Assembly: GCA_038062955.1 (NCBI GenBank) | Contig: JBBTWE010000001.1 | Span: 389,640-453,639, forward strand | Source: Patescibacteria group bacterium | GTDB taxonomy: Bacteria; Patescibacteriota; Minisyncoccia; Phycocordibacterales; BOKC01 | DNA length: 64,000 bases | Direction of reading: 5' to 3' | Shown here: one piece after another, positions 1 to 64,000 of the stretch | Layout: each line of letters starts with the position of its first letter | How positions within the stretch are numbered: the first letter of the stretch is position 1 | The notes under the pieces: model-generated | What the model saw: only the letters and a program-made list of their open reading frames with translations | What the model was told of the DNA's origin: nothing | Databases searched by the model: none | Program-made: the position numbers and the translations under genes

Positions 1-53
1 TTTTAGCCTATAGGACGAAATCGGTGTATGTGTAAATATTGAAATTTATATAT

Positions 54-98
54 AAAAAAACTGACCCCAAGCCCGCCGAAGCAGACTAAGGGTCAGAG
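54..98 (-). terminator. Rho-independent terminator of the island-A gene
   Basis: GC hairpin ctgaccc-N22-gggtcag (63-98) followed on the minus strand by a T7 run (plus-strand A-run 54-60), 25 nt 3' of the ORF that ends at 123. Confidence 0.6.
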
Positions 99-122
99 TG
101 TCCAAGAAACAGAGGGTCAGCT

Positions 123-800
123 TCAGCTAACCACAGGTTCCGAGGGAGAAAGAACATTGCGAGAGAACACATAGAAGCCATCACCCCACTCGCACGAATC
201 CTCGACAGAACTCGCACACACGTGCCAACCGATGACGAGCCAGTACACGTCGACCACACGAAGCAGACCAGTTTGGTCACGGATGTAGAAGATGTCCGAT
301 AAGCCGTTCGTGAGAAGGACACCGTCTTCACCATTCCCCTGCATCTCCAACAAGGAGAACAACTCGAAGAGAGTTGTTTCAGCTTCCGCTTTACCACCGA
401 GCTCTTTGATGATCGGACCATCTGGGGAAGCCTGGAGCAACTTGTGGCAGCGGATGCTTTGTTCCATGATCGGATCTTCGATCTCGCCTTCGCCAGAGAG
501 GAAGTAGGACGTGAAGTTGCTTCCGATGTCCGAGATCTTCACCAAGGCGTCTGCCTGGGTGTTGACCACGAACTTGTCGCGAGCAACAAACTTGATAGTG
601 GTTGTGGGGACCTTGGTCGTACCGACGAGGGAAAGGATACTGGCAACAGACACACGCTCACACGAAGTCTTGGTGAGACCGAGCAAAAGAGCCTGGAGCT
701 TCGTCGGAGCGCCAATCCAATACTGCATAACCGCAGTATCCAAATCTGGCAGTTGTCTCGCAATACAAGCGATTAGCTCCGCAGTTTGATGATCCAACAT
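123..800 (-). CDS. Hypothetical protein, 225 aa, GC-rich island family member A (internally repeated RD-x-TG / W-x-IG motif)
   Basis: 225-codon stop-free frame in ~52% GC DNA; AAAGGA about 10 nt upstream of the ATG; own terminator; shares motifs with ORFs at 32935-33426, 43329-43661 and the broken frames at 55105-55807. Confidence 0.6.
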   Translation of the reverse strand: MLDHQTAELIACIARQLPDLDTAVMQYWIGAPTKLQALLLGLTKTSCERVSVASILSLVGTTKVPTTTIKFVARDKFVVNTQADALVKISDIGSNFTSYFLSGEGEIEDPIMEQSIRCHKLLQASPDGPIIKELGGKAEAETTLFELFSLLEMQGNGEDGVLLTNGLSDIFYIRDQTGLLRVVDVYWLVIGWHVCASSVEDSCEWGDGFYVFSRNVLSPSEPVVS

Positions 801-861
801 AGCGTTTTTTCCTTTCGGGTTTCGCTGTTGTTTTGCTTGCCGTACTAATCCAAAATGGACT

Positions 862-1003
862 TCACTACGGCAGAAGAAAGGTCGACGGGTTGGGCGTCGA
901 CACCTGTAGACGGCCCTCCCGATTTCTTAGATTGTACTCAATCTGTAGAAATCGCAGTGCCCTAGATTTATCGTGGCCATTTTATAAGAGACCTGTCTTC
1001 TGC
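862..1003. repeat. Structured 5' region of the island-A gene: 17-bp inverted repeat (ctacggcagaagaaagg / cctgtcttctgccgtag) flanking ~105 bp that contains the GC motif GGTCGACGGGTTGGGCGTCGACACCTGTAGACGG (880-912)
   Basis: Direct reading of inverted repeats; the motif recurs at 32865-32899 (inverted) and, diverged, at 11024-11064. Confidence 0.5.
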
Positions 1004-1043
1004 CGTAGCGAATCTTGTTTTTAATGAACAATTTTCTGCCACA

Positions 1044-1073
1044 ATGGTACCATCATCATGGTATGATTGTCAA
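1044..1073 (-). promoter_or_regulatory. Putative sigma70 promoter of the island-A gene, with a dyad overlapping the -10
   Basis: On the minus strand TTGACA (1068-1073), an 18-nt spacer, then TACCAT (1044-1049). The -10 sits in a 6-bp inverted repeat TACCAT-gatg-ATGGTA. Confidence 0.35.
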
Positions 1074-1099
1074 CCAAAATTTAATGACTTTAAATAAGC

Positions 1100-4084
1100 T
1101 TATTTCATCCCCTTTCTTAAGGTGCAATATCGGCAATCAGATACCCCGCAAGTCTTGTTCCAAAAAGAAAAACTAGCTATTTCTTTGGCTGTTTTTTTGA
1201 TGAGCTCAATCAGATCAACCGTCTCTTCCCCACTAATTATAAATTTCTCTTTTTTGAAATCACCTGTCTTTGATTTTTCCGTAAAATCAATTTCACCTGA
1301 AATCATCTTGAATTTCCCGCTATCAAATCTGTCTAAAAGAATTTTATAAAAAAGAAGTTGGCGATATATTTCTCCTCGAGAACTTTTTGTTTTGCCGAGA
1401 ATTTGATTCCTAGTTTTTGGCTGGCTGGTCTTATAGTCAACAACATTCACTTTATTATCTGGAGTAAACTCAACCTTATCGAGCTTCCCTGTTAGAATTA
1501 GTGGGTATTTTTTCTTTTTTATAGTCAAAGTGTCCAGAACTACCCCACCAATCTTTAATTCAACGATAACATTCTTTGTCCAAGTGTTTTTATAGAAAGA
1601 GTAGTAACCTTCCAAAGATTTTTCACCCTTCCTTAGAGAATCCTCGAAATCATTTTTCTCCAAAGGTTGTTTCTTAATTGAACGTTCGAAAAAATGAAAA
1701 AGTTTTTGTGGCCCCGGGTCTTCCCCTTTTTTATATATTGTAAAAAAATCTTCCAAAGCTTTATGAACAGCGATACCATACATTTGGCTTTTGCCCGGAG
1801 CCTTAGGAATTCGAAGCAAATTTTCGAAGAAGTACTTCCATGGACATTCCAAATAATTGTTTAAAGCGGTAACAGAAAATCCCCTATCAAAAAAGAGTTC
1901 TCTTAAATAATTTTTTTCTTCTAATTTGTGCGGTGTAACTGTGTCTTTTTTCAAAACTGATTTATCAAATTTTTGCTCAAGTAGAAATGTATCATTCTTG
2001 AATATAAATTTTTCATCAATTTCAGATACGAATTGTGAGGGTAATCGAAGTTTTTGGCGATCATTGGCTCTGGCGAAACTTAAAGATACTTCACATTTGG
2101 CCCTAGTTAAGGCAACATAAAAAAGACGTCTTTCATCCTCCAAATCTGGATCAAAAGAATTGCCTGGTAAATGAAAATGTTTGTGATTCCTCGTATTGCC
2201 CCAATGTCCATCATAAAGACCAGTTATATAAACGTAATCGAATTCCAAACCTTTGGCCTTGTGGGCCGTCATTAGTTTTACCGCATCTTTCTTTGGGCCG
2301 TAATCACTAGTAGTCTTCACTAAAATATTATGCTGTTTTAAGATATCCAGATAATTTATAAAATCTTTGAGCCTCGCTTCTTTATGACTTTCTGACAATG
2401 TTTTTGCCTGATCAAAAAAAGATTCGAGTTTATTTAATTCATCCCAAACGCCAACATGACTTAGTAAAAATTTAAGATAGCCTGATTCCCTAACAACAAT
2501 CTCTAAAAAATCCACCAGACTTTTATTTCTAGCGAGAGCGCCCCAACGGCTCATATTTTTATAGAAATCAGAGAGGATAGCCGGATTTTTAACTTTAGTT
2601 TGTTTAAGAAGATATTCTGAACTCAAAATATCAAATAAATTGATTTTCTGTCGTCTTCCGAAATTAAGCAATTTATATATATCCAAATTATCAAAATCAA
2701 AAAAATCGATGAATAATAGCTCCGATAAAAATGACTCATCACCAAATGAATTTACAGCTCGAAGAAAAACGCTTAGTTTTCTTATATTTTCTTGGAGAAA
2801 TAGACTTTGATCAGAATATACTTCAAAAGGCACTCCGGACTGCTCTAGAGCTTTAACAATTGGAAGAGCGTCGCTATTATTTCTATAAAAAACCGCAATC
2901 GTGTGAGGTTCTGCGCCAGCTTTAATGCGTCGTTTTATATCAAAGGCAATAAAAGATTCTTCAAAAACTGGTTTGTTAAATTCATAAAACGATATTTTTA
3001 TTTCTTGAGAAAGTGGCCGTTTTGTTTTGGACTCAAGTCTTTGTCTAAGTTTAGGGTCTTCAACTTGATTTTTCTCGATCAGAGAATGAGAAGCGTCTAA
3101 TATTGTTTGAGTGGAACGATAATTTGTTTTGAGCGATAAAACCAACGCATCGGGATAAAGTTTTTTGAAATGCAAAAAGTTTTGGAGAGATGCCCCTTGA
3201 AATCTAAAAATAGCTTGTTTTTCATCACCCACGATAAAAAGATTGGGATTTTTATGAAAACCAGAAATCAATTCCAAGATTCTATTCTGGGAATTATTGG
3301 CATCCTGATGTTCATCGGCCAAAATATATTGATATTCTTCCTGTAAACTCAAGAGAAGCTCTTCGGAATTTTCAAGCGCTCTTATAACCTCCAAAATCAT
3401 GTCTTCGTAGTCGTAAACTAATCTTGCGGCTAAAGTTTTTTCATATTGCTCAAAAATGGCAAGAAGTTCCTTATTTTTCTCCAACCTCTTTTCCATTCTT
3501 AAACGATCAATTTTCGATAGTTTTTCATCTCCAGAAATCAATCTTTTAAACTCTTTTTCCTCTTTGTTTATAAATTTTTTGAATTCTGTTGGCGAGATAT
3601 TCTCTCTTTTAAGATGCTGAATTGAACTCAAAGTGGGCCTCACATAATAATCTGGAGCGCCAAACGGCTTAAGATGCGAGAGTTTTGTTCTGTTTATAAT
3701 ATCTTCAATGATTTTTATTCTTTCTACATCACTCGCTGTTGTGGAACCAATAATTCTTGGAAAATAATCTGGAAAATTTCTGATTATTTCATTACAAAAA
3801 CCGTGAAAAGTAAAAATCTGAACTCGATAAGATTGACTGCCAATAATTTTATGAAGCCTTTGCCTCATCGAATAAGCGGCTGATTCTGTAAAAGTTAAAG
3901 ACAAAATACTCCCTGGCTCTGTGTCAGTTTTTCTTAAAATATTGGCAATTCTTAGAGTAAGAATCTGTGTCTTGCCAGTTCCGGGACCAGCAATAACCAT
4001 AACCGGCCCTTCAATAGTATCCACGGCCGATTTTTGCTCGGGATTTAATTGGTTATATTGACGTTTAAATTCAGAAGAATCCAT
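1100..4084 (-). CDS. UvrD/PcrA-family ATP-dependent DNA helicase fused to a C-terminal RecB-family (PD-(D/E)XK, Cas4/AddB-like) nuclease domain with a 4-Cys cluster
   Basis: Walker A VIAGPGTGKT, UvrD motifs (LADEHQD, TNYRST), nuclease motif VVDYKTS, Cys set LECPWKY ... CGVSDCRYC. Confidence 0.9.
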   Translation of the reverse strand: MDSSEFKRQYNQLNPEQKSAVDTIEGPVMVIAGPGTGKTQILTLRIANILRKTDTEPGSILSLTFTESAAYSMRQRLHKIIGSQSYRVQIFTFHGFCNEIIRNFPDYFPRIIGSTTASDVERIKIIEDIINRTKLSHLKPFGAPDYYVRPTLSSIQHLKRENISPTEFKKFINKEEKEFKRLISGDEKLSKIDRLRMEKRLEKNKELLAIFEQYEKTLAARLVYDYEDMILEVIRALENSEELLLSLQEEYQYILADEHQDANNSQNRILELISGFHKNPNLFIVGDEKQAIFRFQGASLQNFLHFKKLYPDALVLSLKTNYRSTQTILDASHSLIEKNQVEDPKLRQRLESKTKRPLSQEIKISFYEFNKPVFEESFIAFDIKRRIKAGAEPHTIAVFYRNNSDALPIVKALEQSGVPFEVYSDQSLFLQENIRKLSVFLRAVNSFGDESFLSELLFIDFFDFDNLDIYKLLNFGRRQKINLFDILSSEYLLKQTKVKNPAILSDFYKNMSRWGALARNKSLVDFLEIVVRESGYLKFLLSHVGVWDELNKLESFFDQAKTLSESHKEARLKDFINYLDILKQHNILVKTTSDYGPKKDAVKLMTAHKAKGLEFDYVYITGLYDGHWGNTRNHKHFHLPGNSFDPDLEDERRLFYVALTRAKCEVSLSFARANDRQKLRLPSQFVSEIDEKFIFKNDTFLLEQKFDKSVLKKDTVTPHKLEEKNYLRELFFDRGFSVTALNNYLECPWKYFFENLLRIPKAPGKSQMYGIAVHKALEDFFTIYKKGEDPGPQKLFHFFERSIKKQPLEKNDFEDSLRKGEKSLEGYYSFYKNTWTKNVIVELKIGGVVLDTLTIKKKKYPLILTGKLDKVEFTPDNKVNVVDYKTSQPKTRNQILGKTKSSRGEIYRQLLFYKILLDRFDSGKFKMISGEIDFTEKSKTGDFKKEKFIISGEETVDLIELIKKTAKEIASFSFWNKTCGVSDCRYCTLRKGMK

Positions 4085-4119
4085 TCCATTAGTATATAGA
4101 TAGAAATGGAATTTTCAAT

Positions 4120-5322
4120 TTAATAGTTTTTAAGCCTATCTATTTTTTCGTGGATGCGGAGTTTTTCGAGCGCTTTGGCTTCGATCTGTCTTATACGTTC
4201 ACGAGTCACACCGAATTCCCTTCCCACTTCTTCTAGGGTATGAGTGATGCCATCCACCAAACCATGTCTCATCTCTAGGATTCTGCGTTCTTTTGGAGGT
4301 AAATCATTTAAGATATCTTTGACTTGATCTGCCACAATTCTTCTTGAAGTTTCTTCTGACGGAGAAAGAATTTTATCATCAGCAATAAAATCTCCTAAAG
4401 TGGACTTACCATCATCTTCATCGGGACCAGCCGGACTTTCTAACGACACCGTGCTTTGATCAATTTTTTCGATATTGTATATCTTATCGACATCCAAATT
4501 CATTTCAATCGCAATTTCTTCCTGAAGTGGGTCTCTGCCCAAATCTTGGGCTAATCTCCTCACAACCTGCTTGTATTTGGCAATCGTTTCCACCATATGA
4601 ACTGGTACTCTTATAGTTCTCGATTGATCAGCAAGAGACCTTGTAATGGCTTGTCTGATCCACCAAGTAGCATAAGTTGAGAACTTAAATCCCTTATTCC
4701 AATCAAATTTATCGACGGCTTTAAAGAGACCTAAATTACCCTCTTGAATTAAGTCGAGAAGCGTTAAATCTGGACTTCGGCCAACATATTTCTTGGCAAT
4801 AGAAACCACCAATCGAAGGTTAGAGCGAGCTAGAATATTTTTCGCCTCTTCATCCCCAGTTTGAATTTTCTTAGCTAATTCTTTTTCTTGAGCACCGGAA
4901 ATCAAGGGATATTGGCCAATTTCTTTCAAATACATTTGGATAGAATCGTGTGACAGAGAATCCTTGTAGATATCTTTGCCTTTCCCATTTTCTTCTGGGG
5001 TATCTAAAAGATTACCTCCCTCCAAAAGGTCTATTCCGGCATTGCTCAATTTTTCATAAAGCGAATCCAAAGACAAAATATCATCCTCAATAGTGGGAAA
5101 TTCTCTTAGAATTTCATCATAAGTTATAAAACCTCTTTCTTTTCCTTTCAAAATCAGCTTATCAATAGCCAAATCTATTTTTTTATTTTTGGCTGATTTT
5201 GGAAGATTTTCACTTTCAGGAAGCTCTTTGGTGGCTTTTTTGCGAGTAATTCCCTTAACCTTGGGCTTTTTTGCCTTTTTTATTTTTACTTTTTTTACTG
5301 CTTTTTTCTTTGTTTTTTTCAT
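4120..5322 (-). CDS. rpoD: RNA polymerase sigma-70 factor RpoD
   Basis: Regions 2-4 signatures: [63 protein letters not shown]; lysine-rich N-terminus. Confidence 0.95.
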
Positions 5323-5457
5323 CCCGTTGTGAAATTTCAGGTCGTTCTTCGCAAGCTCGGAACTATCCTGTTATTTTTTGGCTCATTCTTAATAAATAAA
5401 TTTAATTCTTTTATGCATTCCGTAGTAAGTATTTACAACCTGAAATTCTACTACGGG
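5323..5457. repeat. Hairpin repeat family 1 (CCCGTAGT-stem element), copy 1, directly abutting the rpoD ATG
   Basis: Terminal inverted repeats cccgttgtgaaatttcaggt / acctgaaattctactacggg around ~95 bp of AT-rich core; ~85% identical to 25849-26003. Confidence 0.7.
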
Positions 5458-5467
5458 ATTCTCATTT

Positions 5468-7177
5468 TTAAATTTTGACTTTCCTCATATTCATTTCATT
5501 TATATTTTTGCTTATCTTTTTGCAGTTTTCTAAAATTTCCGCCGCTCTTTCTTTATTACCAGATTTTTCAGCCGCAGTTAATTCCTTCATCGCGTTTTGA
5601 AAATCAATTTTTAAAGTCTCCTCTTCTAAATTAAAAAATAAGTCTTCTAAAATATTTTCTATATCCGCCCTCCCATCAAAATAAGTTTCGGCTTCAAAAA
5701 TTAGTTCGCTTTTCCTTTTCTCCAAAATGAGAATGCTCTCTTTATCTTTTAACTTATCCTCTAATCGTTCCCTGAAAGATTTAATTTTTGGAGAATCTTT
5801 ATTTAAACTTTCTTGCCAAAAAATAATACCTATAATTCGACTTATAATATTGAATTGCCTGCTTTCTAAGGTTTTTTTAATATTATCACTGACGGCTATT
5901 GTATCTTCATCACTATTTGGAATTTTTTTCAAATCTTCTCGCAAGGCTTGTTCGTTCACGCCTGTCTTATGAGATATTTCAACCAAAAATCTCGATTGAT
6001 CGATATTTGATGGTAACAGTTTAACGAAAGGTAGAACCCTGTTTTTGATTTCTTGATCCATAAGCCTATCCGACATTTTTGATGAAACGATTTTTCCAAG
6101 ATAAAAATCGATGATATGACTTGAATCTTTCAAAATAGACTCCCAGATTTTTGGATCTTTTGCGATAACACTTGCAGGGTCTTCATCTTCCGGCAATAGA
6201 GCAATTCTTACATTCATTCCCAAAGAAAGACCGAGTTTGGCGCTTCTTTCAATTGCCTTAAAACCAGCTTTGTCGCCATCATAAGCTAAAATAATCCTAG
6301 AAGAAAGATGGTTGAGCTTATTGAGTTGAAGCAACGTGAGCGCGGTGCCTGAAGTCGCAACGGTATTATCAAATCCAGCTTGATGCGAAAGCAGAAGATC
6401 CATTTGCCCTTCTACAAGCACTGAATAATTTTTCTTCTTTATTGATAACTTGGCTCTGTCAAAACCATAAAGCACTTCCGATTTATTGAACAATTCAGTT
6501 TCAGGACTGTTTAAATATTTTGGAATATTCTCTTCTTCTTTCAACACCCTTCCAGAAAAAGCGATTGCGCGTGACGCCGTATCAAAGATTGGAAACATTA
6601 TTCTGCCCCTAAAAACATCGTAAAATTTATTATTTTCTGTTTTTTTGGCCAAACCTGCTTTTAAAAGTTCAGAATCCTTAAAACCTTTAGCACGACAAAA
6701 TTCAATCATTGACTGCCACATTGGCAAAGCGAATCCTAAACGCCACTCTTTTATTATTTCCTGATTCAATCCTCTTTTGATTAAGTAATCGTAAGCGTTT
6801 TTATTCTTCTTAAGATTTTCTTCAAAAAACCCTGTCGCAACCTCAAGCAATCTAAACAATCTGTCTTTCTCAAGTTTGCTTTCACTGGTTTCAAATTCGA
6901 GAGGAATGCCAGCATTCATAGCCAGGACCTTCAAGGCGCCTTTAAAATCCAGTCCTTCGAATTGCTCCACAAAACTAAAAATATCTCCTTTAGCTCCGCA
7001 TCCGAAACAATAAAAAGATCCTCTTGCGGGCGAAACAAAAAAAGATGGAGTCTTTTCATTATGGAAAGGACACTTAGCCTTAAAATTTGATCCGGCTTTT
7101 TCGAGTTTAATGTAATTGCTTAAAACATCAACAATACCAAGTCTTTCTTTTATTCGGTCTACATTTGAAGAAGACAT
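5468..7177 (-). CDS. dnaG: DNA primase DnaG
   Basis: Zinc-binding CPFHNEKTPSF...CFGCGAKGD; TOPRIM VLVEGQMDLL...DGDKAG. Confidence 0.93.
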   Translation of the reverse strand: MSSSNVDRIKERLGIVDVLSNYIKLEKAGSNFKAKCPFHNEKTPSFFVSPARGSFYCFGCGAKGDIFSFVEQFEGLDFKGALKVLAMNAGIPLEFETSESKLEKDRLFRLLEVATGFFEENLKKNKNAYDYLIKRGLNQEIIKEWRLGFALPMWQSMIEFCRAKGFKDSELLKAGLAKKTENNKFYDVFRGRIMFPIFDTASRAIAFSGRVLKEEENIPKYLNSPETELFNKSEVLYGFDRAKLSIKKKNYSVLVEGQMDLLLSHQAGFDNTVATSGTALTLLQLNKLNHLSSRIILAYDGDKAGFKAIERSAKLGLSLGMNVRIALLPEDEDPASVIAKDPKIWESILKDSSHIIDFYLGKIVSSKMSDRLMDQEIKNRVLPFVKLLPSNIDQSRFLVEISHKTGVNEQALREDLKKIPNSDEDTIAVSDNIKKTLESRQFNIISRIIGIIFWQESLNKDSPKIKSFRERLEDKLKDKESILILEKRKSELIFEAETYFDGRADIENILEDLFFNLEEETLKIDFQNAMKELTAAEKSGNKERAAEILENCKKISKNINEMNMRKVKI

Positions 7178-7185
7178 AAATGTAA

Positions 7186-7307
7186 TTCAAAGGTCAAAAA
7201 TCAAAAGTCAAAATTTAAAGTTAAAAGTTATTAATTTAAAATAATTTTATTCTTTTTTACTTTTGAATTTTGAATTTCAATTTTGAGTTTTGCCTTTTGA
7301 ATTTTGA
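7186..7307. repeat. AT-rich long inverted repeat family 6 (aaaagtcaaaat / attttgactttt units), copy 1, in the dnaG-rpoC intergenic region
   Basis: Left arm 7186-7232 and right arm 7258-7307 are complementary; homologous to 27003-27116. Confidence 0.55.
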
Positions 7308-7337
7308 CTTGAGTATTATTTGTAATTCGTGTCGTGT

Positions 7338-10300
7338 TTACTTGAGCTTATCGAAGATTTTAGACTTTCTGCTTCCTGGGAAGCCGGTTCCAGCCGGAAT
7401 AAGACGCCCGATAATAACGTTCTCTTTGAGACCTGAAAGATCATCTGTGTAACCACGAACAGAGGCATTGATGAGAATTTTAGTTGTGTGTTGGAAAGAA
7501 GCGGCGGACAAGAAACTTTTTCTAGTTAGAGACACTTCAGTAATTCCCATCACAACTTTTTCTGCTTTGGCCTCATTTTTTCCAAGAGCTTTTATTTTCT
7601 GATTCTCTTTTTGGAGCTCGCTTTCTTCTACAACATCTCCAGGAGAGAAAGTTGAGTCGCCCGAATCTTTTATCTTCCTTCGAGAAAACATCTGTCTTAC
7701 AATGACTTCAATATGTTTTCTGGAAACCGCTTCCCCTTGTAATTCGTAAAGTCGGCTGATTTCGCGAATAATATAGTTTTCTGTTTTTTCCTTGCCGGCA
7801 TATTTGAAAAGTTCTCCAATATCAGCTGAACCGTCAGTAAGGATTTGTCCTTTCTTAACTTCTTGGCCAGCTTTTACAAGAATTGATCGGTGGAAACTTA
7901 CGGCGTATTCAGAATCTCCTTTTTTAGTTTTCTTTACTCCCTCTCCTGAAATAATAATGTATCGCTCTCCTTTTTCCTCCTTAATTTCAGAAATGATTCC
8001 GTCAACACGACTAATGACCGCGGCATTTTTAGGTTTTCTTTTTTCAAATACTTCCTCTACTCTAGGGAGTCCAGTGGTAATATCTCCACCAACAGACGCT
8101 GTACCTCCTGTATGGAAGGTTCTCATTGTAAGCTGGGTTCCCGGCTCACCGATTGCTTGAGCGGCCACAGTACCGATAGCTTCTCCTATTTCTATCGGAC
8201 GACCATTTCCAAGGTCAGCTCCGTAACAGAGAGCGCAAACGCCCTTTATTGATTTGCAGGAAAGTGGAGACCTTACAACAACTTCCTTCACACCATCGTT
8301 TTCAATCAAGATCGCGTCTTTTTTACTTATAAAACTTCCTTTCTTGAAAACATCTTTTCCATTTTGCAACACAACATCTTCAGCAATAAATCTCCATCTA
8401 ATATTTCGAGAAAGAGGGGTTTCCATTTCATTGCCTGATTTCTTGAAGATTTTAATTCCTTCCTTCGTACCACAATCTTCTTCACTTATAATTGAGTCTT
8501 GAGCCACGTCGAAGAGTCTCCTGGTTAAGTATCCTGCTTTAGCAGTGTTTAAGGCGGTGTCAGTCAAACCTTTTCTCGCTCCGTGAGTGGTAATGAAATA
8601 TTCGATAGGAGTCAATCCTTCCTTGGTAGAAGAAACCACAGGGAATTCAATGGTCTCTCCCGCTGTGTTTTGAATAAGACCTTTTATTCCAGCCATTTGG
8701 GTAATCTGGGAAAGAGAACCTCGAGCTCCGGAATTCACCATGTCATGCACGGAGCCTCTTGGATCAAGACTGCTTGGAATAATTTTCTCTATTTCACTTT
8801 TTGCCCAATGCCATATTTCAATATTTTTTCTTAGTCTTTCGTCAGTCGAGATAAAGCCATCATTGTATTGGCCAACAATTTCCTCCACTTTTCTCTTGGC
8901 TTCTACAATTATCGGACCCTTAGCTTCTGGGATTTTCACTTCATCAATACCCCAAGTAATACCAGCGTATGTGGCATATTGAAAACCAAAGTTTTTTACC
9001 TTATCAACAATATCTGGAATTTTTTCGATACCATATTTTTCAATCAAATCCTCGATGAGAGATGCCATCTTTTTTCGATCAATTTCAGCATTCACGAAAG
9101 GATAATCATTTGGTAAAACACTATTAAAGAGCAGTCTACCTACAGAACTTTCAAAAATACCGCTTTTGAATTCTTTGTATTTGGGGGTATCAGTGGCTAA
9201 AATTTTTATTTTGGCTCTAAAACCAAGTGCGCCGAAATCAAAAGTGGTAATAGCGCTGTTTGGATTAGAAAAATATTTTCCTTCTCCTTTTTCACCAGCC
9301 AACATTTTGGTCATCCAGTAACAACCAAGAATGATATCGAGCATTTTGGCGCTGATTATAGGATCTCCGCTTCCTGGTTTTAAGATGTTTTTATCGGCAG
9401 CCAATATTTCTTTTGCTTCAAGTTGGGCTTCTTCTCCAAGCGGCACGTGAACAGCCATCTGATCTCCGTCGAAATCAGCGTTGAAAGCTGTACAAACCAA
9501 AGGATGAATTTGAATAGCGTTTCCCTCAATTAAAAGTGGTTTGAAAGCCTGAATACCAAGACGATGCAAGGTCGGAGCTCGATTTAAAAGCACATACTTG
9601 TCTTTGATCACATCTTCCAAAATAGCCCAGACTTCTGGCACTCCTTCTTCAATAAGTTTGGAAGCGCCTTTAATATTGTAGGCTAGATCCATCTTTAATA
9701 TCTGACAGATAACAAACGGCCTGAAAAGTTCAAGCGCCATATGCTTTGGAAGTCCGCACTCATTCAGTTTCAGGGTTGGGCCAATAACGATAACTGATCT
9801 TCCAGAATAATCTACACGTTTACCTAAAAGATTCTGTCTGAAAAAACCTCTTTTTCCTTTCAAATTATCTGCAAGTGACTTGAGTGCTCTTTTTTGGGCT
9901 TGGCTTGCAACAATCTGGGTTGTCCCCTGTCTTAAAGTATTATCAATCAAAGCATCCACAGCTTCCTGTAGAATTCTTTTTTCGTTTCTTAAAATCACTT
10001 CTGGAGCGTTTATTTCTTTGAGTTTTTTTAAACGATTATTTCTATTTATTACTCTGCGGTAAAGATCGTTAACATCTGAAGTAGCGTAACGTCCACCATC
10101 AAGCGGAACCATTGGACGAAGTGCTGGAGGAATCACAGGCAGACGTAAAAGGAATGTCCACTCTGGTCGAACACCTGACTCGATCATCGACTTAACAAGA
10201 GAAATTCTCTTGCTTAATTTTTCTTTTTCAGCGGCGCCTGCAACTTCAAGATCTTTTTCTAAATTTACTTTAAGTTTTACAAGATCAACATCTTTCAAAA

Positions 10301-10970
10301 TTTTGTAGATTGCTTCTGCTCCGATTCCAGCTTCAAAGATTGTGCCGTATCTTAGAGAATGATTGTGATATAAAACCTCATCAAGCACTTGGCCTTCTTT
10401 GATGTCCTCAATTTCCCTCTTGGTTTTGAGCCACAATTCTTTTAAAGAATTTTTTTCTTCTTCTTTTCCTACGGCTTTTAACTTCAATTTGAATTCAGCG
10501 TCCAGGTCGCTCAAAACTTTCTTTCTCTCATCCTCCATGACACCAGTCACAATATATCCAGCAAAATAAATCACCTTTTCAAGATCGCTCGCAGAAATCC
10601 CCAAAATCATTCCGATTCTTGACGGTGTGCTCTTTAAAAACCAAACATGAGAAACTGGGGAGGCCAGTTCTATGTGGCCCATTCTTTCTCTTCGAACTAT
10701 AGAACGAGTTATTTCAACCCCGCATTTTTCACAGACAATACCTTTGTATCTAATACCGCGGTATTTTCCACAATAACATTCGTAATCCTTGTCCGGACCG
10801 AATATTTTTTCATCAAAAAGACCACTTCTTTCGCTTCTTTGTGTGCGATAGTTTATTGTTTCAGGCTTTGTCACTTCTCCAAATGACCATTCTTTTATGC
10901 GCTCGGGTGAAGCGAGTTTGAGTATTAAGCCTTCAAAATCATTAATATTGGAATATGTTTTTGATTTCAT
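7338..10970 (-). CDS. rpoC: DNA-directed RNA polymerase subunit beta' RpoC
   Basis: Zn-binding CYCGKYRGIRYKGIVCEKCGVEI, NADFDGDQMAVH catalytic motif; 1210 aa. Confidence 0.97.
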   Translation of the reverse strand: MKSKTYSNINDFEGLILKLASPERIKEWSFGEVTKPETINYRTQRSERSGLFDEKIFGPDKDYECYCGKYRGIRYKGIVCEKCGVEITRSIVRRERMGHIELASPVSHVWFLKSTPSRIGMILGISASDLEKVIYFAGYIVTGVMEDERKKVLSDLDAEFKLKLKAVGKEEEKNSLKELWLKTKREIEDIKEGQVLDEVLYHNHSLRYGTIFEAGIGAEAIYKILKDVDLVKLKVNLEKDLEVAGAAEKEKLSKRISLVKSMIESGVRPEWTFLLRLPVIPPALRPMVPLDGGRYATSDVNDLYRRVINRNNRLKKLKEINAPEVILRNEKRILQEAVDALIDNTLRQGTTQIVASQAQKRALKSLADNLKGKRGFFRQNLLGKRVDYSGRSVIVIGPTLKLNECGLPKHMALELFRPFVICQILKMDLAYNIKGASKLIEEGVPEVWAILEDVIKDKYVLLNRAPTLHRLGIQAFKPLLIEGNAIQIHPLVCTAFNADFDGDQMAVHVPLGEEAQLEAKEILAADKNILKPGSGDPIISAKMLDIILGCYWMTKMLAGEKGEGKYFSNPNSAITTFDFGALGFRAKIKILATDTPKYKEFKSGIFESSVGRLLFNSVLPNDYPFVNAEIDRKKMASLIEDLIEKYGIEKIPDIVDKVKNFGFQYATYAGITWGIDEVKIPEAKGPIIVEAKRKVEEIVGQYNDGFISTDERLRKNIEIWHWAKSEIEKIIPSSLDPRGSVHDMVNSGARGSLSQITQMAGIKGLIQNTAGETIEFPVVSSTKEGLTPIEYFITTHGARKGLTDTALNTAKAGYLTRRLFDVAQDSIISEEDCGTKEGIKIFKKSGNEMETPLSRNIRWRFIAEDVVLQNGKDVFKKGSFISKKDAILIENDGVKEVVVRSPLSCKSIKGVCALCYGADLGNGRPIEIGEAIGTVAAQAIGEPGTQLTMRTFHTGGTASVGGDITTGLPRVEEVFEKRKPKNAAVISRVDGIISEIKEEKGERYIIISGEGVKKTKKGDSEYAVSFHRSILVKAGQEVKKGQILTDGSADIGELFKYAGKEKTENYIIREISRLYELQGEAVSRKHIEVIVRQMFSRRKIKDSGDSTFSPGDVVEESELQKENQKIKALGKNEAKAEKVVMGITEVSLTRKSFLSAASFQHTTKILINASVRGYTDDLSGLKENVIIGRLIPAGTGFPGSRKSKIFDKLK

Positions 10971-11023
10971 ATATCTAAGGTTCTATTTATTTCTTTAATT
11001 TTATTCCGACCTTGTGAGCAGGA

Positions 11024-11064
11024 GGGTCGAACTAATGATCGACACCTGCAGACAGACGGGTACC
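11024..11064. repeat. Diverged copy of GC motif family 5 in the rpoB-rpoC spacer (GGGTCGAACTAATGATCGACACCTGCAGACAGACGGG)
   Basis: Shares GTCGA-loop-TCGAC hairpin plus ACCTGyAGAC..GG with 880-912 and 32865-32899. Confidence 0.4.
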
Positions 11065-11066
11065 TT

Positions 11067-14000
11067 TTATTCTTTTCCTCGAGTAAATTTTTCTCGATCT
11101 TTAAAATTTCTTTTTCCAATATTATGCGAACCTGAAAGCTTAGAAACTTCTCCCGCTTTTAACTCAACATCCAAAGCTAGTCCACGCAGATTACTTAAAA
11201 GAACATTGAAGGAGACTGGGGTGTTAAGTTCTGTGATTTTTTCTCCTCTAACAATAGCGTCGAATGCGGCCGATCTTCCAACTATATCGTCAGATTTTAT
11301 GGTAAGCATTTCACGCAGAATGTGAGCCCCACCGTAACCCAAAAGCGCCCAAACTTCCATCTCTCCGAATCTTTGCCCGCCTCCTTGAGCTTTACCTCCG
11401 AGTGGTTGCTGGGTGATGAGAGAATAAGGACCGATAGAACGCATATGGATTTTATCTTCAACCATATGATGCAACTTCATGATGTACATGTATCCGATTG
11501 CAATAGGTTGTTCAAAAGAAACTCCCGTCCTACCGTCAAAAAGCTTGACTTTACCGCTCTCTGGAATTCCTGCGGCGACAAGTTCAGTTTTAATTTCTTT
11601 TTCAGTTGCTCCCAAGAAAGGAGGCACGATTGCCTGGTAATTTAAAGTGTGAGCGGCTAGTCCCAAATGCATTTCCAAAATCTGTCCGAGATTCATACGG
11701 CTTGGCACTCCAAGCGGGGTCAAAATTATATCAACAGGCGTACCATCTTCTCTAAACGGCATATCTTCTTCCGGCAAAATTCTTGAAATTACTCCTTTGT
11801 TTCCATGACGACCCGCTAGCTTATCTCCTACCGAAACGTTTCGGAGTTGAGCAATTTCTATATGAATTCTCTTGATAATTCCTGATTCCAATTTGTCACC
11901 CTTCTCTCTGGAAAATACCTGAACTTTGACAACTCTTCCTCTCTTTCCGACTTCCATTCTCTTCGAAGTATCCTTAACATCGCGGGCTTTTTCTCCGAAA
12001 AGTGAGCGAAGCAATCTTTCTTCGGGAGTAAGTTGTGTTTCTCCTTTTGGTGTAATCTTTCCAACCAAAATATCTCCTGGATCAACTTCGGCTCCCACTC
12101 TTACAATTCCATCTTCAGCCAAATTTTTGAGTTTGGTTTCTCCAACGTTTGGAATATCGCAGGTTGTAACTTCAGGTCCAAGTTTGGTATCACGCACATT
12201 TACCACGAATTCCTCGATATGGATGCTGGTAAATTTACTGTTTTTTACCAATCTTTCTGAAAGAATAATGGCGTCTTCATAATTAGCTCCTGACCAAGAA
12301 ATGAAAGCGACCAAAACATTTTGTCCAAGCGCCATCTCTCCTCGATCACTCGAAGAAACATCAGCTAAAACATGACCTCTTTTTACTTTTTGACCGACAT
12401 CAACGCTAGGACGTTGATGAAAATCTGTAAAACCATTGGTTCTGGAAAAATTAACGAGCTTATACTCTGTTTCTTCTCCTTTTTTATTTTCGACAGTAAC
12501 ACTTCGGCCGTCAACATATTTAACCTCGCCGTCTTCTTTTGAAAGAATAAGTCTTCCTGTATCTAAAGCTGATTCATGTTCAATGCCGGTTGCAACAAGA
12601 GGGGCCTCATGAATAATGCATGGAGTAGCTTGTTTCTGCATGTTGGAACCCATAAGCGCTCTGTTAGCATCATCGTGATTTAAAAACGGAATCATTGAGG
12701 TCGCAATAGAAAAAGCTTGCGCTGGCGACACATCAATGTAGTCAACTTTTTCTTTTACTACTAGGCCGGGATTTCCTTTGATTCTAACTTCCACATTTTC
12801 TATAGTGATTTCTCCATCATTATTATATGGGGTTGCGGCATGAGCGATTGTATACTTTTCTTCTTCAAAAGCATCCATGTAATCAATTTGTTTTTGAATC
12901 TTGCCGTTCTTTACTTTAGCGTAAGGAGTTTCAATAATTCCAAATTCATTGATTCTGGCGTAAAGAGACAAACGTAAAATGAGTCCTATGTTCTGGCCTT
13001 CTGGTGTATGAATTGGGCAAAGTCTTCCATAGTGAGAAGGATGCACGTCTCGCACTTCAAAACCCGCTCTAGCCCTGTTGAGACCTCCGGGACCCAATGC
13101 TGAAAGGGTTCTTAGATGTTCGATTTCTGAAAGAATATTTTCCTGTTGCATGAATTGTGACAACTGGTTGGTGGCAAAAAATTCTTTAATTCTGGCCTGA
13201 AGTGGTTTCGGTGAAATAAAATTTATAGGCAAAGTCGTCTCGGTGTCCACAATAGACATTCGATTCTGTATATTTCTTTTTATTTGAGCCATTCCAACTC
13301 TTATTTTTTGCTGGAATAATTCGCCAACATGCCTGACTCTACGAGAACCAAGATGGTCGATATCATCTTCTTTCGCGTCTGGAGTTGTGTTGAGCTTGGC
13401 AACATTTGTAATGATAATCTCAAGATCTTTTAGATCTATCACTCTTTTGTTTACATCCGCGCCATCAAGTTTTAGTCCAAATCTCTTATTGAACATATAA
13501 CGACCCACTCGAGATAAATCGTATCTTTCCTCGGAAAACATTCCGGTAAAAAATGATTTGGCGTTTTGTACAGTTGCCAAATCACCATCCCTTAGTCTTC
13601 GATGGATTTCAATTACCGCTTGGTCAACATTTTTAGCTGGATCCTTGTCCAGTGTTTTTTGGATAAAGTCTTTCGTCTCTTGATCTTTAAATAAAGCTAG
13701 GATTTCCTTGTTTGTTTCAGCCCCAAAAGCACGCAAAAGCGAGGTTATTGGGAATTTTCTTTTTCGATCAATTCTCACATAAATGACTCCATCAGCTTCA
13801 GTCTCGATTTCAATCCATGCACCTCTTCCTGGAATAATTTTGGCTCCAAAATAATTTTGACCTCTAATAACTTGGGAAGTAAACAAAACACCAAAAGATC
13901 TAGCGAGTTGAGGTACGATTACTCTTTCAATACCGTTTATAATGAAAGTTCCGTGACTGGTCATGAGAGGCAGATCAGCCATGAATATTTCTTGCTCCTT

Positions 14001-14315
14001 CTCTGTTCCTATAATTAGATTCTTTAACTTTACTTTGACCTTAAGCGGAGCATCAAAAGTTAATTTATTGTCTTTGGCAAAATATTCATCATGTTTTGGA
14101 GAACCCAATTCAAATTCGGTAAAATCAAGCTGAAATTTTTTCTCTGAAAAATCTTTGATCTTCGAAAATTCCTTAAATATTTCTTTTAAACCAACTTTAA
14201 CAAGCCAATCAAAAGAATTGATCTGGGATTCAACCAAATTAGGTGTGATTGTGAGAGATGGTTTGTACCTGTTGAAATATTTTTTTTCTCTTGGTTTGAT
14301 TTGAGATTTTGGCAT
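11067..14315 (-). CDS. rpoB: DNA-directed RNA polymerase subunit beta RpoB
   Basis: GKAQGGGQRFGEMEVWAL, NMQRQAVP-like region, 1082 aa. Confidence 0.97.
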   Translation of the reverse strand: MPKSQIKPREKKYFNRYKPSLTITPNLVESQINSFDWLVKVGLKEIFKEFSKIKDFSEKKFQLDFTEFELGSPKHDEYFAKDNKLTFDAPLKVKVKLKNLIIGTEKEQEIFMADLPLMTSHGTFIINGIERVIVPQLARSFGVLFTSQVIRGQNYFGAKIIPGRGAWIEIETEADGVIYVRIDRKRKFPITSLLRAFGAETNKEILALFKDQETKDFIQKTLDKDPAKNVDQAVIEIHRRLRDGDLATVQNAKSFFTGMFSEERYDLSRVGRYMFNKRFGLKLDGADVNKRVIDLKDLEIIITNVAKLNTTPDAKEDDIDHLGSRRVRHVGELFQQKIRVGMAQIKRNIQNRMSIVDTETTLPINFISPKPLQARIKEFFATNQLSQFMQQENILSEIEHLRTLSALGPGGLNRARAGFEVRDVHPSHYGRLCPIHTPEGQNIGLILRLSLYARINEFGIIETPYAKVKNGKIQKQIDYMDAFEEEKYTIAHAATPYNNDGEITIENVEVRIKGNPGLVVKEKVDYIDVSPAQAFSIATSMIPFLNHDDANRALMGSNMQKQATPCIIHEAPLVATGIEHESALDTGRLILSKEDGEVKYVDGRSVTVENKKGEETEYKLVNFSRTNGFTDFHQRPSVDVGQKVKRGHVLADVSSSDRGEMALGQNVLVAFISWSGANYEDAIILSERLVKNSKFTSIHIEEFVVNVRDTKLGPEVTTCDIPNVGETKLKNLAEDGIVRVGAEVDPGDILVGKITPKGETQLTPEERLLRSLFGEKARDVKDTSKRMEVGKRGRVVKVQVFSREKGDKLESGIIKRIHIEIAQLRNVSVGDKLAGRHGNKGVISRILPEEDMPFREDGTPVDIILTPLGVPSRMNLGQILEMHLGLAAHTLNYQAIVPPFLGATEKEIKTELVAAGIPESGKVKLFDGRTGVSFEQPIAIGYMYIMKLHHMVEDKIHMRSIGPYSLITQQPLGGKAQGGGQRFGEMEVWALLGYGGAHILREMLTIKSDDIVGRSAAFDAIVRGEKITELNTPVSFNVLLSNLRGLALDVELKAGEVSKLSGSHNIGKRNFKDREKFTRGKE

Positions 14316-14458
14316 GCAATTTAAATAGGTAAAAAGTTGGGTCTTTAAACCTTTTCGACAAAATTATTAAATTTTTTATTTTTCCCCGAACACTAAGATT
14401 TTAAAAAGAAAGAAGTGAGAGAACTTTCAGATTCGGATGCAGACCGAGGCACAAGCGA

Positions 14459-14524
14459 GTCGGAAATTTTATATCACTTCGTGATAAAAAATCTCCCGAC
14501 ATGATTTCTATGGTGTAGAAATCA
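14459..14524. repeat. Twin-hairpin repeat family 3, copy 1 (GTCGG...CCGAC and GATTTCT...AGAAATC), in the rpoB leader region
   Basis: 62 of 66 nt identical to 33899-33964, with compensatory stem changes between the copies. Confidence 0.6.
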
Positions 14525-14870
14525 GAACCGTACCGAGCCGTATTTAATAATACGGTGAGGAAGGCTCGGAGCGAAGTAACGACGGTATGTGCCGAATGTG
14601 AAAGCTCTCTCTAAATGTGGGGATTTGCAACCTTAACTCAATCTTCTACTAGATTCTGGATAGTATAGTCAGATTCCTTTTCCTGTCAAGGGAATATTGT
14701 GGATAACTCCAACACTTATCGAGACATGGATTTTTCTGCGAGGTCGCAATTCATGAACATATTCAAAAACTGGTCTTAAATTTAACTTAATATCCTAATA
14801 TATTAAAGAATCATATCGCAATGTCTCGATAGGTGTGGGAGATAAGTTTTAATACAGTAAAATCGATAAC

Positions 14871-17800
14871 TTACGGTTGGCTGATTATCTTATTTCTTGT
14901 TATAGGGCCGAAATATCCTACTGCTGGACTAAGACCATTTAAGCGTTGAAATTTTATCAGCGCCACTTGGGTAAGATTTCCAAAATAAGTCCCCTCATTA
15001 CCTGGTGAACCAATGCCTGAAGAAGCAATAACGAATCCATGAGTATTCAAGAAGACTTGCAATGCTCGAACATCTGGCCCAACCGAACCAACGGTAAGGT
15101 CTCGAGAGAAGGTAGAACTAATGACGGGTGTCTGCAATCCCTGATTTGCTCGTTGTTCTAGCAGAGCCAAGAGAGTGGCTCGCAAACTTGTGAGAAGGTT
15201 CTGAAGTTCAGCAATGGTCATCTGACTTGTTGGTCTGTTAGGTTGATTGTTTCCTTGATTGTTGTTAGAAGCTCCACCGCCAGATGAACCACCTCCGCCG
15301 CCTCCCCCTCCTCCACCACCACCGCCACCAGTATTTGTATTTTCAGTCCTTCCTTCATCTTCATTAGACCAAGCCGAAGCTCCGATAGTATTCACTGCTC
15401 GGACACGATATTCATATGTTGTGTTCACTGATAGACCGGTATCGGTAAATGTTTGTGTATTGATTGGCAGATTTGATGCAGAAGAAAGAGAAGTAAATGA
15501 GTCTGGAGATATTCTTCTTTCAACTTCAAATCTGGTTTCATTGTTGCTGTTGTCGTTCCATGATAGGCGAAGTTCGGATGGACCAAGTACTGTAACCAAG
15601 AGAGAAGATGGTGCAGATGGAGCTGTTAGTTGTTCAACAACCAAAGGTAGTCTGTTACTAAACTGTCCATCAGCGTTTCGTACTCTGAAATCATGAGTGC
15701 CGACAGATAGCGAACCAGCTAGGAATTCGAATCTGATAACAGAAGTGCTTAGGACACTGGAAGTCTGGTTAGAACAATTTTGACCAGAACATCTTTGAAG
15801 AGTGGCGCCTGGGAAATCAAAACCTGAACCATAGAAATCGATTTGTCTGTTTTGATTGGATGATACGGTCGAAGGAGAGATACTTGCGAGAACTGGGGTT
15901 TGGGCAACAACTGTTCCTGCGGTTCCGCTTCCAACAACAGATATCCCTGCTCCACTTGTTGTGCCTTGAGCAACAGAAGACCATGCTGAAGATCCGACTA
16001 CATTGTATGCTCGGACACGATAGCTGTAGCTTGTGTTTGGGGTTAGATTCGTGTGAGTGAATGTGGTGACGCCTGCCGCGACTGTTCCTGCCGGTAACCA
16101 AGTACTTGCTGAAGTTAGTCGGTATTCAATATTGAATCCTTGTTCATTAGAGCTTGTGTCAGACCAATTTAGACGAAGTTGGGTAGAGTTAAGTGCTGTT
16201 ACTCCCAGATTAGATGGAGTAGATGGAGCTCCGGATTGCACAGTGAGAGTGTATGGAGTTGTCCTGACCAAAGAACCTGCGGTTGCAGTCAGAGTGAGAG
16301 GATATACAGCGACAGGTGTGGTTGTTAGGGTGGTGATGGAGAGAGTAGAAGTACAAGTTGGATTTGGTGTGCAAGAAGTTGGAACAAAAGAGAACGAGCC
16401 TTGGGCAGAAGTAAGACCGTTTGCTTGAAAACTGACAACTTCAGAAGCACCGGCTGTCTTTGTGACAGTGAGAGTTGTTTGGGTAGATTGTCCTTGTTGA
16501 ATAGAGCCTGATATTGGGTTTGTGGTGAGGTTGAAGTTGAAAGCAGTAACAGTTGTGCCCTGGGCTACGTTAGACCACGCGGAAGATCCAGCTGTGCCCA
16601 CGGCTCTTACATGATATTCGTAAGAAGTTCCAGCAGAGAGTCCTATGTCGGTGTAAGTGGTTGTGTTAGGGGGTAAATTTGATGCCGCTCCAATAATTGC
16701 AAATGTTCCGCTAGGCAATAATCTTCTTTCTATTTCGAAACGGGTTTCGTTACCACTATTATCAGACCAATTCAGACGAAGTTGTGAAGTACTCAAAGAT
16801 GTAATTATTAGATTTGATGGAGGGATTGGAGTGCTTTGTAAGGTAGTGCCAGTCGCAATACTAGACCATGCAGAGGCCCCAGCAGTGTTGTAAGCTCGCA
16901 CACGGTAGTCGTAAGAAGTATTGGAGAGAAGACCAGGATGAGTGAAGGAAGTGATACCTGCAGCCAGGGTGCTAGCACCCGGAACAGTTAGCCAAACAGA
17001 AGCGGTGGATGGTTTGTATTCTAGTGTAAATCCTTGTTCGTTGGTACTACTGTCAAACCATGTAAGAAGTATGCTCGTACTTGTTTGGCCAACAGCCACT
17101 AAATTAGTTGGCGCGTTTGGCGATACTTGCGCAGTAGAACCAGAAGCAACTGGTGTCCACGCCGAACTGCCAACAGTATTATAAGAACGCACCCTATAAT
17201 CATAAGAAGAATTTGGCACAAGACTTGAATGAGTAAACGTATTAACGCTTGCCACTACTGTGCCTGCGGGGAGCCAGGTGCTTGCCGAAGATAATTTGTA
17301 CTCTATATTAAACCCTTGTTCGTTGGTGCTGTTGTCATTCCAAGTCAAACGTAACTCCGACGAACTCATTGTTGTAATTATTAGATTTGATGGCGGGTTG
17401 GGTATTGTTTGTGAAGTTGTACCAGAGACAGTGGAAGACCACGCTGAATTGCCAGCTGTATTATGAGCGCGTACTCTGTAATTATAAGTGGCATTTGCGG
17501 TCAAATTAGAATGTGTGAATGTGGTCACACCTGCCCCAACCGTACCCGCCGACAACCATGTGCCAGAAGAAGCTAATTTGTAATCTATATTGAATTCTTG
17601 TTCGTTGTTACTGTTATCGTTCCAATTTAGACGAAGTTCTGATGAACTCACTGTTGTTACCGTAAGACCAGATGGAGCACTTGGTGGGTTAGACGGAGTC
17701 CCTGCTTCAAAATAAAGTCCCCACATAGCATCAGCGAATTGACTACTATACCCGCCCCCATGACCCACCATGTGGAGATTTGGAAATCTACCTATACCAT

Positions 17801-19466
17801 TTGCGGGATTAGTATCTAGAACACAATTACCAGGACTGCCGCTAAGTGGTCCGTAAGTAACTCCGTACGCGGAATTTGAAGGGGCTCCTCCTGAAGTTGG
17901 ACTCGTAAGAGAACATGTACCATTTCCTGGACACGGAAAAGAGACAGTTCCTGAACCTGAACTATAAGTTGCAACCGCCGAACTGCATGCGGCTCCTGGA
18001 GTGCTTCCTCCAACACAGACTCCAGGCGCTGGAGCACAAACATCTGGTTGTGTTACTGCACCAGAAGGAACCCATCTTGCTAAGTAATCAATTGATAACT
18101 GGTTATTCCAAACATTAATTCCTCCGGGCAAAAGAATGGTCGCCAAAGTTCCACCTACGGCATCATTTGAGAATGTTTGCTGATAACCGTTAAGAGGATA
18201 AAGACCCCCATCAATATACCGATATGGATCAATACAAGTTTTTGACCCAGGATCAGTATTATGAAGAACCGTCCAATAAACTCCATCATTACAGTACTGT
18301 ATTTCTTGTGAAGCTACAGGAACACCTGTCCTGTTTAAGGTGGCAATACTGTTCTCTCCGAAAACAGCTAAACCGCTACCACTTACAAAATTTTTCATTG
18401 CTTGATTATTTAAAAGTATTCCCGCGAAAGCGATTGGCGCTTTTCTTCCATTTTCATGACCTCCTCCACCAGCAGTGCTGTAGTCTCCTCCATTTAAAAC
18501 GACACCGTAATAATCAATTCCTGCCTGAACATAGTTAATGATTGCATCCATCTTTAGGGACAAAGAGTCATTTAAAATAATACGCAAAGCTGCATTCCCA
18601 GTATTCAAAGCAATATCCCCTCCGTACGCCTGCATATTTTTATCAGGACGGATTCTGCCAAATTGCCATCCAGGGTAATCCAACTGAACTCTTCGAAAAT
18701 TGCTTTCGACGGTGGCAAGGGATGGAATAGTAACTCCGCTTGGTGGAGTCAAAGAAGGGAGCAACCCCACCTCAAGATTGAGAGTGCTATAAAGTGTTTT
18801 TTGAGTCCCAGCAAACCCTGGTCTGAATGAATTTGTTCCACTACTTGTGGGAATACTTGTGAGTACAGTAAGAACAGCGGCGGTATCAACATAGCAAGTT
18901 TGACCAGGATTATTTTCACAAACGGGAGATACGTCTGAATTAGAAATTGTTTTAATGATAGACGATGGTGTAGTGATAGTAATAGGAAGTGATGGAACTA
19001 GAGCAGCATTATAGGCATCACCACGAGAATCATAACCTTGTGATGTAAATTGTGCTGGATTAATTTGAAAGCCATTTCTTCCACCAGAAAAATTTGGTGT
19101 GATGCTGGTAATTGTGACCGGCGAAACAACCCACCAGTCCCCATTCACAAATTGTCCGCATTCCACAGATTGAGAAAAAGTCCAAGTAATTCCATATTGA
19201 GTGACAAAATCGCAAGTTGGAAGATCTGGACCATTTTCTTCTGGAACTGGTTGAGAAGGAAGTATTGGTATGTTTGTTGAAATGGGCGCACTTCCTTGAT
19301 TTCCATCTTCATCAACAACGAGGACACTTAAGAAAGACAGGCTTAAGTTTTTAAGGTCTATCTGTTTTACCCCAATGCCATTTATTAAAACAAATGAAAA
19401 TGTAAAAACGATAACAATCAAGAGAACTGTGATGCTAAATAATTTTTTCATCTTTTTTCCTGACAT
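14871..19466 (-). CDS. Giant secreted or cell-surface protein (1531 aa): N-terminal signal/TM, large beta-rich domain, about 8 fibronectin type III repeats, poly-Gly linker, C-terminal peptidoglycan-binding (PG_binding_1-like) domain
   Basis: Hydrophobic N-terminus LFSITVLLIVIVFTF; repeated ~90-aa units LRLNWSD.S.NE.GF.IE...Y.YRVRA.N..G.S.WS; GGGGGGGGGGGGGG linker; C-terminus FGPITR / LQ..LN..GF motif. Confidence 0.85.
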   Translation of the reverse strand: MSGKKMKKLFSITVLLIVIVFTFSFVLINGIGVKQIDLKNLSLSFLSVLVVDEDGNQGSAPISTNIPILPSQPVPEENGPDLPTCDFVTQYGITWTFSQSVECGQFVNGDWWVVSPVTITSITPNFSGGRNGFQINPAQFTSQGYDSRGDAYNAALVPSLPITITTPSSIIKTISNSDVSPVCENNPGQTCYVDTAAVLTVLTSIPTSSGTNSFRPGFAGTQKTLYSTLNLEVGLLPSLTPPSGVTIPSLATVESNFRRVQLDYPGWQFGRIRPDKNMQAYGGDIALNTGNAALRIILNDSLSLKMDAIINYVQAGIDYYGVVLNGGDYSTAGGGGHENGRKAPIAFAGILLNNQAMKNFVSGSGLAVFGENSIATLNRTGVPVASQEIQYCNDGVYWTVLHNTDPGSKTCIDPYRYIDGGLYPLNGYQQTFSNDAVGGTLATILLPGGINVWNNQLSIDYLARWVPSGAVTQPDVCAPAPGVCVGGSTPGAACSSAVATYSSGSGTVSFPCPGNGTCSLTSPTSGGAPSNSAYGVTYGPLSGSPGNCVLDTNPANGIGRFPNLHMVGHGGGYSSQFADAMWGLYFEAGTPSNPPSAPSGLTVTTVSSSELRLNWNDNSNNEQEFNIDYKLASSGTWLSAGTVGAGVTTFTHSNLTANATYNYRVRAHNTAGNSAWSSTVSGTTSQTIPNPPSNLIITTMSSSELRLTWNDNSTNEQGFNIEYKLSSASTWLPAGTVVASVNTFTHSSLVPNSSYDYRVRSYNTVGSSAWTPVASGSTAQVSPNAPTNLVAVGQTSTSILLTWFDSSTNEQGFTLEYKPSTASVWLTVPGASTLAAGITSFTHPGLLSNTSYDYRVRAYNTAGASAWSSIATGTTLQSTPIPPSNLIITSLSTSQLRLNWSDNSGNETRFEIERRLLPSGTFAIIGAASNLPPNTTTYTDIGLSAGTSYEYHVRAVGTAGSSAWSNVAQGTTVTAFNFNLTTNPISGSIQQGQSTQTTLTVTKTAGASEVVSFQANGLTSAQGSFSFVPTSCTPNPTCTSTLSITTLTTTPVAVYPLTLTATAGSLVRTTPYTLTVQSGAPSTPSNLGVTALNSTQLRLNWSDTSSNEQGFNIEYRLTSASTWLPAGTVAAGVTTFTHTNLTPNTSYSYRVRAYNVVGSSAWSSVAQGTTSGAGISVVGSGTAGTVVAQTPVLASISPSTVSSNQNRQIDFYGSGFDFPGATLQRCSGQNCSNQTSSVLSTSVIRFEFLAGSLSVGTHDFRVRNADGQFSNRLPLVVEQLTAPSAPSSLLVTVLGPSELRLSWNDNSNNETRFEVERRISPDSFTSLSSASNLPINTQTFTDTGLSVNTTYEYRVRAVNTIGASAWSNEDEGRTENTNTGGGGGGGGGGGGGGSSGGGASNNNQGNNQPNRPTSQMTIAELQNLLTSLRATLLALLEQRANQGLQTPVISSTFSRDLTVGSVGPDVRALQVFLNTHGFVIASSGIGSPGNEGTYFGNLTQVALIKFQRLNGLSPAVGYFGPITRNKIISQP

Positions 19467-19500
19467 AATATTAAGTATTTTTTAATACCCTTTATTTTTT

Positions 19501-22500
19501 TCACTGTCCTATCAATGCTCTCGTTTTTGGTCCAAAATATCCGAGCGCAGGAACAACACCTTTTGATCTTTGTAGTCTTGCTAAAGCCGCTCTCGTCAAA
19601 TCTCCAAAATAGGTACCTTCATTTCCTGGTGAACCGACACCGACAGATGTGATGACGAATCCGTGAGTATTCAAGTATATCTGCAAAGACCTGACATCAG
19701 GACCTTCCGAACCAACTGTGAGATCTCTGGTGAATGCCGCACTCACGATTGGAGATTGTCCTGCTTGGAGAAGAGCTCTCTGTTCAAGTAGAGCAAGAAG
19801 AGTTGCGCGTAAAGATGTCAGAAGATTCTGAAGTTCTGCTATAGTCATTTGGCTTCCAGGTCTTGAAGGGTTGTTTCCTTGATTGTTGTTGTTGTTTGAA
19901 GCTCCGCCGCCAGATGAACCTCCACCGCCACCACTAGAACTACCACCTCCTCCCCCTCCGCCACCGCCGGTTCCGCCTGAATTTCCTCCACCACTAACTT
20001 CCCCAGTCGTACCTTGCGCAGTAGGTGACCATGCAGAACTACCAATAGAGTTGTATGAGCGGACACGGTAATCATAAGCTGTGCTTGCCGATAAGCTTGA
20101 ATGAGTGAAACTGGTTGTGCCGGCTGAAAGCGCGCTTGCCCCTTGAACTCCCGACCATGAACTTGATGAAGATTGTTTATATTCTAATGTGAATCCTTGT
20201 TCATTAGTACTTGTGTCAACCCAATTTAATAGAAGACTTGTAGAAGATTGCGCAGTGGCAACCAAATTAGAAGGAGCGTTAGGTATCGCATTCAAAGTCG
20301 TTCCAGAAGCAAAAGTGAGAGGGTGCCAAGGAGAGGCTCCTCCGGTGTTCACTGCTCGTATTTGGTATTCGTAGTAAGTGTTGGGAGTTAGATTGATGTT
20401 TGTGAATGTACCTTGAGCTGAACTGCTACCAGGAACAGTAGCTACCAAAACCCAAGTCCAGTTGGTAAGTTGTTGTCTTCTCTGAACTTCGAAACTGACT
20501 TCGTTGTTACTGTTGTCGTTCCAATTTAGACGGAGTTGGGACGAACTTAGAGGAGTGATTGTGAGAGAGGATGGTGTGGAAGGGGCTTGAACTCCTCCGC
20601 CAATTATAACTCCTGTGGAAGGGGCTTGCGCCCAACTAGTGCCAGCTCCCCCCGTCGTGCCGGAAGCCAAGTTAGACCATGCTGAAGCTCCAATAGCATT
20701 AACCGCTCTTACACGATATTCATAAGAAGTACTTGCTGACAATCCACTATTAGCAAAGGTTTGGGTATTAGGTGCTAAGTTTGAAGCCGCTGGAATGATT
20801 GCAAATGTTCCGTTAGGCAACAATCTTCTTTCTATCTCGAAACGAGTTTCATTAGTACTTGTGTCAACCCAATTTAATAGAAGACTTGTAGAAGATTGTG
20901 CGGTGGCAACCAAATTAGAAGGAGCGTTAGGTATCGCATTCAAAGTCGTTCCAGAAGCAAAAGTGAGAGGGTGCCAAGGAGAGGCTCCTCCGGTGTTCAC
21001 TGCTCGTATTTGGTATTCGTAGTAAGTGTTGGGAGTTAGATTGATGTTTGTGAATGTACCTTGAGCTGAACTGCTACCAGGAACAGTAGCTACCAAAACC
21101 CAAGTCCAGTTGGTAAGTTGTTGTCTTCTCTGAACTTCGAAACTGACTTCGTTGTTACTGTTGTCGTTCCAATTTAGACGGAGTTGGGACGAACTTAGAG
21201 GAGTGATTGTGAGAGAGGATGGTGTGGAAGGGACAGGTGGCTGAACTGTGACTGGTCGTCTAACGCTAACTTGATTATCAAGATTCTTGACTCGAAATTC
21301 ATAAGTCCCGGGAGTAGCTCCTACTCCAAAATCAAGTCTTATGAGTTGAGAACTCATTTGTGTAAATCCGGGGACAGCTCCGCACACGGTAACACAAATC
21401 TCCAAAACTGCTCCGGGATTATCAAAATTATTACCATTGAAACTAAGGGTATTGTTCTGTGCGTTAGTAATCGTCGAAGGAGTAATGCTAACTAAGTTAG
21501 GCGCTGATGATGTGCTTCCACCTCGAGGTAGAAACGCCCATTGAGGATTCTCCTGTCGTTTCTGAATATAATTTGAATTTGGATTTGTGTTTGCAACATT
21601 AAAAATCCAATTCCAAGCCTGGTTTCCAAGGGGGACGTCAGTAAGATGGGAAACTGCTCCCATAATCATAGTGGAATAACCATGATTAGGGTCCCTAAAA
21701 CCATCTATAAAATAATCAAAAACTGTTGCTAAATGGGCTGGGAGAAATTGCTCCGTAATGCTTTCGTATGTATTGTAATAAGAATTATTCGCTACATTAA
21801 ATATTGGTGTCCGATATTCAGAAACAAGAGCCTTAATAGTATTATTGGAGTGATTAAGAAAGCCGGTAAGATATTCACCGAGATAATTCTTAAGCGGCCC
21901 GGAGGCGTATCCTAAATCTTCCAAGTGTCCGAGTGTATAAACCAAAAGCCCTTGTTGCCATGTCCCATCAACAGCATAACCTAAAGGATTTACGGCTGGA
22001 ATCGGATAATTTATCTCACCAACACCAATATGGTGTAATGAGGGGGGTGTAGTGATTCCTCCCATCCAGCGAAGGGAACCTAGGACGTTCCTTCCCCAAT
22101 TCCACATAGTACTATTTGTATAGGCTGTACCAGTAATTCTAAAGAGACCTTCTTTTGAAGCAATATATTCTTGAGTAAGCAAATCAAAGTGGCTCTTTTC
22201 TTCACTTCCTTGAGGAGAAAGAAAAGCTGTTCGCCCTCTTATCTGCATACAGCGCGCTTCTCCTCTTGTCTGGATTCCATTCAAATCTCCCTCTTTTCCT
22301 GTCGGGCCCCTGCTATAAGCTAAATTGCCATATGAGCTGGATAGAGAACCGTAAGATGACCAAAACCAAAGTTCTTCGAGATACCAATAGTCTCCTGAAA
22401 GCGCGTACTGTATTGAATAAGGATCTGGAATATGTGCACAATCAGGATTCCAAGAATTTGAAGCGTGAGGTCCAACAATATTAACCATGTCAGAAGGAAG

Positions 22501-23877
22501 ACTATAAGCATTTATAAATCTAAACCCTGGGCGCGCGTTAGGAGACAAAACCTTCCCAGTAGCATTAACCGTATTTGAACGGTCAAAAAATCTTCCGGTA
22601 GAACCCTCCCTTAAATGAACGGGCCAAGCGGCAGCCAAATCCGCCATTCCAGAATTCATTTTTGCAAAGCGAGAATCACCTGTAAAAAGCCAGTAAACAG
22701 TCCACTGCGGCCAAGGGCCGAGTTCAGGCCTACCTCCGGTAGACCCCATATCAAGCATGTAACTTCCAGAATCGTACAAATCTTTCGGTCTTGAAAGCCA
22801 AGCCGACGAATAATAATTAGTTAAAATATTTGATGGAATAACTATACTGGTGTCATAATTTGAAATAAATCCAGTCTCTTTGAGATATTCAAGATTATGA
22901 TCAATGGCGATCTCTCCCGGTTCCCCACCAATCCAGAATTCTTTAGTCCACCTAGTAGCAAGATAATGGTTCACATTATTTTTTGTGTAGACAGTCAGAG
23001 GATTAGAATTACCTAAAGTAAGGGAAAGGTTGTACTGCATATCTTGCAATACCTGGGAGTTTGCCACTTCACCAATATATCTAACCCGAACCTTGCCAGC
23101 CCTAGGAAAAAAAGTTGCGATAAATATAGGCCTGAAAGATTTATAAGTGTCGAAACCAATGTCATATCTTCTTGCGGTAGAATGATCCGCAAGAATTATT
23201 GAGGTAGACTCTGAACCTTTTAGCCAGTATTCAAATTCATTATCGGAGAGCATAGTGCGTGCAGAAGCAGACACAGTGCTTGGACCAGTAAGTCCTATTG
23301 TTGCTCCAAAGTTATATGGAGCGCCAAGCATATTATTCTGTGTTAAGAATGCTTGATTGTTTCCAGTCTGTTGGTTTTGAAATGTTGCAACAATTTGTTG
23401 ATTTGGATTTAATTGCGGAATATAAAACGACATTATTACATGCTTCGCGCTTCCGTCTCCCCATCTAGTTTTTACATCTGATTGAGTAATTACTGGAGTT
23501 CCGTTAAGTAAAACTTGCGGATAGTTGTTTATTTCCCCTTGAGCGAATATCCTTCCAGTCTGAACGGGATAATTTGTGGTACTTTGTCCAGCCTTTTCAG
23601 TAATTGTTATAAAATTGTTTGGATTATCGGTGCCAATTTCTCCACCTTCTTCTGGGGTTGGCGGCACTGGAGGTAAAGGCAACGGTAGGGGTTGCGGTTC
23701 TAAAGGTCCTTCTGCACCAGTCTGATCTCCAGTATCATCAACAGTAGAAATACCCAAAAAAGACACAGCTAAATTTTTGAGATTGATGTCACTTATTCCT
23801 GTTCCATTGATCAGAGCGAAAGAAAAAGTTATAACAATGATAATGAGGAGACCAATTATGAGGAGTGTTTTTTTCAT
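19501..23877 (-). CDS. Paralogous giant surface protein (1458 aa): signal/TM, Pro-rich segment, ~800-aa domain of unknown fold, FN3 repeats, Gly/Ser linker, C-terminal peptidoglycan-binding domain
   Basis: Same architecture; C-terminal ~120 aa nearly identical to the neighbour (SQMTIAELQNLLTSLRATLLALLEQRA...). Confidence 0.85.
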   Translation of the reverse strand: MKKTLLIIGLLIIIVITFSFALINGTGISDINLKNLAVSFLGISTVDDTGDQTGAEGPLEPQPLPLPLPPVPPTPEEGGEIGTDNPNNFITITEKAGQSTTNYPVQTGRIFAQGEINNYPQVLLNGTPVITQSDVKTRWGDGSAKHVIMSFYIPQLNPNQQIVATFQNQQTGNNQAFLTQNNMLGAPYNFGATIGLTGPSTVSASARTMLSDNEFEYWLKGSESTSIILADHSTARRYDIGFDTYKSFRPIFIATFFPRAGKVRVRYIGEVANSQVLQDMQYNLSLTLGNSNPLTVYTKNNVNHYLATRWTKEFWIGGEPGEIAIDHNLEYLKETGFISNYDTSIVIPSNILTNYYSSAWLSRPKDLYDSGSYMLDMGSTGGRPELGPWPQWTVYWLFTGDSRFAKMNSGMADLAAAWPVHLREGSTGRFFDRSNTVNATGKVLSPNARPGFRFINAYSLPSDMVNIVGPHASNSWNPDCAHIPDPYSIQYALSGDYWYLEELWFWSSYGSLSSSYGNLAYSRGPTGKEGDLNGIQTRGEARCMQIRGRTAFLSPQGSEEKSHFDLLTQEYIASKEGLFRITGTAYTNSTMWNWGRNVLGSLRWMGGITTPPSLHHIGVGEINYPIPAVNPLGYAVDGTWQQGLLVYTLGHLEDLGYASGPLKNYLGEYLTGFLNHSNNTIKALVSEYRTPIFNVANNSYYNTYESITEQFLPAHLATVFDYFIDGFRDPNHGYSTMIMGAVSHLTDVPLGNQAWNWIFNVANTNPNSNYIQKRQENPQWAFLPRGGSTSSAPNLVSITPSTITNAQNNTLSFNGNNFDNPGAVLEICVTVCGAVPGFTQMSSQLIRLDFGVGATPGTYEFRVKNLDNQVSVRRPVTVQPPVPSTPSSLTITPLSSSQLRLNWNDNSNNEVSFEVQRRQQLTNWTWVLVATVPGSSSAQGTFTNINLTPNTYYEYQIRAVNTGGASPWHPLTFASGTTLNAIPNAPSNLVATAQSSTSLLLNWVDTSTNETRFEIERRLLPNGTFAIIPAASNLAPNTQTFANSGLSASTSYEYRVRAVNAIGASAWSNLASGTTGGAGTSWAQAPSTGVIIGGGVQAPSTPSSLTITPLSSSQLRLNWNDNSNNEVSFEVQRRQQLTNWTWVLVATVPGSSSAQGTFTNINLTPNTYYEYQIRAVNTGGASPWHPLTFASGTTLNAIPNAPSNLVATAQSSTSLLLNWVDTSTNEQGFTLEYKQSSSSSWSGVQGASALSAGTTSFTHSSLSASTAYDYRVRSYNSIGSSAWSPTAQGTTGEVSGGGNSGGTGGGGGGGGGSSSGGGGGSSGGGASNNNNNQGNNPSRPGSQMTIAELQNLLTSLRATLLALLEQRALLQAGQSPIVSAAFTRDLTVGSEGPDVRSLQIYLNTHGFVITSVGVGSPGNEGTYFGDLTRAALARLQRSKGVVPALGYFGPKTRALIGQ
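20186..21235. repeat. Near-identical internal tandem duplication (about 400 bp repeated with a 650-bp period) inside the FN3 region of the second giant gene
   Basis: 20186-20585 and 20836-21235 are almost base-identical; the identical 75-aa antisense ORFs in the track are a symptom of this. Confidence 0.7.
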
Positions 23878-23956
23878 AATGTTGGTTGAATTTTAACACA
23901 AAAATCGAATTACTACCCTCACAGTAAGTGGATATATAAATAATTTCTTAAAATAA

Positions 23957-24967
23957 TTAGAAAATAGACAAAGCTATGAAAGCCACTCCGAGATAAATAA
24001 GCACACTTAAAACATCACTGATAACTGTTGAAAAAGGACCCGATGAAATAGCTGGGTCAAATTTAAGTTTATAAAAAATCCACGGTAGAAGCAGGCCAAA
24101 ACAAGTAGAGATGAGGATGGTTAAGAAAAATGAAATTCCAATAATAAGAGTGATTAAAAGTTCATTCCATAAAAAATAGGTCAAAAGGGTGGCGGCAATA
24201 CTTAAGGACAGGGCTAATAGCAATCCTACAGAAATCTCCCTTCTGATATAACTTTTTAGGGCCATTTTTTTATCAATAAAAAAACTTCTGATAAAAATGG
24301 TTTGTGTTTGTGACCCAACAGCATCAGCTATGTATACAACCGATGGAATAAAAGATGCCAAAATAATCATTTTAGACAATGTATCTTCAAAAAAACCTAT
24401 AACGATAGCGGCTAAAAAACTGCCCAAGAGACCGAAGACAAGCCATGGCAATCTTTTCTTGAAATGTTCTGAAGCGGACGCAGTAATAAAATCTTTTGCG
24501 GAATCATGTTTTAAAATACCGCTTCCACGAAGTGCGTCTTCAATTCCCTCCTGATGTAATACGTTTAAGATAACGTCGGATGGCACGACCCCCAAAAACA
24601 AACCTGATTTGTCGACTACGGGAATATTTTTTAAATTATGCTGGATAGCAAGGAGAGCAACTTTTTCTCTGTGAGTATTGGGCGAAACAGTAATAAGATT
24701 TGTTTTCATAACACGAAATATCGGCATGTTCTTCCCAATTCTGAAAAGCTCTTTAATGGACAAAACTCCTTTGAGAATCCCTTTTTCATCCACAACATAA
24801 ATATAGTTAATGTTTTCAAGCTTCTGTATATCCTTGAGCAGAAGACTTTCTATTGCTCCGATATTCAAACCTTGAAGCACAATTGGAATTTTCTTTGTAA
24901 GAATATGTATTGCCGATTCTCGAGGAAAGCTCGATTGGGAATTATTTTTTGTTTCTTCTTGAACCAT
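23957..24967 (-). CDS. mgtE: Magnesium transporter MgtE (CBS pair + MgtE transmembrane domain)
   Basis: CBS-like IYVVDEKGILKGVLSIKEL...IPVVDKSGLFLGVV; C-terminal polytopic TM region; start placed at internal Met (MVQEE) 11 nt after the upstream stop. Confidence 0.85.
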   Translation of the reverse strand: MVQEETKNNSQSSFPRESAIHILTKKIPIVLQGLNIGAIESLLLKDIQKLENINYIYVVDEKGILKGVLSIKELFRIGKNMPIFRVMKTNLITVSPNTHREKVALLAIQHNLKNIPVVDKSGLFLGVVPSDVILNVLHQEGIEDALRGSGILKHDSAKDFITASASEHFKKRLPWLVFGLLGSFLAAIVIGFFEDTLSKMIILASFIPSVVYIADAVGSQTQTIFIRSFFIDKKMALKSYIRREISVGLLLALSLSIAATLLTYFLWNELLITLIIGISFFLTILISTCFGLLLPWIFYKLKFDPAISSGPFSTVISDVLSVLIYLGVAFIALSIF

Positions 24968-24978
24968 GAATTTTGAGC

Positions 24979-25848
24979 TTACTTTAAGTATACAACTGGA
25001 TTTGTTTTGCTTATCGCGGCTACTATTGCACCAATAAGCAACACTTGGGTGGAATAATACACCCAAAGCAGAACCGCGATGAAAGATCCGGAAGCGCCGT
25101 ACACAGCGTCATTGGTATAGAAAAGGTTGAAATATAGTATAAGAGCGGCATTGAGAAAACCAAAGAGTATAGTGCAAATGATTGCTCCTGTGAGTGAGCT
25201 TTTCCATGTCGTCTTCTTACTTCCTACAGTTTTGTACATAAGGGTCAAAAGCAAAATCGTTGAAACGAAAACTAGGAAAAAATTAAGCAATTGTGATTTT
25301 GCAAAAAATTCCAAGCCGAAAAAGTTCGCGGAAAAACTTAAAATTAAGGGCGCAATGACACTTATAAAAACAATCATTAAAATTAAAAAAACTAGATACA
25401 CACTAAAACCTAAAGATTTTAGATAATTCAGAAATGTTTTCTTTAAGTTTTCATCCAAGCCTAACTTCACTCCAAAAATCGCAAAAAAAGATCCTTTTAA
25501 AGTATTGAAAAAGTGCGACAAACCATAGAAGGTTATGAAAAAACCAATAAAAGAAAAAGTTAGGTGTGATTTTGACTGTTTTAGACTTTCAATTAAATCA
25601 TTAATAAAAGATGTGGATTGTTCACCAACTCTATTTTGAAAAAAAGTTAAAAGACGCGTTTCGGCTATGCTTTGATCAATTATTAAACCGCTAAGTGAGA
25701 CAAAAATAATAATGAGTGGCGCCATAGCAGAGATAGCGTAAAAAGCCAAAGCAGCAGCATGCTTTGGGATTTCCACTGATTTTATCTTCGGTATAATTTC
25801 TCCAAAAAAACTTAGTTTAGTTTTTCGGTGATGGAGGGTGACATTCAT
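24979..25848 (-). CDS. YihY/BrkB-family inner membrane protein
   Basis: AAALAFYAISAMAPLIIIFVS signature and about 6 TM helices. Confidence 0.8.
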   Translation of the reverse strand: MNVTLHHRKTKLSFFGEIIPKIKSVEIPKHAAALAFYAISAMAPLIIIFVSLSGLIIDQSIAETRLLTFFQNRVGEQSTSFINDLIESLKQSKSHLTFSFIGFFITFYGLSHFFNTLKGSFFAIFGVKLGLDENLKKTFLNYLKSLGFSVYLVFLILMIVFISVIAPLILSFSANFFGLEFFAKSQLLNFFLVFVSTILLLTLMYKTVGSKKTTWKSSLTGAIICTILFGFLNAALILYFNLFYTNDAVYGASGSFIAVLLWVYYSTQVLLIGAIVAAISKTNPVVYLK

Positions 25849-26003
25849 CCCGTAGTGAAATTTCAGGTCGTTCTTCGTAAGGCTGCGAACTATCCTGATA
25901 TTTTTTGGTAATTTTTAATAAATAAACTTAATTCTCTTATGTGTTCCGTGGTAAGTGTTTGCAACCTGAAATTCCCTGTCTGCCGACAGGCAGGTACTAC
26001 GGG
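25849..26003. repeat. Hairpin repeat family 1, copy 2, abutting the yihY ATG, carrying a nested copy of GC palindrome family 2 (25975-25994) in its distal arm
   Basis: cccgtagtgaaatttcaggt ... acctgaaattc[cctgtctgccgacaggcagg]tactacggg. Confidence 0.7.
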
Positions 26004-26012
26004 ATTCATATA

Positions 26013-26213
26013 TTATGTCTGTTTTTTATACAGTCGGAAAATATAGTAAGCTCCTGCAAGAAAAATTATGAGAAACAAAAGAACTCCTTTCCAAAAAAAC
26101 TCGTAGAAACGAGCCCCGATAAGAATTCCCAAAGAAAGCAAAGAGATTTGATAAATCCCCCACTGCCTTAAGGATAGTTTTAGATTACGAATCCTATTCA
26201 AAACCTCTAGCAT
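26013..26213 (-). CDS. Possible small two-TM membrane protein (about 66 aa)
   Basis: Hydrophobic ORF downstream of trmD; the longer track ORF overlaps trmD out of frame, so only the internal-Met version is plausible. Confidence 0.25.
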   Translation of the reverse strand: MLEVLNRIRNLKLSLRQWGIYQISLLSLGILIGARFYEFFWKGVLLFLIIFLAGAYYIFRLYKKQT

Positions 26214-26232
26214 GATTAAATTATACCACAGA

Positions 26233-26973
26233 CTAAATGCTCTTTTTCTTTTCCCTCCATTCTTTAATTTTCTTGTGATTTCCAGAAAGAAGGATTTTTG
26301 GGACTCGATAATTTTTACCTCCAAAAGTTACAACTTCAGGTCTCGTATAGTGAGGATACTCCAAATTTCCATTTTCCTCATTTTTTATCATCGAGCTTAA
26401 GAAAGATTCCTCTTCTAGAGATTCAAGTTTTATAACGCCAGGAATAAGTCTCGCGATACTCGAAATCATCACAGCCGCCGCAACTTCCCCATCAGTTAAA
26501 ACGTATGGACCAATTGAAACTTCTTCTGCACGAAGAGCGAGCCTCACTCTTTCATCGATTCCTTCGTAACGGCCGGTAATTAGAATTATATGTTTATAAT
26601 TTTTTGCGTATTTTAAAGAAGTTACTTGATCAAATTGCTTGCCTTTGGCCGACAAAATGAGAATTTTCAATTTACTTTTTCCAATCGCTTTCTTTATTGA
26701 TTCGACAACTTTCAAAATTGGTTCAGCCTTAAGAACCATACCAGCCCCACCACCGTATGGCTTATCATCCACTTGAGAAAGCGACCGAGGAGAAATCTTT
26801 CCCTCCTGCCTGCCTGCAGGCAGGTCCAGTTTCAACTTCCCGCCCTCCGTGAAATCCCGAGGATTGTAAAAGTTGATTTTAATTTGCTTGTCTCTCTGTG
26901 CTTTACCCAAAATAGACGTCTCAAAATATGAGCTCATGCTTTCGGGAAAAATTGTAATAATGTGAAACTGCAT
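26233..26973 (-). CDS. trmD: tRNA (guanine37-N1)-methyltransferase TrmD, with an ~18-aa insertion that encodes a GC palindrome
   Basis: DDKPYGGGAGMV, GRYEGIDERV, VLTDGEV motifs; extra segment EGGKLKLDLPAGRQEGKISPRSLSQ between DFT and VDDKPYGGG. Confidence 0.92.
   Translation of the reverse strand: MQFHIITIFPESMSSYFETSILGKAQRDKQIKINFYNPRDFTEGGKLKLDLPAGRQEGKISPRSLSQVDDKPYGGGAGMVLKAEPILKVVESIKKAIGKSKLKILILSAKGKQFDQVTSLKYAKNYKHIILITGRYEGIDERVRLALRAEEVSIGPYVLTDGEVAAAVMISSIARLIPGVIKLESLEEESFLSSMIKNEENGNLEYPHYTRPEVVTFGGKNYRVPKILLSGNHKKIKEWREKKKSI
26814..26833. repeat. GC palindrome family 2, copy inside the trmD coding sequence (cctgCCTGCCTGCAGGCAGG)
   Basis: 16-bp perfect palindrome read in frame as PAGRQEG. 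Confidence 0.6.
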
Positions 26974-27002
26974 ATAACTTAAAATTCAAAAGGCAAAAAT
27001 CA

Positions 27003-27116
27003 AAATTGAAAGTAAAAAGTCAAAATTAGCTTTATGTGCATTCACTTTTGAATTTTGAATTTAAATTTTGACCTTTGATTTTTGCCTTTTGACTTTATCA
27101 TAAAGGATAAAGCTCT
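27003..27116. repeat. AT-rich long inverted repeat family 6, copy 2, in the trmD / KH-protein spacer
   Basis: Arms 27003-27048 and 27064-27116; homologous to 7186-7307. Confidence 0.55.
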
Positions 27117-27179
27117 TCAAAAAAAACAAAACCTCCCAATTTCTCGAGAGGTCTTGTCTTTCTAACATATAGTGCCTAG

Positions 27180-27530
27180 TTATATTTTTAGATCATCCAC
27201 AGCTTGATCCAAACTTTTTGATTTAGGTTCTTTTTCTCGTCTGTCTCTCATTCCTACTGCCTCTCCTCTCTCTGGTCTAACACTTCCTTCTGGTTCGTTA
27301 ATTTTTAAATTAACTCGAGCATTGTTTTTCATCCCAACAACTCGCAAAAGTGTTCTGATAGCCTTTGCTGTATTGCCTTCGCGGCCGATGATCTTACCCA
27401 TATCCCCTGAATTAACATCAAGAGTGATTAGGACTCCCATTTCATCAACTACTCTCTTTATTTTTACATCGCTCGGATTATCAACAAGAGCCTTAACAAC
27501 ATACTCTAAAAATTCAACATCTCTTTCCAT
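27180..27530 (-). CDS. KH-domain RNA-binding protein (YlqC/KhpA-like)
   Basis: GKIIGREGNTAKAIRTLL KH motif; lies between rpsP and trmD as in many bacteria. Confidence 0.8.
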   Translation of the reverse strand: MERDVEFLEYVVKALVDNPSDVKIKRVVDEMGVLITLDVNSGDMGKIIGREGNTAKAIRTLLRVVGMKNNARVNLKINEPEGSVRPERGEAVGMRDRREKEPKSKSLDQAVDDLKI

Positions 27531-27595
27531 AGTAGTACTATATCTTTAATTATTAATGATTTCGGACAGTTTAAATTCTACCCCCACGACATAAA

Positions 27596-27985
27596 TTACG
27601 CAACAGGGATTTTCTTTGTTTCTTCTGGAACAACTTTTGCTTCTCCTTGTGGTTTTGTTTCTTTTGGAGTTTCAGTTCCTTCCTTCTTCTCCTCTCCCTC
27701 TTTCTTAATCGGTTTTTTCTTTGGTAAAGCGTTTACTTTTTTGCCAGCAATAACTTTACGGGCGACCAAGAGATTATGGATTGTGTCTGATACTTTGGCT
27801 CCTTGTTTCATCCAATATCCTATTCTCTCAACATTAAATTCGGCCTTCTCTGCGCGTCTTGAATCAAAGGATCCCAATACCTCAAGAGAATTACCGCTTT
27901 TAGGGCCGTTTTGTGATTCAGTAACAACAAGCCTAAAAACCGGCTCATGTTTTCTTCCTATTCTTTGTAATCTAATTTTTAACAT
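27596..27985 (-). CDS. rpsP: 30S ribosomal protein S16 with a Lys/Glu-rich C-terminal extension
   Basis: MLKIRLQRIGRKHEPVFRLVVTESQ...ERIGYW; start set at MLKIRL. Confidence 0.9.
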   Translation of the reverse strand: MLKIRLQRIGRKHEPVFRLVVTESQNGPKSGNSLEVLGSFDSRRAEKAEFNVERIGYWMKQGAKVSDTIHNLLVARKVIAGKKVNALPKKKPIKKEGEEKKEGTETPKETKPQGEAKVVPEETKKIPVA

Positions 27986-28049
27986 TTGTAAGTCAAGGAA
28001 TCTTAGCAGAACTACCATATTCAGTCAATATTTGCTATATTCTAGTTCT

Positions 28050-29990
28050 ATGAAGAAAAACTCTAACCCCAAAACTATTCCCCAAACCATTAAAGGAACT
28101 ATCAAAATAAACTTCCGAGGTATTGGTTATTTAAAAGTTTTAGACCTAAAAGAAGATATTGAAATTGAGAACTTCAACCTCAAAACAGCTCTCAACAACG
28201 ACGAAGTCGAAGTGAGGTTGCTTTCCAAAACAAAAGAAAAAAGACAACAGGGCGAAGTAGTGAATATCCTAAAGCGTTCGAAAGATCAATTTGTGGGTAT
28301 CGTAGAAAAAAAAGGCGTCACTTTCTTTCTTAAAGCAGACGACAGAAAGCTTTACAGGGACATTATTATTGAAGCGGGGGCAAACGACTCTCAAATTATT
28401 GGCAAGAAAGTCTTAGTCAAAATTACTTCGTGGGGAGACGCGAAGAAAAATCCTGAAGGTAAACTTGTTGAAGTTTTGGGAGATAAAGGCTCTCATGAAG
28501 TTGAGATTCGATCGATCGTCCTTGAGCGAGGATTAGATATGGAATTTCCGAAGGATGTGGAAGACGAGGCAAAGAAAGTCGCGGAAGAATCTGTGAGAAA
28601 AATGCGTGAGGGAGGAATTGAAGGCCGTCGAGATTTTCGCAGTACACCAACATGCACTATTGACCCAGTAGACGCGAAAGATTTTGACGATGCTCTTTCT
28701 CTCGTCATAAACAAAGATGGAACTTTGGAAGTGGGTGTTCATATCGCAGACGTTTCCCATTATGTGAGAGAAGGGAGCCATCTCGACCAAGAAGCGATAA
28801 AAAGAGGGTTTTCAATTTATCTGGTTGATCGCACCATTCCCATGCTCCCGGAAATTCTTTCAAACGAACTTTGCAGTTTAAACCCAGATGAAGACAGATT
28901 AGCTTTTTCTGCTGTCTTTAAAATGGATCGCAAAGGAAAAGTGTTAAGTCGTTGGTTTGGTAAAAGCATTATTCGATCACAAAAGAGATTTTCATACGAA
29001 GAAGCCCAAAAGACCTTAAACGAAAAGACAGGAAAGTTTTTTGAAGAATTGGATATTTTAAACAATATCTCCAAGAACTTAAGACAAGAAAGATTCCGTT
29101 CTGGCGCAATTGATTTCGATACTGATGAAGTTCGTTTTGAGCTTGATCCTATGGGTAAGCCGATAAGAGTTTTTAGAAAAGCCAGACTCGAGACGCACAA
29201 ATTAGTTGAAGAACTCATGTTGCTTGCCAATAAAGAAGTGGCGAAATTCGTTTTTGAGAAAAATAAAAAAGGCTCCGGTTTTATTTTCAGGACCCACGAT
29301 ATGCCGGACAAAGAAAAGATAAAAAGTCTCTCTGTTTTTTTGAGAGCTCTTGGTTACACATTAAAACTCGATAATATAGGATCGGTTTCTTCCAAAGACT
29401 TGAATGCTCTCTTTACCCAAATAGAGGGCAAAGCCGAAGAGTCGCTTATAAAAACAGCAGCGGTGCGTTCAATGGCCAAAGCGATTTATTCCACAAGAAA
29501 TAGCGGGCATTTTGGCTTGGCTTTCGATTATTACACTCACTTCACTTCCCCGATTAGAAGATATCCCGATTTGCTAGTTCATCGTTTTTTGGAGAAATCA
29601 TTGCAAGGGAAAAAACTCACAGAAGATCTACAAAAATTTCAAAAGTTGGCCGCAGAAATGTCGGAAAAAGAAATAAAAGTCAGTGAAGCCGAAAGAGCGT
29701 CGATTAAATACAAACAGGTTGAATTTATGCTTCCAAATATTGGGAAGACTTTCAGTGGTGTGATTTCCGGCATTACCGAATGGGGTATTTATGTTGAAGA
29801 AATTGAAACTCGGGCAGAAGGCATGATTAAACTTCGAGATATAGGCGATGATTTCTACGAATTGAATGAAAAACAATATTCTTTGATCGGTAAAAAAACT
29901 AAAAGAAAATTCCAACTTGGAGATAAAGTGCAAATTAAAGTTAAAAGAGTGGACTTAGATCAAAAGCAAATCGATTACGCTCTAGTGTAG
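28050..29990 (+). CDS. rnr: RNase R / RNase II-family 3'-5' exoribonuclease
   Basis: RNB catalytic motif IDPVDAKDFDDALSL, C-terminal S1 domain; start at MKKNSNPK, because the longer track ORF would overlap rpsP. Confidence 0.9.
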   Translation: MKKNSNPKTIPQTIKGTIKINFRGIGYLKVLDLKEDIEIENFNLKTALNNDEVEVRLLSKTKEKRQQGEVVNILKRSKDQFVGIVEKKGVTFFLKADDRKLYRDIIIEAGANDSQIIGKKVLVKITSWGDAKKNPEGKLVEVLGDKGSHEVEIRSIVLERGLDMEFPKDVEDEAKKVAEESVRKMREGGIEGRRDFRSTPTCTIDPVDAKDFDDALSLVINKDGTLEVGVHIADVSHYVREGSHLDQEAIKRGFSIYLVDRTIPMLPEILSNELCSLNPDEDRLAFSAVFKMDRKGKVLSRWFGKSIIRSQKRFSYEEAQKTLNEKTGKFFEELDILNNISKNLRQERFRSGAIDFDTDEVRFELDPMGKPIRVFRKARLETHKLVEELMLLANKEVAKFVFEKNKKGSGFIFRTHDMPDKEKIKSLSVFLRALGYTLKLDNIGSVSSKDLNALFTQIEGKAEESLIKTAAVRSMAKAIYSTRNSGHFGLAFDYYTHFTSPIRRYPDLLVHRFLEKSLQGKKLTEDLQKFQKLAAEMSEKEIKVSEAERASIKYKQVEFMLPNIGKTFSGVISGITEWGIYVEEIETRAEGMIKLRDIGDDFYELNEKQYSLIGKKTKRKFQLGDKVQIKVKRVDLDQKQIDYALV

Positions 29991-30053
29991 TGCTGTGAAT
30001 CACAAAACTCCTTTCTCGGCACATGTTGTATTTTTAATTGGGTGGATGATAAT

Positions 30054-30104
30054 AAAAAAAACCCTGGTCCTCCCACCCACCGTCGCTTGAAGGGGAAGGA
30101 CCAG
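30054..30104 (-). terminator. Rho-independent terminator of the island-E fragment
   Basis: Hairpin ctggtccttcccc-N17-gggaggaccag followed on the minus strand by T9. Confidence 0.55.
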
Positions 30105-30232
30105 AGTCGAGAATCAATATCATTGTCTGCGTGCCAGCTTTCAAGACACTGACTCTCTATCTAACCACACGAAGCACATCTTCCTGATGGTTCAGCCTGG
30201 AGCAATCCAGACCACCAGAAAGCATCTATCTT
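30105..30232 (-). other. GC-rich remnant (island E): probable 3' fragment of a family-A/B-type gene, or alternatively a ~175-nt sRNA
   Basis: ~50% GC; residual frame MLSGGLDCSRLNHQEDVLRVVR resembles the C-terminus of the 32935-33426 product (SCGGLDHFRYARQV); extended -10 TGaTATAAA upstream. Confidence 0.35.
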
Positions 30233-30308
30233 ATTTATATCACAAACAAAAAAGAATACAATCTCCTTTATTCGAACTTGAACAGGTATCGTAGAAAGTT
30301 TCTTTATA

Positions 30309-30347
30309 CTAAAAAACAGGCCCAGGAACTACGAGTTCCGGGGCCTG
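30309..30347 (-). terminator. Rho-independent terminator of the SMC-like gene
   Basis: ggccccggaact-cgt-agttcctgggcc hairpin followed on the minus strand by TGTTTTTTAG, 85 nt after the stop. Confidence 0.6.
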
Positions 30348-30430
30348 AGTTCTATGCATGCCATGATAGCCTCTGACAGGTGTTTTACCACGGCATTTGT
30401 TTATGCTAATTAATAAAGAGAAAAAGTCAA

Positions 30431-32665
30431 CTACTTGGCGACAGCCAACGCCTCCTCAAACGCCACCGATAGGATTTTAGAATATCCATCTTTGCCCATA
30501 GTTACCCCATAGAGCACTCCAGCGCGTGACATCGTTTCTCGATTGTGAGTAATTAAAATAAGCTGTGAACTTTTGGCGAGGGACTCGAGCATGTCTCCAT
30601 AACGCTTTGAATTAGCTTCATCGAGAGCCGCATCTGTTTCGTCCAAGATAAGAAATGGTGGAGGGTTTACTTGAGAGACAGCAAAAATTAAAGCAATTGA
30701 AATAAGTGACCTCTCGCCACCAGAGAGCATCTCAAGTCCCCTTACTTTTTTCCGAGGCATGGATACTTTTATATCTAATCCTTCTCGCTCTTCCTCATCT
30801 CCAATAAAATCTGGATTATTTTCATCCAAAATCTCACCAGCCTCATCTTCGTCATTTTTCTTTTTTCTCATTCTTTCTTTTACCACAGTTAAGCTGGCCG
30901 ATCCCCCGTCGAACATGAGAGCAAATAGAGTATTAAATCTGTCGTTTATTTTTAGAACTCCACTTTTAAAACTTTCATTAAGCTCAACTTCCAAATCTTT
31001 TATAAGTTTCTTTAAAGAGTCTGATGAGGTTTGGAGATCTGCAAGTTCCTTTTCTAAGAAGATATCTCGCGCAGTAATATCATTAAATTCTTTCTCGACA
31101 TCAGGGCCAATTCCCCCAGCTTCCTCAAGTCTGATTTTTATTTTTTCGATCTCGCGTTTAAGAGCAATACGATCAGCATTCGGGGCAACTTTCGCCTCTT
31201 TTTTTAGAAAATCCAAGACAGCCTCACCGGAAACGACTTTCGCCTCTTTAAGATCATTTTGAAAATTTTGTTCTTCAAAAGAAAGTCTTTTTTCTGATTC
31301 TTCCAAATGATAAATTGCCGCCCGCAAGGAACTTTCCTCGGCTTTCATCCGAAAAACACTTCTTTCTAGGTCTCGACTAACATCCTTTTCCTTCTCTATT
31401 TCATCCTGCAAAATCTTAAAAGAATTCTGAATATCTTCCTCTCTCTTTCTCGTGCCGACTATCTTTAATTCTAGTGTCGATTTCTCTCCCTCCAAACGCG
31501 CTAGTTCAACCTCATAATTATTATCTTTTTCTACAACCTTTTCGCTACGCAATAAACTGGAAATTCCTTGAAGAAATTTTTTGAAAATGCTCTTTAAAAA
31601 AGAAATATCAGTACTATTTTCAATTTTTGCAGAAAAATCTTTTAATTCTTTTTCCAGTTTTTCTACTTCTTCTCGCGAGATATTAAGCTTTTCTATACTA
31701 GTATTTTTATTTAGTTCGATTACTCTTTTTAAAGAGGCAATCTGTCCTTCAAACCGGCCCAAATTGCGAGTCAACGAATCTTTCTCAACTCTTAATTCAC
31801 CTAAACTTTTCTCCAAATCAAAAAGCCTTGTTTTTTTCTCATCCGGTGCGCCGGTTTTGAGCATTTTGGTCTTAACCTGTAATTCTTTTTCGAGCCTCAC
31901 CAAAGAAGCTTGAGGAACGTTTTTTTCTCCAACCAATCTTTCTTTTTCGCGGTCGAGGTAAGCGCGCTCCAAGGTCAAATATCCGCCAAAAATTTTTCGG
32001 AGTTCGAGACGGAGTTCTTTATTCTTCTGCAGCTTTTCAAACTGTCGCTTTAAAAATTTAATGTGAGGCGAAAGCTCGCGGCGGAGAGAGCCGACTTGTT
32101 TTATATTTTCTTCAGTCTTAAGTAGTTTCTTCTCGCTTTCTTGTTTTTTATAGTGATAGATTCGGAGCCCCAAAGCGTCCTCAATCATTGCCTTCCTCTC
32201 AGGCATTTTGGCATTTAAAATTTTATCTGCCTCTCCTTGAGAGATGATGTGATGTCCTGATGGTCCAATATGAGTTGGCGCAAGCATCTCAACAATATCC
32301 CGAAGGCGTACTTGAGTGCCATTTAAAAAATATTCATTTACTCCGTCTCGATAAACAGCTCTTTCCACCGTCACCTCCTCAAAATCAAGATTTAAAAATT
32401 TCTTGCGATTATCAAAAGTTATTTTAACTGAAGCTCGTGAGCTTTTTGGCATTTCAGTTGTGCCGTTCCAAATCAAATCTTCACCCTTCCTACCACGCAT
32501 GGATTTAATCGATTGCTCGCCTAAGGCAAAACGAAAAGCTTCCGCCACATTAGACTTACCTGAACCGTTTGGTCCCACAATCGAAGTAATTGGGCTACCA
32601 AATTCCAAAACCGATTTTTTGGCAAATGATTTGAAACCCTGAAGTTCTAATCTTTTTAACATCAT
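30431..32665 (-). CDS. smc: Short SMC-like ABC-type ATPase (744 aa)
   Basis: N-terminal Walker A GPNGSGKSN, extensive coiled coil, C-terminal signature LSGGERSLISIAL and Walker B ILDETDAALD. Confidence 0.85.
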   Translation of the reverse strand: MMLKRLELQGFKSFAKKSVLEFGSPITSIVGPNGSGKSNVAEAFRFALGEQSIKSMRGRKGEDLIWNGTTEMPKSSRASVKITFDNRKKFLNLDFEEVTVERAVYRDGVNEYFLNGTQVRLRDIVEMLAPTHIGPSGHHIISQGEADKILNAKMPERKAMIEDALGLRIYHYKKQESEKKLLKTEENIKQVGSLRRELSPHIKFLKRQFEKLQKNKELRLELRKIFGGYLTLERAYLDREKERLVGEKNVPQASLVRLEKELQVKTKMLKTGAPDEKKTRLFDLEKSLGELRVEKDSLTRNLGRFEGQIASLKRVIELNKNTSIEKLNISREEVEKLEKELKDFSAKIENSTDISFLKSIFKKFLQGISSLLRSEKVVEKDNNYEVELARLEGEKSTLELKIVGTRKREEDIQNSFKILQDEIEKEKDVSRDLERSVFRMKAEESSLRAAIYHLEESEKRLSFEEQNFQNDLKEAKVVSGEAVLDFLKKEAKVAPNADRIALKREIEKIKIRLEEAGGIGPDVEKEFNDITARDIFLEKELADLQTSSDSLKKLIKDLEVELNESFKSGVLKINDRFNTLFALMFDGGSASLTVVKERMRKKKNDEDEAGEILDENNPDFIGDEEEREGLDIKVSMPRKKVRGLEMLSGGERSLISIALIFAVSQVNPPPFLILDETDAALDEANSKRYGDMLESLAKSSQLILITHNRETMSRAGVLYGVTMGKDGYSKILSVAFEEALAVAK

Positions 32666-32828
32666 TAAATTACAGATTCACGATTCATGATTCAAGAATT
32701 TAAGATTTCCCATTCATGAATCGTGGTTCTTGAATCTTGAATCTATTTTATAACGAAATGGAAAAACAGGCACTATCCAAAAAGATTTAAGATTTACGAT
32801 ATATGATTTACGATTTGAAATTCAAGAC

Positions 32829-32867
32829 AAAAAGAAAGGGCGACCATGGTTTTAGCCTTGGTCGCCC
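32829..32867 (-). terminator. Rho-independent terminator of the island-B gene
   Basis: gggcgacca-N12-tggtcgccc hairpin followed on the minus strand by TTTCTTTTTG. Confidence 0.6.
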
Positions 32868-32899
32868 GTCTACAGGTGTCGACGCCTAACCCGTCGACC
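32865..32899. repeat. GC motif family 5 copy (reverse orientation) in the 3' UTR of the island-B gene
   Basis: Reverse complement GGTCGACGGGTTAGGCGTCGACACCTGTAGACGG differs at 1 position from 880-912. Confidence 0.55.
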
Positions 32900-32934
32900 C
32901 TCGTTGTTGTTCTCACTGACTGGTTGTATATTGA

Positions 32935-33426
32935 TCACACGATCGGCAGCACAGCCGACACTTGCCTGGCATACCGGAAGTGGTCGAGCCCACCGCAGGA
33001 CCACCCCCACTGCCCGCTCGAATCGCGACGCAGAATGAGCACGCAACGACTGCCGCTCGGGTCGAGGAGAACATCACCGAAGAAGTCGAGGTAAGTGATG
33101 TTCTGTGTTCGGAACAATGTTTCGAGCACACTATTCTCCTTGAGGGCTTCCCAATCTCTCCAGAGACCGAGGAAGACATCGGCACCCAGACGGATCTTGT
33201 TGCCAGCCTTGAGACGTTCGAACTTCTCTTCGCAGGTGATTCGTATCTCTCCCTGCTTGAGGCAAGAGACGAGTTTCACCTTGGAGAAATCGACAGATTT
33301 CAAACCGTCCTTCAGTGAATCGTGATCCTCAAAGACGAGTTTCCACTCTTCACTCAAAAAATCCTTCACGTCGAATGGAACGGCGGTGACGATGAGATTG
33401 CTGGATGGAGTTGCTGACTGACACAT
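32935..33426 (-). CDS. Hypothetical protein, 163 aa, GC-rich island family member B
   Basis: AAGGAGG 5 nt upstream of the ATG; ~54% GC; FGDVLLDPSGSRCVLILRRDSSGQWGW matches the family motif; TGA stop. Confidence 0.6.
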   Translation of the reverse strand: MCQSATPSSNLIVTAVPFDVKDFLSEEWKLVFEDHDSLKDGLKSVDFSKVKLVSCLKQGEIRITCEEKFERLKAGNKIRLGADVFLGLWRDWEALKENSVLETLFRTQNITYLDFFGDVLLDPSGSRCVLILRRDSSGQWGWSCGGLDHFRYARQVSAVLPIV

Positions 33427-33620
33427 AACACACCTCCTTGATGTGTTTGGTAGTTGATTTGTGGCTTAGCGAAATTGTCTGCCTCATCGGCAGATAAACT
33501 TTGCCACAGCAGGAGATAGCTCTCATTTAAGAGAGCGAGCATCTGCTGTGGCAAAACCCGCCTTTGTTCAACTACGGCGTGGCAAGTCAGTGAGTTTTGA
33601 ATGAACAATTTTCTGTTTTT

Positions 33621-33649
33621 AGAGTACACCCATTCGTCTATTTTGTCAA
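33621..33649 (-). promoter_or_regulatory. Putative promoter of the island-B gene
   Basis: Minus strand TTGACA-aaatagacgaatgggtg-TACTCT; the -35 plus AAATAGAC is shared with the island-D promoter. Confidence 0.4.
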
Positions 33650-33688
33650 CCCCGTAGTGAAATTTGCCCAGCAAATTCTACTACGGGG
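33650..33688. repeat. Hairpin repeat family 1, short form, immediately flanking the island-B -35 box
   Basis: ccccgtagtgaaatttg-cccagc-aaattctactacgggg. Confidence 0.55.
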
Positions 33689-33792
33689 TCAAGCAAAAAC
33701 AGATACACAAAAAACCTAGTATTTTAGGCATATTTTAGATTTTCCTAGCCCCTACCGCGAATGACAAAACTCGTCGAAATCATAGTTTTTGA

Positions 33793-33854
33793 GAGACATT
33801 GCGCAGGCTGTCGAGCCGAGCATAGCAAAAATCTAGCAAGATTTTATGCGCGTC
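33793..33854. repeat. Repeat family 4 copy (ACATTGCG...GAGCATAG.AAAAAT.TAGCAA.ATTTTAT.CGCG)
   Basis: Homologous to the core of 61234-61326. Confidence 0.45.
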
Positions 33855-33898
33855 TATCAAAAACTTATGATGAGAAAGAGGTTTGTAATTCACAACTA

Positions 33899-33964
33899 GT
33901 CAGAAATTTTATATCACTTCGTGATAAAAAATCTTCTGACATGATTTCTGTAGTGCAGAAATCA
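33899..33964. repeat. Twin-hairpin repeat family 3, copy 2, ending at the rnc stop codon
   Basis: GTCAG...CTGAC versus GTCGG...CCGAC in copy 1: a compensatory pair change. Confidence 0.6.
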
Positions 33965-34648
33965 CCATCCCTTCTCCTTCAGAGCGTTTTTTGCCGCGAT
34001 TTGTTCAGCATCTTGTTTTGACTCTCCTTCCCCTTCAGCAATTTTTTCTTCCCCTAAAAATACTCCGGAAGTAAAGCGTTTGTCGTGATCTGGTCCAATT
34101 TCTTTTAAAACTTTGTAGGCTGGAGTGAAGCCTGTGATCTCCTGGGCCTTTTCTTGAAAAAGACTTTTAGCGTCAAGCCAGGTCTTTGTCCTTATAATAT
34201 CGTCAGTTCCCGGAGTAACAAATCTTAAAATAAACTTTTTAGCCTCCTCGTAGCCGCGATCAAGATAAATTGCGCCAATAATCGATTCAAGAGTGTTTGC
34301 CAGAATAATGTTCCTTGCCCGACCTGTGTCTTTTGCTTCTCCTTTAGAAAGAAGTAGAAAATCATTCACGTTAAGTTCACCTGCTACTTTGGCGCAATTT
34401 ACAGCATTCACTAAAGCCGCTCGGTAGCTTGTTAAATCACCTTCTGTTTTATTTGGAAAACGTTCAAAAAGAAATTCTGTTACCACAAGCTCAAGCACTG
34501 CATCACCCAAAAATTCTAGCCTTTCATTGTGTGCAAGACCTAAATTTTTTTGTTCATTTAGATATGAACGGTGAATAAACGCTTGCTCGAGCAAGTTCTT
34601 ATCTTTAAAATTTAATCCTGCTATTTCTTCAAATTTAGAGAAATCCAT
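33962..34648 (-). CDS. rnc: Ribonuclease III
   Basis: NERLEFLGDAVLELVV signature, catalytic E/D residues, C-terminal dsRBD. Confidence 0.92.
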   Translation of the reverse strand: MDFSKFEEIAGLNFKDKNLLEQAFIHRSYLNEQKNLGLAHNERLEFLGDAVLELVVTEFLFERFPNKTEGDLTSYRAALVNAVNCAKVAGELNVNDFLLLSKGEAKDTGRARNIILANTLESIIGAIYLDRGYEEAKKFILRFVTPGTDDIIRTKTWLDAKSLFQEKAQEITGFTPAYKVLKEIGPDHDKRFTSGVFLGEEKIAEGEGESKQDAEQIAAKNALKEKGW

Positions 34649-34785
34649 CCCGTAGTAGAAAATGGCATCATTTGCTCGCCATTCTTAATTTAACTTGTAA
34701 TATCTTAATATTGTAATACAAACTCTATCTTATATCTTAAGTATTATCTCTCGCAAATAAGAGCTATGCCATTTTTCACTACGGG
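34649..34785. repeat. Hairpin repeat family 1, copy 3, abutting the rnc ATG
   Basis: cccgtagtagaaaatggcat ... atgccatttttcactacggg around a ~100-bp AT-rich core. Confidence 0.65.
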
Positions 34786-34803
34786 ATCCATTTATTTTAC
34801 TGC

Positions 34804-35703
34804 CTATCCTTTGGTCGCCAAAATCTTTATCGCTTCGGTTACAACCGGCATAATATCATCATAGAAATTGAGGTCCAAAATATCTTTGAGTTTAAACCAT
34901 CTTGCATCATCCAACCCGCCAGACTCACCTAATTTTAATTCAACAAAAGGAGCTTCGGCTAGAAAATATTTTACAATTTTTCTGATCTTGCCCTTTTCTG
35001 GATCATAGGCAATGTACTGGTTCATACCAATCCCAGTTTGAGGCACAGCTTCAATTCCCAATTCTTTTTTGATGACTCTAGAAACACCCACATGTTCATC
35101 TTCACCGCTTTCTAATTTGCCTTTGGATAATGTCCAATGTCCAAACACATCGTGGACAAGCGGAAGAAAAATATCATTCTTTTCTTTGGCATAAACCAGC
35201 GCGCCAACAAGCATTTCAGTAGGCAAATTTTTATCCGATCCGTGATTTTTTGAATTTTTCTTGGGAGCCTCATTTTTCCCCGGTTCCCCCATTTCTTTAT
35301 AAACAGAGCCTAAAACTCCGTTTATAAACCGACTACTATTTTCTCCACCAAAAGCTTTAGCAAGTTCAATTGCTTCATTTATCGCAACTTTAGCCGGAAC
35401 TTCCTTTCTATCAGAAAATAGAAGTTCATAGAGACCAATTCTTAAAATATTGCGATCAATAATTGAAATTTTTTCCAAAGGCCAGTCTGGAGCGGCTTTC
35501 GTAATGATCGTGTCTAAGTCATTTCTTCGAGATAGAACATTCTCAAACAAAGACTTCATAAAATCCATATCTCCATGATTAGGAGCAAATTCTTTGGCAT
35601 TTCGAGAAAAAATATCTAGAGATTCTGACTCTGGAGACTTTTTAAAATCCCATTCAAAAAGAGATTGAAGAACTATGGATCTCGAAAGGTGTCTGTTAGA
35701 CAT
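34804..35703 (-). CDS. nusB: NusB antitermination factor fused to a C-terminal Nudix hydrolase domain
   Basis: NusB core VPAKVAINEAIELAKAFGGENSSRFINGVLG; Nudix box GKLESGEDEHVGVSRVIKKELGI (G-x5-E-x7-R-x3-EL-G). Confidence 0.85.
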   Translation of the reverse strand: MSNRHLSRSIVLQSLFEWDFKKSPESESLDIFSRNAKEFAPNHGDMDFMKSLFENVLSRRNDLDTIITKAAPDWPLEKISIIDRNILRIGLYELLFSDRKEVPAKVAINEAIELAKAFGGENSSRFINGVLGSVYKEMGEPGKNEAPKKNSKNHGSDKNLPTEMLVGALVYAKEKNDIFLPLVHDVFGHWTLSKGKLESGEDEHVGVSRVIKKELGIEAVPQTGIGMNQYIAYDPEKGKIRKIVKYFLAEAPFVELKLGESGGLDDARWFKLKDILDLNFYDDIMPVVTEAIKILATKG

Positions 35704-35743
35704 TGAGTTTTAAAAGAAACTCTAAAGAACAACTTATAGGCGT

Positions 35744-35980
35744 TTATTTTGTAGCGGAATTTTCTTTCTCCTGTTTCAGTCTTTTCTTTTCTTTCTTTTC
35801 TACCTTTGAAAGTATACCTAAAACATCCCTGCCTTTGTATTTACCGCAAATCTGGCAAACCTGATGGTTGTTTTTCAACGAACCACAATCAGCGCATTTA
35901 ACAAAATCGCGCGTTTTAAGCTTATGATGAGCCCTGCGATTAGCAGTGTGAGCTCTTGTACTGCGCATTCTTACAACCAT
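35744..35980 (-). CDS. rpmF: 50S ribosomal protein L32
   Basis: N-terminal RRAHHKL and Zn-ribbon CADCGSLKNNHQVCQICGKYKGR. Confidence 0.85.
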   Translation of the reverse strand: MVVRMRSTRAHTANRRAHHKLKTRDFVKCADCGSLKNNHQVCQICGKYKGRDVLGILSKVEKKEKKRLKQEKENSATK

Positions 35981-36021
35981 AATAGGGAGAAGTATAGATT
36001 AAATAGGAAAAAATTGCAAAA

Positions 36022-36621
36022 TTAAAGAACATTCTTTAGAAAGGTAAGGCGGTGTATTTTTGATGGGCCATATTTTTTAATCATCGAAATATGTTCCTCT
36101 GTACCATAGCCCTTGTGATTTTTAAAGCCATAATTCGAATATTTTTTATCCATTTTCACCATAAAAGCGTCCCTATATACTTTGGCCACGACCGAAGCGC
36201 AACTTATCACTTTTATTTTTTGGTCCCCTCTTATAACTGTCTTTTGAAAAGCGTATTCTTTCGGCGCATGGAGCAAACCATCAAGCATCACCTGACATTC
36301 TTTTGGTGCAAGGTTAAGTTTTTTTAAACATTTAGAAATAGCCACTCTAACCGCTTTTGAAATTCCATGCGTATCAATATAATCGGCCGACATTGAAGAA
36401 ATAGAAAAATTTATAAATCCTTTCAGCGCCGCATCATGGGCAATTTTTGACAATTTCTCGCGTTTCGAAGAAGAAAGTTTTTTGGAATCTCTAAAATCTT
36501 TAAGTAAATTTTTGCTATACTTTAACCTAAGGCTGATCGGCAAACAAAAAGCACAGACAGTAACAGGACCAGCAAGCGGCCCTCGCCCAACCTCATCAAT
36601 TCCTATAAGATATTTAACCAT
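36022..36621 (-). CDS. rnhB: Ribonuclease HII
   Basis: IGIDEVGRGPLAGPVTVCA catalytic N-terminus. Confidence 0.92.
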   Translation of the reverse strand: MVKYLIGIDEVGRGPLAGPVTVCAFCLPISLRLKYSKNLLKDFRDSKKLSSSKREKLSKIAHDAALKGFINFSISSMSADYIDTHGISKAVRVAISKCLKKLNLAPKECQVMLDGLLHAPKEYAFQKTVIRGDQKIKVISCASVVAKVYRDAFMVKMDKKYSNYGFKNHKGYGTEEHISMIKKYGPSKIHRLTFLKNVL

Positions 36622-36641
36622 ACAAGTATTCTACCAACATT

Positions 36642-39600
36642 ATGTCCGATTTTATCCATCTCCATACCCACAGTCATTATTCCCTATTAAACGCATTACC
36701 GAAAATTCCGGAACTCATAGATGCAGCTAAGGAAAATGGCATGAACGCTATCGCTCTCACTGACAGCGGTAACATGTACGGCGCTATCGAATTCTATAAA
36801 GAATGCAACAAAGCTGGAATTAAACCCATCTTAGGACTAGACGCTTATTTAGCTCAAAGAAGTTTGAAAGATAAACAGCACGGGATAGATAACAAACGCA
36901 CCCGACTTGTGCTTCTGGCAAAAAATTTAGAAGGTTACAGGAACTTGATTAAATTGGTTACCGTTTCTCATTTTGATGGTTTTTACTACAAGCCACGAAT
37001 AGATAAAGAACTTCTAGAAAAACATAAAGAAGGATTGATCTGCATCTCTCCGTTTTTGTCGAGTGAAATTGGAAATTCAGCCGGATTTAATGACTATGAG
37101 AAAGCCCTCGAAGTTGCTTTGTGGTACAAAGGAATTTTCGGCGAAGATTTTTATCAAGAAATAACTCATCACCCAGAACTTAATAAACAAAAAGAAAAAA
37201 TAGAATTTCTGCAAAAATTAGGGAAAGAAACTGGAATTCCGCTTGTAGCTTCGCAAGAAGTTTATTATTTGAAGCCTGAAGACAAGGCGGCGCGAGACAC
37301 TTTACTCGCCGTTCAGAATAATGGAGAAAGATTCAGTAAAAGTGCGGATGACGATTTAGATTTTTCTTTTATAAACGGAAAACAAGCCGAAAAATATTTT
37401 AAAAATATCCCTGACGCAATAGAAAATTCAAAAAAAATTGCAAACAAATGCAATGTCGCGCTCGAGCTTGGAAAATGGGTTTTCCCTGATTACAAATTAG
37501 ATGCTGGCAAAAACCACAATCAAGAATTACGAGAACTGGTTTATACCGGACTTAAAAAAAGAGGTTTGGAACTCACTGAAGAAGTAAATACGAGAATAGA
37601 TTACGAACTTGAAATCATAAAAAACAAGGGCTACTCTCCTTACTTTTTAGTGGTTGCCGACCTACTCAAATTTGCCAGAGAAAATAAAATCTTCAGCACA
37701 ACTAGAGGATCAGCCGCGGGCTCTATGGTTTCATATCTGACATTCATTACCACAGTAAACCCTCTTGAATATCAACTGCCATTCGAAAGATTTTTAAATC
37801 CAGAAAGACCTTCACCGCCAGATATCGATATGGATTTTGCTGATAGTCGCAGAGACGAGGTTATTAGTTATGCCAAGAAAAAATACGGTGAAGACAAAGT
37901 GGCACAAATCGGTACTTTCGGAACCATGATGGCTAGAGGAAGCGTGCGCGACGTTGCTCGGGCGCTCAATTTCCCATACACGACAGGAGACAGAATTTCT
38001 AAACTCATTCCGCTAGGTGCTCAAGGTTTCCCTATGACAATCGACAAAGCACTTTCTGAAGTTCCGGAACTTAAAAAAATCTACAAAGAAGAAAAGGATG
38101 TGAAAGAGATAATCAACATGGCGAAAAAGATCGAGGGCTGCGCGAGACACATTAGCGTGCATGCGGCTGGAGTGGTTATTTCCCCAACCCCGATTACCGA
38201 TTTTACCCCGGTCCAATTTGACCCCAAGGGCGAAGGGAAAATTATTACCCAATTTGATATGCACTCGGTTGAAGATGCCGGACTTTTAAAGTTCGACTTC
38301 CTTGGAATTAAAAATCTCTCAATCCTCGCAGACGCTGTCACAATTACGAGGAAAATGGAGAAAAAAGAAATCGACATCGAAAATATCCCGCTTGATGATA
38401 AAAAAACTTTTGAAATGCTCTCGCGAGGAGAAACAGGGGGACTTTTTCAATTAAACGGTTCTGGCCTAACTCGCTATTTAAAAGAACTCAAACCTGAAAG
38501 AATTCACGACATTAACGCTATGGTGGCACTTTACCGCCCGGGTCCGCTCGAGTCTATTCCAACATACATAGAACGAAAAAATAAATCACAACTCATCACA
38601 TACCTCGATCCCCGAATGGAAGAAATATTATCCCAGTCTTATGGGGTTATTACTTATCAAGATGACGTTATGATGATTGCCATAAAACTTGCCGGATACT
38701 CTTGGATGGAAGCCGACAAACTACGAAAAGCTATGGGTAAAAAAATTCCAGCCGAAATGGAAGCACAGAAAGAAAAGCTTTTGACCGGTCTTGTAAAAAA
38801 TGGAATGAAAAAAGAAAAGGCGGAAAAGCTCTGGGCGCTTATCGAGCCATTTGCCGCCTACGGGTTCAACAAGGCGCATGCTGCAAGTTACGGAAAAGTG
38901 GCTTATCAAACGGCTTATATGAAAGCCAATTTCCCTACCATATACATGTCAGCAGTACTTTCGGCAGATTCCGGAGACATCGAAAAAATTGCCGAAATTG
39001 TTGCGGAATGCAAACGAATGAATATTGCGGTATTACCTCCAAATGTAAACGAAAGTTTTGGCGGGTTTACTGCTCTTCCTCCTGAGGCTGGAGCTCAAAA
39101 AATAAGATTCGGTCTAAACACTATCAAAAATTTTGGAGAAGGTATCGCGCAAATAATAATTGAAGAAAGAAAAAAGAACGGCAAGTATAAAACTCTCACT
39201 GATTTTTTGTCGAGGCTCAAAGGTCAAAATTTAAATAAAAAATCGATGGAAGCACTCATAAAGTCTGGGGCACTCAACGATTTGGGAGAACGCGGCGTTA
39301 TGCTTCAAAATTTAGATAACATACTGGCTTATCTGAAAGAAAAAAATAAAGAGAGCCAGAATAACCAAAGTTCGATATTCGGAATCATGGAAAACGTGAC
39401 TGGCAGTGAAGAACTAAGTTTAACGCCTGGGAAACCGGCCGGGAAATTTGAAAAACTGGTTTGGGAAAAAGAACTTTTGGGTTTGTATATTTCGGGACAT
39501 CCTTTAGATCAATTTGATAAAACTATCAGAGAGAAATTCTTTAAAATTAAAGGCATAAAATCCAGTCTGGGAACTCCAGTAAACTCACCACAAGAAAATG

Positions 39601-39905
39601 GGGAGCAAAATCCCCAAGGAAGCACTGAAGGAATCATTCCCACAAAAACAAATGTGGTTTTGGGTGGCATTATTGAAGATATTAAAAAAATAAATACAAA
39701 AAAAGGAGATGAGATGGTTTTTTTGAAAGTTTCCGATTATACCGACAACATAGAATGTGTTATTTTCCCTCGAGTGCTTGTAGAAGCTAAAGATATTATC
39801 AAACTCGAAAACTGTATCGTCATTAAAGGCAGTTTTTCAGAAAGAAACGGCCGACCGAGCGTTGTTATCGAGAAAATTAAGTTGCTTTCTCCTGTCAAAA
39901 CTTAA
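36642..39905 (+). CDS. dnaE: DNA polymerase III alpha subunit (short form, 1087 aa)
   Basis: PHP domain FIHLHTHSHYSLL, palm and fingers motifs, C-terminal OB fold. Confidence 0.95.
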   Translation: MSDFIHLHTHSHYSLLNALPKIPELIDAAKENGMNAIALTDSGNMYGAIEFYKECNKAGIKPILGLDAYLAQRSLKDKQHGIDNKRTRLVLLAKNLEGYRNLIKLVTVSHFDGFYYKPRIDKELLEKHKEGLICISPFLSSEIGNSAGFNDYEKALEVALWYKGIFGEDFYQEITHHPELNKQKEKIEFLQKLGKETGIPLVASQEVYYLKPEDKAARDTLLAVQNNGERFSKSADDDLDFSFINGKQAEKYFKNIPDAIENSKKIANKCNVALELGKWVFPDYKLDAGKNHNQELRELVYTGLKKRGLELTEEVNTRIDYELEIIKNKGYSPYFLVVADLLKFARENKIFSTTRGSAAGSMVSYLTFITTVNPLEYQLPFERFLNPERPSPPDIDMDFADSRRDEVISYAKKKYGEDKVAQIGTFGTMMARGSVRDVARALNFPYTTGDRISKLIPLGAQGFPMTIDKALSEVPELKKIYKEEKDVKEIINMAKKIEGCARHISVHAAGVVISPTPITDFTPVQFDPKGEGKIITQFDMHSVEDAGLLKFDFLGIKNLSILADAVTITRKMEKKEIDIENIPLDDKKTFEMLSRGETGGLFQLNGSGLTRYLKELKPERIHDINAMVALYRPGPLESIPTYIERKNKSQLITYLDPRMEEILSQSYGVITYQDDVMMIAIKLAGYSWMEADKLRKAMGKKIPAEMEAQKEKLLTGLVKNGMKKEKAEKLWALIEPFAAYGFNKAHAASYGKVAYQTAYMKANFPTIYMSAVLSADSGDIEKIAEIVAECKRMNIAVLPPNVNESFGGFTALPPEAGAQKIRFGLNTIKNFGEGIAQIIIEERKKNGKYKTLTDFLSRLKGQNLNKKSMEALIKSGALNDLGERGVMLQNLDNILAYLKEKNKESQNNQSSIFGIMENVTGSEELSLTPGKPAGKFEKLVWEKELLGLYISGHPLDQFDKTIREKFFKIKGIKSSLGTPVNSPQENGEQNPQGSTEGIIPTKTNVVLGGIIEDIKKINTKKGDEMVFLKVSDYTDNIECVIFPRVLVEAKDIIKLENCIVIKGSFSERNGRPSVVIEKIKLLSPVKT

Positions 39906-39960
39906 ACAGAAATACTTTCCACTATCTTAATAAAAGTGTTAATATTCTTCTAATATTGTT

Positions 39961-41706
39961 ATGTCAAAAGAAAATAAAGAAGATAATCTTAATAATTTAA
40001 GGCATTCGCTCGCTCACCTGCTCGCGGCGGCGGTTTTGGATATTTACCCCAAAGCTTTGCCAACAATCGGTCCAGCTATCGAAAATGGTTTTTACTATGA
40101 TTTTGATAATCTCGAAATCTCTGATAAAGATTTGCCAAAAATCGAGCAAAAGATGAGAGAGATTTTAAAATCCTGGAAAGAATTCAGTCACAAGGAAGTT
40201 TCTGCCGCAGAAGCTAATAAAATATACAAAGGAAACCCATACAAACTTGAACTCATTTCTGAAATAGATTCAAAAGGAGAAAAAATCACATTGTACACAG
40301 CAGGAGATTTTACCGATCTATGCCGAGGTGGACATTTAGAAAATCCATCGAAGGAAATTAAATCTGACGCTTTTAAATTAGACAGGATTGCCGGTGCTTA
40401 TTGGCGTGGAAACGAAAAAAATAAAATGCTTAATCGCATTTACGGTTTGGCATTCAAAACTAAAGACGAATTAAAAAGTTACGAAACCGGACAAGAAGAA
40501 GCTAAAAAAAGAGATCATAGAAAATTGGGAAAAGACCTTGATCTTTTTACCATTTCTGAACTTGTAGGCGGCGGTCTTCCCCTTTTCACTCCAAAAGGAA
40601 CGGTCTTGAGAGAAATGCTTGCGTCATATTCTCAAGAACTTCAAGCAATGTATGGTTTTGAACGAGTCTGGACCCCTCATATGGCTCGAACAGAGTTATA
40701 CAAACATTCCGGCCATTTCGATAAATATCCAGAACGATTTGAAGTGACGAGTGCTGAAAGTACGGATGTGTTCATGTTGAAACCCATGAACTGCCCTCAT
40801 CATGCCCAACTCTTTGCTCGCAAGCCATGGAGCTACCGAGAACTGCCGGTGCGCTACATGGAGAACACTACAAACTATCGTGACGAGAAACACGGCGAGC
40901 TTCACGGACTCTCACGGGTGCGTTCTCTGTCGCAAGACGATGGTCATATATTCTGCCAAGAAACACATATTGAAGAAGAATTTAGAAACATCATTCGGAT
41001 GGTCAAAAAGCTGTACAAAGCTTTGGGCCTTCAATTTTACGTTCGCCTTTCTTTTAGAGATGACTCAGACAAATTCCTGGGAGATGCAAACATCTGGAAA
41101 CGAGCGGAAAGCATGATTGCAAAAGTGGCGGCAGATGAAAAACTTGAGACAGTCATTGGTCTCGGAGAAGCTGCATTTTACGGCCCCAAACTTGATTTCC
41201 TGGTTAAAGATGCTCTCGGACGTGAATGGCAATGCGCTACAATACAACTCGATTTCGTTCAACCAGAACGTTTTGGTTTGTCATACACCGATTCTGACGG
41301 AAAAGAGAAGCGGCCAGTGATGATCCACAAAGCACTTCTTGGCTCTATTGAAAGATTCATTTCTGTATACATTGAGCATACAAATGGAAATTTCCCTCTC
41401 TGGCTTTCCCCTGTTCAAATAAAAGTTATTCCAATCCGAGAAAATCATAATGCCTTTGCAAAAGAAATATCGGATGCCCTCAAAAATAATGGCGTTCGAG
41501 TAAAATTAGACGATTCCGATGAAGGTTTGGGCAAAAAAGTTCGGGCAGCAAAAGTAGATAAAATTCCATATTGGCTTGTAATTGGAGATAAAGAAATGGC
41601 TGAAGGAAAAGTCACTTTAGAAAGCCGTGACAAAGGAAAGATTGGAGAATTCACTCTTGAATCTCTAAAACAACTCCTCAAAAAAGAAATCGACGAAAAA
41701 ATCTAA
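39961..41706 (+). CDS. thrS: Threonyl-tRNA synthetase (no TGS domain)
   Basis: LRHSLAHLLAAAV editing-domain motif, HRKLGKDLDLF, class II core PMNCPHH, C-terminal anticodon-binding domain. Confidence 0.95.
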   Translation: MSKENKEDNLNNLRHSLAHLLAAAVLDIYPKALPTIGPAIENGFYYDFDNLEISDKDLPKIEQKMREILKSWKEFSHKEVSAAEANKIYKGNPYKLELISEIDSKGEKITLYTAGDFTDLCRGGHLENPSKEIKSDAFKLDRIAGAYWRGNEKNKMLNRIYGLAFKTKDELKSYETGQEEAKKRDHRKLGKDLDLFTISELVGGGLPLFTPKGTVLREMLASYSQELQAMYGFERVWTPHMARTELYKHSGHFDKYPERFEVTSAESTDVFMLKPMNCPHHAQLFARKPWSYRELPVRYMENTTNYRDEKHGELHGLSRVRSLSQDDGHIFCQETHIEEEFRNIIRMVKKLYKALGLQFYVRLSFRDDSDKFLGDANIWKRAESMIAKVAADEKLETVIGLGEAAFYGPKLDFLVKDALGREWQCATIQLDFVQPERFGLSYTDSDGKEKRPVMIHKALLGSIERFISVYIEHTNGNFPLWLSPVQIKVIPIRENHNAFAKEISDALKNNGVRVKLDDSDEGLGKKVRAAKVDKIPYWLVIGDKEMAEGKVTLESRDKGKIGEFTLESLKQLLKKEIDEKI

Positions 41707-43091
41707 CCTTTGTGGCCCGAAAAGTGCTTTTCTACCATATCCTCATCAATCACGAGCCATCTGGATTCATCTGCAGGGACAGCCATCGAGGCTGGATTTG
41801 ATAATCCATCAACCACTATTGTCTCTGTGGTCTTTTTTAATTCATCAATAATATTATGAAGTTGAATCACACCCTCTGTAATACTGTTATGAGTTTTTTC
41901 CATTAAAAGTAAAATGGCCTCGGCAGAAATTACTACTTCTCTTTTTTGAGCCTCAGATTGAATGATGTCGGCAATATCTTTTTCTGGACCCTTTTCAAAT
42001 ACCCCTTCTTTTTCTTCTTCGGCGCGAGCTTGTTTCTTGAAATAAACAATCATGCCCGAAAGAATAGCCGCGCCGATAAGCACAACAAGAGTTGAGAGAA
42101 TTTTCCAACCAATAAAACTAAATTCAGCATCATTCTTGGGAGTCTCTTCTTCCACCACCACGCTCGGAGAAACTGACGGAATTTGGTCCTCGGAAAAAGC
42201 ACCCAAAACTTCGCCTCCAGATTTCACCCCCACAGAGCAGATTCTTAAAATACTTTGCGAACCAGAAGTGATTTCCACATTGGCAGTTCTCTCCCCGGTC
42301 CTATCGTAAATTTCTGAAACCGCTTGAGAATTCCCGCGCAAATTATCGCCAAACCAAGAATATCTGTATTCTCCGGTACCGCCGGACGCAAGTGCCGTCC
42401 AAGTAACCGCTTCTCCCGAATTGATAGAATCTGAATCGGCATAGCACTCGCCTTCTAATTCTGGATCAGGTTCAATCGTTACCGAACATTCACGCACCGT
42501 ACTGTGTCCATCAGAAGTAATTACCACTGTTGCATCTTTGTGTCCCGGAAAATTATAAACTCGAGAAATACCACTTCCAGAACCACGCAAATCATCGGTA
42601 CCGCTCCAAGCGAAGTCATACCTGCCGTCTCCGCCCGCAGCTTCTACCCGCCAGTCGACCCTATCGCTTTCTCTTAAAATTGAAGATTGGGCAAAACAAC
42701 TTCCCGTCAAAGTTTGGAAAGTTTCGAGAACTATCAGATTACAAGACGGAGTGACACTCTGCTCTGCTGAATAAACAGTTACTGTTGCTTCAACCGTTCC
42801 TGGTCGACTATAAATTTTTGCAACTCTACGATTGTTGCCGATAAGATTATCTGTGCCTGTCCAAAAATATGAATAATTTCCACTTCCGCCCTCGGCCTCA
42901 ACTGTCCAGACAGCCGTCTCGCCAACTTTTATAGCTATTGGATTTACAAAACAGCTGGCCGTTAGATTTTGAGCGCTTGCAACTTGTGGAAAAACTATCA
43001 CAAAAAGCATCGTGACAATTGTGGCCACTTGGATAATCAAATCATTCAAATTTTGCGTAGTTTTAGTCCCCATACAATTTAAATCGTCCAT
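41703..43091 (-). CDS. Membrane-anchored protein with four tandem ~70-aa extracytoplasmic repeats, one TM helix and a cytoplasmic tail
   Basis: Repeats of SC..W.VEA.GG.G.Y.Y.W.GTD.L.G, then TM LSTLVVLIGAAILSGMIVYF. Confidence 0.7.
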   Translation of the reverse strand: MDDLNCMGTKTTQNLNDLIIQVATIVTMLFVIVFPQVASAQNLTASCFVNPIAIKVGETAVWTVEAEGGSGNYSYFWTGTDNLIGNNRRVAKIYSRPGTVEATVTVYSAEQSVTPSCNLIVLETFQTLTGSCFAQSSILRESDRVDWRVEAAGGDGRYDFAWSGTDDLRGSGSGISRVYNFPGHKDATVVITSDGHSTVRECSVTIEPDPELEGECYADSDSINSGEAVTWTALASGGTGEYRYSWFGDNLRGNSQAVSEIYDRTGERTANVEITSGSQSILRICSVGVKSGGEVLGAFSEDQIPSVSPSVVVEEETPKNDAEFSFIGWKILSTLVVLIGAAILSGMIVYFKKQARAEEEKEGVFEKGPEKDIADIIQSEAQKREVVISAEAILLLMEKTHNSITEGVIQLHNIIDELKKTTETIVVDGLSNPASMAVPADESRWLVIDEDMVEKHFSGHKG

Positions 43092-43155
43092 TCATAGAAG
43101 ACGTTCCATTTGGTATTTATATACCAATATATTCTTCATAACAACCATTTTTACC

Positions 43156-43184
43156 TTGACTTTAGTGACATACCATGATACATT
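43156..43184 (+). promoter_or_regulatory. Putative promoter of the island-C gene
   Basis: TTGACT, 17 nt, TACATT; the spacer shares ATACCATGA with the island-A promoter. Confidence 0.4.
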
Positions 43185-43328
43185 ATAAAAAGCTGGCTTT
43201 CGAGCCATTTTACGAAATTGATAGTTCTTTAAACAAAGTTGGTGCGGGATTTTAGAGTAGAAACAATTCTAAGCTGAAATCCCCCACCAACTCTATTTCA
43301 GAGAAGGTTTTTCGGGATAAGAGGAAAA

Positions 43329-43661
43329 ATGTACAAATACGATCTGAAAGATTGGGTGATCACCTTGGTGATGTGTGTTGTGGTGGTGATTGTTTTGCGT
43401 CTTTCTGCCGATTACTTCTTTCCATCAACGAGAAGTTTGGAATATGTGGTCGGTAGTGATACAGAGAAGGCCATCAACCAAGTTCTTGGTTCATCTAGAG
43501 AATACCGACTGGTCACCGAAGACGGGATGGTGGCGAAGGATCTCATCCCTAGCCACACGCTACCCGATCTTGGAAGTCAGAAGTTCGTGATCATCGTGGT
43601 GAACGATCCAGACACAGGTACGCTGAAGCGATTCACCTACCTTCCGTCGCAATCTCGTTGA
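43329..43661 (+). CDS. Hypothetical small membrane protein, 110 aa, GC-rich island family member C
   Basis: N-terminal TM VITLVMCVVVVIVL; TEDGMVAKDLIP...VIIVVNDPDTGTLKRF matches the family motif; followed by its own terminator. Confidence 0.6.
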   Translation: MYKYDLKDWVITLVMCVVVVIVLRLSADYFFPSTRSLEYVVGSDTEKAINQVLGSSREYRLVTEDGMVAKDLIPSHTLPDLGSQKFVIIVVNDPDTGTLKRFTYLPSQSR

Positions 43662-43683
43662 CCCCTTCTCACCCCGCTCAATC

Positions 43684-43727
43684 GCCCGCGCAACTTCGCA
43701 AGAAGCATGCCGGGCGGTTTTTTTATT
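43684..43727 (+). terminator. Rho-independent terminator of the island-C gene
   Basis: cgcccg-N21-cgggcg hairpin plus T7. Confidence 0.65.
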
Positions 43728-43773
43728 TCAAATTTAACTTTATAACTTTACACTTTATAACTTTCAACTATCT

Positions 43774-45921
43774 TTAAATATCTATATTCGCTTTGTTTGC
43801 GTTAAATTGAATAAACGACTTTCTAGAAGGAACATCAGTTCCCATTAAAACATCAAATATTTTATCTGCCTCAACCGCATCATCTACCGTTACTTGTTTG
43901 AGCACCCTTTTCGATGGATCCATTGTCGTCTCCCAGAGTTCTTCAGCATTCATTTCTCCAAGACCTTTGTAACGCTGGATCAAAACTTTTCTGCCGGCCT
44001 TTTCTGTTTGTTCTCCCTCTTCCCCCTCTTCAACTTCCCCTTCCACTTCAGCAACTTCTTCTTTCTTACTTACTTTCCATCCTGCCAAAACATTTTCTTT
44101 TTCCAAGTCAGAATAAGCGTAAGCCATCTCTTTTCCTCTTTTTATTTTATAGAGAGGTGGTTGGGCAATATAAACAAAACCTTTTTCCACCAAAACTTTA
44201 AAGTGTCGATAAAAGAGAGTTAGAAGCAAAGTGCGAATATGCGCTCCGTCCACGTCAGCATCGGTTGCGATGATAAGTTTGTGATATCGGAGTTTGGTCA
44301 AATCAAAAGTCTCGCCAATTGCCGTGCCGATTGCAATAACAATGGCTTTGATTTCCGCGTGCCCCAAGATTTTATCAATTCTGGCTCTTTCTACGTTAAG
44401 CGGTTTACCTTTAAGAGGCAATATAGCTTGAGTGCGTCTGTCGCGGCCTTGCTTGGCTGTGCCACCTGCCGAATCTCCCTCCACAATAAAGAGTTCGGCT
44501 TCTTCCGCTGGAGTACCGCTTTGGCAATCAGAAAGCTTTCCAGGCAGAGTCATGCCTTCGAGCGCACCTTTTCGGAGCACTGAATCCTTAGCCGCCTTAG
44601 CCGCTTTTCGAGCTCGGAGAGCCAAGATTGCCTTACTTATGATCGAACGGGCATCGTCTGGATGTTCTTCTAGAAAATAAGCAAAAGCTTCACTAAAAAC
44701 AGTTTCCACCATACTTCGTGCCTCTACTGTACCAAGCTTAGATTTGGTCTGACCTTCAAATTGAATTTCTCGAAGTTTAACCGAAAGCACAACGGTAAGT
44801 CCTTCTAAAACATCATCACCGGTAAAGTTATCCTCATCGCCTTTTTGAAGATTATTATTTTTCGCGTAAGTATTCAGCGTTCGAGTGAGAGCTGTTTTAA
44901 AACCAGTCAAATGAGTACCTCCTTCTGAATTAAAAATATTGTTAGCAAACGGAAGAATCCTTGAGGAAATATCGTCAGTATATTGAAGAGCAATCTCCAC
45001 CGACTCGTGTTCATTAGAAAATTTTTCAACGTAAAAAATATTCTTGTGAATTATTTTAAATTGATGATTAAGAAAAGTCACCATCGAGCGGAGTCCTCCT
45101 TCAAAATAAAAGCTGTGGGATTTAAGTTCAAGCTCAAGTTCTCGGAGATAAAACGCTTCCAAGTCCTCAATTTTGCCCTCGTAATCCCGAGCATCAATTA
45201 CGGTAACTCGCGTACTTTTCACCAAATAAGCTTGTTGCCTTAAATGACTAACTACCTTATCAAAATCAAATCGAACATCAGGAAAAATTTCCTTGTCTGG
45301 TTCAAATGTAGTTATCGTGCCTCGCCTATCTGACTTGCCGATTTTTTTGACGTTCTCTTGTTTTTTTCCTTGTTTATATTCCTGAATAAATTTTCCGCCA
45401 TCTCTGTGTACAACAACTCTGGTAAAAATGGAGAGCGCATTTACAACCGAAGCTCCCACGCCGTGAAGTCCTCCAGAAACTTTGTATCCTTCACCACCGA
45501 ATTTTCCTCCGGCATGGAGAGTTGTCATAATTGTTTCAAGAGCGGAAACTTTTGTTTCTTTGTGGACATCGACTGGAATACCTCGACCATTGTCCGTCAC
45601 ACGCACCCTATTTCCTGGAAGAAGAGCTACCTCAATATCATTAGCAAAACCACCCATCGCTTCATCACGAGAGTTGTCCCAAATTTCGGTAATCAAATGA
45701 TGCAGACCGTCGGGTCCTGTAGTGCCGATATACATTCCCGGCCTTTTTCTAACTGGGTCGAGACCTTTGAGAACGGTTATATCTTGAGCGCTATAACTGC
45801 TTTTATCTTTTTTTTCTGGCTGTTTTTTGATCATGAATTCTTTGGGATTTATCAATATTTGACCCTCCCAAAAAGGAGGGCTGTTACTCCTTATTTTAGC
45901 AGAAATTGCCAGATTATTCAA
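43774..45921 (-). CDS. gyrB: DNA gyrase subunit B (type IIA topoisomerase ATPase subunit)
   Basis: GHKL ATPase LHHLITEIWDNSRDEA, TOPRIM EGDSAGG; the true start may be internal (TTG with GGAGGG SD or ATG at ~45834). Confidence 0.92.
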   Translation of the reverse strand: MNNLAISAKIRSNSPPFWEGQILINPKEFMIKKQPEKKDKSSYSAQDITVLKGLDPVRKRPGMYIGTTGPDGLHHLITEIWDNSRDEAMGGFANDIEVALLPGNRVRVTDNGRGIPVDVHKETKVSALETIMTTLHAGGKFGGEGYKVSGGLHGVGASVVNALSIFTRVVVHRDGGKFIQEYKQGKKQENVKKIGKSDRRGTITTFEPDKEIFPDVRFDFDKVVSHLRQQAYLVKSTRVTVIDARDYEGKIEDLEAFYLRELELELKSHSFYFEGGLRSMVTFLNHQFKIIHKNIFYVEKFSNEHESVEIALQYTDDISSRILPFANNIFNSEGGTHLTGFKTALTRTLNTYAKNNNLQKGDEDNFTGDDVLEGLTVVLSVKLREIQFEGQTKSKLGTVEARSMVETVFSEAFAYFLEEHPDDARSIISKAILALRARKAAKAAKDSVLRKGALEGMTLPGKLSDCQSGTPAEEAELFIVEGDSAGGTAKQGRDRRTQAILPLKGKPLNVERARIDKILGHAEIKAIVIAIGTAIGETFDLTKLRYHKLIIATDADVDGAHIRTLLLTLFYRHFKVLVEKGFVYIAQPPLYKIKRGKEMAYAYSDLEKENVLAGWKVSKKEEVAEVEGEVEEGEEGEQTEKAGRKVLIQRYKGLGEMNAEELWETTMDPSKRVLKQVTVDDAVEADKIFDVLMGTDVPSRKSFIQFNANKANIDI

Positions 45922-45938
45922 AAGAAAAAAACATTAAA

Positions 45939-47081
45939 TTATCTCATAGTGGCCTTAAATTGAGCCACAGTTTTTTCCTCTAATTTTTTATGGAGCTTAT
46001 CCACTTCTTCGTTAGTTAAAGTTCTTCCAAGAGAGCGGTAAATAACTCTGAAAGTATAACTTATTTTATCTTTGCCAAATTTTTTTTCGTCTTCGTAGGT
46101 GTCTATCGTCTGCACTTCTTCAACAAGATCTTCGGCGACATCACGAACAACTTCATAATAAGAATTTAGCTTGACTTCCTTGTCAATAATAAAAGAAATG
46201 TCTCTTACAATCGGCGGATATTTGCTTACTTCTTTGAACTTACTATCTATATTCTTAAACTGTTTCGTAATTCTCTCGTCGTTAGACCAAAGAATCCTGA
46301 TGTCTGGAATACCCATTTTTATCATAGCCAGCCTTTCCCCAAAACCAAAAGCTAGACCGTTGTATTTTTCTGGATCCAAATTAAAATTTTTAAGAACTTG
46401 TGGATGGACCAGTCCCGCACCATTTACTTCAAGCCATTTACCGTTAAATTTTATATCCATTTCAAGAGAAGGGTTCGTGAAAGGAAAAGTATCAACTAAA
46501 AATTTATACTCAATTTGAGAGCCCAATACGCTCTTGGCCATATCAATTTGGACTTCTTCAAGGTCTTTAAGGGTAAGAACTTTTTTTGATTTTTTACAAA
46601 TATATAGTCCATCAATCTGGTGAAAGGCTGGATAATGATTTCTATCAATCTCATCTTTTCTAAAAACAATACCGGTAGAAAGAGCGGCGATTTCTCCAGT
46701 ACTTTCCAATCTTTCCAAAACCTCCTTATCTGTGAGGTAAAATGACCACATAACTGTCATTTGGGTCCGGAGAAGATTATTTTGGTCAAGGTAATAAGTG
46801 TCCGTTTCACCGCGGCTTGGATGATTTTGAGGGGTATTTAACAAATCGAAGTTTTCTTTCACTGTAACCACACGTGGAAATTCAACCAAATCAAAATCTT
46901 TGAAACGCTGGAGGGCTAATATTTGATCGAATAAAATTTTTACTGGGGAATTTTTCTTTTTGGTCAAATCCGGCAGAGCCAGAAGATTTTGAATACGCAA
47001 ACTTTTGAAATCAGTCTGTTTTTTTATCTCTTCTATAAGATCTTTTTCTCTCTGGGTGTCAATGATGATATTTCTTCTCAT
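45939..47081 (-). CDS. pheS: Phenylalanyl-tRNA synthetase alpha subunit
   Basis: HPSRGETDTYYL, FRKDEIDRNHYPAFHQIDG, FGFGERLAMIK class II motifs. Confidence 0.93.
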   Translation of the reverse strand: MRRNIIIDTQREKDLIEEIKKQTDFKSLRIQNLLALPDLTKKKNSPVKILFDQILALQRFKDFDLVEFPRVVTVKENFDLLNTPQNHPSRGETDTYYLDQNNLLRTQMTVMWSFYLTDKEVLERLESTGEIAALSTGIVFRKDEIDRNHYPAFHQIDGLYICKKSKKVLTLKDLEEVQIDMAKSVLGSQIEYKFLVDTFPFTNPSLEMDIKFNGKWLEVNGAGLVHPQVLKNFNLDPEKYNGLAFGFGERLAMIKMGIPDIRILWSNDERITKQFKNIDSKFKEVSKYPPIVRDISFIIDKEVKLNSYYEVVRDVAEDLVEEVQTIDTYEDEKKFGKDKISYTFRVIYRSLGRTLTNEEVDKLHKKLEEKTVAQFKATMR

Positions 47082-47096
47082 TTTTGTTTTCTAGGG

Positions 47097-47169
47097 AGCC
47101 GCCTCCCAGACTTGAACTGGGGACCTTTGCTTTACAAAAGCATTGCTCTACCAACTGAGCTAAGGCGGC
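47097..47169 (-). tRNA. tRNA-Thr (anticodon UGU); no encoded CCA
   Basis: Reverse complement GCCGCCT-TA-GCTC-AGTTGGTA-GAGC-A-ATGCT-TTTGTAA-AGCAA-AGGTC-CCCAG-TTCAAGT-CTGGG-AGGCGGC-T cloverleaf. Confidence 0.85.
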
Positions 47170-47171
47170 GT

Positions 47172-47321
47172 ATAAAACTAATAACTTGATAATCTGAATG
47201 TGCTATTTTGATTGATTCCTACCAAGACAGCTAAGTCCTGGCGTACATAAATTAATAACTCACTAATATGAATGCATCATTTCTGGTCGATTTCTACCAA
47301 GACAGCTAAGGCGGCAAAATC
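47172..47321 (-). pseudogene. Two decayed tandem copies (~75-bp period) of the tRNA-Thr gene upstream of the intact copy
   Basis: ttcctaccaagacagctaagtcctggcgta and tttctaccaagacagctaaggcggcaaa retain the acceptor and D-arm half of ctctaccaactgagctaaggcggcgta. Confidence 0.5.
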
Positions 47322-47400
47322 AATGCGATACCAATTTACGAATTCAGCACACGACTAGTCTACAACATTTCACAATTCTGCACAAAAAAATCTGTCATTA

Positions 47401-48477
47401 TTACAAAGCGGAAGCTAGTTTTCTTAATCTGTCAGTCGCCACTTTGCGAGATATTGTTTCGGCTTCCCTAACCGTCAAATCACCCGCCACTATCTCTTTA
47501 AATAAAGATTCTTGGGCGGCAGGACGACTTTGAAGCATGAGTAACGGCCTTGTATGACCTTCGGTGATTTTTCCTTTCTTCAACGCTTCAAGCATCGTGT
47601 CTGGAAGAGATAGGATACGAAGCGTGTTCGAAACATGTTCTCGGCTTTTGCCAATTTTTTCAGCAATTTGAGTATGTTTTAAATTAAAATTACTCGATAG
47701 TTTTGTAAACGCTTTAGCCCTAGCAACTGGATCCAAATAGCCGCGTCTTAGATTTTCGATTATGACGAGTTCCCCATTCATCACATCCCCCTCTGGACCA
47801 GTTCGTACAAGAACTGAAGATTGGACGGCACTATGACCCCGAACCCTCTTTCTAGGTTTTCTTTTTATTTTCGGTAAACTTGCCGGAACCTCTTGGTTTA
47901 TATGACTTTTGCCACGAGCATGTTTTGGCGCTTTTAAAGCTGAAGCGGATGAAATCTTTTTAATAGCGATAAGTTCTTTAACGGAAATATCCGAGGATTT
48001 AGGATTGGCGGGTTTTAATATAGCGCTTATAGGCGGAGTTGGCGTTTCAACCCGAACCGATCCTGAATTCAAATGTTCTTTAATAACCGCAGGTGGTTTA
48101 TTTTGAAGCACAACGGACGGATTTTTTTCCTCCGAAATTTCTTTCAAATACTTGCTTGTAGTTCGGCTTTTCTCTCCTTGAAGATACTTGCCGCGGATAT
48201 CATCTTTAATTTTTTTGAATCTTTTTTGAATTCGACTTCCATTTTTATTGATCACCCTTCGAATAAAAAAGGGGGCCTCCACCAAAAAAAATAATCTTAG
48301 CGAACGTTTGATGGAACGCCAAGATACTAAAAATCGCTGAAGTGAACGCCTCACCTGATAATCCTTGATAGAAAAAAAACGTGAAATCCCTGTGATTTTT
48401 TGTCTTTTATCTTCCCAGAATTTGAAAGTAGCAAAGGAGAATATAAAAATACCTGATGCAAGAAAAATAAAAAACAT
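47401..48477 (-). CDS. ParB/Spo0J-like HTH-domain protein with an atypical N-terminus (hydrophobic leader plus basic low-complexity region, no recognisable GERR ParB N-domain)
   Basis: C-terminus LVIIENLRRGYLDPVARAKAF...IAEKIGKSREHVSNTLRILSLP matches the ParB HTH region; the real start may be internal. Confidence 0.55.
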   Translation of the reverse strand: MFFIFLASGIFIFSFATFKFWEDKRQKITGISRFFSIKDYQVRRSLQRFLVSWRSIKRSLRLFFLVEAPFFIRRVINKNGSRIQKRFKKIKDDIRGKYLQGEKSRTTSKYLKEISEEKNPSVVLQNKPPAVIKEHLNSGSVRVETPTPPISAILKPANPKSSDISVKELIAIKKISSASALKAPKHARGKSHINQEVPASLPKIKRKPRKRVRGHSAVQSSVLVRTGPEGDVMNGELVIIENLRRGYLDPVARAKAFTKLSSNFNLKHTQIAEKIGKSREHVSNTLRILSLPDTMLEALKKGKITEGHTRPLLMLQSRPAAQESLFKEIVAGDLTVREAETISRKVATDRLRKLASAL

Positions 48478-48491
48478 GTTAATTGAGAACT

Positions 48492-49073
48492 CTATATCGC
48501 GAAGCGCACAAATCTTCTCACTTCAATCTTTTCACCAAATTTTTGGACAGCTCCCTCTATAAGCTGACTTACCTTTAAATCCTGATCTTTTATAAACGAC
48601 TGTTCCAAAAGAATTTTATCGGCAAAATAAGCATCGAGTTTTCCTTCAAGAATTTTCGCTTTTATATTCTCTGGTTTGCCTAGAACTTCTTTTACAAAAA
48701 CTTCGGCCGCTTTTTCTCTAACCTCCTTTGGTACATCTTCTTTTTTCAAATATTCAGGTCCTGATGCAGTTACCTGCATTGCAATGTTATAAGCCAACTT
48801 TTTAAATTCTTCGTTCTTGGCAACGAAATCTGTTTCACAGGAGAGCTCAAGGAGAGCTCCTACTGCTCCAGTTTGATGAACATAAGAGGCTATGAAGCCG
48901 GCTTTTAATTCCCGGTCTGATTTTTTCTCTGCTACTGCTTTGCTTTTCTTTTGTAAAATAATAAGAGCTTTATCCATGTCTCCTCCGGCTTCTTCCAAGG
49001 CTTTTTTGCATTGCATAACAGAGATGCCTGTGCGATCTCTTAAATCCTTAACTTGCTTTGTATCTATCGTCAT
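48492..49073 (-). CDS. tsf: Elongation factor Ts (short form)
   Basis: VKDLRDRTGISVMQCKKALEEAGGDMDKA UBA-like N-terminus. Confidence 0.92.
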   Translation of the reverse strand: MTIDTKQVKDLRDRTGISVMQCKKALEEAGGDMDKALIILQKKSKAVAEKKSDRELKAGFIASYVHQTGAVGALLELSCETDFVAKNEEFKKLAYNIAMQVTASGPEYLKKEDVPKEVREKAAEVFVKEVLGKPENIKAKILEGKLDAYFADKILLEQSFIKDQDLKVSQLIEGAVQKFGEKIEVRRFVRFAI

Positions 49074-49203
49074 CTTGGTTTCAACTTAATTTAATTTGCT
49101 AAGTATATCAAATATTAAAAAACATACGAACAATATGTGTGAATAACACTCAAAAATTAAAGGGATTTTGAAGAGTCCCTAGTTAATTATAGCAATGGAG
49201 GTT

Positions 49204-49992
49204 CTATTTTACAGCTTTCTTTGGAGCGACTTCTCTCTTTGTCCTAACTTCAACCTTCGGGGTAATGTGGGTCTTTGGAGCAATTATTGGCTTTGAAATT
49301 TCTGGACGAGTTTTTCTTCCTTCTTTGAAACTTTCGATTATTTGTTTAACAAAAAATTCAATGCTTGATACAGAAGTGTCGTTACCTGGAATCGGAAAAT
49401 CTACTAGGTTCAAATCACAGTCCGAACCAGAAAGGCTCAAAACTTTAACTCCTTTTTGTTTTGCTTCGCTCACGGTAATAGCTTCCTTTTTAGAATCAAC
49501 AACAAATATTGCTTGTGGCAATGATTTTAAGAATACCAAACCTGAAAACATTTTTTCCAATTTTTCTATTTCTCTATCGATAAGAAGACGTTCTTTCTTG
49601 GTGTATTTTGCCAACTCCCCCTTTTCTCTTTGTGCAGTGAGATTTTCCATTTTTTCAACTCTTTTTCTGATCTCTGGAAAATTAGTGAGAGTGCCACCGA
49701 TCCAGCGTCCAGCAACATAAGGCATATCAATGCTTGATGCTTCTCTTTTTATGATTTCTTGAGATTCGCTTTTACTTCCAACAAAAAGAATTGAACCGCC
49801 TTCAGAGGCTACTTTTTTTGCAAATTCTTTAGCTTCTGCCAAGCAGACCGATGTTTTTTCTAAATCAAATATTTCTATTTCGTTTTTAGCACCAAAAATA
49901 AAAGGCTTTGCTGAAGGATGCCTTCTAGATTTAGAAAAGGCAAAGTGAGCGCCCACTTTGAATAACTCTTTGATCTCGTTTTCGGTCGTCAT
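49204..49992 (-). CDS. rpsB: 30S ribosomal protein S2
   Basis: FKVGAHFAFSKSRRHPSAKPFIFG. Confidence 0.95.
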   Translation of the reverse strand: MTTENEIKELFKVGAHFAFSKSRRHPSAKPFIFGAKNEIEIFDLEKTSVCLAEAKEFAKKVASEGGSILFVGSKSESQEIIKREASSIDMPYVAGRWIGGTLTNFPEIRKRVEKMENLTAQREKGELAKYTKKERLLIDREIEKLEKMFSGLVFLKSLPQAIFVVDSKKEAITVSEAKQKGVKVLSLSGSDCDLNLVDFPIPGNDTSVSSIEFFVKQIIESFKEGRKTRPEISKPIIAPKTHITPKVEVRTKREVAPKKAVK

Positions 49993-50068
49993 ATATATGT
50001 TTGTTTTGATTTATACAGTACAAAAAATGTTATCAAATAAAGCTAAATTATGCAAATTAGTTAATATT

Positions 50069-51049
50069 TTAATCTTTCTTCTCTTTTGCCTCCTTTTCCG
50101 CTTGCACAAGACTCTCGAGGATATCATCGAGTTTACCAGCCAAGATGACATCGACATTGTGCCAATTTTGCTTTATCCGATGATCAGTGATTCTGTCTTG
50201 AAGAATGTTATAAGTTCTGATTTTTTCTGATCTATCACCACTACCAATCTGCCCCGCGCGATTGGATGCATACTTTTTCTCTTCTTCTTCTCTTTGCAAC
50301 TGTTCGATTTTGGCAGTCAAGATTATCATCGCTTTCTCTCGATTTTTTAGCTGACTGCGTTCCGCTGTAGACCTAACGTCGAGCCCCGTCGGCTTATGAA
50401 TCAGCCGAACAGCTGTTTCCACCTTATTAACGTTTTGCCCACCAGCTCCACCTGAACGTGAAAATTCAATTTCAATATCTGTGGGTGCAATTACAATTTT
50501 CGAATGAACTTTGATAGGTAAAATAGCAACGGAAGCCGTCGAAGTATGAATTCGTCCAGATTTTTCCGTTGGCGGCACTCTCTGAATACGATGGACTCCG
50601 GTTTCAAATTTGAGTTTTTGGAATGCATCCTTACCATCTATTTCAAAAACTCCTTCCTTAAAACCGCCAAGCGAACTTCTTGATTCACTTATAATCTTAA
50701 CGCTCCACCCCTGCGACAAACAGAAGTTTTTGTACATTTCCGAAAGTTTGGCGGCAAAAAGCGCGGCTTCTTCCCCACCAGCGCCTGCCCTGATTTCCAT
50801 AATCATTTTAGAAGGACTTTCATCTTCTTCTGATGAATCAACTTCGTCTTTATTTAAAATCCCTTCCATTTGCTCTATTAAAAGTTTTTTTTCTAATACT
50901 ATTTGAGCAATTTCAGAATCAGCCATTTCCTTCAAAGTTTGATCCTTTGCCGCCATCTCTCTTAATTCCTTTTCTTTTTTTTCTAGTTCAACAAAAAGAC
51001 CCGCGAGATATGCGGTTTTTGAATTTTGACTGAAACGAGTTATGTCCAT
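50069..51049 (-). CDS. prfA: Peptide chain release factor 1
   Basis: [15 protein letters not shown] (RF1-type PxT loop), GGQ motif [24 protein letters not shown]; start at MDITRF. Confidence 0.9.
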
Positions 51050-51065
51050 AAAAAAATAGGCACTA

Positions 51066-51085
51066 CCTGCCTGCCGGCAGGCAGG
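51066..51085. repeat. GC palindrome family 2, CCTGCCTGCCGGCAGGCAGG, in the rpmE-prfA spacer
   Basis: Perfect 20-bp palindrome, identical to 54085-54104. Confidence 0.6.
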
Positions 51086-51112
51086 GGCCTTTGAAAAAAC
51101 CAAAAAGAGAAT

Positions 51113-51466
51113 CTACTTTGCAGCAGTTTTTTTATCTTTAATCTTTGTGGCGGCTGTTCTTTTAGCTTTGAATTTTTCTACTCTTCCAGCAGAATCGAGA
51201 ATTTTTTCTTGTCCTGTATAAAAAGGATGGCATTTACTACAAATTTCCACGTTGATTTCTTTTTTTACTGAACCAACTTTAAACTTGTTTCCGCAAGCGC
51301 AAGTAACAATTGCATCAGGAAAATATTCTGGATGAATACTTCCATTGTTTTCTTCTGCAACAGCCTTTGTTTCTTTTGACTCTTTTGTTTTAGCTGTTTT
51401 TACTTGGGGAACTTTCTTTGGAGCTCCTTCGGTTGGTTTTTTCTCTATTTTTGTATCTTTTGTCAT
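51113..51466 (-). CDS. rpmE: 50S ribosomal protein L31 with a Lys-rich N-terminal extension
   Basis: [19 protein letters not shown]...[11 protein letters not shown]. Confidence 0.88.
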
Positions 51467-51693
51467 GGTTATAATTTAATTAGAGCCTGCTCTTAACGGC
51501 ATTTAAAATACCATAAAACCAATAAATTGCAAAATATTAGTTAGTAAGTTGAATTAAGAAAAAATTCTAACCTAACAGACTTCATTTCTGGCCAAGTTTT
51601 CTTTGGTAGCAAATTTCTACAAAAATTACATCTTAGAAATTAAAGACGGCATTCTTCAATCTAAGTTGAAAGGATTAATGGTCTCAAAATCTA

Positions 51694-52590
51694 TTAATCA
51701 AACCGCAGTTCTTTTATGTATAGCAATCGAGGTGCCTCTACATCATACGCATATGGGATCGGAGAAACCCATTCGTAAGCGCCGTATCGTAATATATTTC
51801 TGCCCTCCCAATGGACATCAGCGACAACATCGCTACCAAAATCACCACCTCCTCGCACAAAAGTCTGGCCAGATGACAAGGTTACTGACGAAGAATAAAG
51901 ACCGGTTTTCAAATCAAACACATGCAGGCTTTCCGGAACAATCGACTGCTTGCGAGCAATAGTGACAAGATTAGCCTCAAGATAGAAAGTTTCACTTACA
52001 TGAGCGAGCATGGCTATCCGATCATCAGAGATAAGATAATATTGTGCTATATCGTTGCTTGGTAGCTCGATCTCTCGAAGCTGTCCAGAAGCAATATCAT
52101 ACTCAAATATTGCTAATGGGGTGTATACCTCTGTTTCCCAATAAAGTCTTGGGCGAAGATAAATCTTGCCGTTAGGTATGCCTTCAAAAGAAAGCAAATC
52201 AAGATAGTAATAATGATTTGTCTTGGGGGCAAATTCTGGCTTAGGATCGAGCAGTTTTTTTGCAAGTCCCTCAATCAGCACACGTTCTGTGCCATCAATT
52301 CCTACTTCGATTAATCGAGCATCTGTTTTTGGATACAGATTGGGCACATCACTATTATCAAAAGGGGCAATACTGCGATCACTGTTATATGATTCAAATA
52401 CATAAACATTGCCGTAACCCTTAGGTCCTGACCACTTCCTGGAGAGATCTGAATCCACAGAAACTTCACTAGCTGGTTCTATAGAGGGCTGGTTTGCTTC
52501 TTGTTCAGAACTTTGCTGGCTTATCTTGATTAACCAATATGCTCCGCTTAAAACAAGCACGACAATTAGAATTGTGATTAGGATTTTCAT
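51694..52590 (-). CDS. Hypothetical N-terminally anchored extracytoplasmic protein
   Basis: Single N-terminal TM ILITILIVVLVLSGAYWLI; no recognisable motif. Confidence 0.55.
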   Translation of the reverse strand: MKILITILIVVLVLSGAYWLIKISQQSSEQEANQPSIEPASEVSVDSDLSRKWSGPKGYGNVYVFESYNSDRSIAPFDNSDVPNLYPKTDARLIEVGIDGTERVLIEGLAKKLLDPKPEFAPKTNHYYYLDLLSFEGIPNGKIYLRPRLYWETEVYTPLAIFEYDIASGQLREIELPSNDIAQYYLISDDRIAMLAHVSETFYLEANLVTIARKQSIVPESLHVFDLKTGLYSSSVTLSSGQTFVRGGGDFGSDVVADVHWEGRNILRYGAYEWVSPIPYAYDVEAPRLLYIKELRFD

Positions 52591-52631
52591 GTCTAGATAC
52601 TAGTACAAAACGACTAAAACACAAAATTGGA

Positions 52632-53975
52632 TCAAAAATTAAGAGGATCGATCATTGTCTCTTGAATTCTGGTTGCGTGAGCCAAAACACTATCCGCATA
52701 TCCCAATCCCCTCGTGGCCCATCCTCCTCCAGCATAATATCTCGCCGCCGCTTCCCGCTCGGCACTATATCCTCCGCCTCCTGCGCCCAAGTCCGCCAAG
52801 AATAAACCGGAAGCAAAGAACGCATGTCTTGGTTCCCACGGATTAGGAACACCGCCACCCACTAAAGATGCTAAGCGTGATTCATACATCACCCAAGTTG
52901 AAGGAATAAATTGAGATGGACCCATGGCGCCGCCATAGCCACCAGGTTGCGGGCAAGAAACCGGTTGAGTTGTAGCATCGAAGCCAAGCCGCCCAGCGAG
53001 TGCAAGAAACACTGGTACATCGCGAGTGGGATGCATCACCCCAGAGAAAAATCTGCCTGTATTTTTACCAACGCCGTCTCCGTTTGTCGTATTCTTCACA
53101 AAGCACTGCCCAATATTTTGACCCAAATTTGATTCTTGAGTCAGGATTCCAAGCAAGAATGCGGCCCTTACACCTGTTTTACTCTCCACAAGTCTCGCGT
53201 ATTCGAGTGCAGTACCGAAAGGAATAGCCGCGGTATCTCGCAAAGCAAAGAGAGCTGCCCTTATGCCAGCCGCTTTTTTCTCACGATCGATAATTACTTG
53301 CTCATATGATCTTTCATCCCTACGGCTTAAAGCGAGAAGTCTTTTTTGTTCGGCTTCGTTTGCTTCCACCCTTCTTCTTTCGGCTTCGGTCGCAACTTTA
53401 ATATCAGTTTCTTTATTTCTTTTAATACCCAATTCTTGTTTCTCAATTTCAAGCTGTTGTTTTGCTTCTCTGATTTCCACAAATGATAAGTGAAGAGCCT
53501 TATTGACCGAATCAAAGGTATCGAGATCAACCAGAAAATCCGAAAGTTCTTCTTGACTAAGAATAGTCTCCACTAAAGAAAATGATTCTGTTTCATTTAT
53601 TTTTCGAACAATTTGAGATAAAGATTCCTTACCTCGTCCAATTTTTGCATCAAGCGCTCCGATACTATTTAGTTTCAAATCTATTTCCTTAGAAAGTTGT
53701 TCGATCTTCAACTGCCCAGCTTTGATTGTGGCTTGAGCTTCTTTTATTTTGGCATTCAAAATCGCCACGTCTCTTGCAAAAGAAGCGGACTGACCCTGTT
53801 TGGTTCGGAGTTCCGCTTGCCAAATCAATATCTCTTTTTCAGTTTGCGCCAACTCCGAACGAAGCCTTGCTTCCCTCTCATCAATAGTTTCTGCCAAAAC
53901 AGTGTTAGAGTGTATTAAAAATGATGCAAAAAGTAGGAAAATTCCAGCAATTAAAATTTTTTTGCGTCTAAACAT
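52632..53975 (-). CDS. Secreted coiled-coil protein with a C-terminal lytic transglycosylase (SLT)-like domain
   Basis: Signal peptide KKILIAGIFLLFASFLIHS; long coiled coil; AFLLGILTQESNLGQN and GAMGPSQFIPSTW resemble SLT catalytic E-S and GLMQ motifs. Confidence 0.7.
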   Translation of the reverse strand: MFRRKKILIAGIFLLFASFLIHSNTVLAETIDEREARLRSELAQTEKEILIWQAELRTKQGQSASFARDVAILNAKIKEAQATIKAGQLKIEQLSKEIDLKLNSIGALDAKIGRGKESLSQIVRKINETESFSLVETILSQEELSDFLVDLDTFDSVNKALHLSFVEIREAKQQLEIEKQELGIKRNKETDIKVATEAERRRVEANEAEQKRLLALSRRDERSYEQVIIDREKKAAGIRAALFALRDTAAIPFGTALEYARLVESKTGVRAAFLLGILTQESNLGQNIGQCFVKNTTNGDGVGKNTGRFFSGVMHPTRDVPVFLALAGRLGFDATTQPVSCPQPGGYGGAMGPSQFIPSTWVMYESRLASLVGGGVPNPWEPRHAFFASGLFLADLGAGGGGYSAEREAAARYYAGGGWATRGLGYADSVLAHATRIQETMIDPLNF

Positions 53976-54084
53976 CACGTAATTATAACGTATCAAAGTA
54001 GATTCAAGAAGCATGATTCATGATTTCATAGCTTCGCCAGATCCTGCGTAGCATGGACAAGAATAGGAAATAAACAAAAAAACA

Positions 54085-54104
54085 CCTGCCTGCCGGCAGG
54101 CAGG
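54085..54104. repeat. GC palindrome family 2, CCTGCCTGCCGGCAGGCAGG, in the rplY-downstream spacer
   Basis: Perfect 20-bp palindrome. Confidence 0.6.
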
Positions 54105-54192
54105 CAAACGAGACTACAGACTCAGACAACAAAAAACACAAACAAATGATTTGTTTGTGTTTTTTGTAGATGGATCAAATATGAAAGTTATA

Positions 54193-54891
54193 TTACTTGG
54201 TAGGATTTCCTGGAGCTTTTTTCTTAGGTTCCGCTTTTTCCTCTGCAGGTGCAGCGGCACCGGCTTCGCCTTCAACTTCCTTCTTACCCTTCTTTTCTAC
54301 CTCAATAGCTGACAAATCAACAGGGACTGCGACTTCTTCAACTACTTCTTTGATCTCTTCAACCAAAACAACTGCTTCGTCCGGCTTCTCAATCAACTTT
54401 ACTCCGTGTGGTAATTTTATATCTTTAGCTAAAATCTGGCTTTTAAAATCGAGGAGTGTGCTGATATCAACTTCTATCTCTTTCGGTAAGTCTTTTGGCA
54501 TAGCGGAAATGCTAAGTTCGTACAAAACTTTCACTAAAGTTCCACCCAAGTCTTTTACCGCAGGGGAAACACCTACGAATTTTATCGGAATATTAACTTC
54601 GAGAACGTGGCCTGCTTCGAAAACATAGAAATCAGCGTGTCTTGGAACATCAGTAATTGGATCCAAATCAACGTCGTAAACCAAGGCATCCTTTTCACCC
54701 ATGTCACCTTTCAAGGTTATAACTGATGATTCTCCCGCTTGTTTCCAAACTTTTAAAAAGTCACCCAAACTTACTGAAATAGGAGTGGATTTATCTTTCT
54801 TTCCATAGAAAACAGCTGGCATTTTGCCGCTTTTTCGGAGTTTCGCCATGTTTTCTTTCTTGTCACGAGTTTTTACATTCAAAGTAATCAT
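54193..54891 (-). CDS. rplY: 50S ribosomal protein L25 / general stress protein Ctc
   Basis: N-terminal L25 fold LNVKTRDKKENMAKLRKSGKMPAVFYGK with an acidic/Ala-rich C-terminal tail. Confidence 0.88.
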   Translation of the reverse strand: MITLNVKTRDKKENMAKLRKSGKMPAVFYGKKDKSTPISVSLGDFLKVWKQAGESSVITLKGDMGEKDALVYDVDLDPITDVPRHADFYVFEAGHVLEVNIPIKFVGVSPAVKDLGGTLVKVLYELSISAMPKDLPKEIEVDISTLLDFKSQILAKDIKLPHGVKLIEKPDEAVVLVEEIKEVVEEVAVPVDLSAIEVEKKGKKEVEGEAGAAAPAEEKAEPKKKAPGNPTK

Positions 54892-54925
54892 CGGGGTATT
54901 ATATTAAAAGTGGAGAAAAAGTAAA

Positions 54926-54973
54926 CCCCCACACCTTTAATTACAAATTTATTGTAATTAAAGGTGTGGGGGT
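54926..54973. repeat. Perfect 21-bp-stem palindrome upstream of rplY (cccccacacctttaattacaa-attt-attgtaattaaaggtgtggggg)
   Basis: Direct reading; may be an operator or a bidirectional terminator. Confidence 0.5.
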
Positions 54974-54992
54974 AAACCCTTTATTGTAGAAT

Positions 54993-55029
54993 AAAAAATC
55001 CTCGCGACAGTTGAACTGCGCGAGGATCT
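54993..55029 (-). terminator. Rho-independent terminator of the island-D transcript
   Basis: atcctcgcg-N12-cgcgaggat hairpin followed on the minus strand by TTTTTTATT. Confidence 0.55.
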
Positions 55030-55104
55030 GGGGTCTGCGGATTATGCAAGAGTCTAATCCGTCAGCGAACAAAGCGAGAAACGACAAACGCTACAGCACA
55101 GGGA

Positions 55105-55807
55105 TCAAGAGAACTCAACCGGACAGTCCTGATGTTCCCAGTATGGAATGCCGGCCAAGAAGCGCAAACTGTACATGCCGTTCGGAAGAAGAGCACCCTT
55201 CGGAAGATTCATGATTCCAGCCTGCTGTTGCGGAGCAGGCGGAGACGAGGGGACAACGGATGAACCCTCCACATTTCCATCATTGCTTTCGTGCACGCCA
55301 ACACCTCCCACCGAAAGAACATTCTGCCCATTTTACGTGGGCACTTTCCGGAACCTGCCGGAAACAGTTTGTCTCAACGCTGAGACGCAGCATCTATTCC
55401 GCTAGTATGCTACCAAACCCCCCTCTATTTGTCAAAGGATATCTTTTGTGTCATAGATTTGATTTAAAATGAAAACGCCACGATTATCCAGTTGGATTTT
55501 CGTGGCGTTCTTCCCGGGAGTGGAGTTGAAGCTCACCTCACAGGTTCGCAAATCACCGCGTGGGTGTATTACGGACAGGGGTGTTGAAAAACCCCTTATT
55601 GGTCTTCGTACAAGTGCCATCACATCTCCCTTGTTCCAAGGTGGCCAAAATGCGCGCAAATTTCACCTCGCCTTCTTCGTAGAAGATCTCTTGGAGCAAA
55701 TGAGCGTGGCTTTCACCATCGCATCCGTAATACCACTCGAGACGTCCACCATCCGTCGTAATGCCAGGAAGTTGGCTGTTTGCGTAGATGCGGTAACTGG
55801 TGTTCAC
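55105..55807 (-). pseudogene. Frameshifted member of the GC-rich island protein family (island D)
   Basis: Three overlapping minus-strand frames. Frame 1 IYANSQLPGITTDGGRLEWYYG matches the member-A N-terminus IACIARQLPDLDTAVMQYWIGA. Frame 2 DVMALVRRPIRGFS matches A ADALVKISDIGSNF. Total span of 233 codons is close to A's 225. Confidence 0.45.
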
Positions 55808-55934
55808 TTCTGTTTCCTTTGCACTTAAGTGCGGCTGGAATTGATGTCAGTGTTTCCTGCGACGCAATATACAAGAAAAATCCGGTCTATTGCGTCGCAA
55901 GAAAGCTAAGCAGTATCAAAGAACTACTATTTAC

Positions 55935-55963
55935 AGTATATACTTTTACAGTCTATTTGTCAA
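55935..55963 (-). promoter_or_regulatory. Near-consensus sigma70 promoter of the island-D transcript, with a dyad over the -35
   Basis: Minus strand TTGACA, 17 nt, TATACT; the -35 lies in the loop of the dyad AGTCTAT-tgacaa-ATAGACT. Confidence 0.45.
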
Positions 55964-56064
55964 TAGACTTATATGTTCAAGAATAAGGCTTTTTTAGGAG
56001 ATTAGATGGATTAGATGAACTAGAGGAGATAGGAAACCTAGTACCTCTACTCCCTCTAACTTTT

Positions 56065-57036
56065 CTAGACTATATTCGGTGGAGTCTTTCCGTCAAAATA
56101 AGCAATCAAATTTAATGCTGCGATTTCTGACATTTTGGCACGAGTCTCAATTGTGGCCGAAGCAATGTGTGGAGTAAGAATTACGTTTGGAAGTTTTGCG
56201 AGATCCTTGTAAACCTTTGGCTCATTCTCAAATACATCAAGTGCCGCTCCCCTAATCACTCCGTCTCGGAGAGCCTCAAAAAGAGCTTTTTCATCAATGA
56301 CTGGTCCGCGTGAAGTGTTAACAAGATATGCCGTCCTTTTCATCTTTGACAAACGTTCTTTATTTATCAAATGTTTTGTCGAATCTAAGAGAGGAACATG
56401 TACCGAAACAAAATCAGAAACAGAGAGAAGCTCTTCTGGAGAAGAATAATATTTAGCGCCACATTCTTTTTCAAAGTCCGCATTGGGAGCAATATCGTAA
56501 TAGACAATTTTCATATCAAATCCTTGACTTGCATGATGAGCAACTCGACTACCAATCCTTCCCGCCCCCAAGATTCCCAAAGTTTTGCCTTTTAAATCAT
56601 TACCAAGCATGAGTTCTGGTGCCCAGCCAACATATTTTCCATCTCGCACAAAATTATCAGCTTCAACTAAGCGGGTTGCGATTGCTATGAGCAGAGCAAA
56701 AGTATGTTCAGCAACGGTGTCAGTCAAAACCCCCGGAGTATTAGTGACGGTTATTCCCCTCTTTTTTGCTTCGGTTACATCAATGTTATTGAAACCCACA
56801 GCATAATTGGCAAAAATTTTAGCAGACGGAACCGCATCGTATGTTTCAGAATTTATATTGTCTGTAAGTAAGCACAAAACACCATCATATGGTTTGCGTT
56901 TAAGTTCTTTTATTAACTCCTTGGAGGACAAAACTTTATCTTTTGAACTAATATCCACTTCATAACCCTTATTCTTTAAAAGAGTAATTCCCGCTTCTGG
57001 AATCTTTCTAGTTACATATATTTTTTTACCTGCCAT
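56065..57036 (-). CDS. D-isomer-specific 2-hydroxyacid dehydrogenase (glyoxylate/hydroxypyruvate reductase-like)
   Basis: NAD-binding GILGAGRIGSRVA; catalytic R/E/H region. Confidence 0.88.
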   Translation of the reverse strand: MAGKKIYVTRKIPEAGITLLKNKGYEVDISSKDKVLSSKELIKELKRKPYDGVLCLLTDNINSETYDAVPSAKIFANYAVGFNNIDVTEAKKRGITVTNTPGVLTDTVAEHTFALLIAIATRLVEADNFVRDGKYVGWAPELMLGNDLKGKTLGILGAGRIGSRVAHHASQGFDMKIVYYDIAPNADFEKECGAKYYSSPEELLSVSDFVSVHVPLLDSTKHLINKERLSKMKRTAYLVNTSRGPVIDEKALFEALRDGVIRGAALDVFENEPKVYKDLAKLPNVILTPHIASATIETRAKMSEIAALNLIAYFDGKTPPNIV

Positions 57037-57042
57037 AGTTTT

Positions 57043-57930
57043 TTAAAGATTATTAAATAATTTAAGCCGATCAGAGACGACTTTTTCCATAGCAATAAGA
57101 GATGGTTTTAAGAACTTGTAAGGAGCGATTTCATCAGGATTTTCTCCAAGTGTAATCTTGAGAGACTGTCTGTAAGCCAAGCGAACTTCTGTATTTATAT
57201 GAACAATAGATATTCCTGATTTTATTGCTTCCACGAAATCTTCGTCAGATGTTCCAGACCCACCGTGCAAAACTAAAGGCACTCCTGCGGCTTTTCTGAT
57301 GAGATTTATTCTTTCCGTATCAATTTTTGGATCATGCCCTCCGCGCAACATCCCATGAATATTACCAACTGCCGGTGCCAAAAGATCTATTCCGGTACTT
57401 TTCACAAATTCCGCAGCAACTTCGGGTTTGGTCAGAAATTCCGCGTCGAGTCGCACCCCTTCTGGAATGCCGTCTAAAATTTTGGATGATTGTCCGATAT
57501 TGCCCAGTTCGGCTTCTACGATAATTTCGAGATCCACTGATCTAGCATATTCAACGCACGCCTTGGTGATTTTAGTATTTTCTTCTAGTGTAATTTGCGC
57601 GCCGTCAAAAATAACAGCATCAAAACCGGCATCTACTGCTTCTTTCACCCCTTCAAACGAATAAGTGTGATCCGCATTCAAAAAAATCGGGTAAGGTTCA
57701 TTGGAATTATTTGGATCCTTGTATTCTTTTCTTAAACTTTTTACTATCGCGGCAATCTGCCTTACACCAATAAATTTTCTCTCTCCTTCCGAAACACCGA
57801 TAATGATGGGTAATTTTAACTTATAAGCAGCATTAAAAACCGCCCACAAAGCTGTTGAGTCCGAAACATTGAAATGACCGATTGCCACTTTCTTCTCCTC
57901 CGCAATCTTTATATAATCTCGAAGATTCAT
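57043..57930 (-). CDS. fba: Class II fructose-bisphosphate aldolase
   Basis: IGHFNVSD, LNADHTYSFEG, VLHGGSGTSDEDF zinc-aldolase motifs. Confidence 0.9.
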   Translation of the reverse strand: MNLRDYIKIAEEKKVAIGHFNVSDSTALWAVFNAAYKLKLPIIIGVSEGERKFIGVRQIAAIVKSLRKEYKDPNNSNEPYPIFLNADHTYSFEGVKEAVDAGFDAVIFDGAQITLEENTKITKACVEYARSVDLEIIVEAELGNIGQSSKILDGIPEGVRLDAEFLTKPEVAAEFVKSTGIDLLAPAVGNIHGMLRGGHDPKIDTERINLIRKAAGVPLVLHGGSGTSDEDFVEAIKSGISIVHINTEVRLAYRQSLKITLGENPDEIAPYKFLKPSLIAMEKVVSDRLKLFNNL

Positions 57931-58027
57931 CTGACTATTTTAACACAAATTCAGATGGAACTAGTAAAATATGATAAAATACTGGGAACAGTTTCAAAAT
58001 ATTGGATTTAACTTTAAATTGACTCAA

Positions 58028-59029
58028 ATGGCAAAACAAATTGATTTCTTAGCAATTGGAGACATCACGACCGACGCATTCATTAGAATTAAAGACGCAT
58101 CGGTTAGTTGCGATGAAAATAAAGAGAATTGCAAACTCTGCGTTTCGTTCGGCGAAAAGATTCCTTATGAATTTGTAAAAGTGGTAAAAGCGGTTGGCAA
58201 CAGTTCAAATGCCGCGGTTTGCGCAAGCCGACTCGGGCTCTCCTCTGGTTTAGTGACTGATATTGGTGGTGATCTAAATGGAAAAGAGTGTTTGGGAGTT
58301 TTAAAAAAAGAGGGGGTAGTTACAAAATATGTTAGAGTCCACAAAGAAATGGAGACAAATTACCATTATGTTTTATGGTACGAAGCAGAGAGAACTATCC
58401 TGATTAAACATCAAGAATATCCATATTCTTTACCAAAGATTAAACAGGCTCCAAAATGGATTTACTTCAGTTCTGTCGCACCAAACTCCATCGACTATCA
58501 TCATGAGATAGCCGACTACGTAAGAAATAATAAAGAAACAACAAAACTGGTGTTTCAGCCAGGAACTTTTCAAATAAAATTAGGTGCTGAAAAATTAAAA
58601 GATCTTTATGAGTTAACAGAAATCTTTTTCTGTAATGTTGAGGAGGCTAAGAAAATTACAGGTCAAGAAAATTCAGAGATAAAGGCTCTCCTTGATGGTA
58701 TCCGCAAGCTCGGACCAAAAATCGTAGTGATTACCGACGGGCCAAAAGGAGCTTATTCCTATGATGGTAAAGAAATTTGGTTTATGCCAATGTATCCAGA
58801 TCCAAAAGCGCCAGTATCGAGAACCGGCGCAGGTGACGCTTTTTCTTCAACATTCACTATTGCACTCGCACTTGGTAAATCTATACCTGAAGCTCTAAGT
58901 TGGGGACCAATTAACTCAATGTCAGTAGTGCAATATGTCGGCGCCCAAGAAGGATTACTAAAAAGAGAAAAATTGGAAGAATTTCTAAAAAACGCTCCAG
59001 AAAATTATAAGCCTCAAAAAATCAGCTAA
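58028..59029 (+). CDS. PfkB-family carbohydrate kinase
   Basis: N-terminal IDFLAIGDITTD and C-terminal TGAGDAFSS motifs; start at MAKQID. Confidence 0.85.
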   Translation: MAKQIDFLAIGDITTDAFIRIKDASVSCDENKENCKLCVSFGEKIPYEFVKVVKAVGNSSNAAVCASRLGLSSGLVTDIGGDLNGKECLGVLKKEGVVTKYVRVHKEMETNYHYVLWYEAERTILIKHQEYPYSLPKIKQAPKWIYFSSVAPNSIDYHHEIADYVRNNKETTKLVFQPGTFQIKLGAEKLKDLYELTEIFFCNVEEAKKITGQENSEIKALLDGIRKLGPKIVVITDGPKGAYSYDGKEIWFMPMYPDPKAPVSRTGAGDAFSSTFTIALALGKSIPEALSWGPINSMSVVQYVGAQEGLLKREKLEEFLKNAPENYKPQKIS

Positions 59030-59056
59030 TTACCTCCTTCTCCTCGCGTTCACTTA

Positions 59057-60166
59057 TCACTTAATTTCTAATTCGAGTGCCGGTTTTTCGCTAACTTCTA
59101 AAACACTGAAAGAAACACGCCCTATTGTTTGACCTTTGGGAGTTTTTACATTAACCCTCCATTCTCCGGGAGTAATATTTGTTTTTACAGAATATCCGCG
59201 ATAACCTTCGGGCCGGCCACCCATGACTGGAAAATAAACCGAGTTTAAAGTTTTCCATTTTTTTGTCTCACCGTCTTTATATTGCCACTCGTGGACAATA
59301 TCCATATTAAGTTCGGCTGGGGCAAAGACCGAACTAAACAAATAGACCGACTCTTGTGAAGAAGTAACGTGATACTCTACTTTTGGAAAGAAAAAATCAT
59401 GCCACAATTTTTTCTCAACCAAAGCATTATAATCTCCTGAATTTGTTCTCTCTATGAAATGATAAACCCCCGCATCTTTGAGAGAGAGAGGAAAAGGTGG
59501 AATTACATTGGTGAAATAAAAAACATTAATAAGGACAAACACCGAGGCTATACTGACTGATATAGATTTTATTTTCTCTCTAATCTGTGGAAATTTTATT
59601 TGAACCAAATAGATAAAAATGGCAATGATTATCAAACTTATTATTCCACTTGAGAAAAAAACGAGTGAACCTAGACGATGTGTTACATATGGAGCCGCAA
59701 GTAAAATGAAGGAAAAAATCGCAAAAAAATAAACACTCAAAACAAATATTGGCCTGCTATAATATTTTTTAAAAATCTCATTGGATATCATGAGCAAAAC
59801 CAGAACAAGAATAAATGGCCAGCTTGCACGAAGCGAACCACTATAAGAATAGAAGATCACCGAGGCACTAAAAACTGAACCCAAGGCATACTGCAAAATA
59901 AGCGGCGAAAAAACTCGCAAGAAAGAAAGAAAACGATTCCGAATGAGTCCAAGCTCAAAAAAAATCAAAAAAATGCTCCCACCAGCCAAAAATAACTGAA
60001 TTAAAAGTATAAAGAGAGCGGTCTCAAATTTAACCAGACGAAATGTTGCGATATCAGAAATAAAACCCAAAACCAAAGCCGCGGGCATCAAATATCTCTC
60101 GTACCGGGCATACAAATATTTGATCTTGGTAATTCCCAGATAATTAGAAATATGTTCTATAGACAT
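59057..60166 (-). CDS. Hypothetical polytopic membrane protein with a C-terminal extracytoplasmic domain
   Basis: About 7 predicted TM helices, then a ~150-aa soluble C-terminus. Confidence 0.6.
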   Translation of the reverse strand: MSIEHISNYLGITKIKYLYARYERYLMPAALVLGFISDIATFRLVKFETALFILLIQLFLAGGSIFLIFFELGLIRNRFLSFLRVFSPLILQYALGSVFSASVIFYSYSGSLRASWPFILVLVLLMISNEIFKKYYSRPIFVLSVYFFAIFSFILLAAPYVTHRLGSLVFFSSGIISLIIIAIFIYLVQIKFPQIREKIKSISVSIASVFVLINVFYFTNVIPPFPLSLKDAGVYHFIERTNSGDYNALVEKKLWHDFFFPKVEYHVTSSQESVYLFSSVFAPAELNMDIVHEWQYKDGETKKWKTLNSVYFPVMGGRPEGYRGYSVKTNITPGEWRVNVKTPKGQTIGRVSFSVLEVSEKPALELEIK

Positions 60167-60187
60167 GATTTAGTAGACGCTAGACTT

Positions 60188-61186
60188 CTACTTATCCTTC
60201 CGTCTCGCACTCACTTTCTTAACCGCTTTCACAATATCCACAACTTCCATTCCGTAATAAGCAAGAAGTTCTTCTGGAGTTCCAGACTGACCAAATTTAT
60301 CATCAACACCAACAAATTCCATCGGTACAGGCTGATTTTTTGCCAAACATTCCGCAACAGCGCTTCCCATTCCACCCCTTATTTGATGTTCTTCAACGGT
60401 GACAATTACCCCAGTTTCTTTTGCAAGCTCCACTACCGCTTCTTCATCAAGCGGTTTAATGGTTGCTAGGTTTAAAACTTTTACACTTATCCCTTCATCT
60501 CCCAACTGTTTGGCCGCAACAATTGCTTTATGAACCAAAGCGCCAGTTGCAATAATGCCGACTTCTGGATTTTTCCCGGCGAAAAATATTTGTGCTTTGC
60601 CGATTTGGAAAGGAGTTTCCTCGGTCGTCATAACTGGAGTTTTTTCCCTGGCAAGTCTTATATAAACTGGTGTGCTTGTTTTAGCCGCCTCGAGTGTAGC
60701 TTTTTTAGCTTCAATAGAGTCGCATGGCGAAATCACGACCATTTTAGGAATGACTCTCATAATAGCGATATCTTCTATAGCTTGGTGAGTGCCACCGTCA
60801 GGGCCAACTGAAATACCGGCATGAGAACCAGCAATTTTTACTGGTCTGTCGTTATAACAAATCGTCGTTCTAATTTGTTCCCAGTTTCTTCCTGGAGAAA
60901 ACATCGCGTAGGAAGTGATGAAAGGAATTTTTCCCATAGCAGCCATACCACTTGCAACTGTCGCCAAATTTTGTTCAGCCACTCCAATTTCTACGAATCT
61001 CTCTGGAAACTTTTTTTTGAAAAGATGCATTTGGGTTGATTCGGTAAGGTCAGCACAAAGACCAACAACCCGCGAATCTGCTTCCCCAGCAGCTAGAAGT
61101 CCTTCTCCAAATCCTTTGCGGATTGGAACTTGCTCGACATCCTTATCAAAAATTTTAGGATTTAGTTTTGCTTCTTTTTTTATCAT
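60188..61186 (-). CDS. tkt: Transketolase, C-terminal subunit (pyrimidine-binding plus C-terminal domains) of a split enzyme
   Basis: FVEIGVAEQNLATVASGMA, GSHAGISVGPDGGTHQAIEDIAIMR. Confidence 0.9.
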   Translation of the reverse strand: MIKKEAKLNPKIFDKDVEQVPIRKGFGEGLLAAGEADSRVVGLCADLTESTQMHLFKKKFPERFVEIGVAEQNLATVASGMAAMGKIPFITSYAMFSPGRNWEQIRTTICYNDRPVKIAGSHAGISVGPDGGTHQAIEDIAIMRVIPKMVVISPCDSIEAKKATLEAAKTSTPVYIRLAREKTPVMTTEETPFQIGKAQIFFAGKNPEVGIIATGALVHKAIVAAKQLGDEGISVKVLNLATIKPLDEEAVVELAKETGVIVTVEEHQIRGGMGSAVAECLAKNQPVPMEFVGVDDKFGQSGTPEELLAYYGMEVVDIVKAVKKVSARRKDK

Positions 61187-61233
61187 ATTTCTATTTATTT
61201 TATATCAGAGCGAACTTTTTTTAATTAGAGCGA

Positions 61234-61326
61234 AATGTCTGCCTTTAAAAACATTGCGGAGAAGCTTGGCTTCGAGCATAGTAAAAATTTAGCAAAATTT
61301 TATACGCGTTTTTAAAGGCAGACATT
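61234..61326. repeat. Repeat family 4 copy between the two transketolase subunit genes, with a 19-bp perfect outer inverted repeat (aatgtctgcctttaaaaac / gtttttaaaggcagacatt)
   Basis: Core is homologous to 33793-33854. Confidence 0.5.
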
Positions 61327-61336
61327 GAGCGACCCC

Positions 61337-62239
61337 TCATTGATGCTCTGACTTAATCTTCCCTTGAAGTGTTCGCAATTCTTCAAGAGCAATTCTTACC
61401 TGATCCTCTTTTGGCGGATCTCCCGGTACATCTTTCTTCCCAAGTGGATCACCATGCCAACGATAATCACGCTCTGCAAATGACACTCCTTTTCCGGCAA
61501 TTGTATGAGCAATAATAACTGTCGGTTTATTGAAAATTGTCTTCGCTTCCTCTACTGCGTTTACAATTTCTTCAAAGTTATGACCGTCAATTTCAAGTAC
61601 GTGCCAATTCCAAGCTTCCCATTTCGCCCTTAGGGGCTCAAGCGGCATGATGTCTTCTGTTACACCATCTATCTGAATATTATTTCGATCAATTATTCCA
61701 ATTAAATTATAAAGTTTTTCTTTACCAGCAAGCATCGCTCCTTCCCAAATATTTCCAGTGTCCAATTCACCATCACTCATGAGGCAATAAAAAAACTTTC
61801 CTGAAGAATTTCCATTATCTATTCTGTCAGCTAAGGCCATACCAACAGTTTGGGAAAGTCCCGAACCAAGGGGGCCAGAACTTGTCTCAAGAGATTTCAG
61901 ATACTCTCTATGAGGATGTCCTTGAAGTCGGCTACCAAATTTTCGAAGGGTTGCAAGTTCTTTTAGTGGAAAATACCCCGCATGCCCCATGGCCGCGTAA
62001 AGTACTGGACAAATGTGGCCATTCGAGAGTACTACTCGATCCCTTCCATCCCAGTCTGGTTTTTTCGGATCGTGTCTAAGTAAATGAAAATAAAGAGCAG
62101 TAAAAATGTCAGCCATACCAAGAGGACCGGCTGTGTGTCCAGACCCAGCCTCAAGCAACATTTCAATTATTGACTGTCTTATTTGATTGGCCACAAGAGC
62201 CAATTCATTCTTTTTTTCGTCTGTAAGTTTTCGAGACAT
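61337..62239 (-). CDS. tkt: Transketolase, N-terminal (thiamine-diphosphate-binding) subunit
   Basis: GSGHTAGPLGMADIFTALYF, GHICPVLYAAMGHAGY, TPP-binding GDG...N motif. Confidence 0.9.
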   Translation of the reverse strand: MSRKLTDEKKNELALVANQIRQSIIEMLLEAGSGHTAGPLGMADIFTALYFHLLRHDPKKPDWDGRDRVVLSNGHICPVLYAAMGHAGYFPLKELATLRKFGSRLQGHPHREYLKSLETSSGPLGSGLSQTVGMALADRIDNGNSSGKFFYCLMSDGELDTGNIWEGAMLAGKEKLYNLIGIIDRNNIQIDGVTEDIMPLEPLRAKWEAWNWHVLEIDGHNFEEIVNAVEEAKTIFNKPTVIIAHTIAGKGVSFAERDYRWHGDPLGKKDVPGDPPKEDQVRIALEELRTLQGKIKSEHQ

Positions 62240-62243
62240 TTTA

Positions 62244-62564
62244 TTATTTATTTTTTATACCCACCTTATGTTCAATATTTTCAACACGGATTGACAGGAT
62301 TTTAATCTCTTCTCTTGTCGCGCGATTCAAAGCAAGATCATCTATTCTGTTGCTTAAGCCATTTATTTTTCCAGAAATTTTTTCGTCTAGATCGTTTATC
62401 TTTCCAGAAAGTTTCTCGTCTAAGTCTATGATCTGATTGGAAAGTTTCGTGTCCAAATCCGTGATCATCCCTTCAAACTTTTTATCTGAATTGCCAAAAC
62501 CTCTCGCAATCATTTGGGCAAGATCTTCGGTAGAAACTTTCTTTTTTATCTTTTTCTGAATCAT
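62244..62564 (-). CDS. Small coiled-coil protein with internal repeats (DLD.KLS..I.DLDEK.SGKIN)
   Basis: 106-aa frame, 4 bp from the rpe stop; repeats seen by eye; no known motif. Confidence 0.5.
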   Translation of the reverse strand: MIQKKIKKKVSTEDLAQMIARGFGNSDKKFEGMITDLDTKLSNQIIDLDEKLSGKINDLDEKISGKINGLSNRIDDLALNRATREEIKILSIRVENIEHKVGIKNK

Positions 62565-62567
62565 GAT

Positions 62568-63290
62568 CTACAGATTTTTAAATTGTTCTATCGTAGACAT
62601 TATATCATTGCTCTTAAATATTGCTGATCCTGACACGAGCCTATTAGCTCCCGCTTTCACTAGTAGGGGCGCAGTATCTAAATTAACTCCACCATCCACA
62701 CTTATCTGCACCTTGGTATATTGATTTTTAAAATCTTTTATTTTTTGTAAAACTCTTTCGTCGAAAGGTTGTCCTTGAAAACCGATTTTTTCAATTCCCA
62801 TGAACTGAACAAAATCAATATTTTCCAAGTGCGGGTAAATTCTGTCATTAGGAGTATTTATATCGATAGCCAAACCAACCTCAACATACAAAACCGATTC
62901 TTTGGAAACCAACTTCTGTTTGCAGTCTTGTAGGAGTTCTTTAAGCTTTTCTGTAGATTCATAATGGAAAATTATCCTCTTCGCGCCTGCAATAATCCAG
63001 TCAAACCAAATATTCTCCGGATTCTTAACCATCAAATCGACTTCAAAATCAATTTCTTCTAGAGACGGAAATTCTTTTTCTTCTTTCTTGATTGAAATAA
63101 AATCTGGATCCTCTTGTTGATTTAAATACGGCCAAGAAGCTTCGGGAGTAAATTTCCCATCCATAATATCAATTTGAGCCAGAGGAACGAGACCTGTGAC
63201 AGACTGAAGACCCCTTTCCAAATCTTTGAATGTTTTTGGGATAATTGCCGGAATGATTTCAATCATATTAGTAGAAAAAACTTGTAACAA
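62568..63290 (-). CDS. rpe: Ribulose-phosphate 3-epimerase family protein
   Basis: IIPAIIPKTF...QIDIMDGKF...VDLMV...ISVDGGVN...VSGSAIF TIM-barrel Rpe pattern. Confidence 0.85.
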   Translation of the reverse strand: MLQVFSTNMIEIIPAIIPKTFKDLERGLQSVTGLVPLAQIDIMDGKFTPEASWPYLNQQEDPDFISIKKEEKEFPSLEEIDFEVDLMVKNPENIWFDWIIAGAKRIIFHYESTEKLKELLQDCKQKLVSKESVLYVEVGLAIDINTPNDRIYPHLENIDFVQFMGIEKIGFQGQPFDERVLQKIKDFKNQYTKVQISVDGGVNLDTAPLLVKAGANRLVSGSAIFKSNDIMSTIEQFKNL

Positions 63291-63345
63291 ACGGTTATCA
63301 GCTACAACTATAACAAATCATATATCTAAAATCTTAAATTATTTT

Positions 63346-63870
63346 TTATGGATTCCAATAGCAACCGAGAGCGTCATCCTCGTGACCGAACGGAAAATCG
63401 CCGTTACTAGATTCATATTTCCCACTAATTCCGGCGCAGTAATAATCTGGTATGGATGAAGTTGTCCAAAGGGTTGCCATGATGGAATATTTGTACGGAT
63501 CATTTTCTTCATTTGCCATAAGAAATTGGGCTTCGTTAAAAGAGAGTTCTGGAGCGATACTGACTATTTTTTCACATAAAGCAATTACTTGACTGCGATA
63601 AACGCCGCCAAATCCCCCCGACAATTCTGGCAAATCACAATCACCTTCAGAGGGAATTATAAAATCTTTTTGTAAATTTGCGTAGCTTCCACTCTCTACA
63701 TATTCCAACTCTACTAATTTAGCTAATTCATCAACCTCTTGCTTGATAACGGCATTTTTTGCCTTATATCTTATATTGGTCAAGACCAACAAAACTATCG
63801 AGGCTAAAATACCAATAATGGCAATTACCACAAGAAGTTCGATTAAGCTAAATCCTCGTTTCAATTTCAT
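63346..63870 (-). CDS. Type IV pilin / pseudopilin-like protein
   Basis: Prepilin leader and N-methylation motif MKLKRG-FSLIELLVVIAIIGILA. Confidence 0.8.
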   Translation of the reverse strand: MKLKRGFSLIELLVVIAIIGILASIVLLVLTNIRYKAKNAVIKQEVDELAKLVELEYVESGSYANLQKDFIIPSEGDCDLPELSGGFGGVYRSQVIALCEKIVSIAPELSFNEAQFLMANEENDPYKYSIMATLWTTSSIPDYYCAGISGKYESSNGDFPFGHEDDALGCYWNP

Positions 63871-63900
63871 ATAAAATTCCTTATTTTCCCCCAGGGCCTA

Positions 63901-63965
63901 CCCGTAGTGAATTTTGGCATTGTTGCATTCGCAACGGGAGTTGCTATGCCAAAATCTACTACGGG
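63901..63965. repeat. Hairpin repeat family 1, copy 4, upstream of the pilin gene
   Basis: cccgtagtgaattttggcat ... atgccaaaatctactacgggg; arms carry compensatory AAAA/TTTT swaps relative to copy 3. Confidence 0.6.
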
Positions 63966-64000
63966 GCTAGCTCTATTCTACCTCATCTAGCATTTTATTT

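Follow-up and report, generated by a model that had tools for sequence, protein, structure and literature searches.

In a diversity-generating retroelement (DGR), the reverse transcriptase (RT) copies the RNA of a template repeat (TR) and misincorporates opposite adenines, and the cDNA then replaces the variable region (VR) of the target. By this mutagenic retrohoming the AAY codons are converted to NNY within an otherwise fixed scaffold. The VR is carried by a C-type-lectin (or Ig) fold, and the target is recognised through an IMH and a hairpin/cruciform immediately 3' of the VR. Mtd of the Bordetella phage BPP-1 (1YU0) and TvpA of Treponema denticola (2Y3C) are DGR targets having the C-type-lectin fold, and in the cases of Treponema denticola and Legionella remote targets are present together with the matching TR in the same genome and are demonstrably diversified. 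It is noted that DGRs are abundant in CPR (PMC8144416, PMC5758913) and that remote targets are known, at distances of over 100 kb from the RT (PMC5758913). The closest known systems are the CPR/Patescibacteria DGR variable proteins of the cellular DGR clade 2 described by Roux et al. 2021 (PMC8144416) and the 'CPR set' with ungrouped or UVR-type VRs described by Wu et al. 2018 (PMC5758913).

The window that we analysed, i.e., the whole stretch of 64,000 nucleotides from a Patescibacteria group bacterium, contains five GC-rich islands, two of which, called A and B here, can be compared with these systems. Based on homology and on a statistical footprint, rather than on a cognate TR/VR pair, the genes in the two islands are very probably orphan DGR targets, the VRs of which would have been written by a cassette and which would now stand alone. 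Like the CPR DGR targets, A and B are small proteins with a C-terminal VR and no other assigned function, their homologues are arranged in the order target, TR and RT on one strand with the TR and VR differing at adenines, and the two families are cellular rather than phage-borne, the hosts of the homologues being groundwater Patescibacteria. By contrast with the CPR targets, neither a TR nor an RT is found for the window copies over 74 kb, each of the two genes comes with a consensus promoter and a structured leader of its own, and B is without the N-terminal ~50 residues of its family. Like Mtd and TvpA, A and B show C-terminal AAY-to-NNY rewriting within a fixed Trp and Gly scaffold, but they have no detectable sequence similarity to the two proteins and any fold similarity seems weak, with Foldseek giving nothing significant. 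Like the remote targets of Treponema denticola and Legionella, the VR-bearing genes of the window are far from any RT, but their VRs are invariant in the sampled population and no TR is present in 74 kb.

Islands A and B and the cassettes of their relatives

Island A (54..1073, minus strand; 50.4% GC) is one transcription unit containing the probable orphan variable-protein gene of family A. Its promoter (1044..1073, minus strand) reads TTGACA-18-TACCAT with a TG extension and precedes a structured 5' leader (801..1040, minus strand), where a 16-bp closing stem, CGCUACGGCAGAAGA / UCUUCUGCCGUAGUG, is formed around a domain of ~115 nt; the leader RNA folds with z = -5.4 and is without an Rfam match. 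A 34-nt element (880..913) consists of CCGTCTACAGGTG and then a GTCGAC-N9-GTCGAC hairpin on the transcribed strand. ORF A (123..800, minus strand; AAB534_02055) encodes 225 aa, with an RBS at the proper distance, and has at least 215 homologues at E<=0.01, the identity to the best 120 of these being about 45-64%. The AF2 model has a pLDDT of 85. The VR (156..269, minus strand), corresponding to residues G178-N215, aligns to the TRs of the relatives. The gene is followed by a terminator hairpin (54..96, minus strand), read from the sequence as a CTGACCC...GGGTCAG stem and then T7, which is conserved 3' of the target gene in the related locus L001.

Island B (32829..33650, minus strand; 50.5% GC) is likewise one transcription unit, with a probable orphan gene of family B that is N-terminally shortened. 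The promoter (33621..33649, minus strand) is TTGACA-17-TACTCT, and the 5' leader (33427..33620, minus strand) has CAGAAAATTGTTCATT[AC]AAAAC and a long-stem architecture in common with the leaders of A and of an additional island, F, outside the window. With an RBS GGAGG located 6 nt 5' of the ATG, ORF B (32935..33426, minus strand; AAB534_02130) encodes 163 aa and has at least 20 homologues, mostly of ~214 aa, with 42-57% identity to its family. The ~50 N-terminal residues of the family are absent, so that the first-pass annotation was right in calling B a shortened version. The AF2 model has a pLDDT of 93.7, and Foldseek of B against the PDB gave nothing significant. The VR (32941..33071, minus strand) was aligned to the closest TR, that of the related locus L085. 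A GC hairpin 35 nt past the stop codon is the 34-nt element in inverted form (32866..32899), and the terminator (32829..32867, minus strand), with GGGCGACC...GGTCGCCC and then a T-run, is common to island F.

In the relatives of A and B, the canonical cassette consists of the target, a spacer of ~350 nt, the TR and the RT, all on one strand, and in ~40% of the related loci the C-terminal ~120 nt of the target are repeated as a TR ~480 nt downstream, differing almost only at adenines. For example, in L001 of family A the target is at 10001-10714, the VR at 10555-10668, the TR at 11031-11144 and an RVT_1 gene at 11509-12543, and in the 114-nt VR/TR repeat 15 of the 15 mismatches are located at TR adenines and 0 elsewhere. 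No avd-like ORF was found in L001, the one homologous cassette with listed ORFs. For the whole of family A, the TR ~480 nt downstream is present in 33 of 76 genomic loci, the mismatches being specific to A (e.g., 15/0, 18/0, 22/0), and an RT in about 30 of the 76 (32 RT-positive of 81 entries, where the L001 locus is counted twice). For family B, a TR is present in 31 of 80 metagenomic loci and an RT in 20, with the best locus, L085, having 7 A-mismatches and 0 others. Thus, while the first-pass annotation could assign no function to these proteins, their homologues occupy canonical target-TR-RT cassettes. Among viral contigs, we found one distant match for family A and zero for family B, and a phage origin is therefore not supported.

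The adenine-specific footprint is also borne by both VRs of the window. The identity of VR-A to the relatives' TRs is 85% at the non-A TR positions and 34% at the A positions (p = 8e-7), and that of VR-B to the closest TR is 79% at the non-A positions and 34% at the A positions (p = 5.5e-6); in other words, for the two VRs the mismatch to the relatives' TRs is 66% at A positions and 15-21% elsewhere. All variable codons of VR-A are NNY. Moreover, in the alignment of family A the NNY-encodable residues make up 97.6% in the hypervariable VR columns versus 69% in the other variable columns, and in that of family B they make up 91.8% versus 78%. The first-pass annotation was right in so far as A and B have a functionally meaningful C-terminal module in common, and the motif described there in the two proteins is the beta-strand scaffold that precedes and threads the VR.

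Probable orphan or, less likely, remote targets

Considering that A and B belong to families with canonical cassettes and that both VRs carry the adenine footprint, we propose that the VRs of the window were written by a cassette of the target-TR-RT type and that the two genes may since have been uncoupled from it, each being left with a strong sigma-70 promoter, a structured leader and a terminator of its own. Each of A and B would then be a small ligand-binding protein, the last ~40 residues of which, i.e., the VR, would have been rewritten by mutagenic retrohoming. Most likely, A and B are frozen orphan targets that are expressed as binding proteins of fixed specificity; a role as remote targets, with the DGR located at another place in the genome, is less likely.

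The searches for the other components gave the following results. No RT was found by tblastn with the RT of L001 in the window or in the population contig L082, and no RVT_1 is present in the gene calls of the 10 kb left of the window. Neither an ungapped scan tolerating adenine mismatches nor a self-BLAST at low stringency of the window and the left 10 kb revealed a TR for VR-A or VR-B, and no A-biased repeat pair is present in these 74 kb. In the consensus assemblies of the population, VR-A is identical in 3 contigs (L082-L084) and VR-B is identical in 5 contigs (L165-L169), with every difference among the population contigs falling outside the islands; VR variants of low frequency may be concealed in such assemblies.

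The remaining possibility, that A and B are active remote targets and a DGR elsewhere, having an RT and one or two TRs, diversifies both of them in trans, is unlikely. In its favour, RT and target are over 100 kb apart in documented cases (PMC5758913), VR-A has retained clean NNY codons without evident drift, and the genes are intact and have strong promoters. Note also that in roughly half of the loci of both families neither a TR nor an RT occurs within 6 kb, a proportion that seems high if all of these are dead. By contrast, the VRs do not differ among the population contigs, which come from several Hainich samples, and this argues against diversification in trans, as does the lack of a TR within 74 kb, and A and B would need separate TRs.

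A separate observation concerns island G (L082 14760-15404, outside the window), which has an N-gap and differs between samples at three A-to-N positions. It was considered as an active VR, but its protein is without a VR-like C-terminus and it has no TR, and thus the differences are left as ordinary strain polymorphism.

The shared leader and the other islands

The two 34-nt elements, at 880-913 and 32866-32899, are 97% complementary, and more copies are present at both ends of island F (L082 17166-17199 and 17729-17762, outside the window). The leader, the 34-nt element and the terminator are all common to A, B and F. When the three were searched for in all foreign loci, the sole match was 64 nt in L085, where an insertion within the DGR spacer is 95% identical to leader A at 915-978. 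In the complete cassettes, the target has 55% GC and the RT has 38%, which is host-like, and adenine mutagenesis of the VR alone does not account for the GC-rich gene body. The value of 47% GC for L021 suggests that orphan targets may ameliorate towards the GC of the host as they age. One reading of these data, which we consider improbable, is that the promoter, leader and 34-nt hairpin form a mobile or regulatory module and that the GC3 excess and adenine depletion of the targets are a signature of adenine mutagenesis or of protection from it. In such a module, the 34-nt element is located at the apex of the leader and, in inverted form, at the 3' terminus, and it may also be what is inserted into the conserved RNA upstream of the TR in a complete DGR of a foreign organism. 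At intergenic hot spots, the module may pick up small genes, those of DGR targets among them, and it may link the orphan targets to a DGR acting in trans. The two-fold GC3 excess and adenine depletion extend over the whole target gene and not over the RT inherited with it, and either process, the mutagenesis directed at adenines or the protection, may have left them as its signature over the long term.

The islands themselves are real compositional features. Besides A and B, they are 54993-55965 (48.3% GC), 43156-43727 (45.3%) and 30054-30232 (49.2%), i.e., 45.3-50.5% for all five against a backbone of 38.8%, where the first-pass annotation had given ~36%. Their GC3 is 0.55-0.65 versus 0.29-0.35 in the housekeeping genes. 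As segments of 47-51% GC are also present within large genes (at 8.1, 15-21, 42, 44 and 52.6 kb), the GC composition alone is not unique to the islands. By a pattern scan of the window, perfect promoters of the form TTGACA-N16-18-TAnnnT occur at five sites per 64 kb, four of them in island A (1073), island B (33649) and the 55-kb island (55963, 55435) and the remaining one upstream of rpoB. GC-stem/T-run terminators are readable at 54-96, 32829-32867 and ~54990-55030. The junctions of the islands are UvrD/AddA-type helicase/DsbA, RNase III/SMC, PKD protein/GyrB and L25/2-hydroxyacid dehydrogenase, and the RNase III/SMC junction is a hot spot, the content of which varies: it holds B in the window, a gene of family A in L021 as well as in L037, and none in L150. 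In these respects, the earlier description of dispersed, compositionally deviant promoter-to-terminator cassettes between housekeeping genes is upheld. Integron cassettes are promoterless, are arrayed beside an integrase and attI, and each end in attC; the islands differ from this arrangement, being single between core genes over 56 kb and each having its own consensus promoter.

In the first-pass annotation, however, all five islands were regarded as copies of one paralogous family sharing a motif of ~40 aa, and it was suggested that they are decaying copies of a duplicating, laterally acquired effector/immunity cassette family. This is highly improbable, and for the protein family it is already largely refuted. 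The common GC3, the common consensus promoters, the leader, element and terminator of A, B and F, and the junction content that differs among relatives would be in line with it. But no pair of island proteins has detectable sequence similarity: pairwise BLASTP of the 225-, 163- and 110-aa ORFs gave E values of 0.12 or worse, the HMMs of families A and B against the six frames of the window each matched only their own ORF, with no cross-matches among the island ORFs, and hhalign of profile A against profile B gave a probability of 6%. The motif is thus statistically undetectable, A and B are separate families, and the remaining three islands, unrelated to them, are small genes or RNA/non-coding, having in common only the composition and in part the promoter type. 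Pfam gave no match for any island ORF. Moreover, the complete cassettes pairing an RT of host-like GC with a GC-rich target argue against a simple foreign origin, the RT being co-inherited, and families A and B are nearly absent from viral contigs. The label of contingency family, which was also offered, is near the truth for DGR targets because these are programmed hypervariable genes, while the islands do not form one family.

The copies that were read as frameshifted, fused and truncated turn out differently. The 55-kb island, taken for a frameshifted copy of A, contains an intact gene of another family (55553..55807, minus strand; promoter 55935-55963), which encodes a Cys-rich protein of 84 aa with a conserved GC.G..H...CD.TC, an RBS at the proper distance and 54 representatives mostly of 76-105 aa; it has no match in Pfam or to the A and B HMMs. 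A second small unit in this island (54990..55435, minus strand; promoter 55407-55435, terminator ~54990-55030) does not belong to family A or B either and is possibly a 63-aa ORF (55108-55296, with RBS GGGAGG 5' of it) or an ncRNA, the RNA fold having a z of only -2.2. The 110-aa ORF between the genes of a PKD-domain protein and GyrB (43329..43661, plus strand; AAB534_02170), which has an N-terminal hydrophobic helix, had been taken for a TM-fused member. It is an ORFan, its sole match among 5.8 billion proteins being itself, and it has no Pfam, A or B HMM match. The 30-kb stretch (30054..30232, minus strand), which lies where the RNase R and SMC genes converge, is structured and terminator-ended (z = -8.1 for the minus strand of 30050-30400, two terminators included); it had been called a 3' stump of A but shows no protein similarity by the A and B HMMs and no Rfam family at threshold. 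None of the 84-aa, 63-aa, 110-aa, F and G ORFs, which were considered as candidate accessory genes, was found in 160 DGR loci.

GC-rich islands within AT-rich genomes are often RNAs, and the folds of leader A and of the 30-kb stretch, far better than those of shuffles, and the second 55-kb unit with no convincing ORF would fit this, but it is scarcely credible that the islands are structured non-coding RNAs with the ORFs as artefacts of stop-codon-poor GC-rich sequence: ORF A, ORF B and the 84-aa ORF have homologues of conserved length and properly spaced RBSs, which refutes the reading for these three, though 54990-55400 and 30054-30300 may be such RNAs, the AF2 models of A and B, the two that were modelled, are confident, and Rfam at gathering and permissive thresholds, over the window and the A, 55-kb and 30-kb islands, gave only tRNA-Thr and sub-threshold hairpin noise.

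Meaning for Patescibacteria

DGRs in Patescibacteria are already known, and A and B represent two sizeable, so far unnamed target families. With the orphan-target reading, two anonymous hypothetical islands become DGR-written binding proteins that would have been uncoupled from their retroelement. Since pipelines that require an adjacent RT miss remote targets (PMC8144416), orphan targets would likewise escape them. As the targets have 55% GC and the RT has 38%, their GC richness can serve as an easy compositional marker by which to find DGR targets in the AT-rich CPR genomes. Finally, with orphans making up about half of the loci in both families, the question arises whether the episymbiotic CPR carry them as frozen specificities or diversify them in trans.

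GC-rich islands and their contents

The sequence of the window lies on a 703,865-bp contig of the Patescibacteria MAG GCA_964363395.1 (CAYIIC010000001.1, approximately 391,931–455,930) and is present again in several Hainich H43 groundwater assemblies. The GC-rich islands described in the first-pass annotation are real, with GC contents of 50.4% (island A, 54–1073), 49.2% (the 30-kb stretch, 30054–30232), 50.5% (island B, 32829–33650), 45.3% (the 43-kb island, 43156–43727) and 48.3% (the 55-kb island, 54993–55965) versus 38.8% for the backbone, and core genes flank them (UvrD/PD-(D/E)XK helicase, sigma-70, DnaG, RpoC/RpoB, RNase R, SMC, RNase III, GyrB, L25 and others). Of the five, A, B and the 55-kb island alone are both sizeable and distinct, and several stretches of 47–51% GC also occur inside big genes of the window. 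The promoters claimed for the islands hold too: four of the five perfect TTGACA-N16-18-TAnnnT sites in the 64 kb belong to A (one), B (one) and the 55-kb island (two), the fifth lying upstream of rpoB, and in these three islands a terminator is readable at each 3′ end. It is also noted that tandem paralogous giant proteins of 1531 and 1458 aa are encoded at 14871–19466 and 19501–23877 (−), with Fn3/Ig-like repeats, Gly/Ser-rich tracts, a C-terminal peptidoglycan-binding domain and a GC content of 44–48%; this region contains a 300-nt internal repeat, 99% identical (20200–20499 and 20848–21147).

As a whole, the first-pass observation is confirmed in part and its interpretation supported in part, and a part that fails is the proposal that the islands encode one protein family. 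Pairwise BLASTP among the 225-aa ORF of island A (123–800, −), the 163-aa ORF of island B (32935–33426, −) and the 110-aa ORF of the 43-kb island gives no E value below 0.12. The HMMs built from the family-A and family-B alignments each match only their own ORF in the six-frame translation of the window, and profile–profile comparison of the two families gives a probability of 6%. No Pfam domain is found in ORF A or ORF B. The homologues of ORF A number 215 clusters at E ≤ 0.01, the best 120 of which show about 45–64% identity, and those of ORF B number 20, with 42–57% identity, every host named in the records of both families being Patescibacteria.

Because the HMMs match only their own ORFs and the profile–profile probability is so low, the readings of the 55-kb island as a frameshifted A and of the 30-kb stretch as a stump of A both fail, neither region giving a family-A match in six frames; the remaining islands are unrelated to A and B. 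In the 55-kb island, the first unit (55553–55807, −) encodes, behind a near-consensus promoter, an intact 84-aa Cys-rich protein; the family it belongs to has no name and counts 54 representatives, most of them 76–105 aa long. The second (54990–55435, −) is a GC-rich stretch of about 400 nt with its own consensus or near-consensus promoter, holding at most a 63-aa ORF with a GGGAGG RBS ahead, none being convincing, and a weak structure signal (z = −2.2). The 110-aa ORF of the 43-kb island, with an N-terminal hydrophobic helix, lies between a PKD-domain protein and GyrB and is an ORFan, zero homologues being found. The 30-kb stretch falls in a structured intergenic region (30050–30400, −) toward which the RNase R and SMC genes converge. 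The fold of this region is strong (z = −8.1) but includes two terminators: the SMC terminator is followed by a stretch of about 250 nt closed by a second strong terminator, and this stretch may be a small RNA.

A and B as orphan targets of diversity-generating retroelements

In the C-terminal 40 or so residues of both family alignments, invariant Trp, Gly and Val alternate with almost limitlessly varying columns. In the hypervariable columns of this variable region (VR), 97.6% (A) and 91.8% (B) of the residues are NNY-encodable, compared with 69% and 78% for the variable columns outside it. Such NNY-restricted variation is what diversity-generating retroelements (DGRs) characteristically leave behind when they mutate AAY codons at their adenines. 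In one family-A locus (L001) the target (10001–10714, VR 10555–10668) is followed by a template repeat (TR, 11031–11144) and then by an RVT_1 reverse transcriptase (RT, 11509–12543), the TR being a 114-nt repeat of the target's 3′ end whose 15 mismatches all fall on TR adenines. Of the 76 genomic family-A loci, 33 carry a TR of this kind some 480 nt downstream, again mismatched specifically at A, and about 30 carry an RT; for family B, 31 of 80 metagenomic loci have a TR and 20 of 80 an RT, and in the closest relative, L085, the VR differs from the TR by 7 A-mismatches and no others. Compared with the TRs of relatives, VR-A (156–269, −), in which every variable codon is NNY, is 85% identical at non-A and 34% at A positions (p = 8e-7), and VR-B (32941–33071, −) 79% and 34% (p = 5.5e-6). 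The target–TR–RT context of the homologues confirms the DGR target identity of both families.

In the window itself no RT is found anywhere, nor any TR for VR-A or VR-B, and the window plus 10 kb contains no A-biased repeat pairs. Since ORF A is directed toward the left edge of the window, the left flank was examined on a population contig (L082), where the genes after A are DsbA, an RNase H-like gene, HisRS and TruB and no RT is present. Across all population contigs neither VR-A nor VR-B differs at a single base, the few differences among these contigs lying outside the islands, and about half of the loci of both families are likewise without a TR or RT within 6 kb. Together these lines favour the reading that A and B are frozen orphan targets, probably still expressed from strong predicted promoters. 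Alternatively, a trans-acting DGR elsewhere in the remaining ~630 kb of the genome might serve A and B; DGRs are abundant in the CPR and remote targets are documented in other lineages (PMC5758913, PMC8144416), but given the invariant VRs we regard this alternative as the less likely one.

Base composition and the shared leader

In 24 complete family-A cassettes the mean GC is 55.5% for the target, 55% for the TR, 38% for the co-inherited RT and 43% for the flanks; in family-B cassettes it is 48% for the body, 63% for the VR, 52% for the TR, 34% for the RT and 40% for the flanks. With the co-inherited RT so much lower in GC than its target, and the families practically absent from viral contigs, the foreign origin proposed earlier is not the simplest reading. 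A and B in the window have a GC3 of 0.63–0.65 and 20–22% coding-strand adenine, versus 0.29–0.35 and 34–37% for housekeeping genes. The low adenine content of the VRs (11–12%) is the expected outcome of A-to-N mutagenesis, which does not account for the GC-rich gene body. It is also noted that across dozens of Patescibacteria cassettes (L001–L081, L085–L164) targets and TRs lie 14–17 GC points above the adjacent RT and flanks, with about twice the host GC3 and a depletion of coding-strand adenine.

Two more GC-rich islands lie 4–7 kb left of the window, and their ORFs show no resemblance to family A or B. One (L082 14760–15404) has an ORF of about 210 aa, an assembly N-gap and three between-sample differences, at all of which L082 has adenine; the other, island F (L082 17040–17830), has a 141-aa ORF between inverted copies of a 34-nt element. 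Islands A, B and F have a scaffold in common that is specific to this genome: the transcript-start motif CAGAAAATTGTTCATT[AC]AAAAC, a leader closed by a long stem, and the 34-nt element itself, CCGTCTACAGGTG followed by a GTCGAC hairpin (window 880–913 and 32866–32899; L082 17166–17199 and 17729–17762). In A and F this element lies at the apex of the leader; in B and F it stands inverted directly behind the ORF, before the shared terminator. The leader of A has a fold z-score of −5.4, and its 64-nt segment adjoining the element (915–978) is 95% identical to an insertion unique to L085 (6724–6889), a locus of another organism, where it interrupts the otherwise conserved spacer preceding the TR in a complete DGR of family B; two of the three differences form one compensatory base-pair change. 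Neither leader nor element has an Rfam match, and together the element and the adjoining segment may be a small RNA/DNA element, mobile or regulatory in nature.

In family-B DGRs the roughly 250 nt that precede the TR are strongly conserved and non-coding (e.g. GGCAGTAGGTGAATACGCGGGAGATCA...; L085 6600–7007 with equivalents in L131, L104, L107 and L161), with their own −10-like box downstream of the target's terminator; they presumably make up the 5′ portion, a structured one, of the RNA that carries the DGR template. Elsewhere in the window, two intergenic repeat pairs, both well conserved (5318–5448 and 25844–25974, 88% over 132 nt; 14458–14524 and 33898–33964, 91% over 67 nt), precede genes that are unrelated, the sigma-70 and RNase III genes among them, and may serve as common regulatory or leader sequences. 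AT-rich TCAAAAG/TTTTGA-type repeat blocks, mutually inverted, occupy two further intergenic regions (7182–7310 and 26976–27096).

The RNase III/SMC junction

At the RNase III/SMC junction (window 32666–33961) the window carries B, L021 (4991–6645) and L037 carry an orphan A-family gene, and L150 (10239–10339) has the two genes adjacent with nothing between. Because the contents differ in this way, the islands are accessory, inserted at a hot spot that is used recurrently, and not core genes of conserved position. The junction in L021 also contains a toxin–antitoxin pair (Phd/RelE-like), and its A-family gene has only about 47% GC and non-NNY residues in the VR, which suggests that it has drifted.

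DGR targets being already a known kind of gene, A and B are additional orphan DGR variable-protein genes of Patescibacteria. What is new beyond that is the GC richness confined to the targets, the scaffold of leader and hairpin that the islands share, and the hot-spot behaviour.

Follow-up and report, generated by a model that had tools for sequence, protein, structure and literature searches.

Five hairpins in the 64,000-nt stretch of DNA analyzed here (the window) are very probably ORF-less copies of a mobile palindromic family that is tied to a small element encoding a GIY-YIG nuclease. The overall explanation, in which these ORF-less copies belong to the family and the GIY-YIG protein is the candidate mobilizer, is regarded as probable. 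It implies that the ultra-small, gene-dense genomes of the Patescibacteria (CPR) host an active and widespread mobile element whose safe harbor is a start codon or a -35 box. This harbor would work because the duplication made on insertion rebuilds the signal and because these lineages initiate translation without Shine-Dalgarno pairing, often on leaderless mRNAs.

Five copies had been listed in a first-pass annotation of the window, and direct reading of the sequence places all of them within 1 nt of the positions given there. A covariance model, built solely from copies in other genomes and then run on the window, returned exactly the same five copies and nothing else. They range from 39 to 157 nt, none contains an ORF, and no Rfam family matched any of them at the gathering or E<0.1 thresholds. 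The copies, their flanking repeats and associated features are as follows (scores are those of the covariance model).

5322..5458, plus strand: copy 1, 137 nt without an ORF (terminal T:A pair counted), located between the dnaG stop (5468) and the rpoD ATG; 41.2 bits
5318-5321 and 5459-5462: flanking repeats of copy 1, TTCA and TTCT, 3/4 match
5420..5427, plus strand: internal end-like half-site CCGTAGTA of copy 1, the basis of a proposed alternative fold
5463..5465, minus strand: distal duplicated rpoD start codon (ATGAGAAT-element), whose frame stops at the TAG inside CCCGTAG
25848..26004, plus strand: copy 2, ORF-less element of 157 nt adjoining the yihY/BrkB ATG; 17.1 bits, E=0.11
25844-25847 and 26005-26008: exact duplication TTCA of copy 2
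25946-25953: CCGTGGTA, the weaker counterpart of the half-site in copy 2
25975..25994, plus strand: 20-nt self-pairing insertion CCTGTCTGCCGACAGGCAGG in the right arm of copy 2, missing from copy 1
26007..26009, minus strand: distal duplicated yihY start codon (ATGAAT-element)
33650..33688, plus strand: copy 3, minimal element of 39 nt consisting of the arms and a triloop, with a C:G terminal pair; 51.6 bits
33646-33649 and 33689-33692: exact duplication TCAA of copy 3
34648..34786, minus strand: copy 4, 139 nt without an ORF, the only one of the five in inverted orientation, located between the nusB stop (34804) and the rnc ATG; 51.3 bits for the minus strand
34644-34647 and 34787-34790: exact duplication TCCA of copy 4
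34789..34791, minus strand: distal duplicated rnc start codon (ATGGAT-element), 12 nt after the nusB stop
63900..63966, plus strand: copy 5, 67 nt, an outer stem with an inner hairpin; 60.7 bits

The low score of copy 2 is due to its 20-nt insertion, which is evident when copies 1 and 2 are aligned and which pairs with itself in the predicted fold. These two copies have a common interior (88% identity) at two unrelated loci. The left flank of copy 3, read on the minus strand, is a promoter (G-TTGACA-17 nt-TACTCT) whose -35 box adjoins the element. Copy 5 precedes a prepilin-type (pilin) gene (ATG at 63870) by 30 nt; its terminal pair is a mismatched A/G, and its flanking duplication comprises at most CTA. 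The 8-mer CCCGTAGT, which forms part of the element ends, occurs ten times in the window against 0.38 expected, a number reached in none of 100 shuffles. Nine of the ten occurrences are element ends, the remaining end, on the left of copy 1, has CCCGTTGT instead, and the one solo match, inside mgtE at 24615, is probably due to chance.

The family was found at no fewer than 115 loci in species-representative genomes, nearly all of them labelled as CPR lineages, and its ends are strongly conserved across distant CPR lineages among the matches listed. The search patterns demanded canonical ends, so divergent members are under-sampled. One end reads Y-CCCGTAGT-GAA and the opposite end TTC-T-ACTACGGG-R, with the outer 12 nt conserved. 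The arms are about 20 bp long (19-22 bp) and always carry one bulged base, and their inner sequence is variable while pairing is kept. Compensatory pairing in the arms, previously noticed in the window, holds there and also in 108 copies from other genomes, where abundant double-sided changes amount to 34-54 at each of stem pairs 13-20. In 109 of 118 copies the two terminal bases are complementary. Both strands fold equally well, the stem mismatches (28 G-T and 20 A-C) show no clear bias for one folding strand, and the interiors are more structured than shuffled controls (z about -2). The suggestion of two mutually exclusive folds was not supported: the CCGTAGTA/TACTACGG pairing does exist in copies 1 and 2, but it is no feature of the family, the half-site (CCGTAGTA or CCGTGGTA) is absent from the copies other than these two, and the minimum-energy folds of copies 1 and 2 do not use it.

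Direct repeats of at least 4 nt flank 81 of the 118 copies, whereas random re-pairing of left with right flanks gave about 12 of 118. In the best register, an exact 4-bp duplication is present in 57 copies and a 5-bp duplication in 16, and about a third of the copies have no clean duplication. TTGA/TCAA accounts for 46% of the 4-bp duplications but only 1.2% of intergenic 4-mers, a 37-fold enrichment. A 6-bp duplication (ATGAAT/ATGGAT) was considered and rejected, as agreement at the outer positions is limited to 35% of copies, compared with 61-70% at the inner four.

At rpoD, yihY and rnc the element had been described as ending at position -1 of the ATG, and direct reading confirms this: the three start codons (CAT on the plus strand, at 5320-5322, 25846-25848 and 34646-34648) directly adjoin it. 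The element ends there because the target-site duplication TGAA, TGGA or TATG, together with the terminal A of the element, regenerates the ATG; since copies 1, 2 and 4 are flanked by direct repeats, a second copy of the start codon stands on their far side. It is also true that no Shine-Dalgarno sequence lies between the element and the ATG, but this is not specific to these sites: a Shine-Dalgarno core precedes only 4 of 38 genes, which equals background, so that its absence is a genome-wide trait. In the genome context of the window, -10-like boxes are over-represented at a distance of 4-9 nt ahead of the ATG. Loss of the anti-Shine-Dalgarno motif has been reported for part of the Parcubacteria (PMC9297842). 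The possibility that the element brings a -10 box of its own, turning the proximal ATG into a leaderless start, was considered as well and rejected, the terminal TTTCAC/TTCTAC being unlike TAnnnT as judged by eye.

Comparison of orthologous loci, one of the checks proposed with the first-pass annotation, revealed clean empty sites in relatives at both nusB-rnc and dnaG-rpoD. The nusB-rnc site is empty in five relatives (L120-L125), and the dnaG-rpoD site is empty in L253, L254 and L256, the RpoD of L253/L254 being 96% identical. Proteins of the relatives with empty sites are 90-96% identical, and about 93 kb of syntenic DNA from relatives contains no copy. In other genomes, nested insertions with 7-bp repeats and tandem arrays at a single start codon were seen, and copies occupy different genes in different genomes. 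Together with the duplications, these observations indicate ongoing mobility. The three ORF-less copies at rpoD, yihY and rnc would have entered the first two codons of these genes after the split from the closest sampled relatives. The view that the hairpins are a mobile palindromic element carrying or targeting translation start regions is accordingly well supported by the duplications, the empty orthologous sites, the nested and tandem insertions and the adjacency to start codons.

The same arms also occur around exactly one gene, in a full-length form of 300-320 bp (about 310 bp). The enclosed gene encodes a single-domain GIY-YIG nuclease of 85-92 aa, which matches PF01541 only, apart from an overlapping weak match to T5orf172. 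For example, the 303-nt copy at L069 holds an 85-aa ORF matching the Pfam GIY-YIG family with E=8.6e-18, and 612 close homologues of this protein were found. The residues Y3, Y5, Y16, G18, R26 and E50, which are catalytic, are at least 95% conserved. The best solved relatives of the CPR protein are UPF0213 proteins, and a weak match to a group I intron endonuclease model was also obtained. When loci were picked by protein similarity alone, 7 of 7 had the arms and an adjoining, co-directional host start codon. A metagenome scan for complete elements, in which the flanks were left unconstrained, yielded 74 unique full-length elements; a host start codon (ATG in 68, GTG in 3) lies 0-2 nt after the right end in 71 of them, and the left flank holds an ATG copy, the captured start, in 61. 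The host start next to full-length copies is often leaderless, with a -10 box 6-8 nt upstream, and 20 of 30 captured starts have a -10-like hexamer 4-9 nt upstream, compared with 10% of random ATGs. In 11 of 120 homologues the N-terminus MP[RGS]SETS is translated arm. No GIY-YIG copy is present in the window or its 6-kb extension, and a helper elsewhere in this genome is therefore assumed.

Placement of the ORF-less copies differs with length. Long ones adjoin start codons in 9 of 9 cases. Short ones are mostly at TTGA, chiefly the -35 hexamer in these compact genomes, and most copies in other genomes are not at start codons. A six-frame profile search of the long ORF-less interiors against interior-shuffled controls gave no significant GIY-YIG remnant (best p about 0.06-0.09), and blastn of these copies against the sampled full-length interiors found similarity in the arms only; their origin by internal deletion is therefore unproven. 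Several long copies contain scattered -35/-10-like pairs directed toward the gene (that at L211 with TGGTATAAT), with no conserved position among them.

These arrangements suggest a model of how the family moves. It is somewhat favored that the GIY-YIG nuclease mobilizes the full-length and the ORF-less copies alike, and by analogy with its published Ssn relatives we infer that it acts on the folded single-stranded hairpin. On insertion 4 bp of the target, less often 5, are duplicated, with T(T/G/A)(G/A/T)(A/G) as the preferred targets. Full-length and long ORF-less copies enter at TGAA, TGGA, TATG or ATGA, that is, the start codon itself. Where TG(A/G)A has been duplicated, the element contributes its terminal A, and an intact ATG is restored beside the coding sequence; at a TATG target the duplication alone suffices, and the second copy of the start codon remains with the host promoter. 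A full-length insertion in this way forms a mini-operon in the order host promoter (typically leaderless), captured start, GIY-YIG gene, stop, 14-22 nt of arm and host ATG; in some lineages the captured start is in frame with the GIY-YIG gene through the arm, giving the N-terminus MPRSETS… In the window, rpoD, yihY and rnc would now be read from the start codon at the hairpin foot, which would be tolerable because the lineage does not use Shine-Dalgarno pairing. The placement at start codons may reflect target choice, selection, or both. The origin of a 4-bp duplication made by a hydrolytic GIY-YIG nuclease is not accounted for in this model.

A bolder reading, put forward only tentatively and rather less probable than its contrary, is that the ORF-less copies are satellites of the smallest autonomous DNA transposon known. 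Such a transposon, of about 310 bp, would consist of two 20-bp arms and an 85-aa GIY-YIG gene, move through a folded single-stranded hairpin intermediate, target the start codons of leaderless genes (possibly because the open promoter complex leaves this DNA single-stranded), capture the host promoter and a 5'-terminal AUG to express itself, and rebuild the host start by means of the target duplication and its own terminal A.

The least unlikely alternative, still improbable, is that of conventional MITEs: the hairpins would have arisen by deletion from an insertion sequence, such as an IS1380-like one, that encodes a DDE transposase, and the GIY-YIG gene would be a passenger or a parasitic homing-endonuclease gene. 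The terminal inverted repeats, the fixed 4-5 bp duplication and the ends beginning CC are in its favor. IS1380 in ISfinder has terminal inverted repeats, ends beginning CC and a 4-5 bp duplication, and piggyBac has a 4-bp T..A target and CCC ends. GIY-YIG nucleases act by hydrolysis and are not known to transfer strands, which also speaks for a conventional transposase. IS1380 has been described as the prokaryotic relative of piggyBac (PMC5718144). However, no DDE or other transposase-like ORF, only ordinary genes, was found between distant ends (separated by 170-3500 nt) in the first 115 element-bearing loci, about 840 kb, and GIY-YIG is the only ORF ever found enclosed by the arms, filling the loop exactly in the 7 protein-sampled loci and the 74 DNA-sampled elements. 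Moreover, the gene is kept with the arm variants CCCGGTAGTG and CCAGTAGTAG, which fits a co-evolving unit rather than a passenger. MITEs such as the Correia elements of Neisseria resemble the CPR element in being small and ORF-less, with inverted ends and a short fixed duplication, and Correia elements are likewise dispersed, polymorphic in insertion and co-transcribed with their neighbors as hairpins. In the CPR element, by contrast, the end-sharing partner encodes a GIY-YIG protein and not a transposase, the interiors vary while pairing is kept, and the start codon is regenerated. Free-standing GIY-YIG homing genes (phage T4 seg, the I-TevI domain) are selfish too, have the same catalytic domain and sit between essential genes or at their edges, whereas the CPR element has no DNA-binding domain, possesses inverted repeats and duplications, and enters many non-homologous genes instead of one cognate allele.

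Among published systems, the Ssn GIY-YIG nucleases and their SRM/NTS hairpin repeats come closest (Chenal et al. 2025, PMC11893778). Ssn are single-domain GIY-YIG proteins that bind and cut single-stranded DNA beside hairpin repeats flanking their own genes; the authors noted the IS-like architecture and put mobility forward only as a hypothesis. In both systems, a single-domain GIY-YIG protein of about 90 aa (85-92 aa here) is encoded by a gene flanked on both sides by hairpin-forming sequence, which is also dispersed in ORF-less form, mostly outside genes. Both have a directional motif, a one-base bulge in the CPR element and an asymmetric flank in Ssn. A homologue with canonical SRM flanks, sharing 40% identity across the catalytic core, is present at one CPR locus (L017). 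On the other hand, the repeat sequences are unrelated (CCCGTAGTGAA… versus CGTCATTCCCGCG…GCGGGAATC), and the CPR repeat does not fit the SRM consensus, CGTCATTCCCGCGMAVGCGGGAATCYRG. The geometry differs as well: the CPR flanks pair with each other and place the gene in the loop of one large hairpin, whereas each Ssn flank forms its own hairpin. The available text of the Ssn report includes no target-site duplications, empty sites or start-codon insertion (PMC11893778). The duplications, empty sites, nested insertions and tandem insertions presented here are the first sequence-level evidence that an Ssn-type nuclease/hairpin module is mobile. If the smallest-transposon reading is true, the mobility so far hypothesized for Ssn-type modules would be established, and they would form a class of transposable elements that use a new chemistry. 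Full-text literature searching returned no description of the CPR element or its end sequence.

A second alternative follows from the Ssn system itself, namely that the family is a domesticated and essentially immobile Ssn/SRM-type system, whose repeats are sites maintained for a host function such as control of transforming ssDNA or of recombination. In the published system the Ssn gene is flanked by hairpin repeats, hundreds of which are dispersed through the genome, an effect on transformation is reported, and domestication is proposed (PMC11893778); the window encodes type IV pilin-like genes, and the conservation of the ends across distant CPR lineages also agrees. Nevertheless, this alternative is improbable in view of the recent insertions, which left empty sites in relatives with 90-96% identical proteins, and of the duplications, the nested and tandem insertions and the different genes occupied in different genomes. 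The domesticated and the mobile view can, however, both hold.

Two further explanations are very improbable. Mobilization of REP/REPIN-type elements by RAYT, an IS200/IS605-like Y1 transposase, was considered since REP sequences are short intergenic palindromes with a conserved GTAG that form hairpins, and the CPR family, too, is made up of small palindromes between genes, has a GTAG conserved close to its outer end (in CCCGTAGT), forms hairpins and is long conserved with sequence-variable stems. In REP/BIME/REPIN with RAYT and in IS200/IS605, hairpin repeats are recognized in folded single-stranded form by a small nuclease whose gene lies between or beside them, and are long-lived with variable stems, as may be the case here. 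However, those enzymes have an HUH/Y1 fold, no Y1 transposase was found in the sampled loci, where the associated gene is GIY-YIG, and IS200/IS605-type transposition leaves no target duplication, whereas clear 4-bp duplications are present here. The structured leader controlling initiation, offered in the first-pass annotation as the other possibility, would be a cis-acting RNA (a riboswitch, an attenuator or an RNase III site, a transcribed 20-bp stem being an RNase III substrate) regulating the adjacent housekeeping genes; a stable hairpin immediately 5' of the ATG, abundant stem covariation and the structured interiors agree with it, but the element stands in both orientations next to genes (copy 4 is inverted), is absent from the same genes in close relatives, is found mostly away from start codons elsewhere, including at -35 boxes, -10 boxes and gene ends, folds equally on both strands, matches no Rfam family at E<0.1 and adjoins genes without a common function.

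For a GIY-YIG-linked mobile family, several practical consequences follow. In automated annotation, GIY-YIG ORFs are lengthened into the arm (giving the MPRSETS… forms) and spurious ORFs are called across hairpins, and starts may be misplaced, as at rpmF in L248, where the ATG has turned to GTG. The insertions mark groundwater populations at the strain level, and the family supplies many nuclease/hairpin pairs, which could serve as single-stranded-DNA tools.

The window holds five copies of a small palindromic repeat with inverted arms, and direct reading confirmed them as described by the first-pass annotation. Their positions and flanking tetranucleotides are as follows.

5322-5458, plus strand: copy 1, adjoining rpoD, which follows dnaG; left flank TTCA, right flank TTCT
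25848-26004, plus strand: copy 2, adjoining a YihY/BrkB-family gene; left TTCA, right TTCA
33650-33688, plus strand: copy 3; left TCAA, right TCAA
34648-34786, minus strand: copy 4, adjoining rnc, which follows a nusB-NUDIX fusion; left TCCA, right TCCA
63900-63966, plus strand: copy 5

A prepilin-type gene also neighbours an element copy. The 8-mer CCCGTAGT occurs 10 times in the window, against 0.38 expected, a number reached by no shuffle. The two element ends differ: CCCGTAGT-GAA stands at one and CCCGTAGT-A-GAA at the opposite one, so that one bulged base is always present in the folded form. A covariance model trained solely on copies from other genomes recovered exactly the five copies and nothing else, with copy 4 inverted relative to the other four. 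A solo CCCGTAGT (24615-24622, minus strand) inside an mgtE-like gene, where the partner end is absent and the model gives no match, is probably due to chance. The ATGs of rpoD, yihY and rnc directly adjoin the element, as had been claimed, and the direct repeats flanking the copies had been overlooked. These repeats place start-codon sequence on both sides of copies 2 and 4, which read ATGAAT-element-ATGAAT… and ATGGAT-element-ATGGAT… on the gene strand. Copies 1 and 2 are 88% identical over 136 nt at unrelated loci; thus, the ORF-less form itself was copied.

Relatives were located through Rnc and RpoD homologues and their contigs, and proved syntenic with the window but free of the element, which supplied the insertion polymorphism sought at the orthologous nusB-rnc and dnaG-rpoD loci. 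The nusB-rnc junction of the relatives consists of the stop codon, 17-36 nt and ATGGATTTTT…, whereas the window reads …ATGGAT-(137 nt)-ATGGATTTCTCT. Between dnaG and rpoD, a relative whose RpoD is 96% identical has TAA, 14 nt and ATGAAAAAAACAAAG, whereas the window reads TAAAAATGAGAAT-(135 nt)-ATGAAAAAAACAAAG. No copy was detected by covariance model or 8-mer in ~93 kb of syntenic DNA of the relatives. In place of the uvrD gene that lies downstream of rpoD in the window, the closest relative, with RpoD 96% identical, carries reverse transcriptase and bAvd-like genes (L253:4914-6197) that look like a diversity-generating retroelement. Another difference lies between rnc and smc (32666-33915), where ~1 kb holding copy 3 and a 163-aa ORF is missing from a 90%-related genome (L120). 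This ORF has no Pfam or NCBIfam match, and its strong AAGGAGG Shine-Dalgarno sequence, unlike its neighbours, suggests that it may be foreign.

Species-representative genomes were scanned for the two conserved ends spaced 11-71 nt apart, and at least 115 loci carry the element. The listed loci nearly all bear labels of CPR (Patescibacteria) lineages, namely Nomura-, Nealson-, Zambryski-, Wolfe-, Vogel-, Yanofsky-, Kaiser-, Uhr- and Peregrinibacteria and Paceibacterota. A typical copy measures 60-80 nt and has an outer stem of ~20 bp that encloses one or two small hairpins. Among the matches listed, direct repeats of at least 4 nt surround 81 of 118 copies, compared with ~12 of 118 after random re-pairing of the flanks from the two sides. 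The best register adds one base pair to the element (C:G in 95, T:A in 14; complementary in 109/118), and outside this terminal pair the duplication is exactly 4 bp in 57 and 5 bp in 16 of the 118 copies. Of the duplications of 4 bp, 46% are TTGA/TCAA, which accounts for 1.2% of intergenic 4-mers, and CAAG and TATG are likewise enriched 15-18-fold. Nested insertions with 7-bp repeats, one copy lying inside an inner hairpin of another, were found at two loci (L053, L061).

RNAalifold gave an outer stem of 19 pairs for 108 copies, and the compensatory pairing claimed earlier was borne out: at each of stem pairs 13-20, 34-54 sequences are changed on both sides with pairing kept. Compared with dinucleotide-shuffled sequence, the interiors show more structure on both strands (mean z -1.9 and -2.1), the commonest loops being C(TTC)G, C(TTT)G and C(AAA)G, and stem mismatches (28 G-T vs 20 A-C) single out neither strand. 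No Rfam family matches the element. The stem pairing is therefore selected or mechanistically maintained, with no tie to an RNA of fixed strand. Another palindromic repeat family, in which AAAGTCAAAA/TTTTGA is abundant, is present at 7171-7310 and 26976-27096; its two copies are 77% identical over 116 nt, have arms of up to 62 nt, and each directly precede a start codon (dnaG at 7177, trmD at 26973).

Among the short copies listed from other genomes, 21/115 adjoin a complete promoter (G-TTGAC[AT], 17-18 nt, TAnnnT), 9/115 adjoin a -10 box followed 4-9 nt on by ATG and a long ORF, and 18/115 adjoin a start codon. The long ORF-less copies observed (128-170 nt) all stand at start codons: copies 1, 2 and 4, two in L022, and one each in L076, L013 and L116. 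Their interiors yielded neither a significant remnant of a GIY-YIG ORF nor a promoter at a conserved position. With a 303-nt copy (L069) added to these long copies, abutment was 9/9. This copy is not ORF-less, since its arms enclose exactly one 85-aa ORF (Pfam GIY-YIG, E=8.6e-18). Its product has 612 homologues at ~70% identity or more, all from Patescibacteria where named. Conservation reaches at least 95% at Y3, Y5, Y16, G18, R26, E50 and further residues of the core.

Full-length elements were sampled by two routes. Six further homologues, chosen by protein similarity alone, are each enclosed by the same arms or by variants of them (CCCGGTAGTG, CCAGTAGTAG) and all adjoin the start codon of a co-directional host gene (proS-like, DUF1003, rplW, rpmF, Na/H exchanger and RNase T-like), with duplications of TATG, TGGA, TGGG or ATGA. 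A metagenome scan for the left arm and ORF start, with flanks unconstrained, found 110 loci, yielding 74 unique complete elements of 300-320 nt. The host ATG lies 0-2 nt past the right end in 68 of the 74 (GTG in 3 more), and in 61 the final 7 nt of the left flank include an ATG copy. This captured start is preceded at 4-9 nt by a -10-like hexamer in 20/30 cases, against 10% at random ATGs. The GIY-YIG stop codon precedes the host ATG by 14-22 nt, with nothing but the arm between. The captured ATG of one orientation class reads in frame through the arm, and for this reason 11/120 database proteins begin MP[RGS]SETS. Where the terminal pair is T:A, the final base of the element serves as the A of the host ATG; where it is C:G in the same register, the start is turned into GTG, as in rpmF of L248 and a 605-codon ORF of L038. 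In L211 and L165, a full-length and an ORF-less copy form tandem arrays, each between repeated ATGGAT, which indicates that a regenerated site was hit again. In the window, codons 1-2 of rpoD, yihY and rnc thus received copies 1, 2 and 4, which are ORF-less relatives of the full-length elements. The target duplicated by copy 3 was the TTGA of a -35 box, and copy 5 is an upstream insertion without clear duplication. Two promoter-driven transcripts, both beginning about CAGAAAATTGTTCATT-AAAAC, are predicted on the minus strand at 860-1045 and 33430-33615. For the former, the promoter is TTGACA-18-TACCAT, and a long-range stem (arms 861-883/990-1012) is built on CTACGGC…GCCGTAG; the latter starts from the promoter adjoining copy 3 and forms a ~190-nt structured leader into ORF 32935-33426. 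Rfam gave no match to either at E<0.1.

The closest known kind is the Ssn/SRM module. Ssn proteins are single-domain GIY-YIG nucleases of ~94 aa. They bind their hairpin repeat when it is single-stranded DNA and in no other form, and the cut falls a few nucleotides upstream of it; their genes are flanked by the repeats, which are also dispersed in up to hundreds of copies, and the authors noted an IS-like layout and proposed domestication (PMC11893778). A canonical SRM-flanked homologue at one CPR locus (L017) shares 40% identity with the CPR protein over the core. Structurally the copies behave like MITEs, and reliance on hairpins is shared with REP/RAYT and IS200/IS605. The family differs from these four systems in its own repeat sequence, the placing of the gene within the loop of a single hairpin, target duplications that are clear, start-codon targeting that regenerates the codon, and a protein whose nearest solved relatives are of the UPF0213 type instead of a demonstrated cd10448 member. 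No description of the element was found in full-text literature, most subscription journals excluded, and an earlier one may exist; that it represents a new transposition system is a tentative proposal, which we are inclined to doubt. The small GIY-YIG ORF of L017 (2494-2643), from a CPR-associated MAG, is distinct from that of the family and lies between GTCATCCCGAGCGGAGCGAGGGATCTCG and GTCATTCCGAGTGAAACGAGGAATCTCG, which resemble a published Ssn-related motif; GIY-YIG ORFs between other inverted repeats were observed in L030 and L109 (CCCGTTAGAAAC…GTTTCTAACGGG and CCCGATTTC…GAAATCGAGG).

The suggestion of a mobile element targeting start regions is supported by the duplications, the empty sites and the start-codon abutment. 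At the level of sequence comparison, these establish mobility with a 4-bp duplication and a target preference T(T/G/A)(G/A/T)(A/G), as well as regeneration of the start codon on insertion. The arms are associated exclusively with the single-domain GIY-YIG gene, whose nuclease would mobilise the elements, presumably acting on a folded single strand, with the Ssn family as precedent. Start-codon placement may reflect target choice, for which open complexes at leaderless promoters, by exposing single-stranded DNA, could provide a route, or survivorship, or the element's own need for a promoter and start codon. The alternative of a regulatory leader found no support: exact placement at start codons without a Shine-Dalgarno (SD) sequence follows from the insertion mechanism together with the SD-independent initiation of the lineage, and is therefore not evidence of leader function. 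The absence of SD sequences is real but not specific to these sites, as the SD core precedes 4/38 genes, the same as random ATGs; this genome does not use SD sequences. Loss of the anti-SD motif was reported in part of Parcubacteria (PMC9297842). TAnnnT hexamers lie 4-9 nt before the ATG in 11/38 genes, versus 9% of random ATGs, which points to frequent leaderless mRNAs.

The window, from a Patescibacteria genome, has a GC content of ~39%, its minus strand carries almost all genes, and Hainich groundwater metagenomes contain pieces identical to it. A 385-nt direct repeat (20200-20584 and 20848-21232, 99.5% identical) lies inside a 1458-aa ORF (19501-23877), which has more diverged repeats in common with a neighbouring 1531-aa ORF (14871-19466); no Pfam match is on record for either product. 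The SMC homologue (30431-32665) is only 744 aa long (745-750 aa in relatives), about two-thirds of the usual bacterial length.

Follow-up and report, generated by a model that had tools for sequence, protein, structure and literature searches.

The closest described counterparts of the repeats analyzed here belong to several different systems. The Correia/NEMIS MITEs of Neisseria are non-coding sequences of about 100-155 bp, with inverted ends that fold into a long hairpin and with short duplications (of TA) at the target; they occur in many copies adjoining genes, are co-transcribed with them, and have no known autonomous partner. The Rickettsia palindromic elements and the GC clusters of yeast mitochondria are short palindromic inserts (45-150 bp) in AT-rich genomes, restricted to their lineages, which can land in genes and be read through in frame. 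The insertion sequences of the IS200/IS605 type, also very small (though at least 600-700 bp), possess hairpin-forming ends recognized as single strands, an HUH transposase and a fixed tetra- or pentanucleotide target, and they produce no target duplication. The GIY-YIG homing endonucleases, carried by introns or free-standing, such as I-TevI and the Seg proteins of T4 (of which SegB acts in the T4 tRNA gene region), share the catalytic domain PF01541 and behave selfishly. Finally, the REP/REPIN sequences, described in part in PMC2817692, are very short GC-rich hairpins with a conserved tetranucleotide (GTAG), without target duplication or coding capacity, often intergenic and terminator-like, each being specific to a species and its single RAYT (HUH) gene.

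The window, by which we mean the whole 64-kb stretch of DNA analyzed, is a part of a core bacterial chromosome with about 39% GC, carrying dnaG-rpoD, rpoB/rpoC, trmD, rnc, nusB, dnaE, gyrB, ribosomal protein genes and prfA; the window ORFs that were scanned included no transposase. A first-pass annotation of this DNA had singled out the segment 25849-26003 as the second copy of a hairpin element into which a GC palindrome had been inserted. In our opinion, this segment probably consists of two stacked layers of selfish DNA, namely a MITE of a GIY-YIG element and a 20-nt module that entered it later. The hairpin family (family 1) is represented in the window by five copies, not two, and its CCCGTAGT terminus pattern occurs there in excess of chance. 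The copies, together with the target duplication of copy B, are as follows.

5323 to 5457, minus strand: hairpin copy A, 135 nt, B subfamily, without insert, in the dnaG/rpoD spacer
25844 to 25847, no strand assigned: left copy of the target duplication TTCA of copy B; the minus strand reads TGAA, within the brkB start ATGAAT
25849 to 26003, minus strand: hairpin copy B, 155 nt (135 nt without its insert), between a small ORF and a brkB-like gene
26005 to 26008, no strand assigned: right copy of the target duplication TTCA of copy B, a direct repeat
33651 to 33687, plus strand: hairpin copy D, minimal, 37 nt, consisting of nothing but the two arms and a loop and flanked on either side by the duplication TCAA
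34649 to 34785, plus strand: hairpin copy C, 137 nt, with an unrelated interior and in the opposite orientation, in the nusB-NUDIX/rnc spacer
63901 to 63965, plus strand: hairpin copy E, a 65-nt family member

Copies A, B and C fill spacers of co-directional genes, touching the ATG of rpoD, brkB and rnc, respectively, and copy C is flanked on both sides by the duplication TCCA. The neighbors of copy B, the sense of which was taken as the strand bearing the GIY-YIG ORF in its full-length relatives (see below), are a conserved small ORF (26013-26324) and the brkB-like gene (24979-25848), for whose protein an exact look-up returned no match. The stem of copy B is extended by a terminal pair, T25848/A26004. 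In every window copy one arm reads CCCGTAGT-GA-A and the other CCCGTAGT-AG-A, as a result of which stem positions 9-10 are always G.T plus AxC. A K-turn or loop-E reading of this asymmetry was dropped, since both strands give G.T and AxC pairs and there is no bulge. The window hairpins all fold far better than shuffled sequences, with z from -5.3 to -6.7 (-4 to -6.7 when all folding analyses are taken together). A search of the whole window against Rfam 15 at the gathering threshold detected only a tRNA, and in the region 25700-27200 at E <= 1 only chance-level matches were obtained, none of them on either element.

Outside the window, a two-arm pattern scan with one genome per species yielded more than 115 loci, which, among the matches listed and judging by record titles, belonged essentially all to MAGs of Patescibacteria/CPR (the groups named include Wolfe-, Buchanan-, Taylor-, Uhr-, Andersen-, Zambryski- and Nealsonbacteria, Paceibacterota and Saccharibacteria); in IMG/VR the hairpin family was almost absent, with one match. 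Altogether 127 copies, or 128 counting copy A, were extracted from the window and more than 100 other Patescibacteria (CPR) genomes. They are non-coding and 37-155 nt in size, five of them residing in the 64 kb and several per genome in other MAGs. All of them possess a complementary stem of 19-20 bp and meet in this respect the criterion of terminal inverted repeats, while their interiors cannot be aligned between subfamilies. Arm positions 1-9/11 were fixed by the search pattern, so that their invariance is partly imposed; right-arm positions 10-11, left free in the search, were still conserved at about 98-99%. Stem positions 12-19 are Watson-Crick paired in at least 89% of cases, with 3-4 pair types at each position and with a sequence varying by subfamily, and the pairing collapses at position 20. 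The hairpin stem is under selection for pairing.

The flanks of the hairpins are direct repeats in one register only: four positions match at about 80% each, an exact 4-nt repeat being present in 89 of 125 copies, and the bases just outside the CCCG...CGGG core (-1/+1) are complementary, not identical, in 94% of the copies. Since the outer bases are complementary and four further ones are repeated, the element ends in Y...R and is accompanied by a 4-nt target duplication; this reading superseded that of a 6-bp duplication. A Xer/dif-like or tyrosine-recombinase core, considered on account of the arm-6 nt-arm arrangement at tandem junctions, was rejected, as the repeat comprises 4 nt and varies, and the outer bases are complementary rather than identical. 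Tandem hairpin copies share one target. Five duplicated 4-mers (TTCA, TTGA, TCAA, CATA and TATG) dominate and go with the terminal base pair and the subfamily, sharing of the duplication type amounting to 36.9% within subfamilies versus 8.2% between them (odds ratio 6.5, p = 7e-31). Within a hairpin subfamily the type of duplication is inherited.

In the relative L273 (TrmD 89% identical) the site orthologous to that of copy B is empty and reads ...CATAATATATGAACGTCACTCTTCATC..., and the minus strand of the window reads ...CATAATATATGAAT(CCCGTAGTA...CACTACGGGATGAAT)GTCACCCTCCATC..., with the inserted part in parentheses. A more distant syntenic relative, L274/L275 (74%), also lacks copy B. Given that these sites are empty, copy B is a young insertion, upon which the brkB start codon was regenerated; it arrived after the split from the L273 lineage. 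The CCCGTAGT hairpin is a true mobile element. The suggestion of two independently mobile palindromic families was thus well founded as regards the hairpin, in view of its 4-nt target duplications and of the orthologous empty site in a close relative.

An ATG of an ORF of at least 80 codons lies within 0-2 nt of an end in 68 of the 128 copies (53%), versus 3.9% at random positions. The terminal T...A or C...G, together with the duplicated 4-mer, rebuilds a start codon or a -35 box, and more than half of the copies are therefore flush with an ATG. In size, lack of coding capacity, inverted ends forming a long hairpin, short duplications, multiplicity of copies and location next to genes the family resembles the Correia/NEMIS MITEs; unlike them, it has a 4-nt duplication inherited per subfamily, ends that rebuild start codons and a partner encoding a GIY-YIG nuclease rather than a DDE transposase.

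The proximity of 53% of the copies to a start codon, the 19-20-bp stem with its compensatory changes and conserved internal mismatch, the folding z-scores of -4 to -6.7 and the position of one copy in front of rnc would also be expected if the CCCGTAGT hairpin were primarily a cis-regulatory RNA, i.e., a 5' leader or an RNase III site, in which the palindrome is merely a tolerated extra stem. We consider this unlikely, as target duplications, the empty orthologous site, tandem stacking and the existence of ORF-bearing versions point to movement at the DNA level; besides, no Rfam match was obtained and the interiors are unrelated between subfamilies. A secondary RNA role of the hairpin after its insertion is not excluded.

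The ORF-bearing versions connect the hairpin, read as a mobile element, with a nuclease gene. Clustering of the ORFs located near P, the 20-nt palindrome considered below, revealed a small GIY-YIG protein as the only recurrent family, and the partner element was found by tblastn with a P-adjacent GIY-YIG ORF over all loci, followed by inspection of the flanks. The full-length relatives of the hairpin are about 320 bp long and consist of two inverted arms of about 20 bp (Y-CCCGTAGTAGAA... / ...TTTCACTACGGG-R) with a single ORF between them, which encodes a stand-alone GIY-YIG nuclease of 86-100 aa. The element of L018 (positions 5038-5354, 317 nt) reads CCCGTAGTAGAATTTTAATTCAATT-ATG...TTAAAATTTCACTACGGG, and that of L104 has the same layout, with the family termini and a GIY-YIG ORF. 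Six further members were fetched from distinct genomic contexts, and all six were bounded by the family termini; in total, 8/8 proteins of this family that were inspected are encoded between hairpin termini, and their ORFs keep a constant spacing from the GTAGAA arm. The 3' arm of the fetched elements is often flush against the ATG of the next gene. Sister hairpin families with GIY-YIG ORFs of their own occur in L170 (CCCGTTAGATG...) and in L017 and L090 (CCC(G/T)GTTAAAT...); the termini of such sister families were recorded as CCCGTTAGA... and CCC(G/T)GTTAAAT.... A search for autonomous copies in the form of distant CCCGT...ACGGG pairs produced only pairs of separate small elements, and the 3.4-kb inverted pair of L046 encloses housekeeping genes.

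For the L018 protein, 572 homologues were found at E <= 1e-8. The 120 of them that were listed are 85-105 aa long and all contain PF01541; wherever the organism is named, it belongs to a CPR lineage or is an unclassified bacterium. None of the catalytic residues (Tyr, Tyr-x-Gly, Arg, His and Glu; Y5, Y16, G18, R26, H30, E62) varies, and NCBIfam gave only a weak match to a group-I-intron endonuclease. An HMM of the protein run against six-frame translations of the MITEs revealed a truncated intermediate, a 152-nt copy in L019 in which the coding sequence for the N-terminal 34 residues is preserved (E = 1e-11), and no significant remnant of the ORF in window copies A, B and C; the candidate remnants in copies A and B (LTTEH...) were discarded, with a best E of 1.1. 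Sharing its ends with the GIY-YIG elements of about 320 bp, the hairpin is accordingly a MITE of a GIY-YIG mini-element, and the 135-nt hairpins are derived from it by internal deletion.

The partner proteins have the catalytic domain and the selfish behavior in common with the GIY-YIG homing endonucleases, and some of the GIY-YIG cassettes found here are tRNA-associated, as in homing systems. They differ in their small size (86-100 aa) and the lack of a DNA-binding extension. The criteria of a homing endonuclease are not met by the elements themselves, which are found at many unrelated, non-homologous loci and exhibit 20-bp inverted repeats, duplications and MITEs, i.e., the hallmarks of transposons. 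That the GIY-YIG nuclease is the mobilizing enzyme, or transposase, remains an inference, including its catalysis. To our knowledge, GIY-YIG enzymes are hydrolytic nucleases, known neither for strand transfer nor as transposases; moreover, tblastn disclosed no GIY-YIG gene in the 64-kb window, where the ORFs scanned were housekeeping genes only, and most MITE copies contain no ORF remnant. The ORF might then be a cargo or an invader, as homing endonuclease genes often are, and the hairpins would be moved by an unseen enzyme. Such a possibility appears improbable to us, considering the termini in 8/8 members and the constant spacing of the ORF from the GTAGAA arm, the sister hairpin families with GIY-YIG paralogues of their own, and the absence of any other gene between such termini in 2.1 Mb of loci. 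We therefore continue to regard the nuclease as the inferred mobilizing enzyme.

As for the second layer, copy B had been described as co-linear with copy A, and the pairwise alignment bore this out: the two copies are about 85% identical, and the sole long gap comprises exactly 20 nt, CCTGTCTGCCGACAGGCAGG, at 25975-25994. The 20-mer splits an arm of copy B (...GAAATTC / 20-mer / TACTACGGG, i.e., TTC/.../TAC), and its boundaries are unambiguous because no shift of the gap fits copy A. A target-site duplication around it was looked for and none was found. Allowing up to 3 mismatches, the 20-mer matches four sites in the window (25975, 26805, 51066 and 54085), versus none in 100 shuffles; the copies at 51066 and 54085, two mismatches away from the insert (V), are both the perfect palindrome P, CCTGCCTGCCGGCAGGCAGG.

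25975 to 25994, plus strand: nested insert V, CCTGTC-TGCC-GACAGG + CAGG, i.e., a 6-bp stem, a 4-nt loop and a 4-nt tail
26805 to 26824, no strand assigned: P-family copy in the trmD frame, reading CCTGCCTGCAGGCAGGCAGG on the minus strand and encoding LPAGRQ; a one-base variant of P
51066 to 51085, no strand assigned: exact P in the rpmE-prfA spacer, a site that is unoccupied in a 90% relative; on the minus strand it resembles a terminator
54085 to 54104, no strand assigned: exact P, downstream of the L25 gene; terminator-like, as a T-run follows it on the minus strand

V separates positions 9 and 10 of the copy B arm and, as folding indicates, forms a side hairpin exactly at the conserved mismatch. 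At positions 5 and 12 P and V are distinguished by a C-G to T-A change, where another variant has A-T, and a third one, met in three contexts, has C-G instead of T-A at positions 3 and 14. The paired changes at 5/12 and at 3/14 compensate for each other in keeping a 6-bp hairpin, CCTGNC-TGCC-GNCAGG with a CAGG tail, and one variant fits the full 20-nt palindrome register instead. These compensatory changes do not agree with an interpretation of P as the footprint of an excision or as a pair of abutted 10-bp terminal repeats. Exact P was encountered in other CPR loci as well as in 35 stretches from IMG/VR and at least 120 from metagenomes, and exact V in 23 further IMG/VR stretches; V thus constitutes a subfamily that recurs, rather than a decayed form of P. 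The exact P copies have 165 different flanking contexts, some of them coding frames or tRNA fragments, and the contigs concerned range from 29 to 71% GC; in these 165 contexts neither a target duplication, nor flank complementarity, nor a flank or target motif or consensus could be found. These occurrences establish P/V as a family in its own right, with members in hundreds of bacterial and viral contigs that are unrelated to one another. Targeting of hairpin loops by P, suggested by anecdotal cases (L132, L179, L288 and L290), was rejected in the absence of enrichment (20.1% vs 17.0%, p = 0.32).

Three comparisons of filled and empty sites are available for P/V (trmD, the rpmE-prfA spacer and paralogous tRNA copies), besides the MITE arm itself, filled in copy B and uninterrupted in other copies. 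In trmD the insert, encoding (D/T)(L/M)PAGRQ in the loop between PRDFT and VDDKPYGGG, is present in the window and in L273 and absent from L271, L272 and L274; the net gain of 18 nt (+6 aa) represents 20 nt with a compensating loss of 2 nt. In the rpmE-prfA spacer, the window sequence minus P matches that of L302 (RF1 90% identical) at 21/24 ungapped positions, the junction being GCC/TAG. Among the paralogous tRNAs, the upstream partial copy carries one or two P units and the intact downstream tRNA none, and in several fragments removal of P restores the canonical sequence of the tRNA D-arm. The L25-SLT spacer is too diverged for the P at 54085 to be scored as filled or empty. Judging from these pairs, it can be stated as demonstrated that P/V is inserted precisely and without target duplication. 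The proposed independent mobility of the 20-mer family is substantiated by the same pairs, and its independence of the hairpin by its presence in contigs that lack CCCGTAGT hairpins.

Part of the P sites are associated with GIY-YIG genes or with related hairpins. Within 130 nt upstream of GIY-YIG genes, 12 P-like sites were counted at 10 genes, versus 1.95 expected (the mean of random placement in the same loci; the maximum in 2000 trials was 9). Six or seven loci share one layout, in which a duplicated 5' part of a tRNA with P in its D-arm is followed by the GIY-YIG ORF and then by the intact tRNA. P/V also occurs in the arms of CCCGT-type hairpins, namely in both copies of L046 (CCCGTTA/P/GAAATAG) and in L200 (P/GCCTCTAACGGG), and in L232 P lies in the interior of a CCCGT-type element. 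This suggests, without proving it, that P/V tends to enter where GIY-YIG nucleases bind or cut. Since only about 5% of the P sites adjoin a GIY-YIG gene, the link with the nuclease may be indirect.

The copies at 51066 and 54085 fit the pattern of an intrinsic terminator, a hairpin with a T-run on the coding strand, and it might be supposed that the GC palindromes are immobile terminators or protein-binding sites which arose independently or were spread by selection. The insert of copy B and the trmD copy, however, have no T-run, the same 20 letters recur in 165 unrelated contexts over the 29-71% range of contig GC, the filled and empty pairs are precise, and convergence would not yield an exact asymmetric variant in 23 viral stretches, so that immobility of the palindromes seems to us hardly tenable. 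P/V, taken as a mobile family, resembles the REP/REPIN sequences as a very short GC-rich hairpin with a conserved tetranucleotide, non-coding, devoid of target duplication, often intergenic and terminator-like. Its tetranucleotide is CCTG/CAGG, so the REP-type criterion of a 5' GTAG is not met; no RAYT (Y1 HUH) gene was seen among the ORFs scanned, which were those of the window only; and, unlike REPs, the 20-nt P/V copies are identical to the letter across contigs of widely different GC content and viral contigs. With the Rickettsia palindromic elements and the GC clusters P shares the reading in frame, as in trmD, and differs from them in its 20-nt length and cross-lineage occurrence. The lack of target duplication is common to P/V and IS200/IS605, but P/V has no fixed target; the CCCGTAGT elements, for their part, make duplications, unlike IS200/IS605.

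Concerning the polarity of the event in copy B, the first-pass annotation had noted that an outgroup copy was needed to distinguish an insertion in copy B from a deletion in copy A. Such copies are now at hand: the unbroken arm TCTACTACGGG is present in 125/128 family copies, of the remaining three two have a variant arm, and the insert is found in copy B only; all eight full-length GIY-YIG elements also lack the 20-mer in the arm. The reverse event, i.e., loss of 20 nt from copy A and an ancestral arm containing the palindrome, which a two-copy alignment alone cannot rule out for want of polarity, is practically dismissed by the uninterrupted arm in the four other window copies, in 125/128 copies overall and in 8/8 full-length elements, and by the finding of the 20-mer elsewhere as an exact free-standing unit. 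That the 20-mer is an artefact of sequencing or assembly (e.g., an adaptor dimer), which might be suspected of a perfect palindrome that has a central CC/GG like a blunt join and turns up in many unrelated assemblies, is no real prospect either, given that its removal restores tRNA D-arms, the MITE arm and spacers (hence the flanks are not chimeric), that the trmD copy keeps the reading frame and shows different divergence in each of two independent assemblies with proteins 89% identical, and that variants with compensatory changes exist. The statement that the palindrome moved after the hairpin was in place holds in that V was inserted into a pre-existing arm sequence; whether it entered at this locus or into a progenitor copy just before the transposition of the latter cannot be distinguished.

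The nested insertion of V into hairpin B can be placed in a sequence of events. The ancestral spacer between the small ORF and brkB had a TAA-N3-ATG coupling; P entered trmD after the L271 split and before the split of the window and L273; hairpin B was inserted at A/TGAA/T after the latter split; and V entered the ORF-proximal arm of B, or else that of its immediate progenitor, which cannot be excluded with 64 kb. As to the mechanism, the 88-aa nuclease may recognize the conserved 11-bp base of the arms, possibly as an extruded hairpin, which is conceivable because arm positions 12-19 are kept complementary by compensatory changes. It would cut both the element and the target with a 4-nt stagger (I-TevI, a characterized GIY-YIG enzyme, leaves 2-nt rather than 4-nt overhangs), and the 4-mer would travel with the element and be joined by sticky ends or microhomology; a 4-nt sequence carried along in this way would explain why the duplication type is inherited within subfamilies. 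Subsequently V was inserted, precisely and without duplication, at the conserved mismatch in the ORF-proximal arm of B. P/V might be moved or copied in trans as a folded single strand, or patched into breaks made by the nuclease, and such breaks would be its most likely entry points, as P/V is enriched upstream of small GIY-YIG genes and recurs in CCCGT-type arms. The enzymology of both families is inferred and not shown, and no enzyme has been identified for P/V.

A broader proposal can be put forward only tentatively. The CCCGTAGT hairpins may be MITEs of an unrecognized class of insertion sequences, which at about 320 bp would comprise the smallest autonomous transposon known; its sole protein would be an 88-aa stand-alone GIY-YIG nuclease, not a DDE, HUH, serine, tyrosine or Cas1 enzyme, and the element would carry its own 4-nt target and rebuild the start codon. 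P/V would then be a separate hyper-parasite, cross-lineage and viral, entering at nuclease breaks in element arms, tRNA D-arms and elsewhere. That one small repeat should be inserted into another is nothing out of the ordinary; it is both partners that appear unusual, and a CPR-wide MITE family derived from a GIY-YIG-only element of about 320 bp and a cross-genome 20-nt module appear to be undescribed. No literature description of either element was found, which is weak evidence of novelty, as most subscription journals were outside the coverage.

If the 88-aa protein does move the hairpins, it would represent a sixth catalytic class of prokaryotic transposases and the smallest autonomous mobile element. 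P/V, at 20 nt, is shorter than any described mobile element, and its copying route could reveal a new type of templated insertion. Genomes of CPR/Patescibacteria, about 1 Mb in size, are usually called streamlined, and the 64 kb of core sequence studied here, including rpoBC, dnaG-rpoD and ribosomal protein genes, hold at least 9 copies of two unrelated selfish palindromes, one family being wedged at the start codons of essential genes and one copy of the other lying inside the trmD frame. Both elements break gene calls, producing false extended ORFs and split tRNAs, and can mislead the annotation of terminators, promoters and repeats in metagenome-assembled genomes.

Nesting was also observed within the 20-nt family itself, where P is located in the loop of a V-like copy (L240/L262). 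As a separate observation, the identity of P copies in contigs of 29-71% GC argues against lineage restriction.

In the metagenome contig L208 (at approximately position 12286), a P-type ATPase gene contains the 20-nt GC-rich palindrome P in frame, read as LPAGRQ, as it is in trmD. The conserved Gly before the VAxVGDGxND motif of this ATPase coincides in position with the Gly encoded by the palindrome. The reading frame and the position of this Gly thus hint, as far as can be judged from sequence, that those P insertions which survive in coding sequence may have been filtered for the LPAGRQ reading frame.

Of the P contexts listed, roughly one fifth, as judged by eye, lie inside genome-specific short-repeat arrays on other metagenome contigs (examples being L161, L118, L158 and L244), akin to the AT-rich hairpins of the window, which are given here together with its other dispersed repeats and hairpins:
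7184-7310 and 26976-27096, long AT-rich hairpins filling the spacer upstream of dnaG and that upstream of trmD
880-913 and 32866-32899, inverted pair of a 34-nt GC-rich segment, GGTCGACGGGTTGGGCGTCGACACCTGTAGACGG
14458-14524 and 33898-33964, 67-nt direct repeat, 91% identity
14712-14836, 61234-61326, 54925-54973 and 43237-43292, further intergenic hairpins

The arms of the AT-rich hairpins, of ~46 nt and 83-87% complementarity, are made up of degenerate TCAAAA(T/G)-like heptamers. The two inverted copies of GGTCGACGGGTTGGGCGTCGACACCTGTAGACGG are 97% identical and 32 kb apart, the copy at 880-913 being located within a 152-nt hairpin (861-1012), the arms of which look like decayed ACTACGG/CCGTAG termini; no Rfam match at the gathering threshold was obtained for the segment or for this hairpin. 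The 67-nt repeat is another dispersed intergenic repeat with small palindromes of its own. The further intergenic hairpins (spacers of 17-93 nt, at least 15 of 16 matches in the arms) bear no sequence relation to the main mobile hairpin family, CCCGTAGT, or to P and its variant V.

A second hairpin family, with the ends CCCGTTAGAGA...TCTCTAACGGG, was observed in other genomes:
L001, 3802-3920 and 5897-6017
L046, 1769-1837 and 4980-5051
Its targets are the same as those of the CCCGTAGT family, start codons being likewise abutted, and hairpins of the two families also form tandem stacks with one ATGAAT common to both.

Small GIY-YIG genes were found inserted just upstream of tRNA genes on other contigs (L267, L209, L159, L165, L214, L188 and L282), each of these ORFs being preceded by a duplicated 5' part of the tRNA. 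A tRNA on the phage contig L282 contains three P/V units, of which the D-loop holds one and the other two precede the T-loop. In L001 the D-loop of such a duplicated part is replaced by a different GC hairpin, TCCGCCAGCTGGCGGAGG.

The window also encodes the following proteins:
14871-19466 (1531 aa) and 19501-23877 (1458 aa), two adjacent giant ORFs
45939-47081, PheRS-like protein of 380 aa, class II core and C-terminal FDX-ACB domain in a single chain
34804-35703, fusion of NusB and NUDIX hydrolase domains in one 299-aa ORF

Both giant ORFs comprise fibronectin-III/Ig-like repeats, end with a peptidoglycan-binding domain and have internal repeats of 600-650 nt in common, one pair of which is 99% identical. 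In its layout, the PheRS-like protein resembles the monomeric enzyme of mitochondria, not the alpha2-beta2 type found in bacteria. Directly downstream of the NusB-NUDIX ORF lie copy C of the CCCGTAGT hairpin and rnc.
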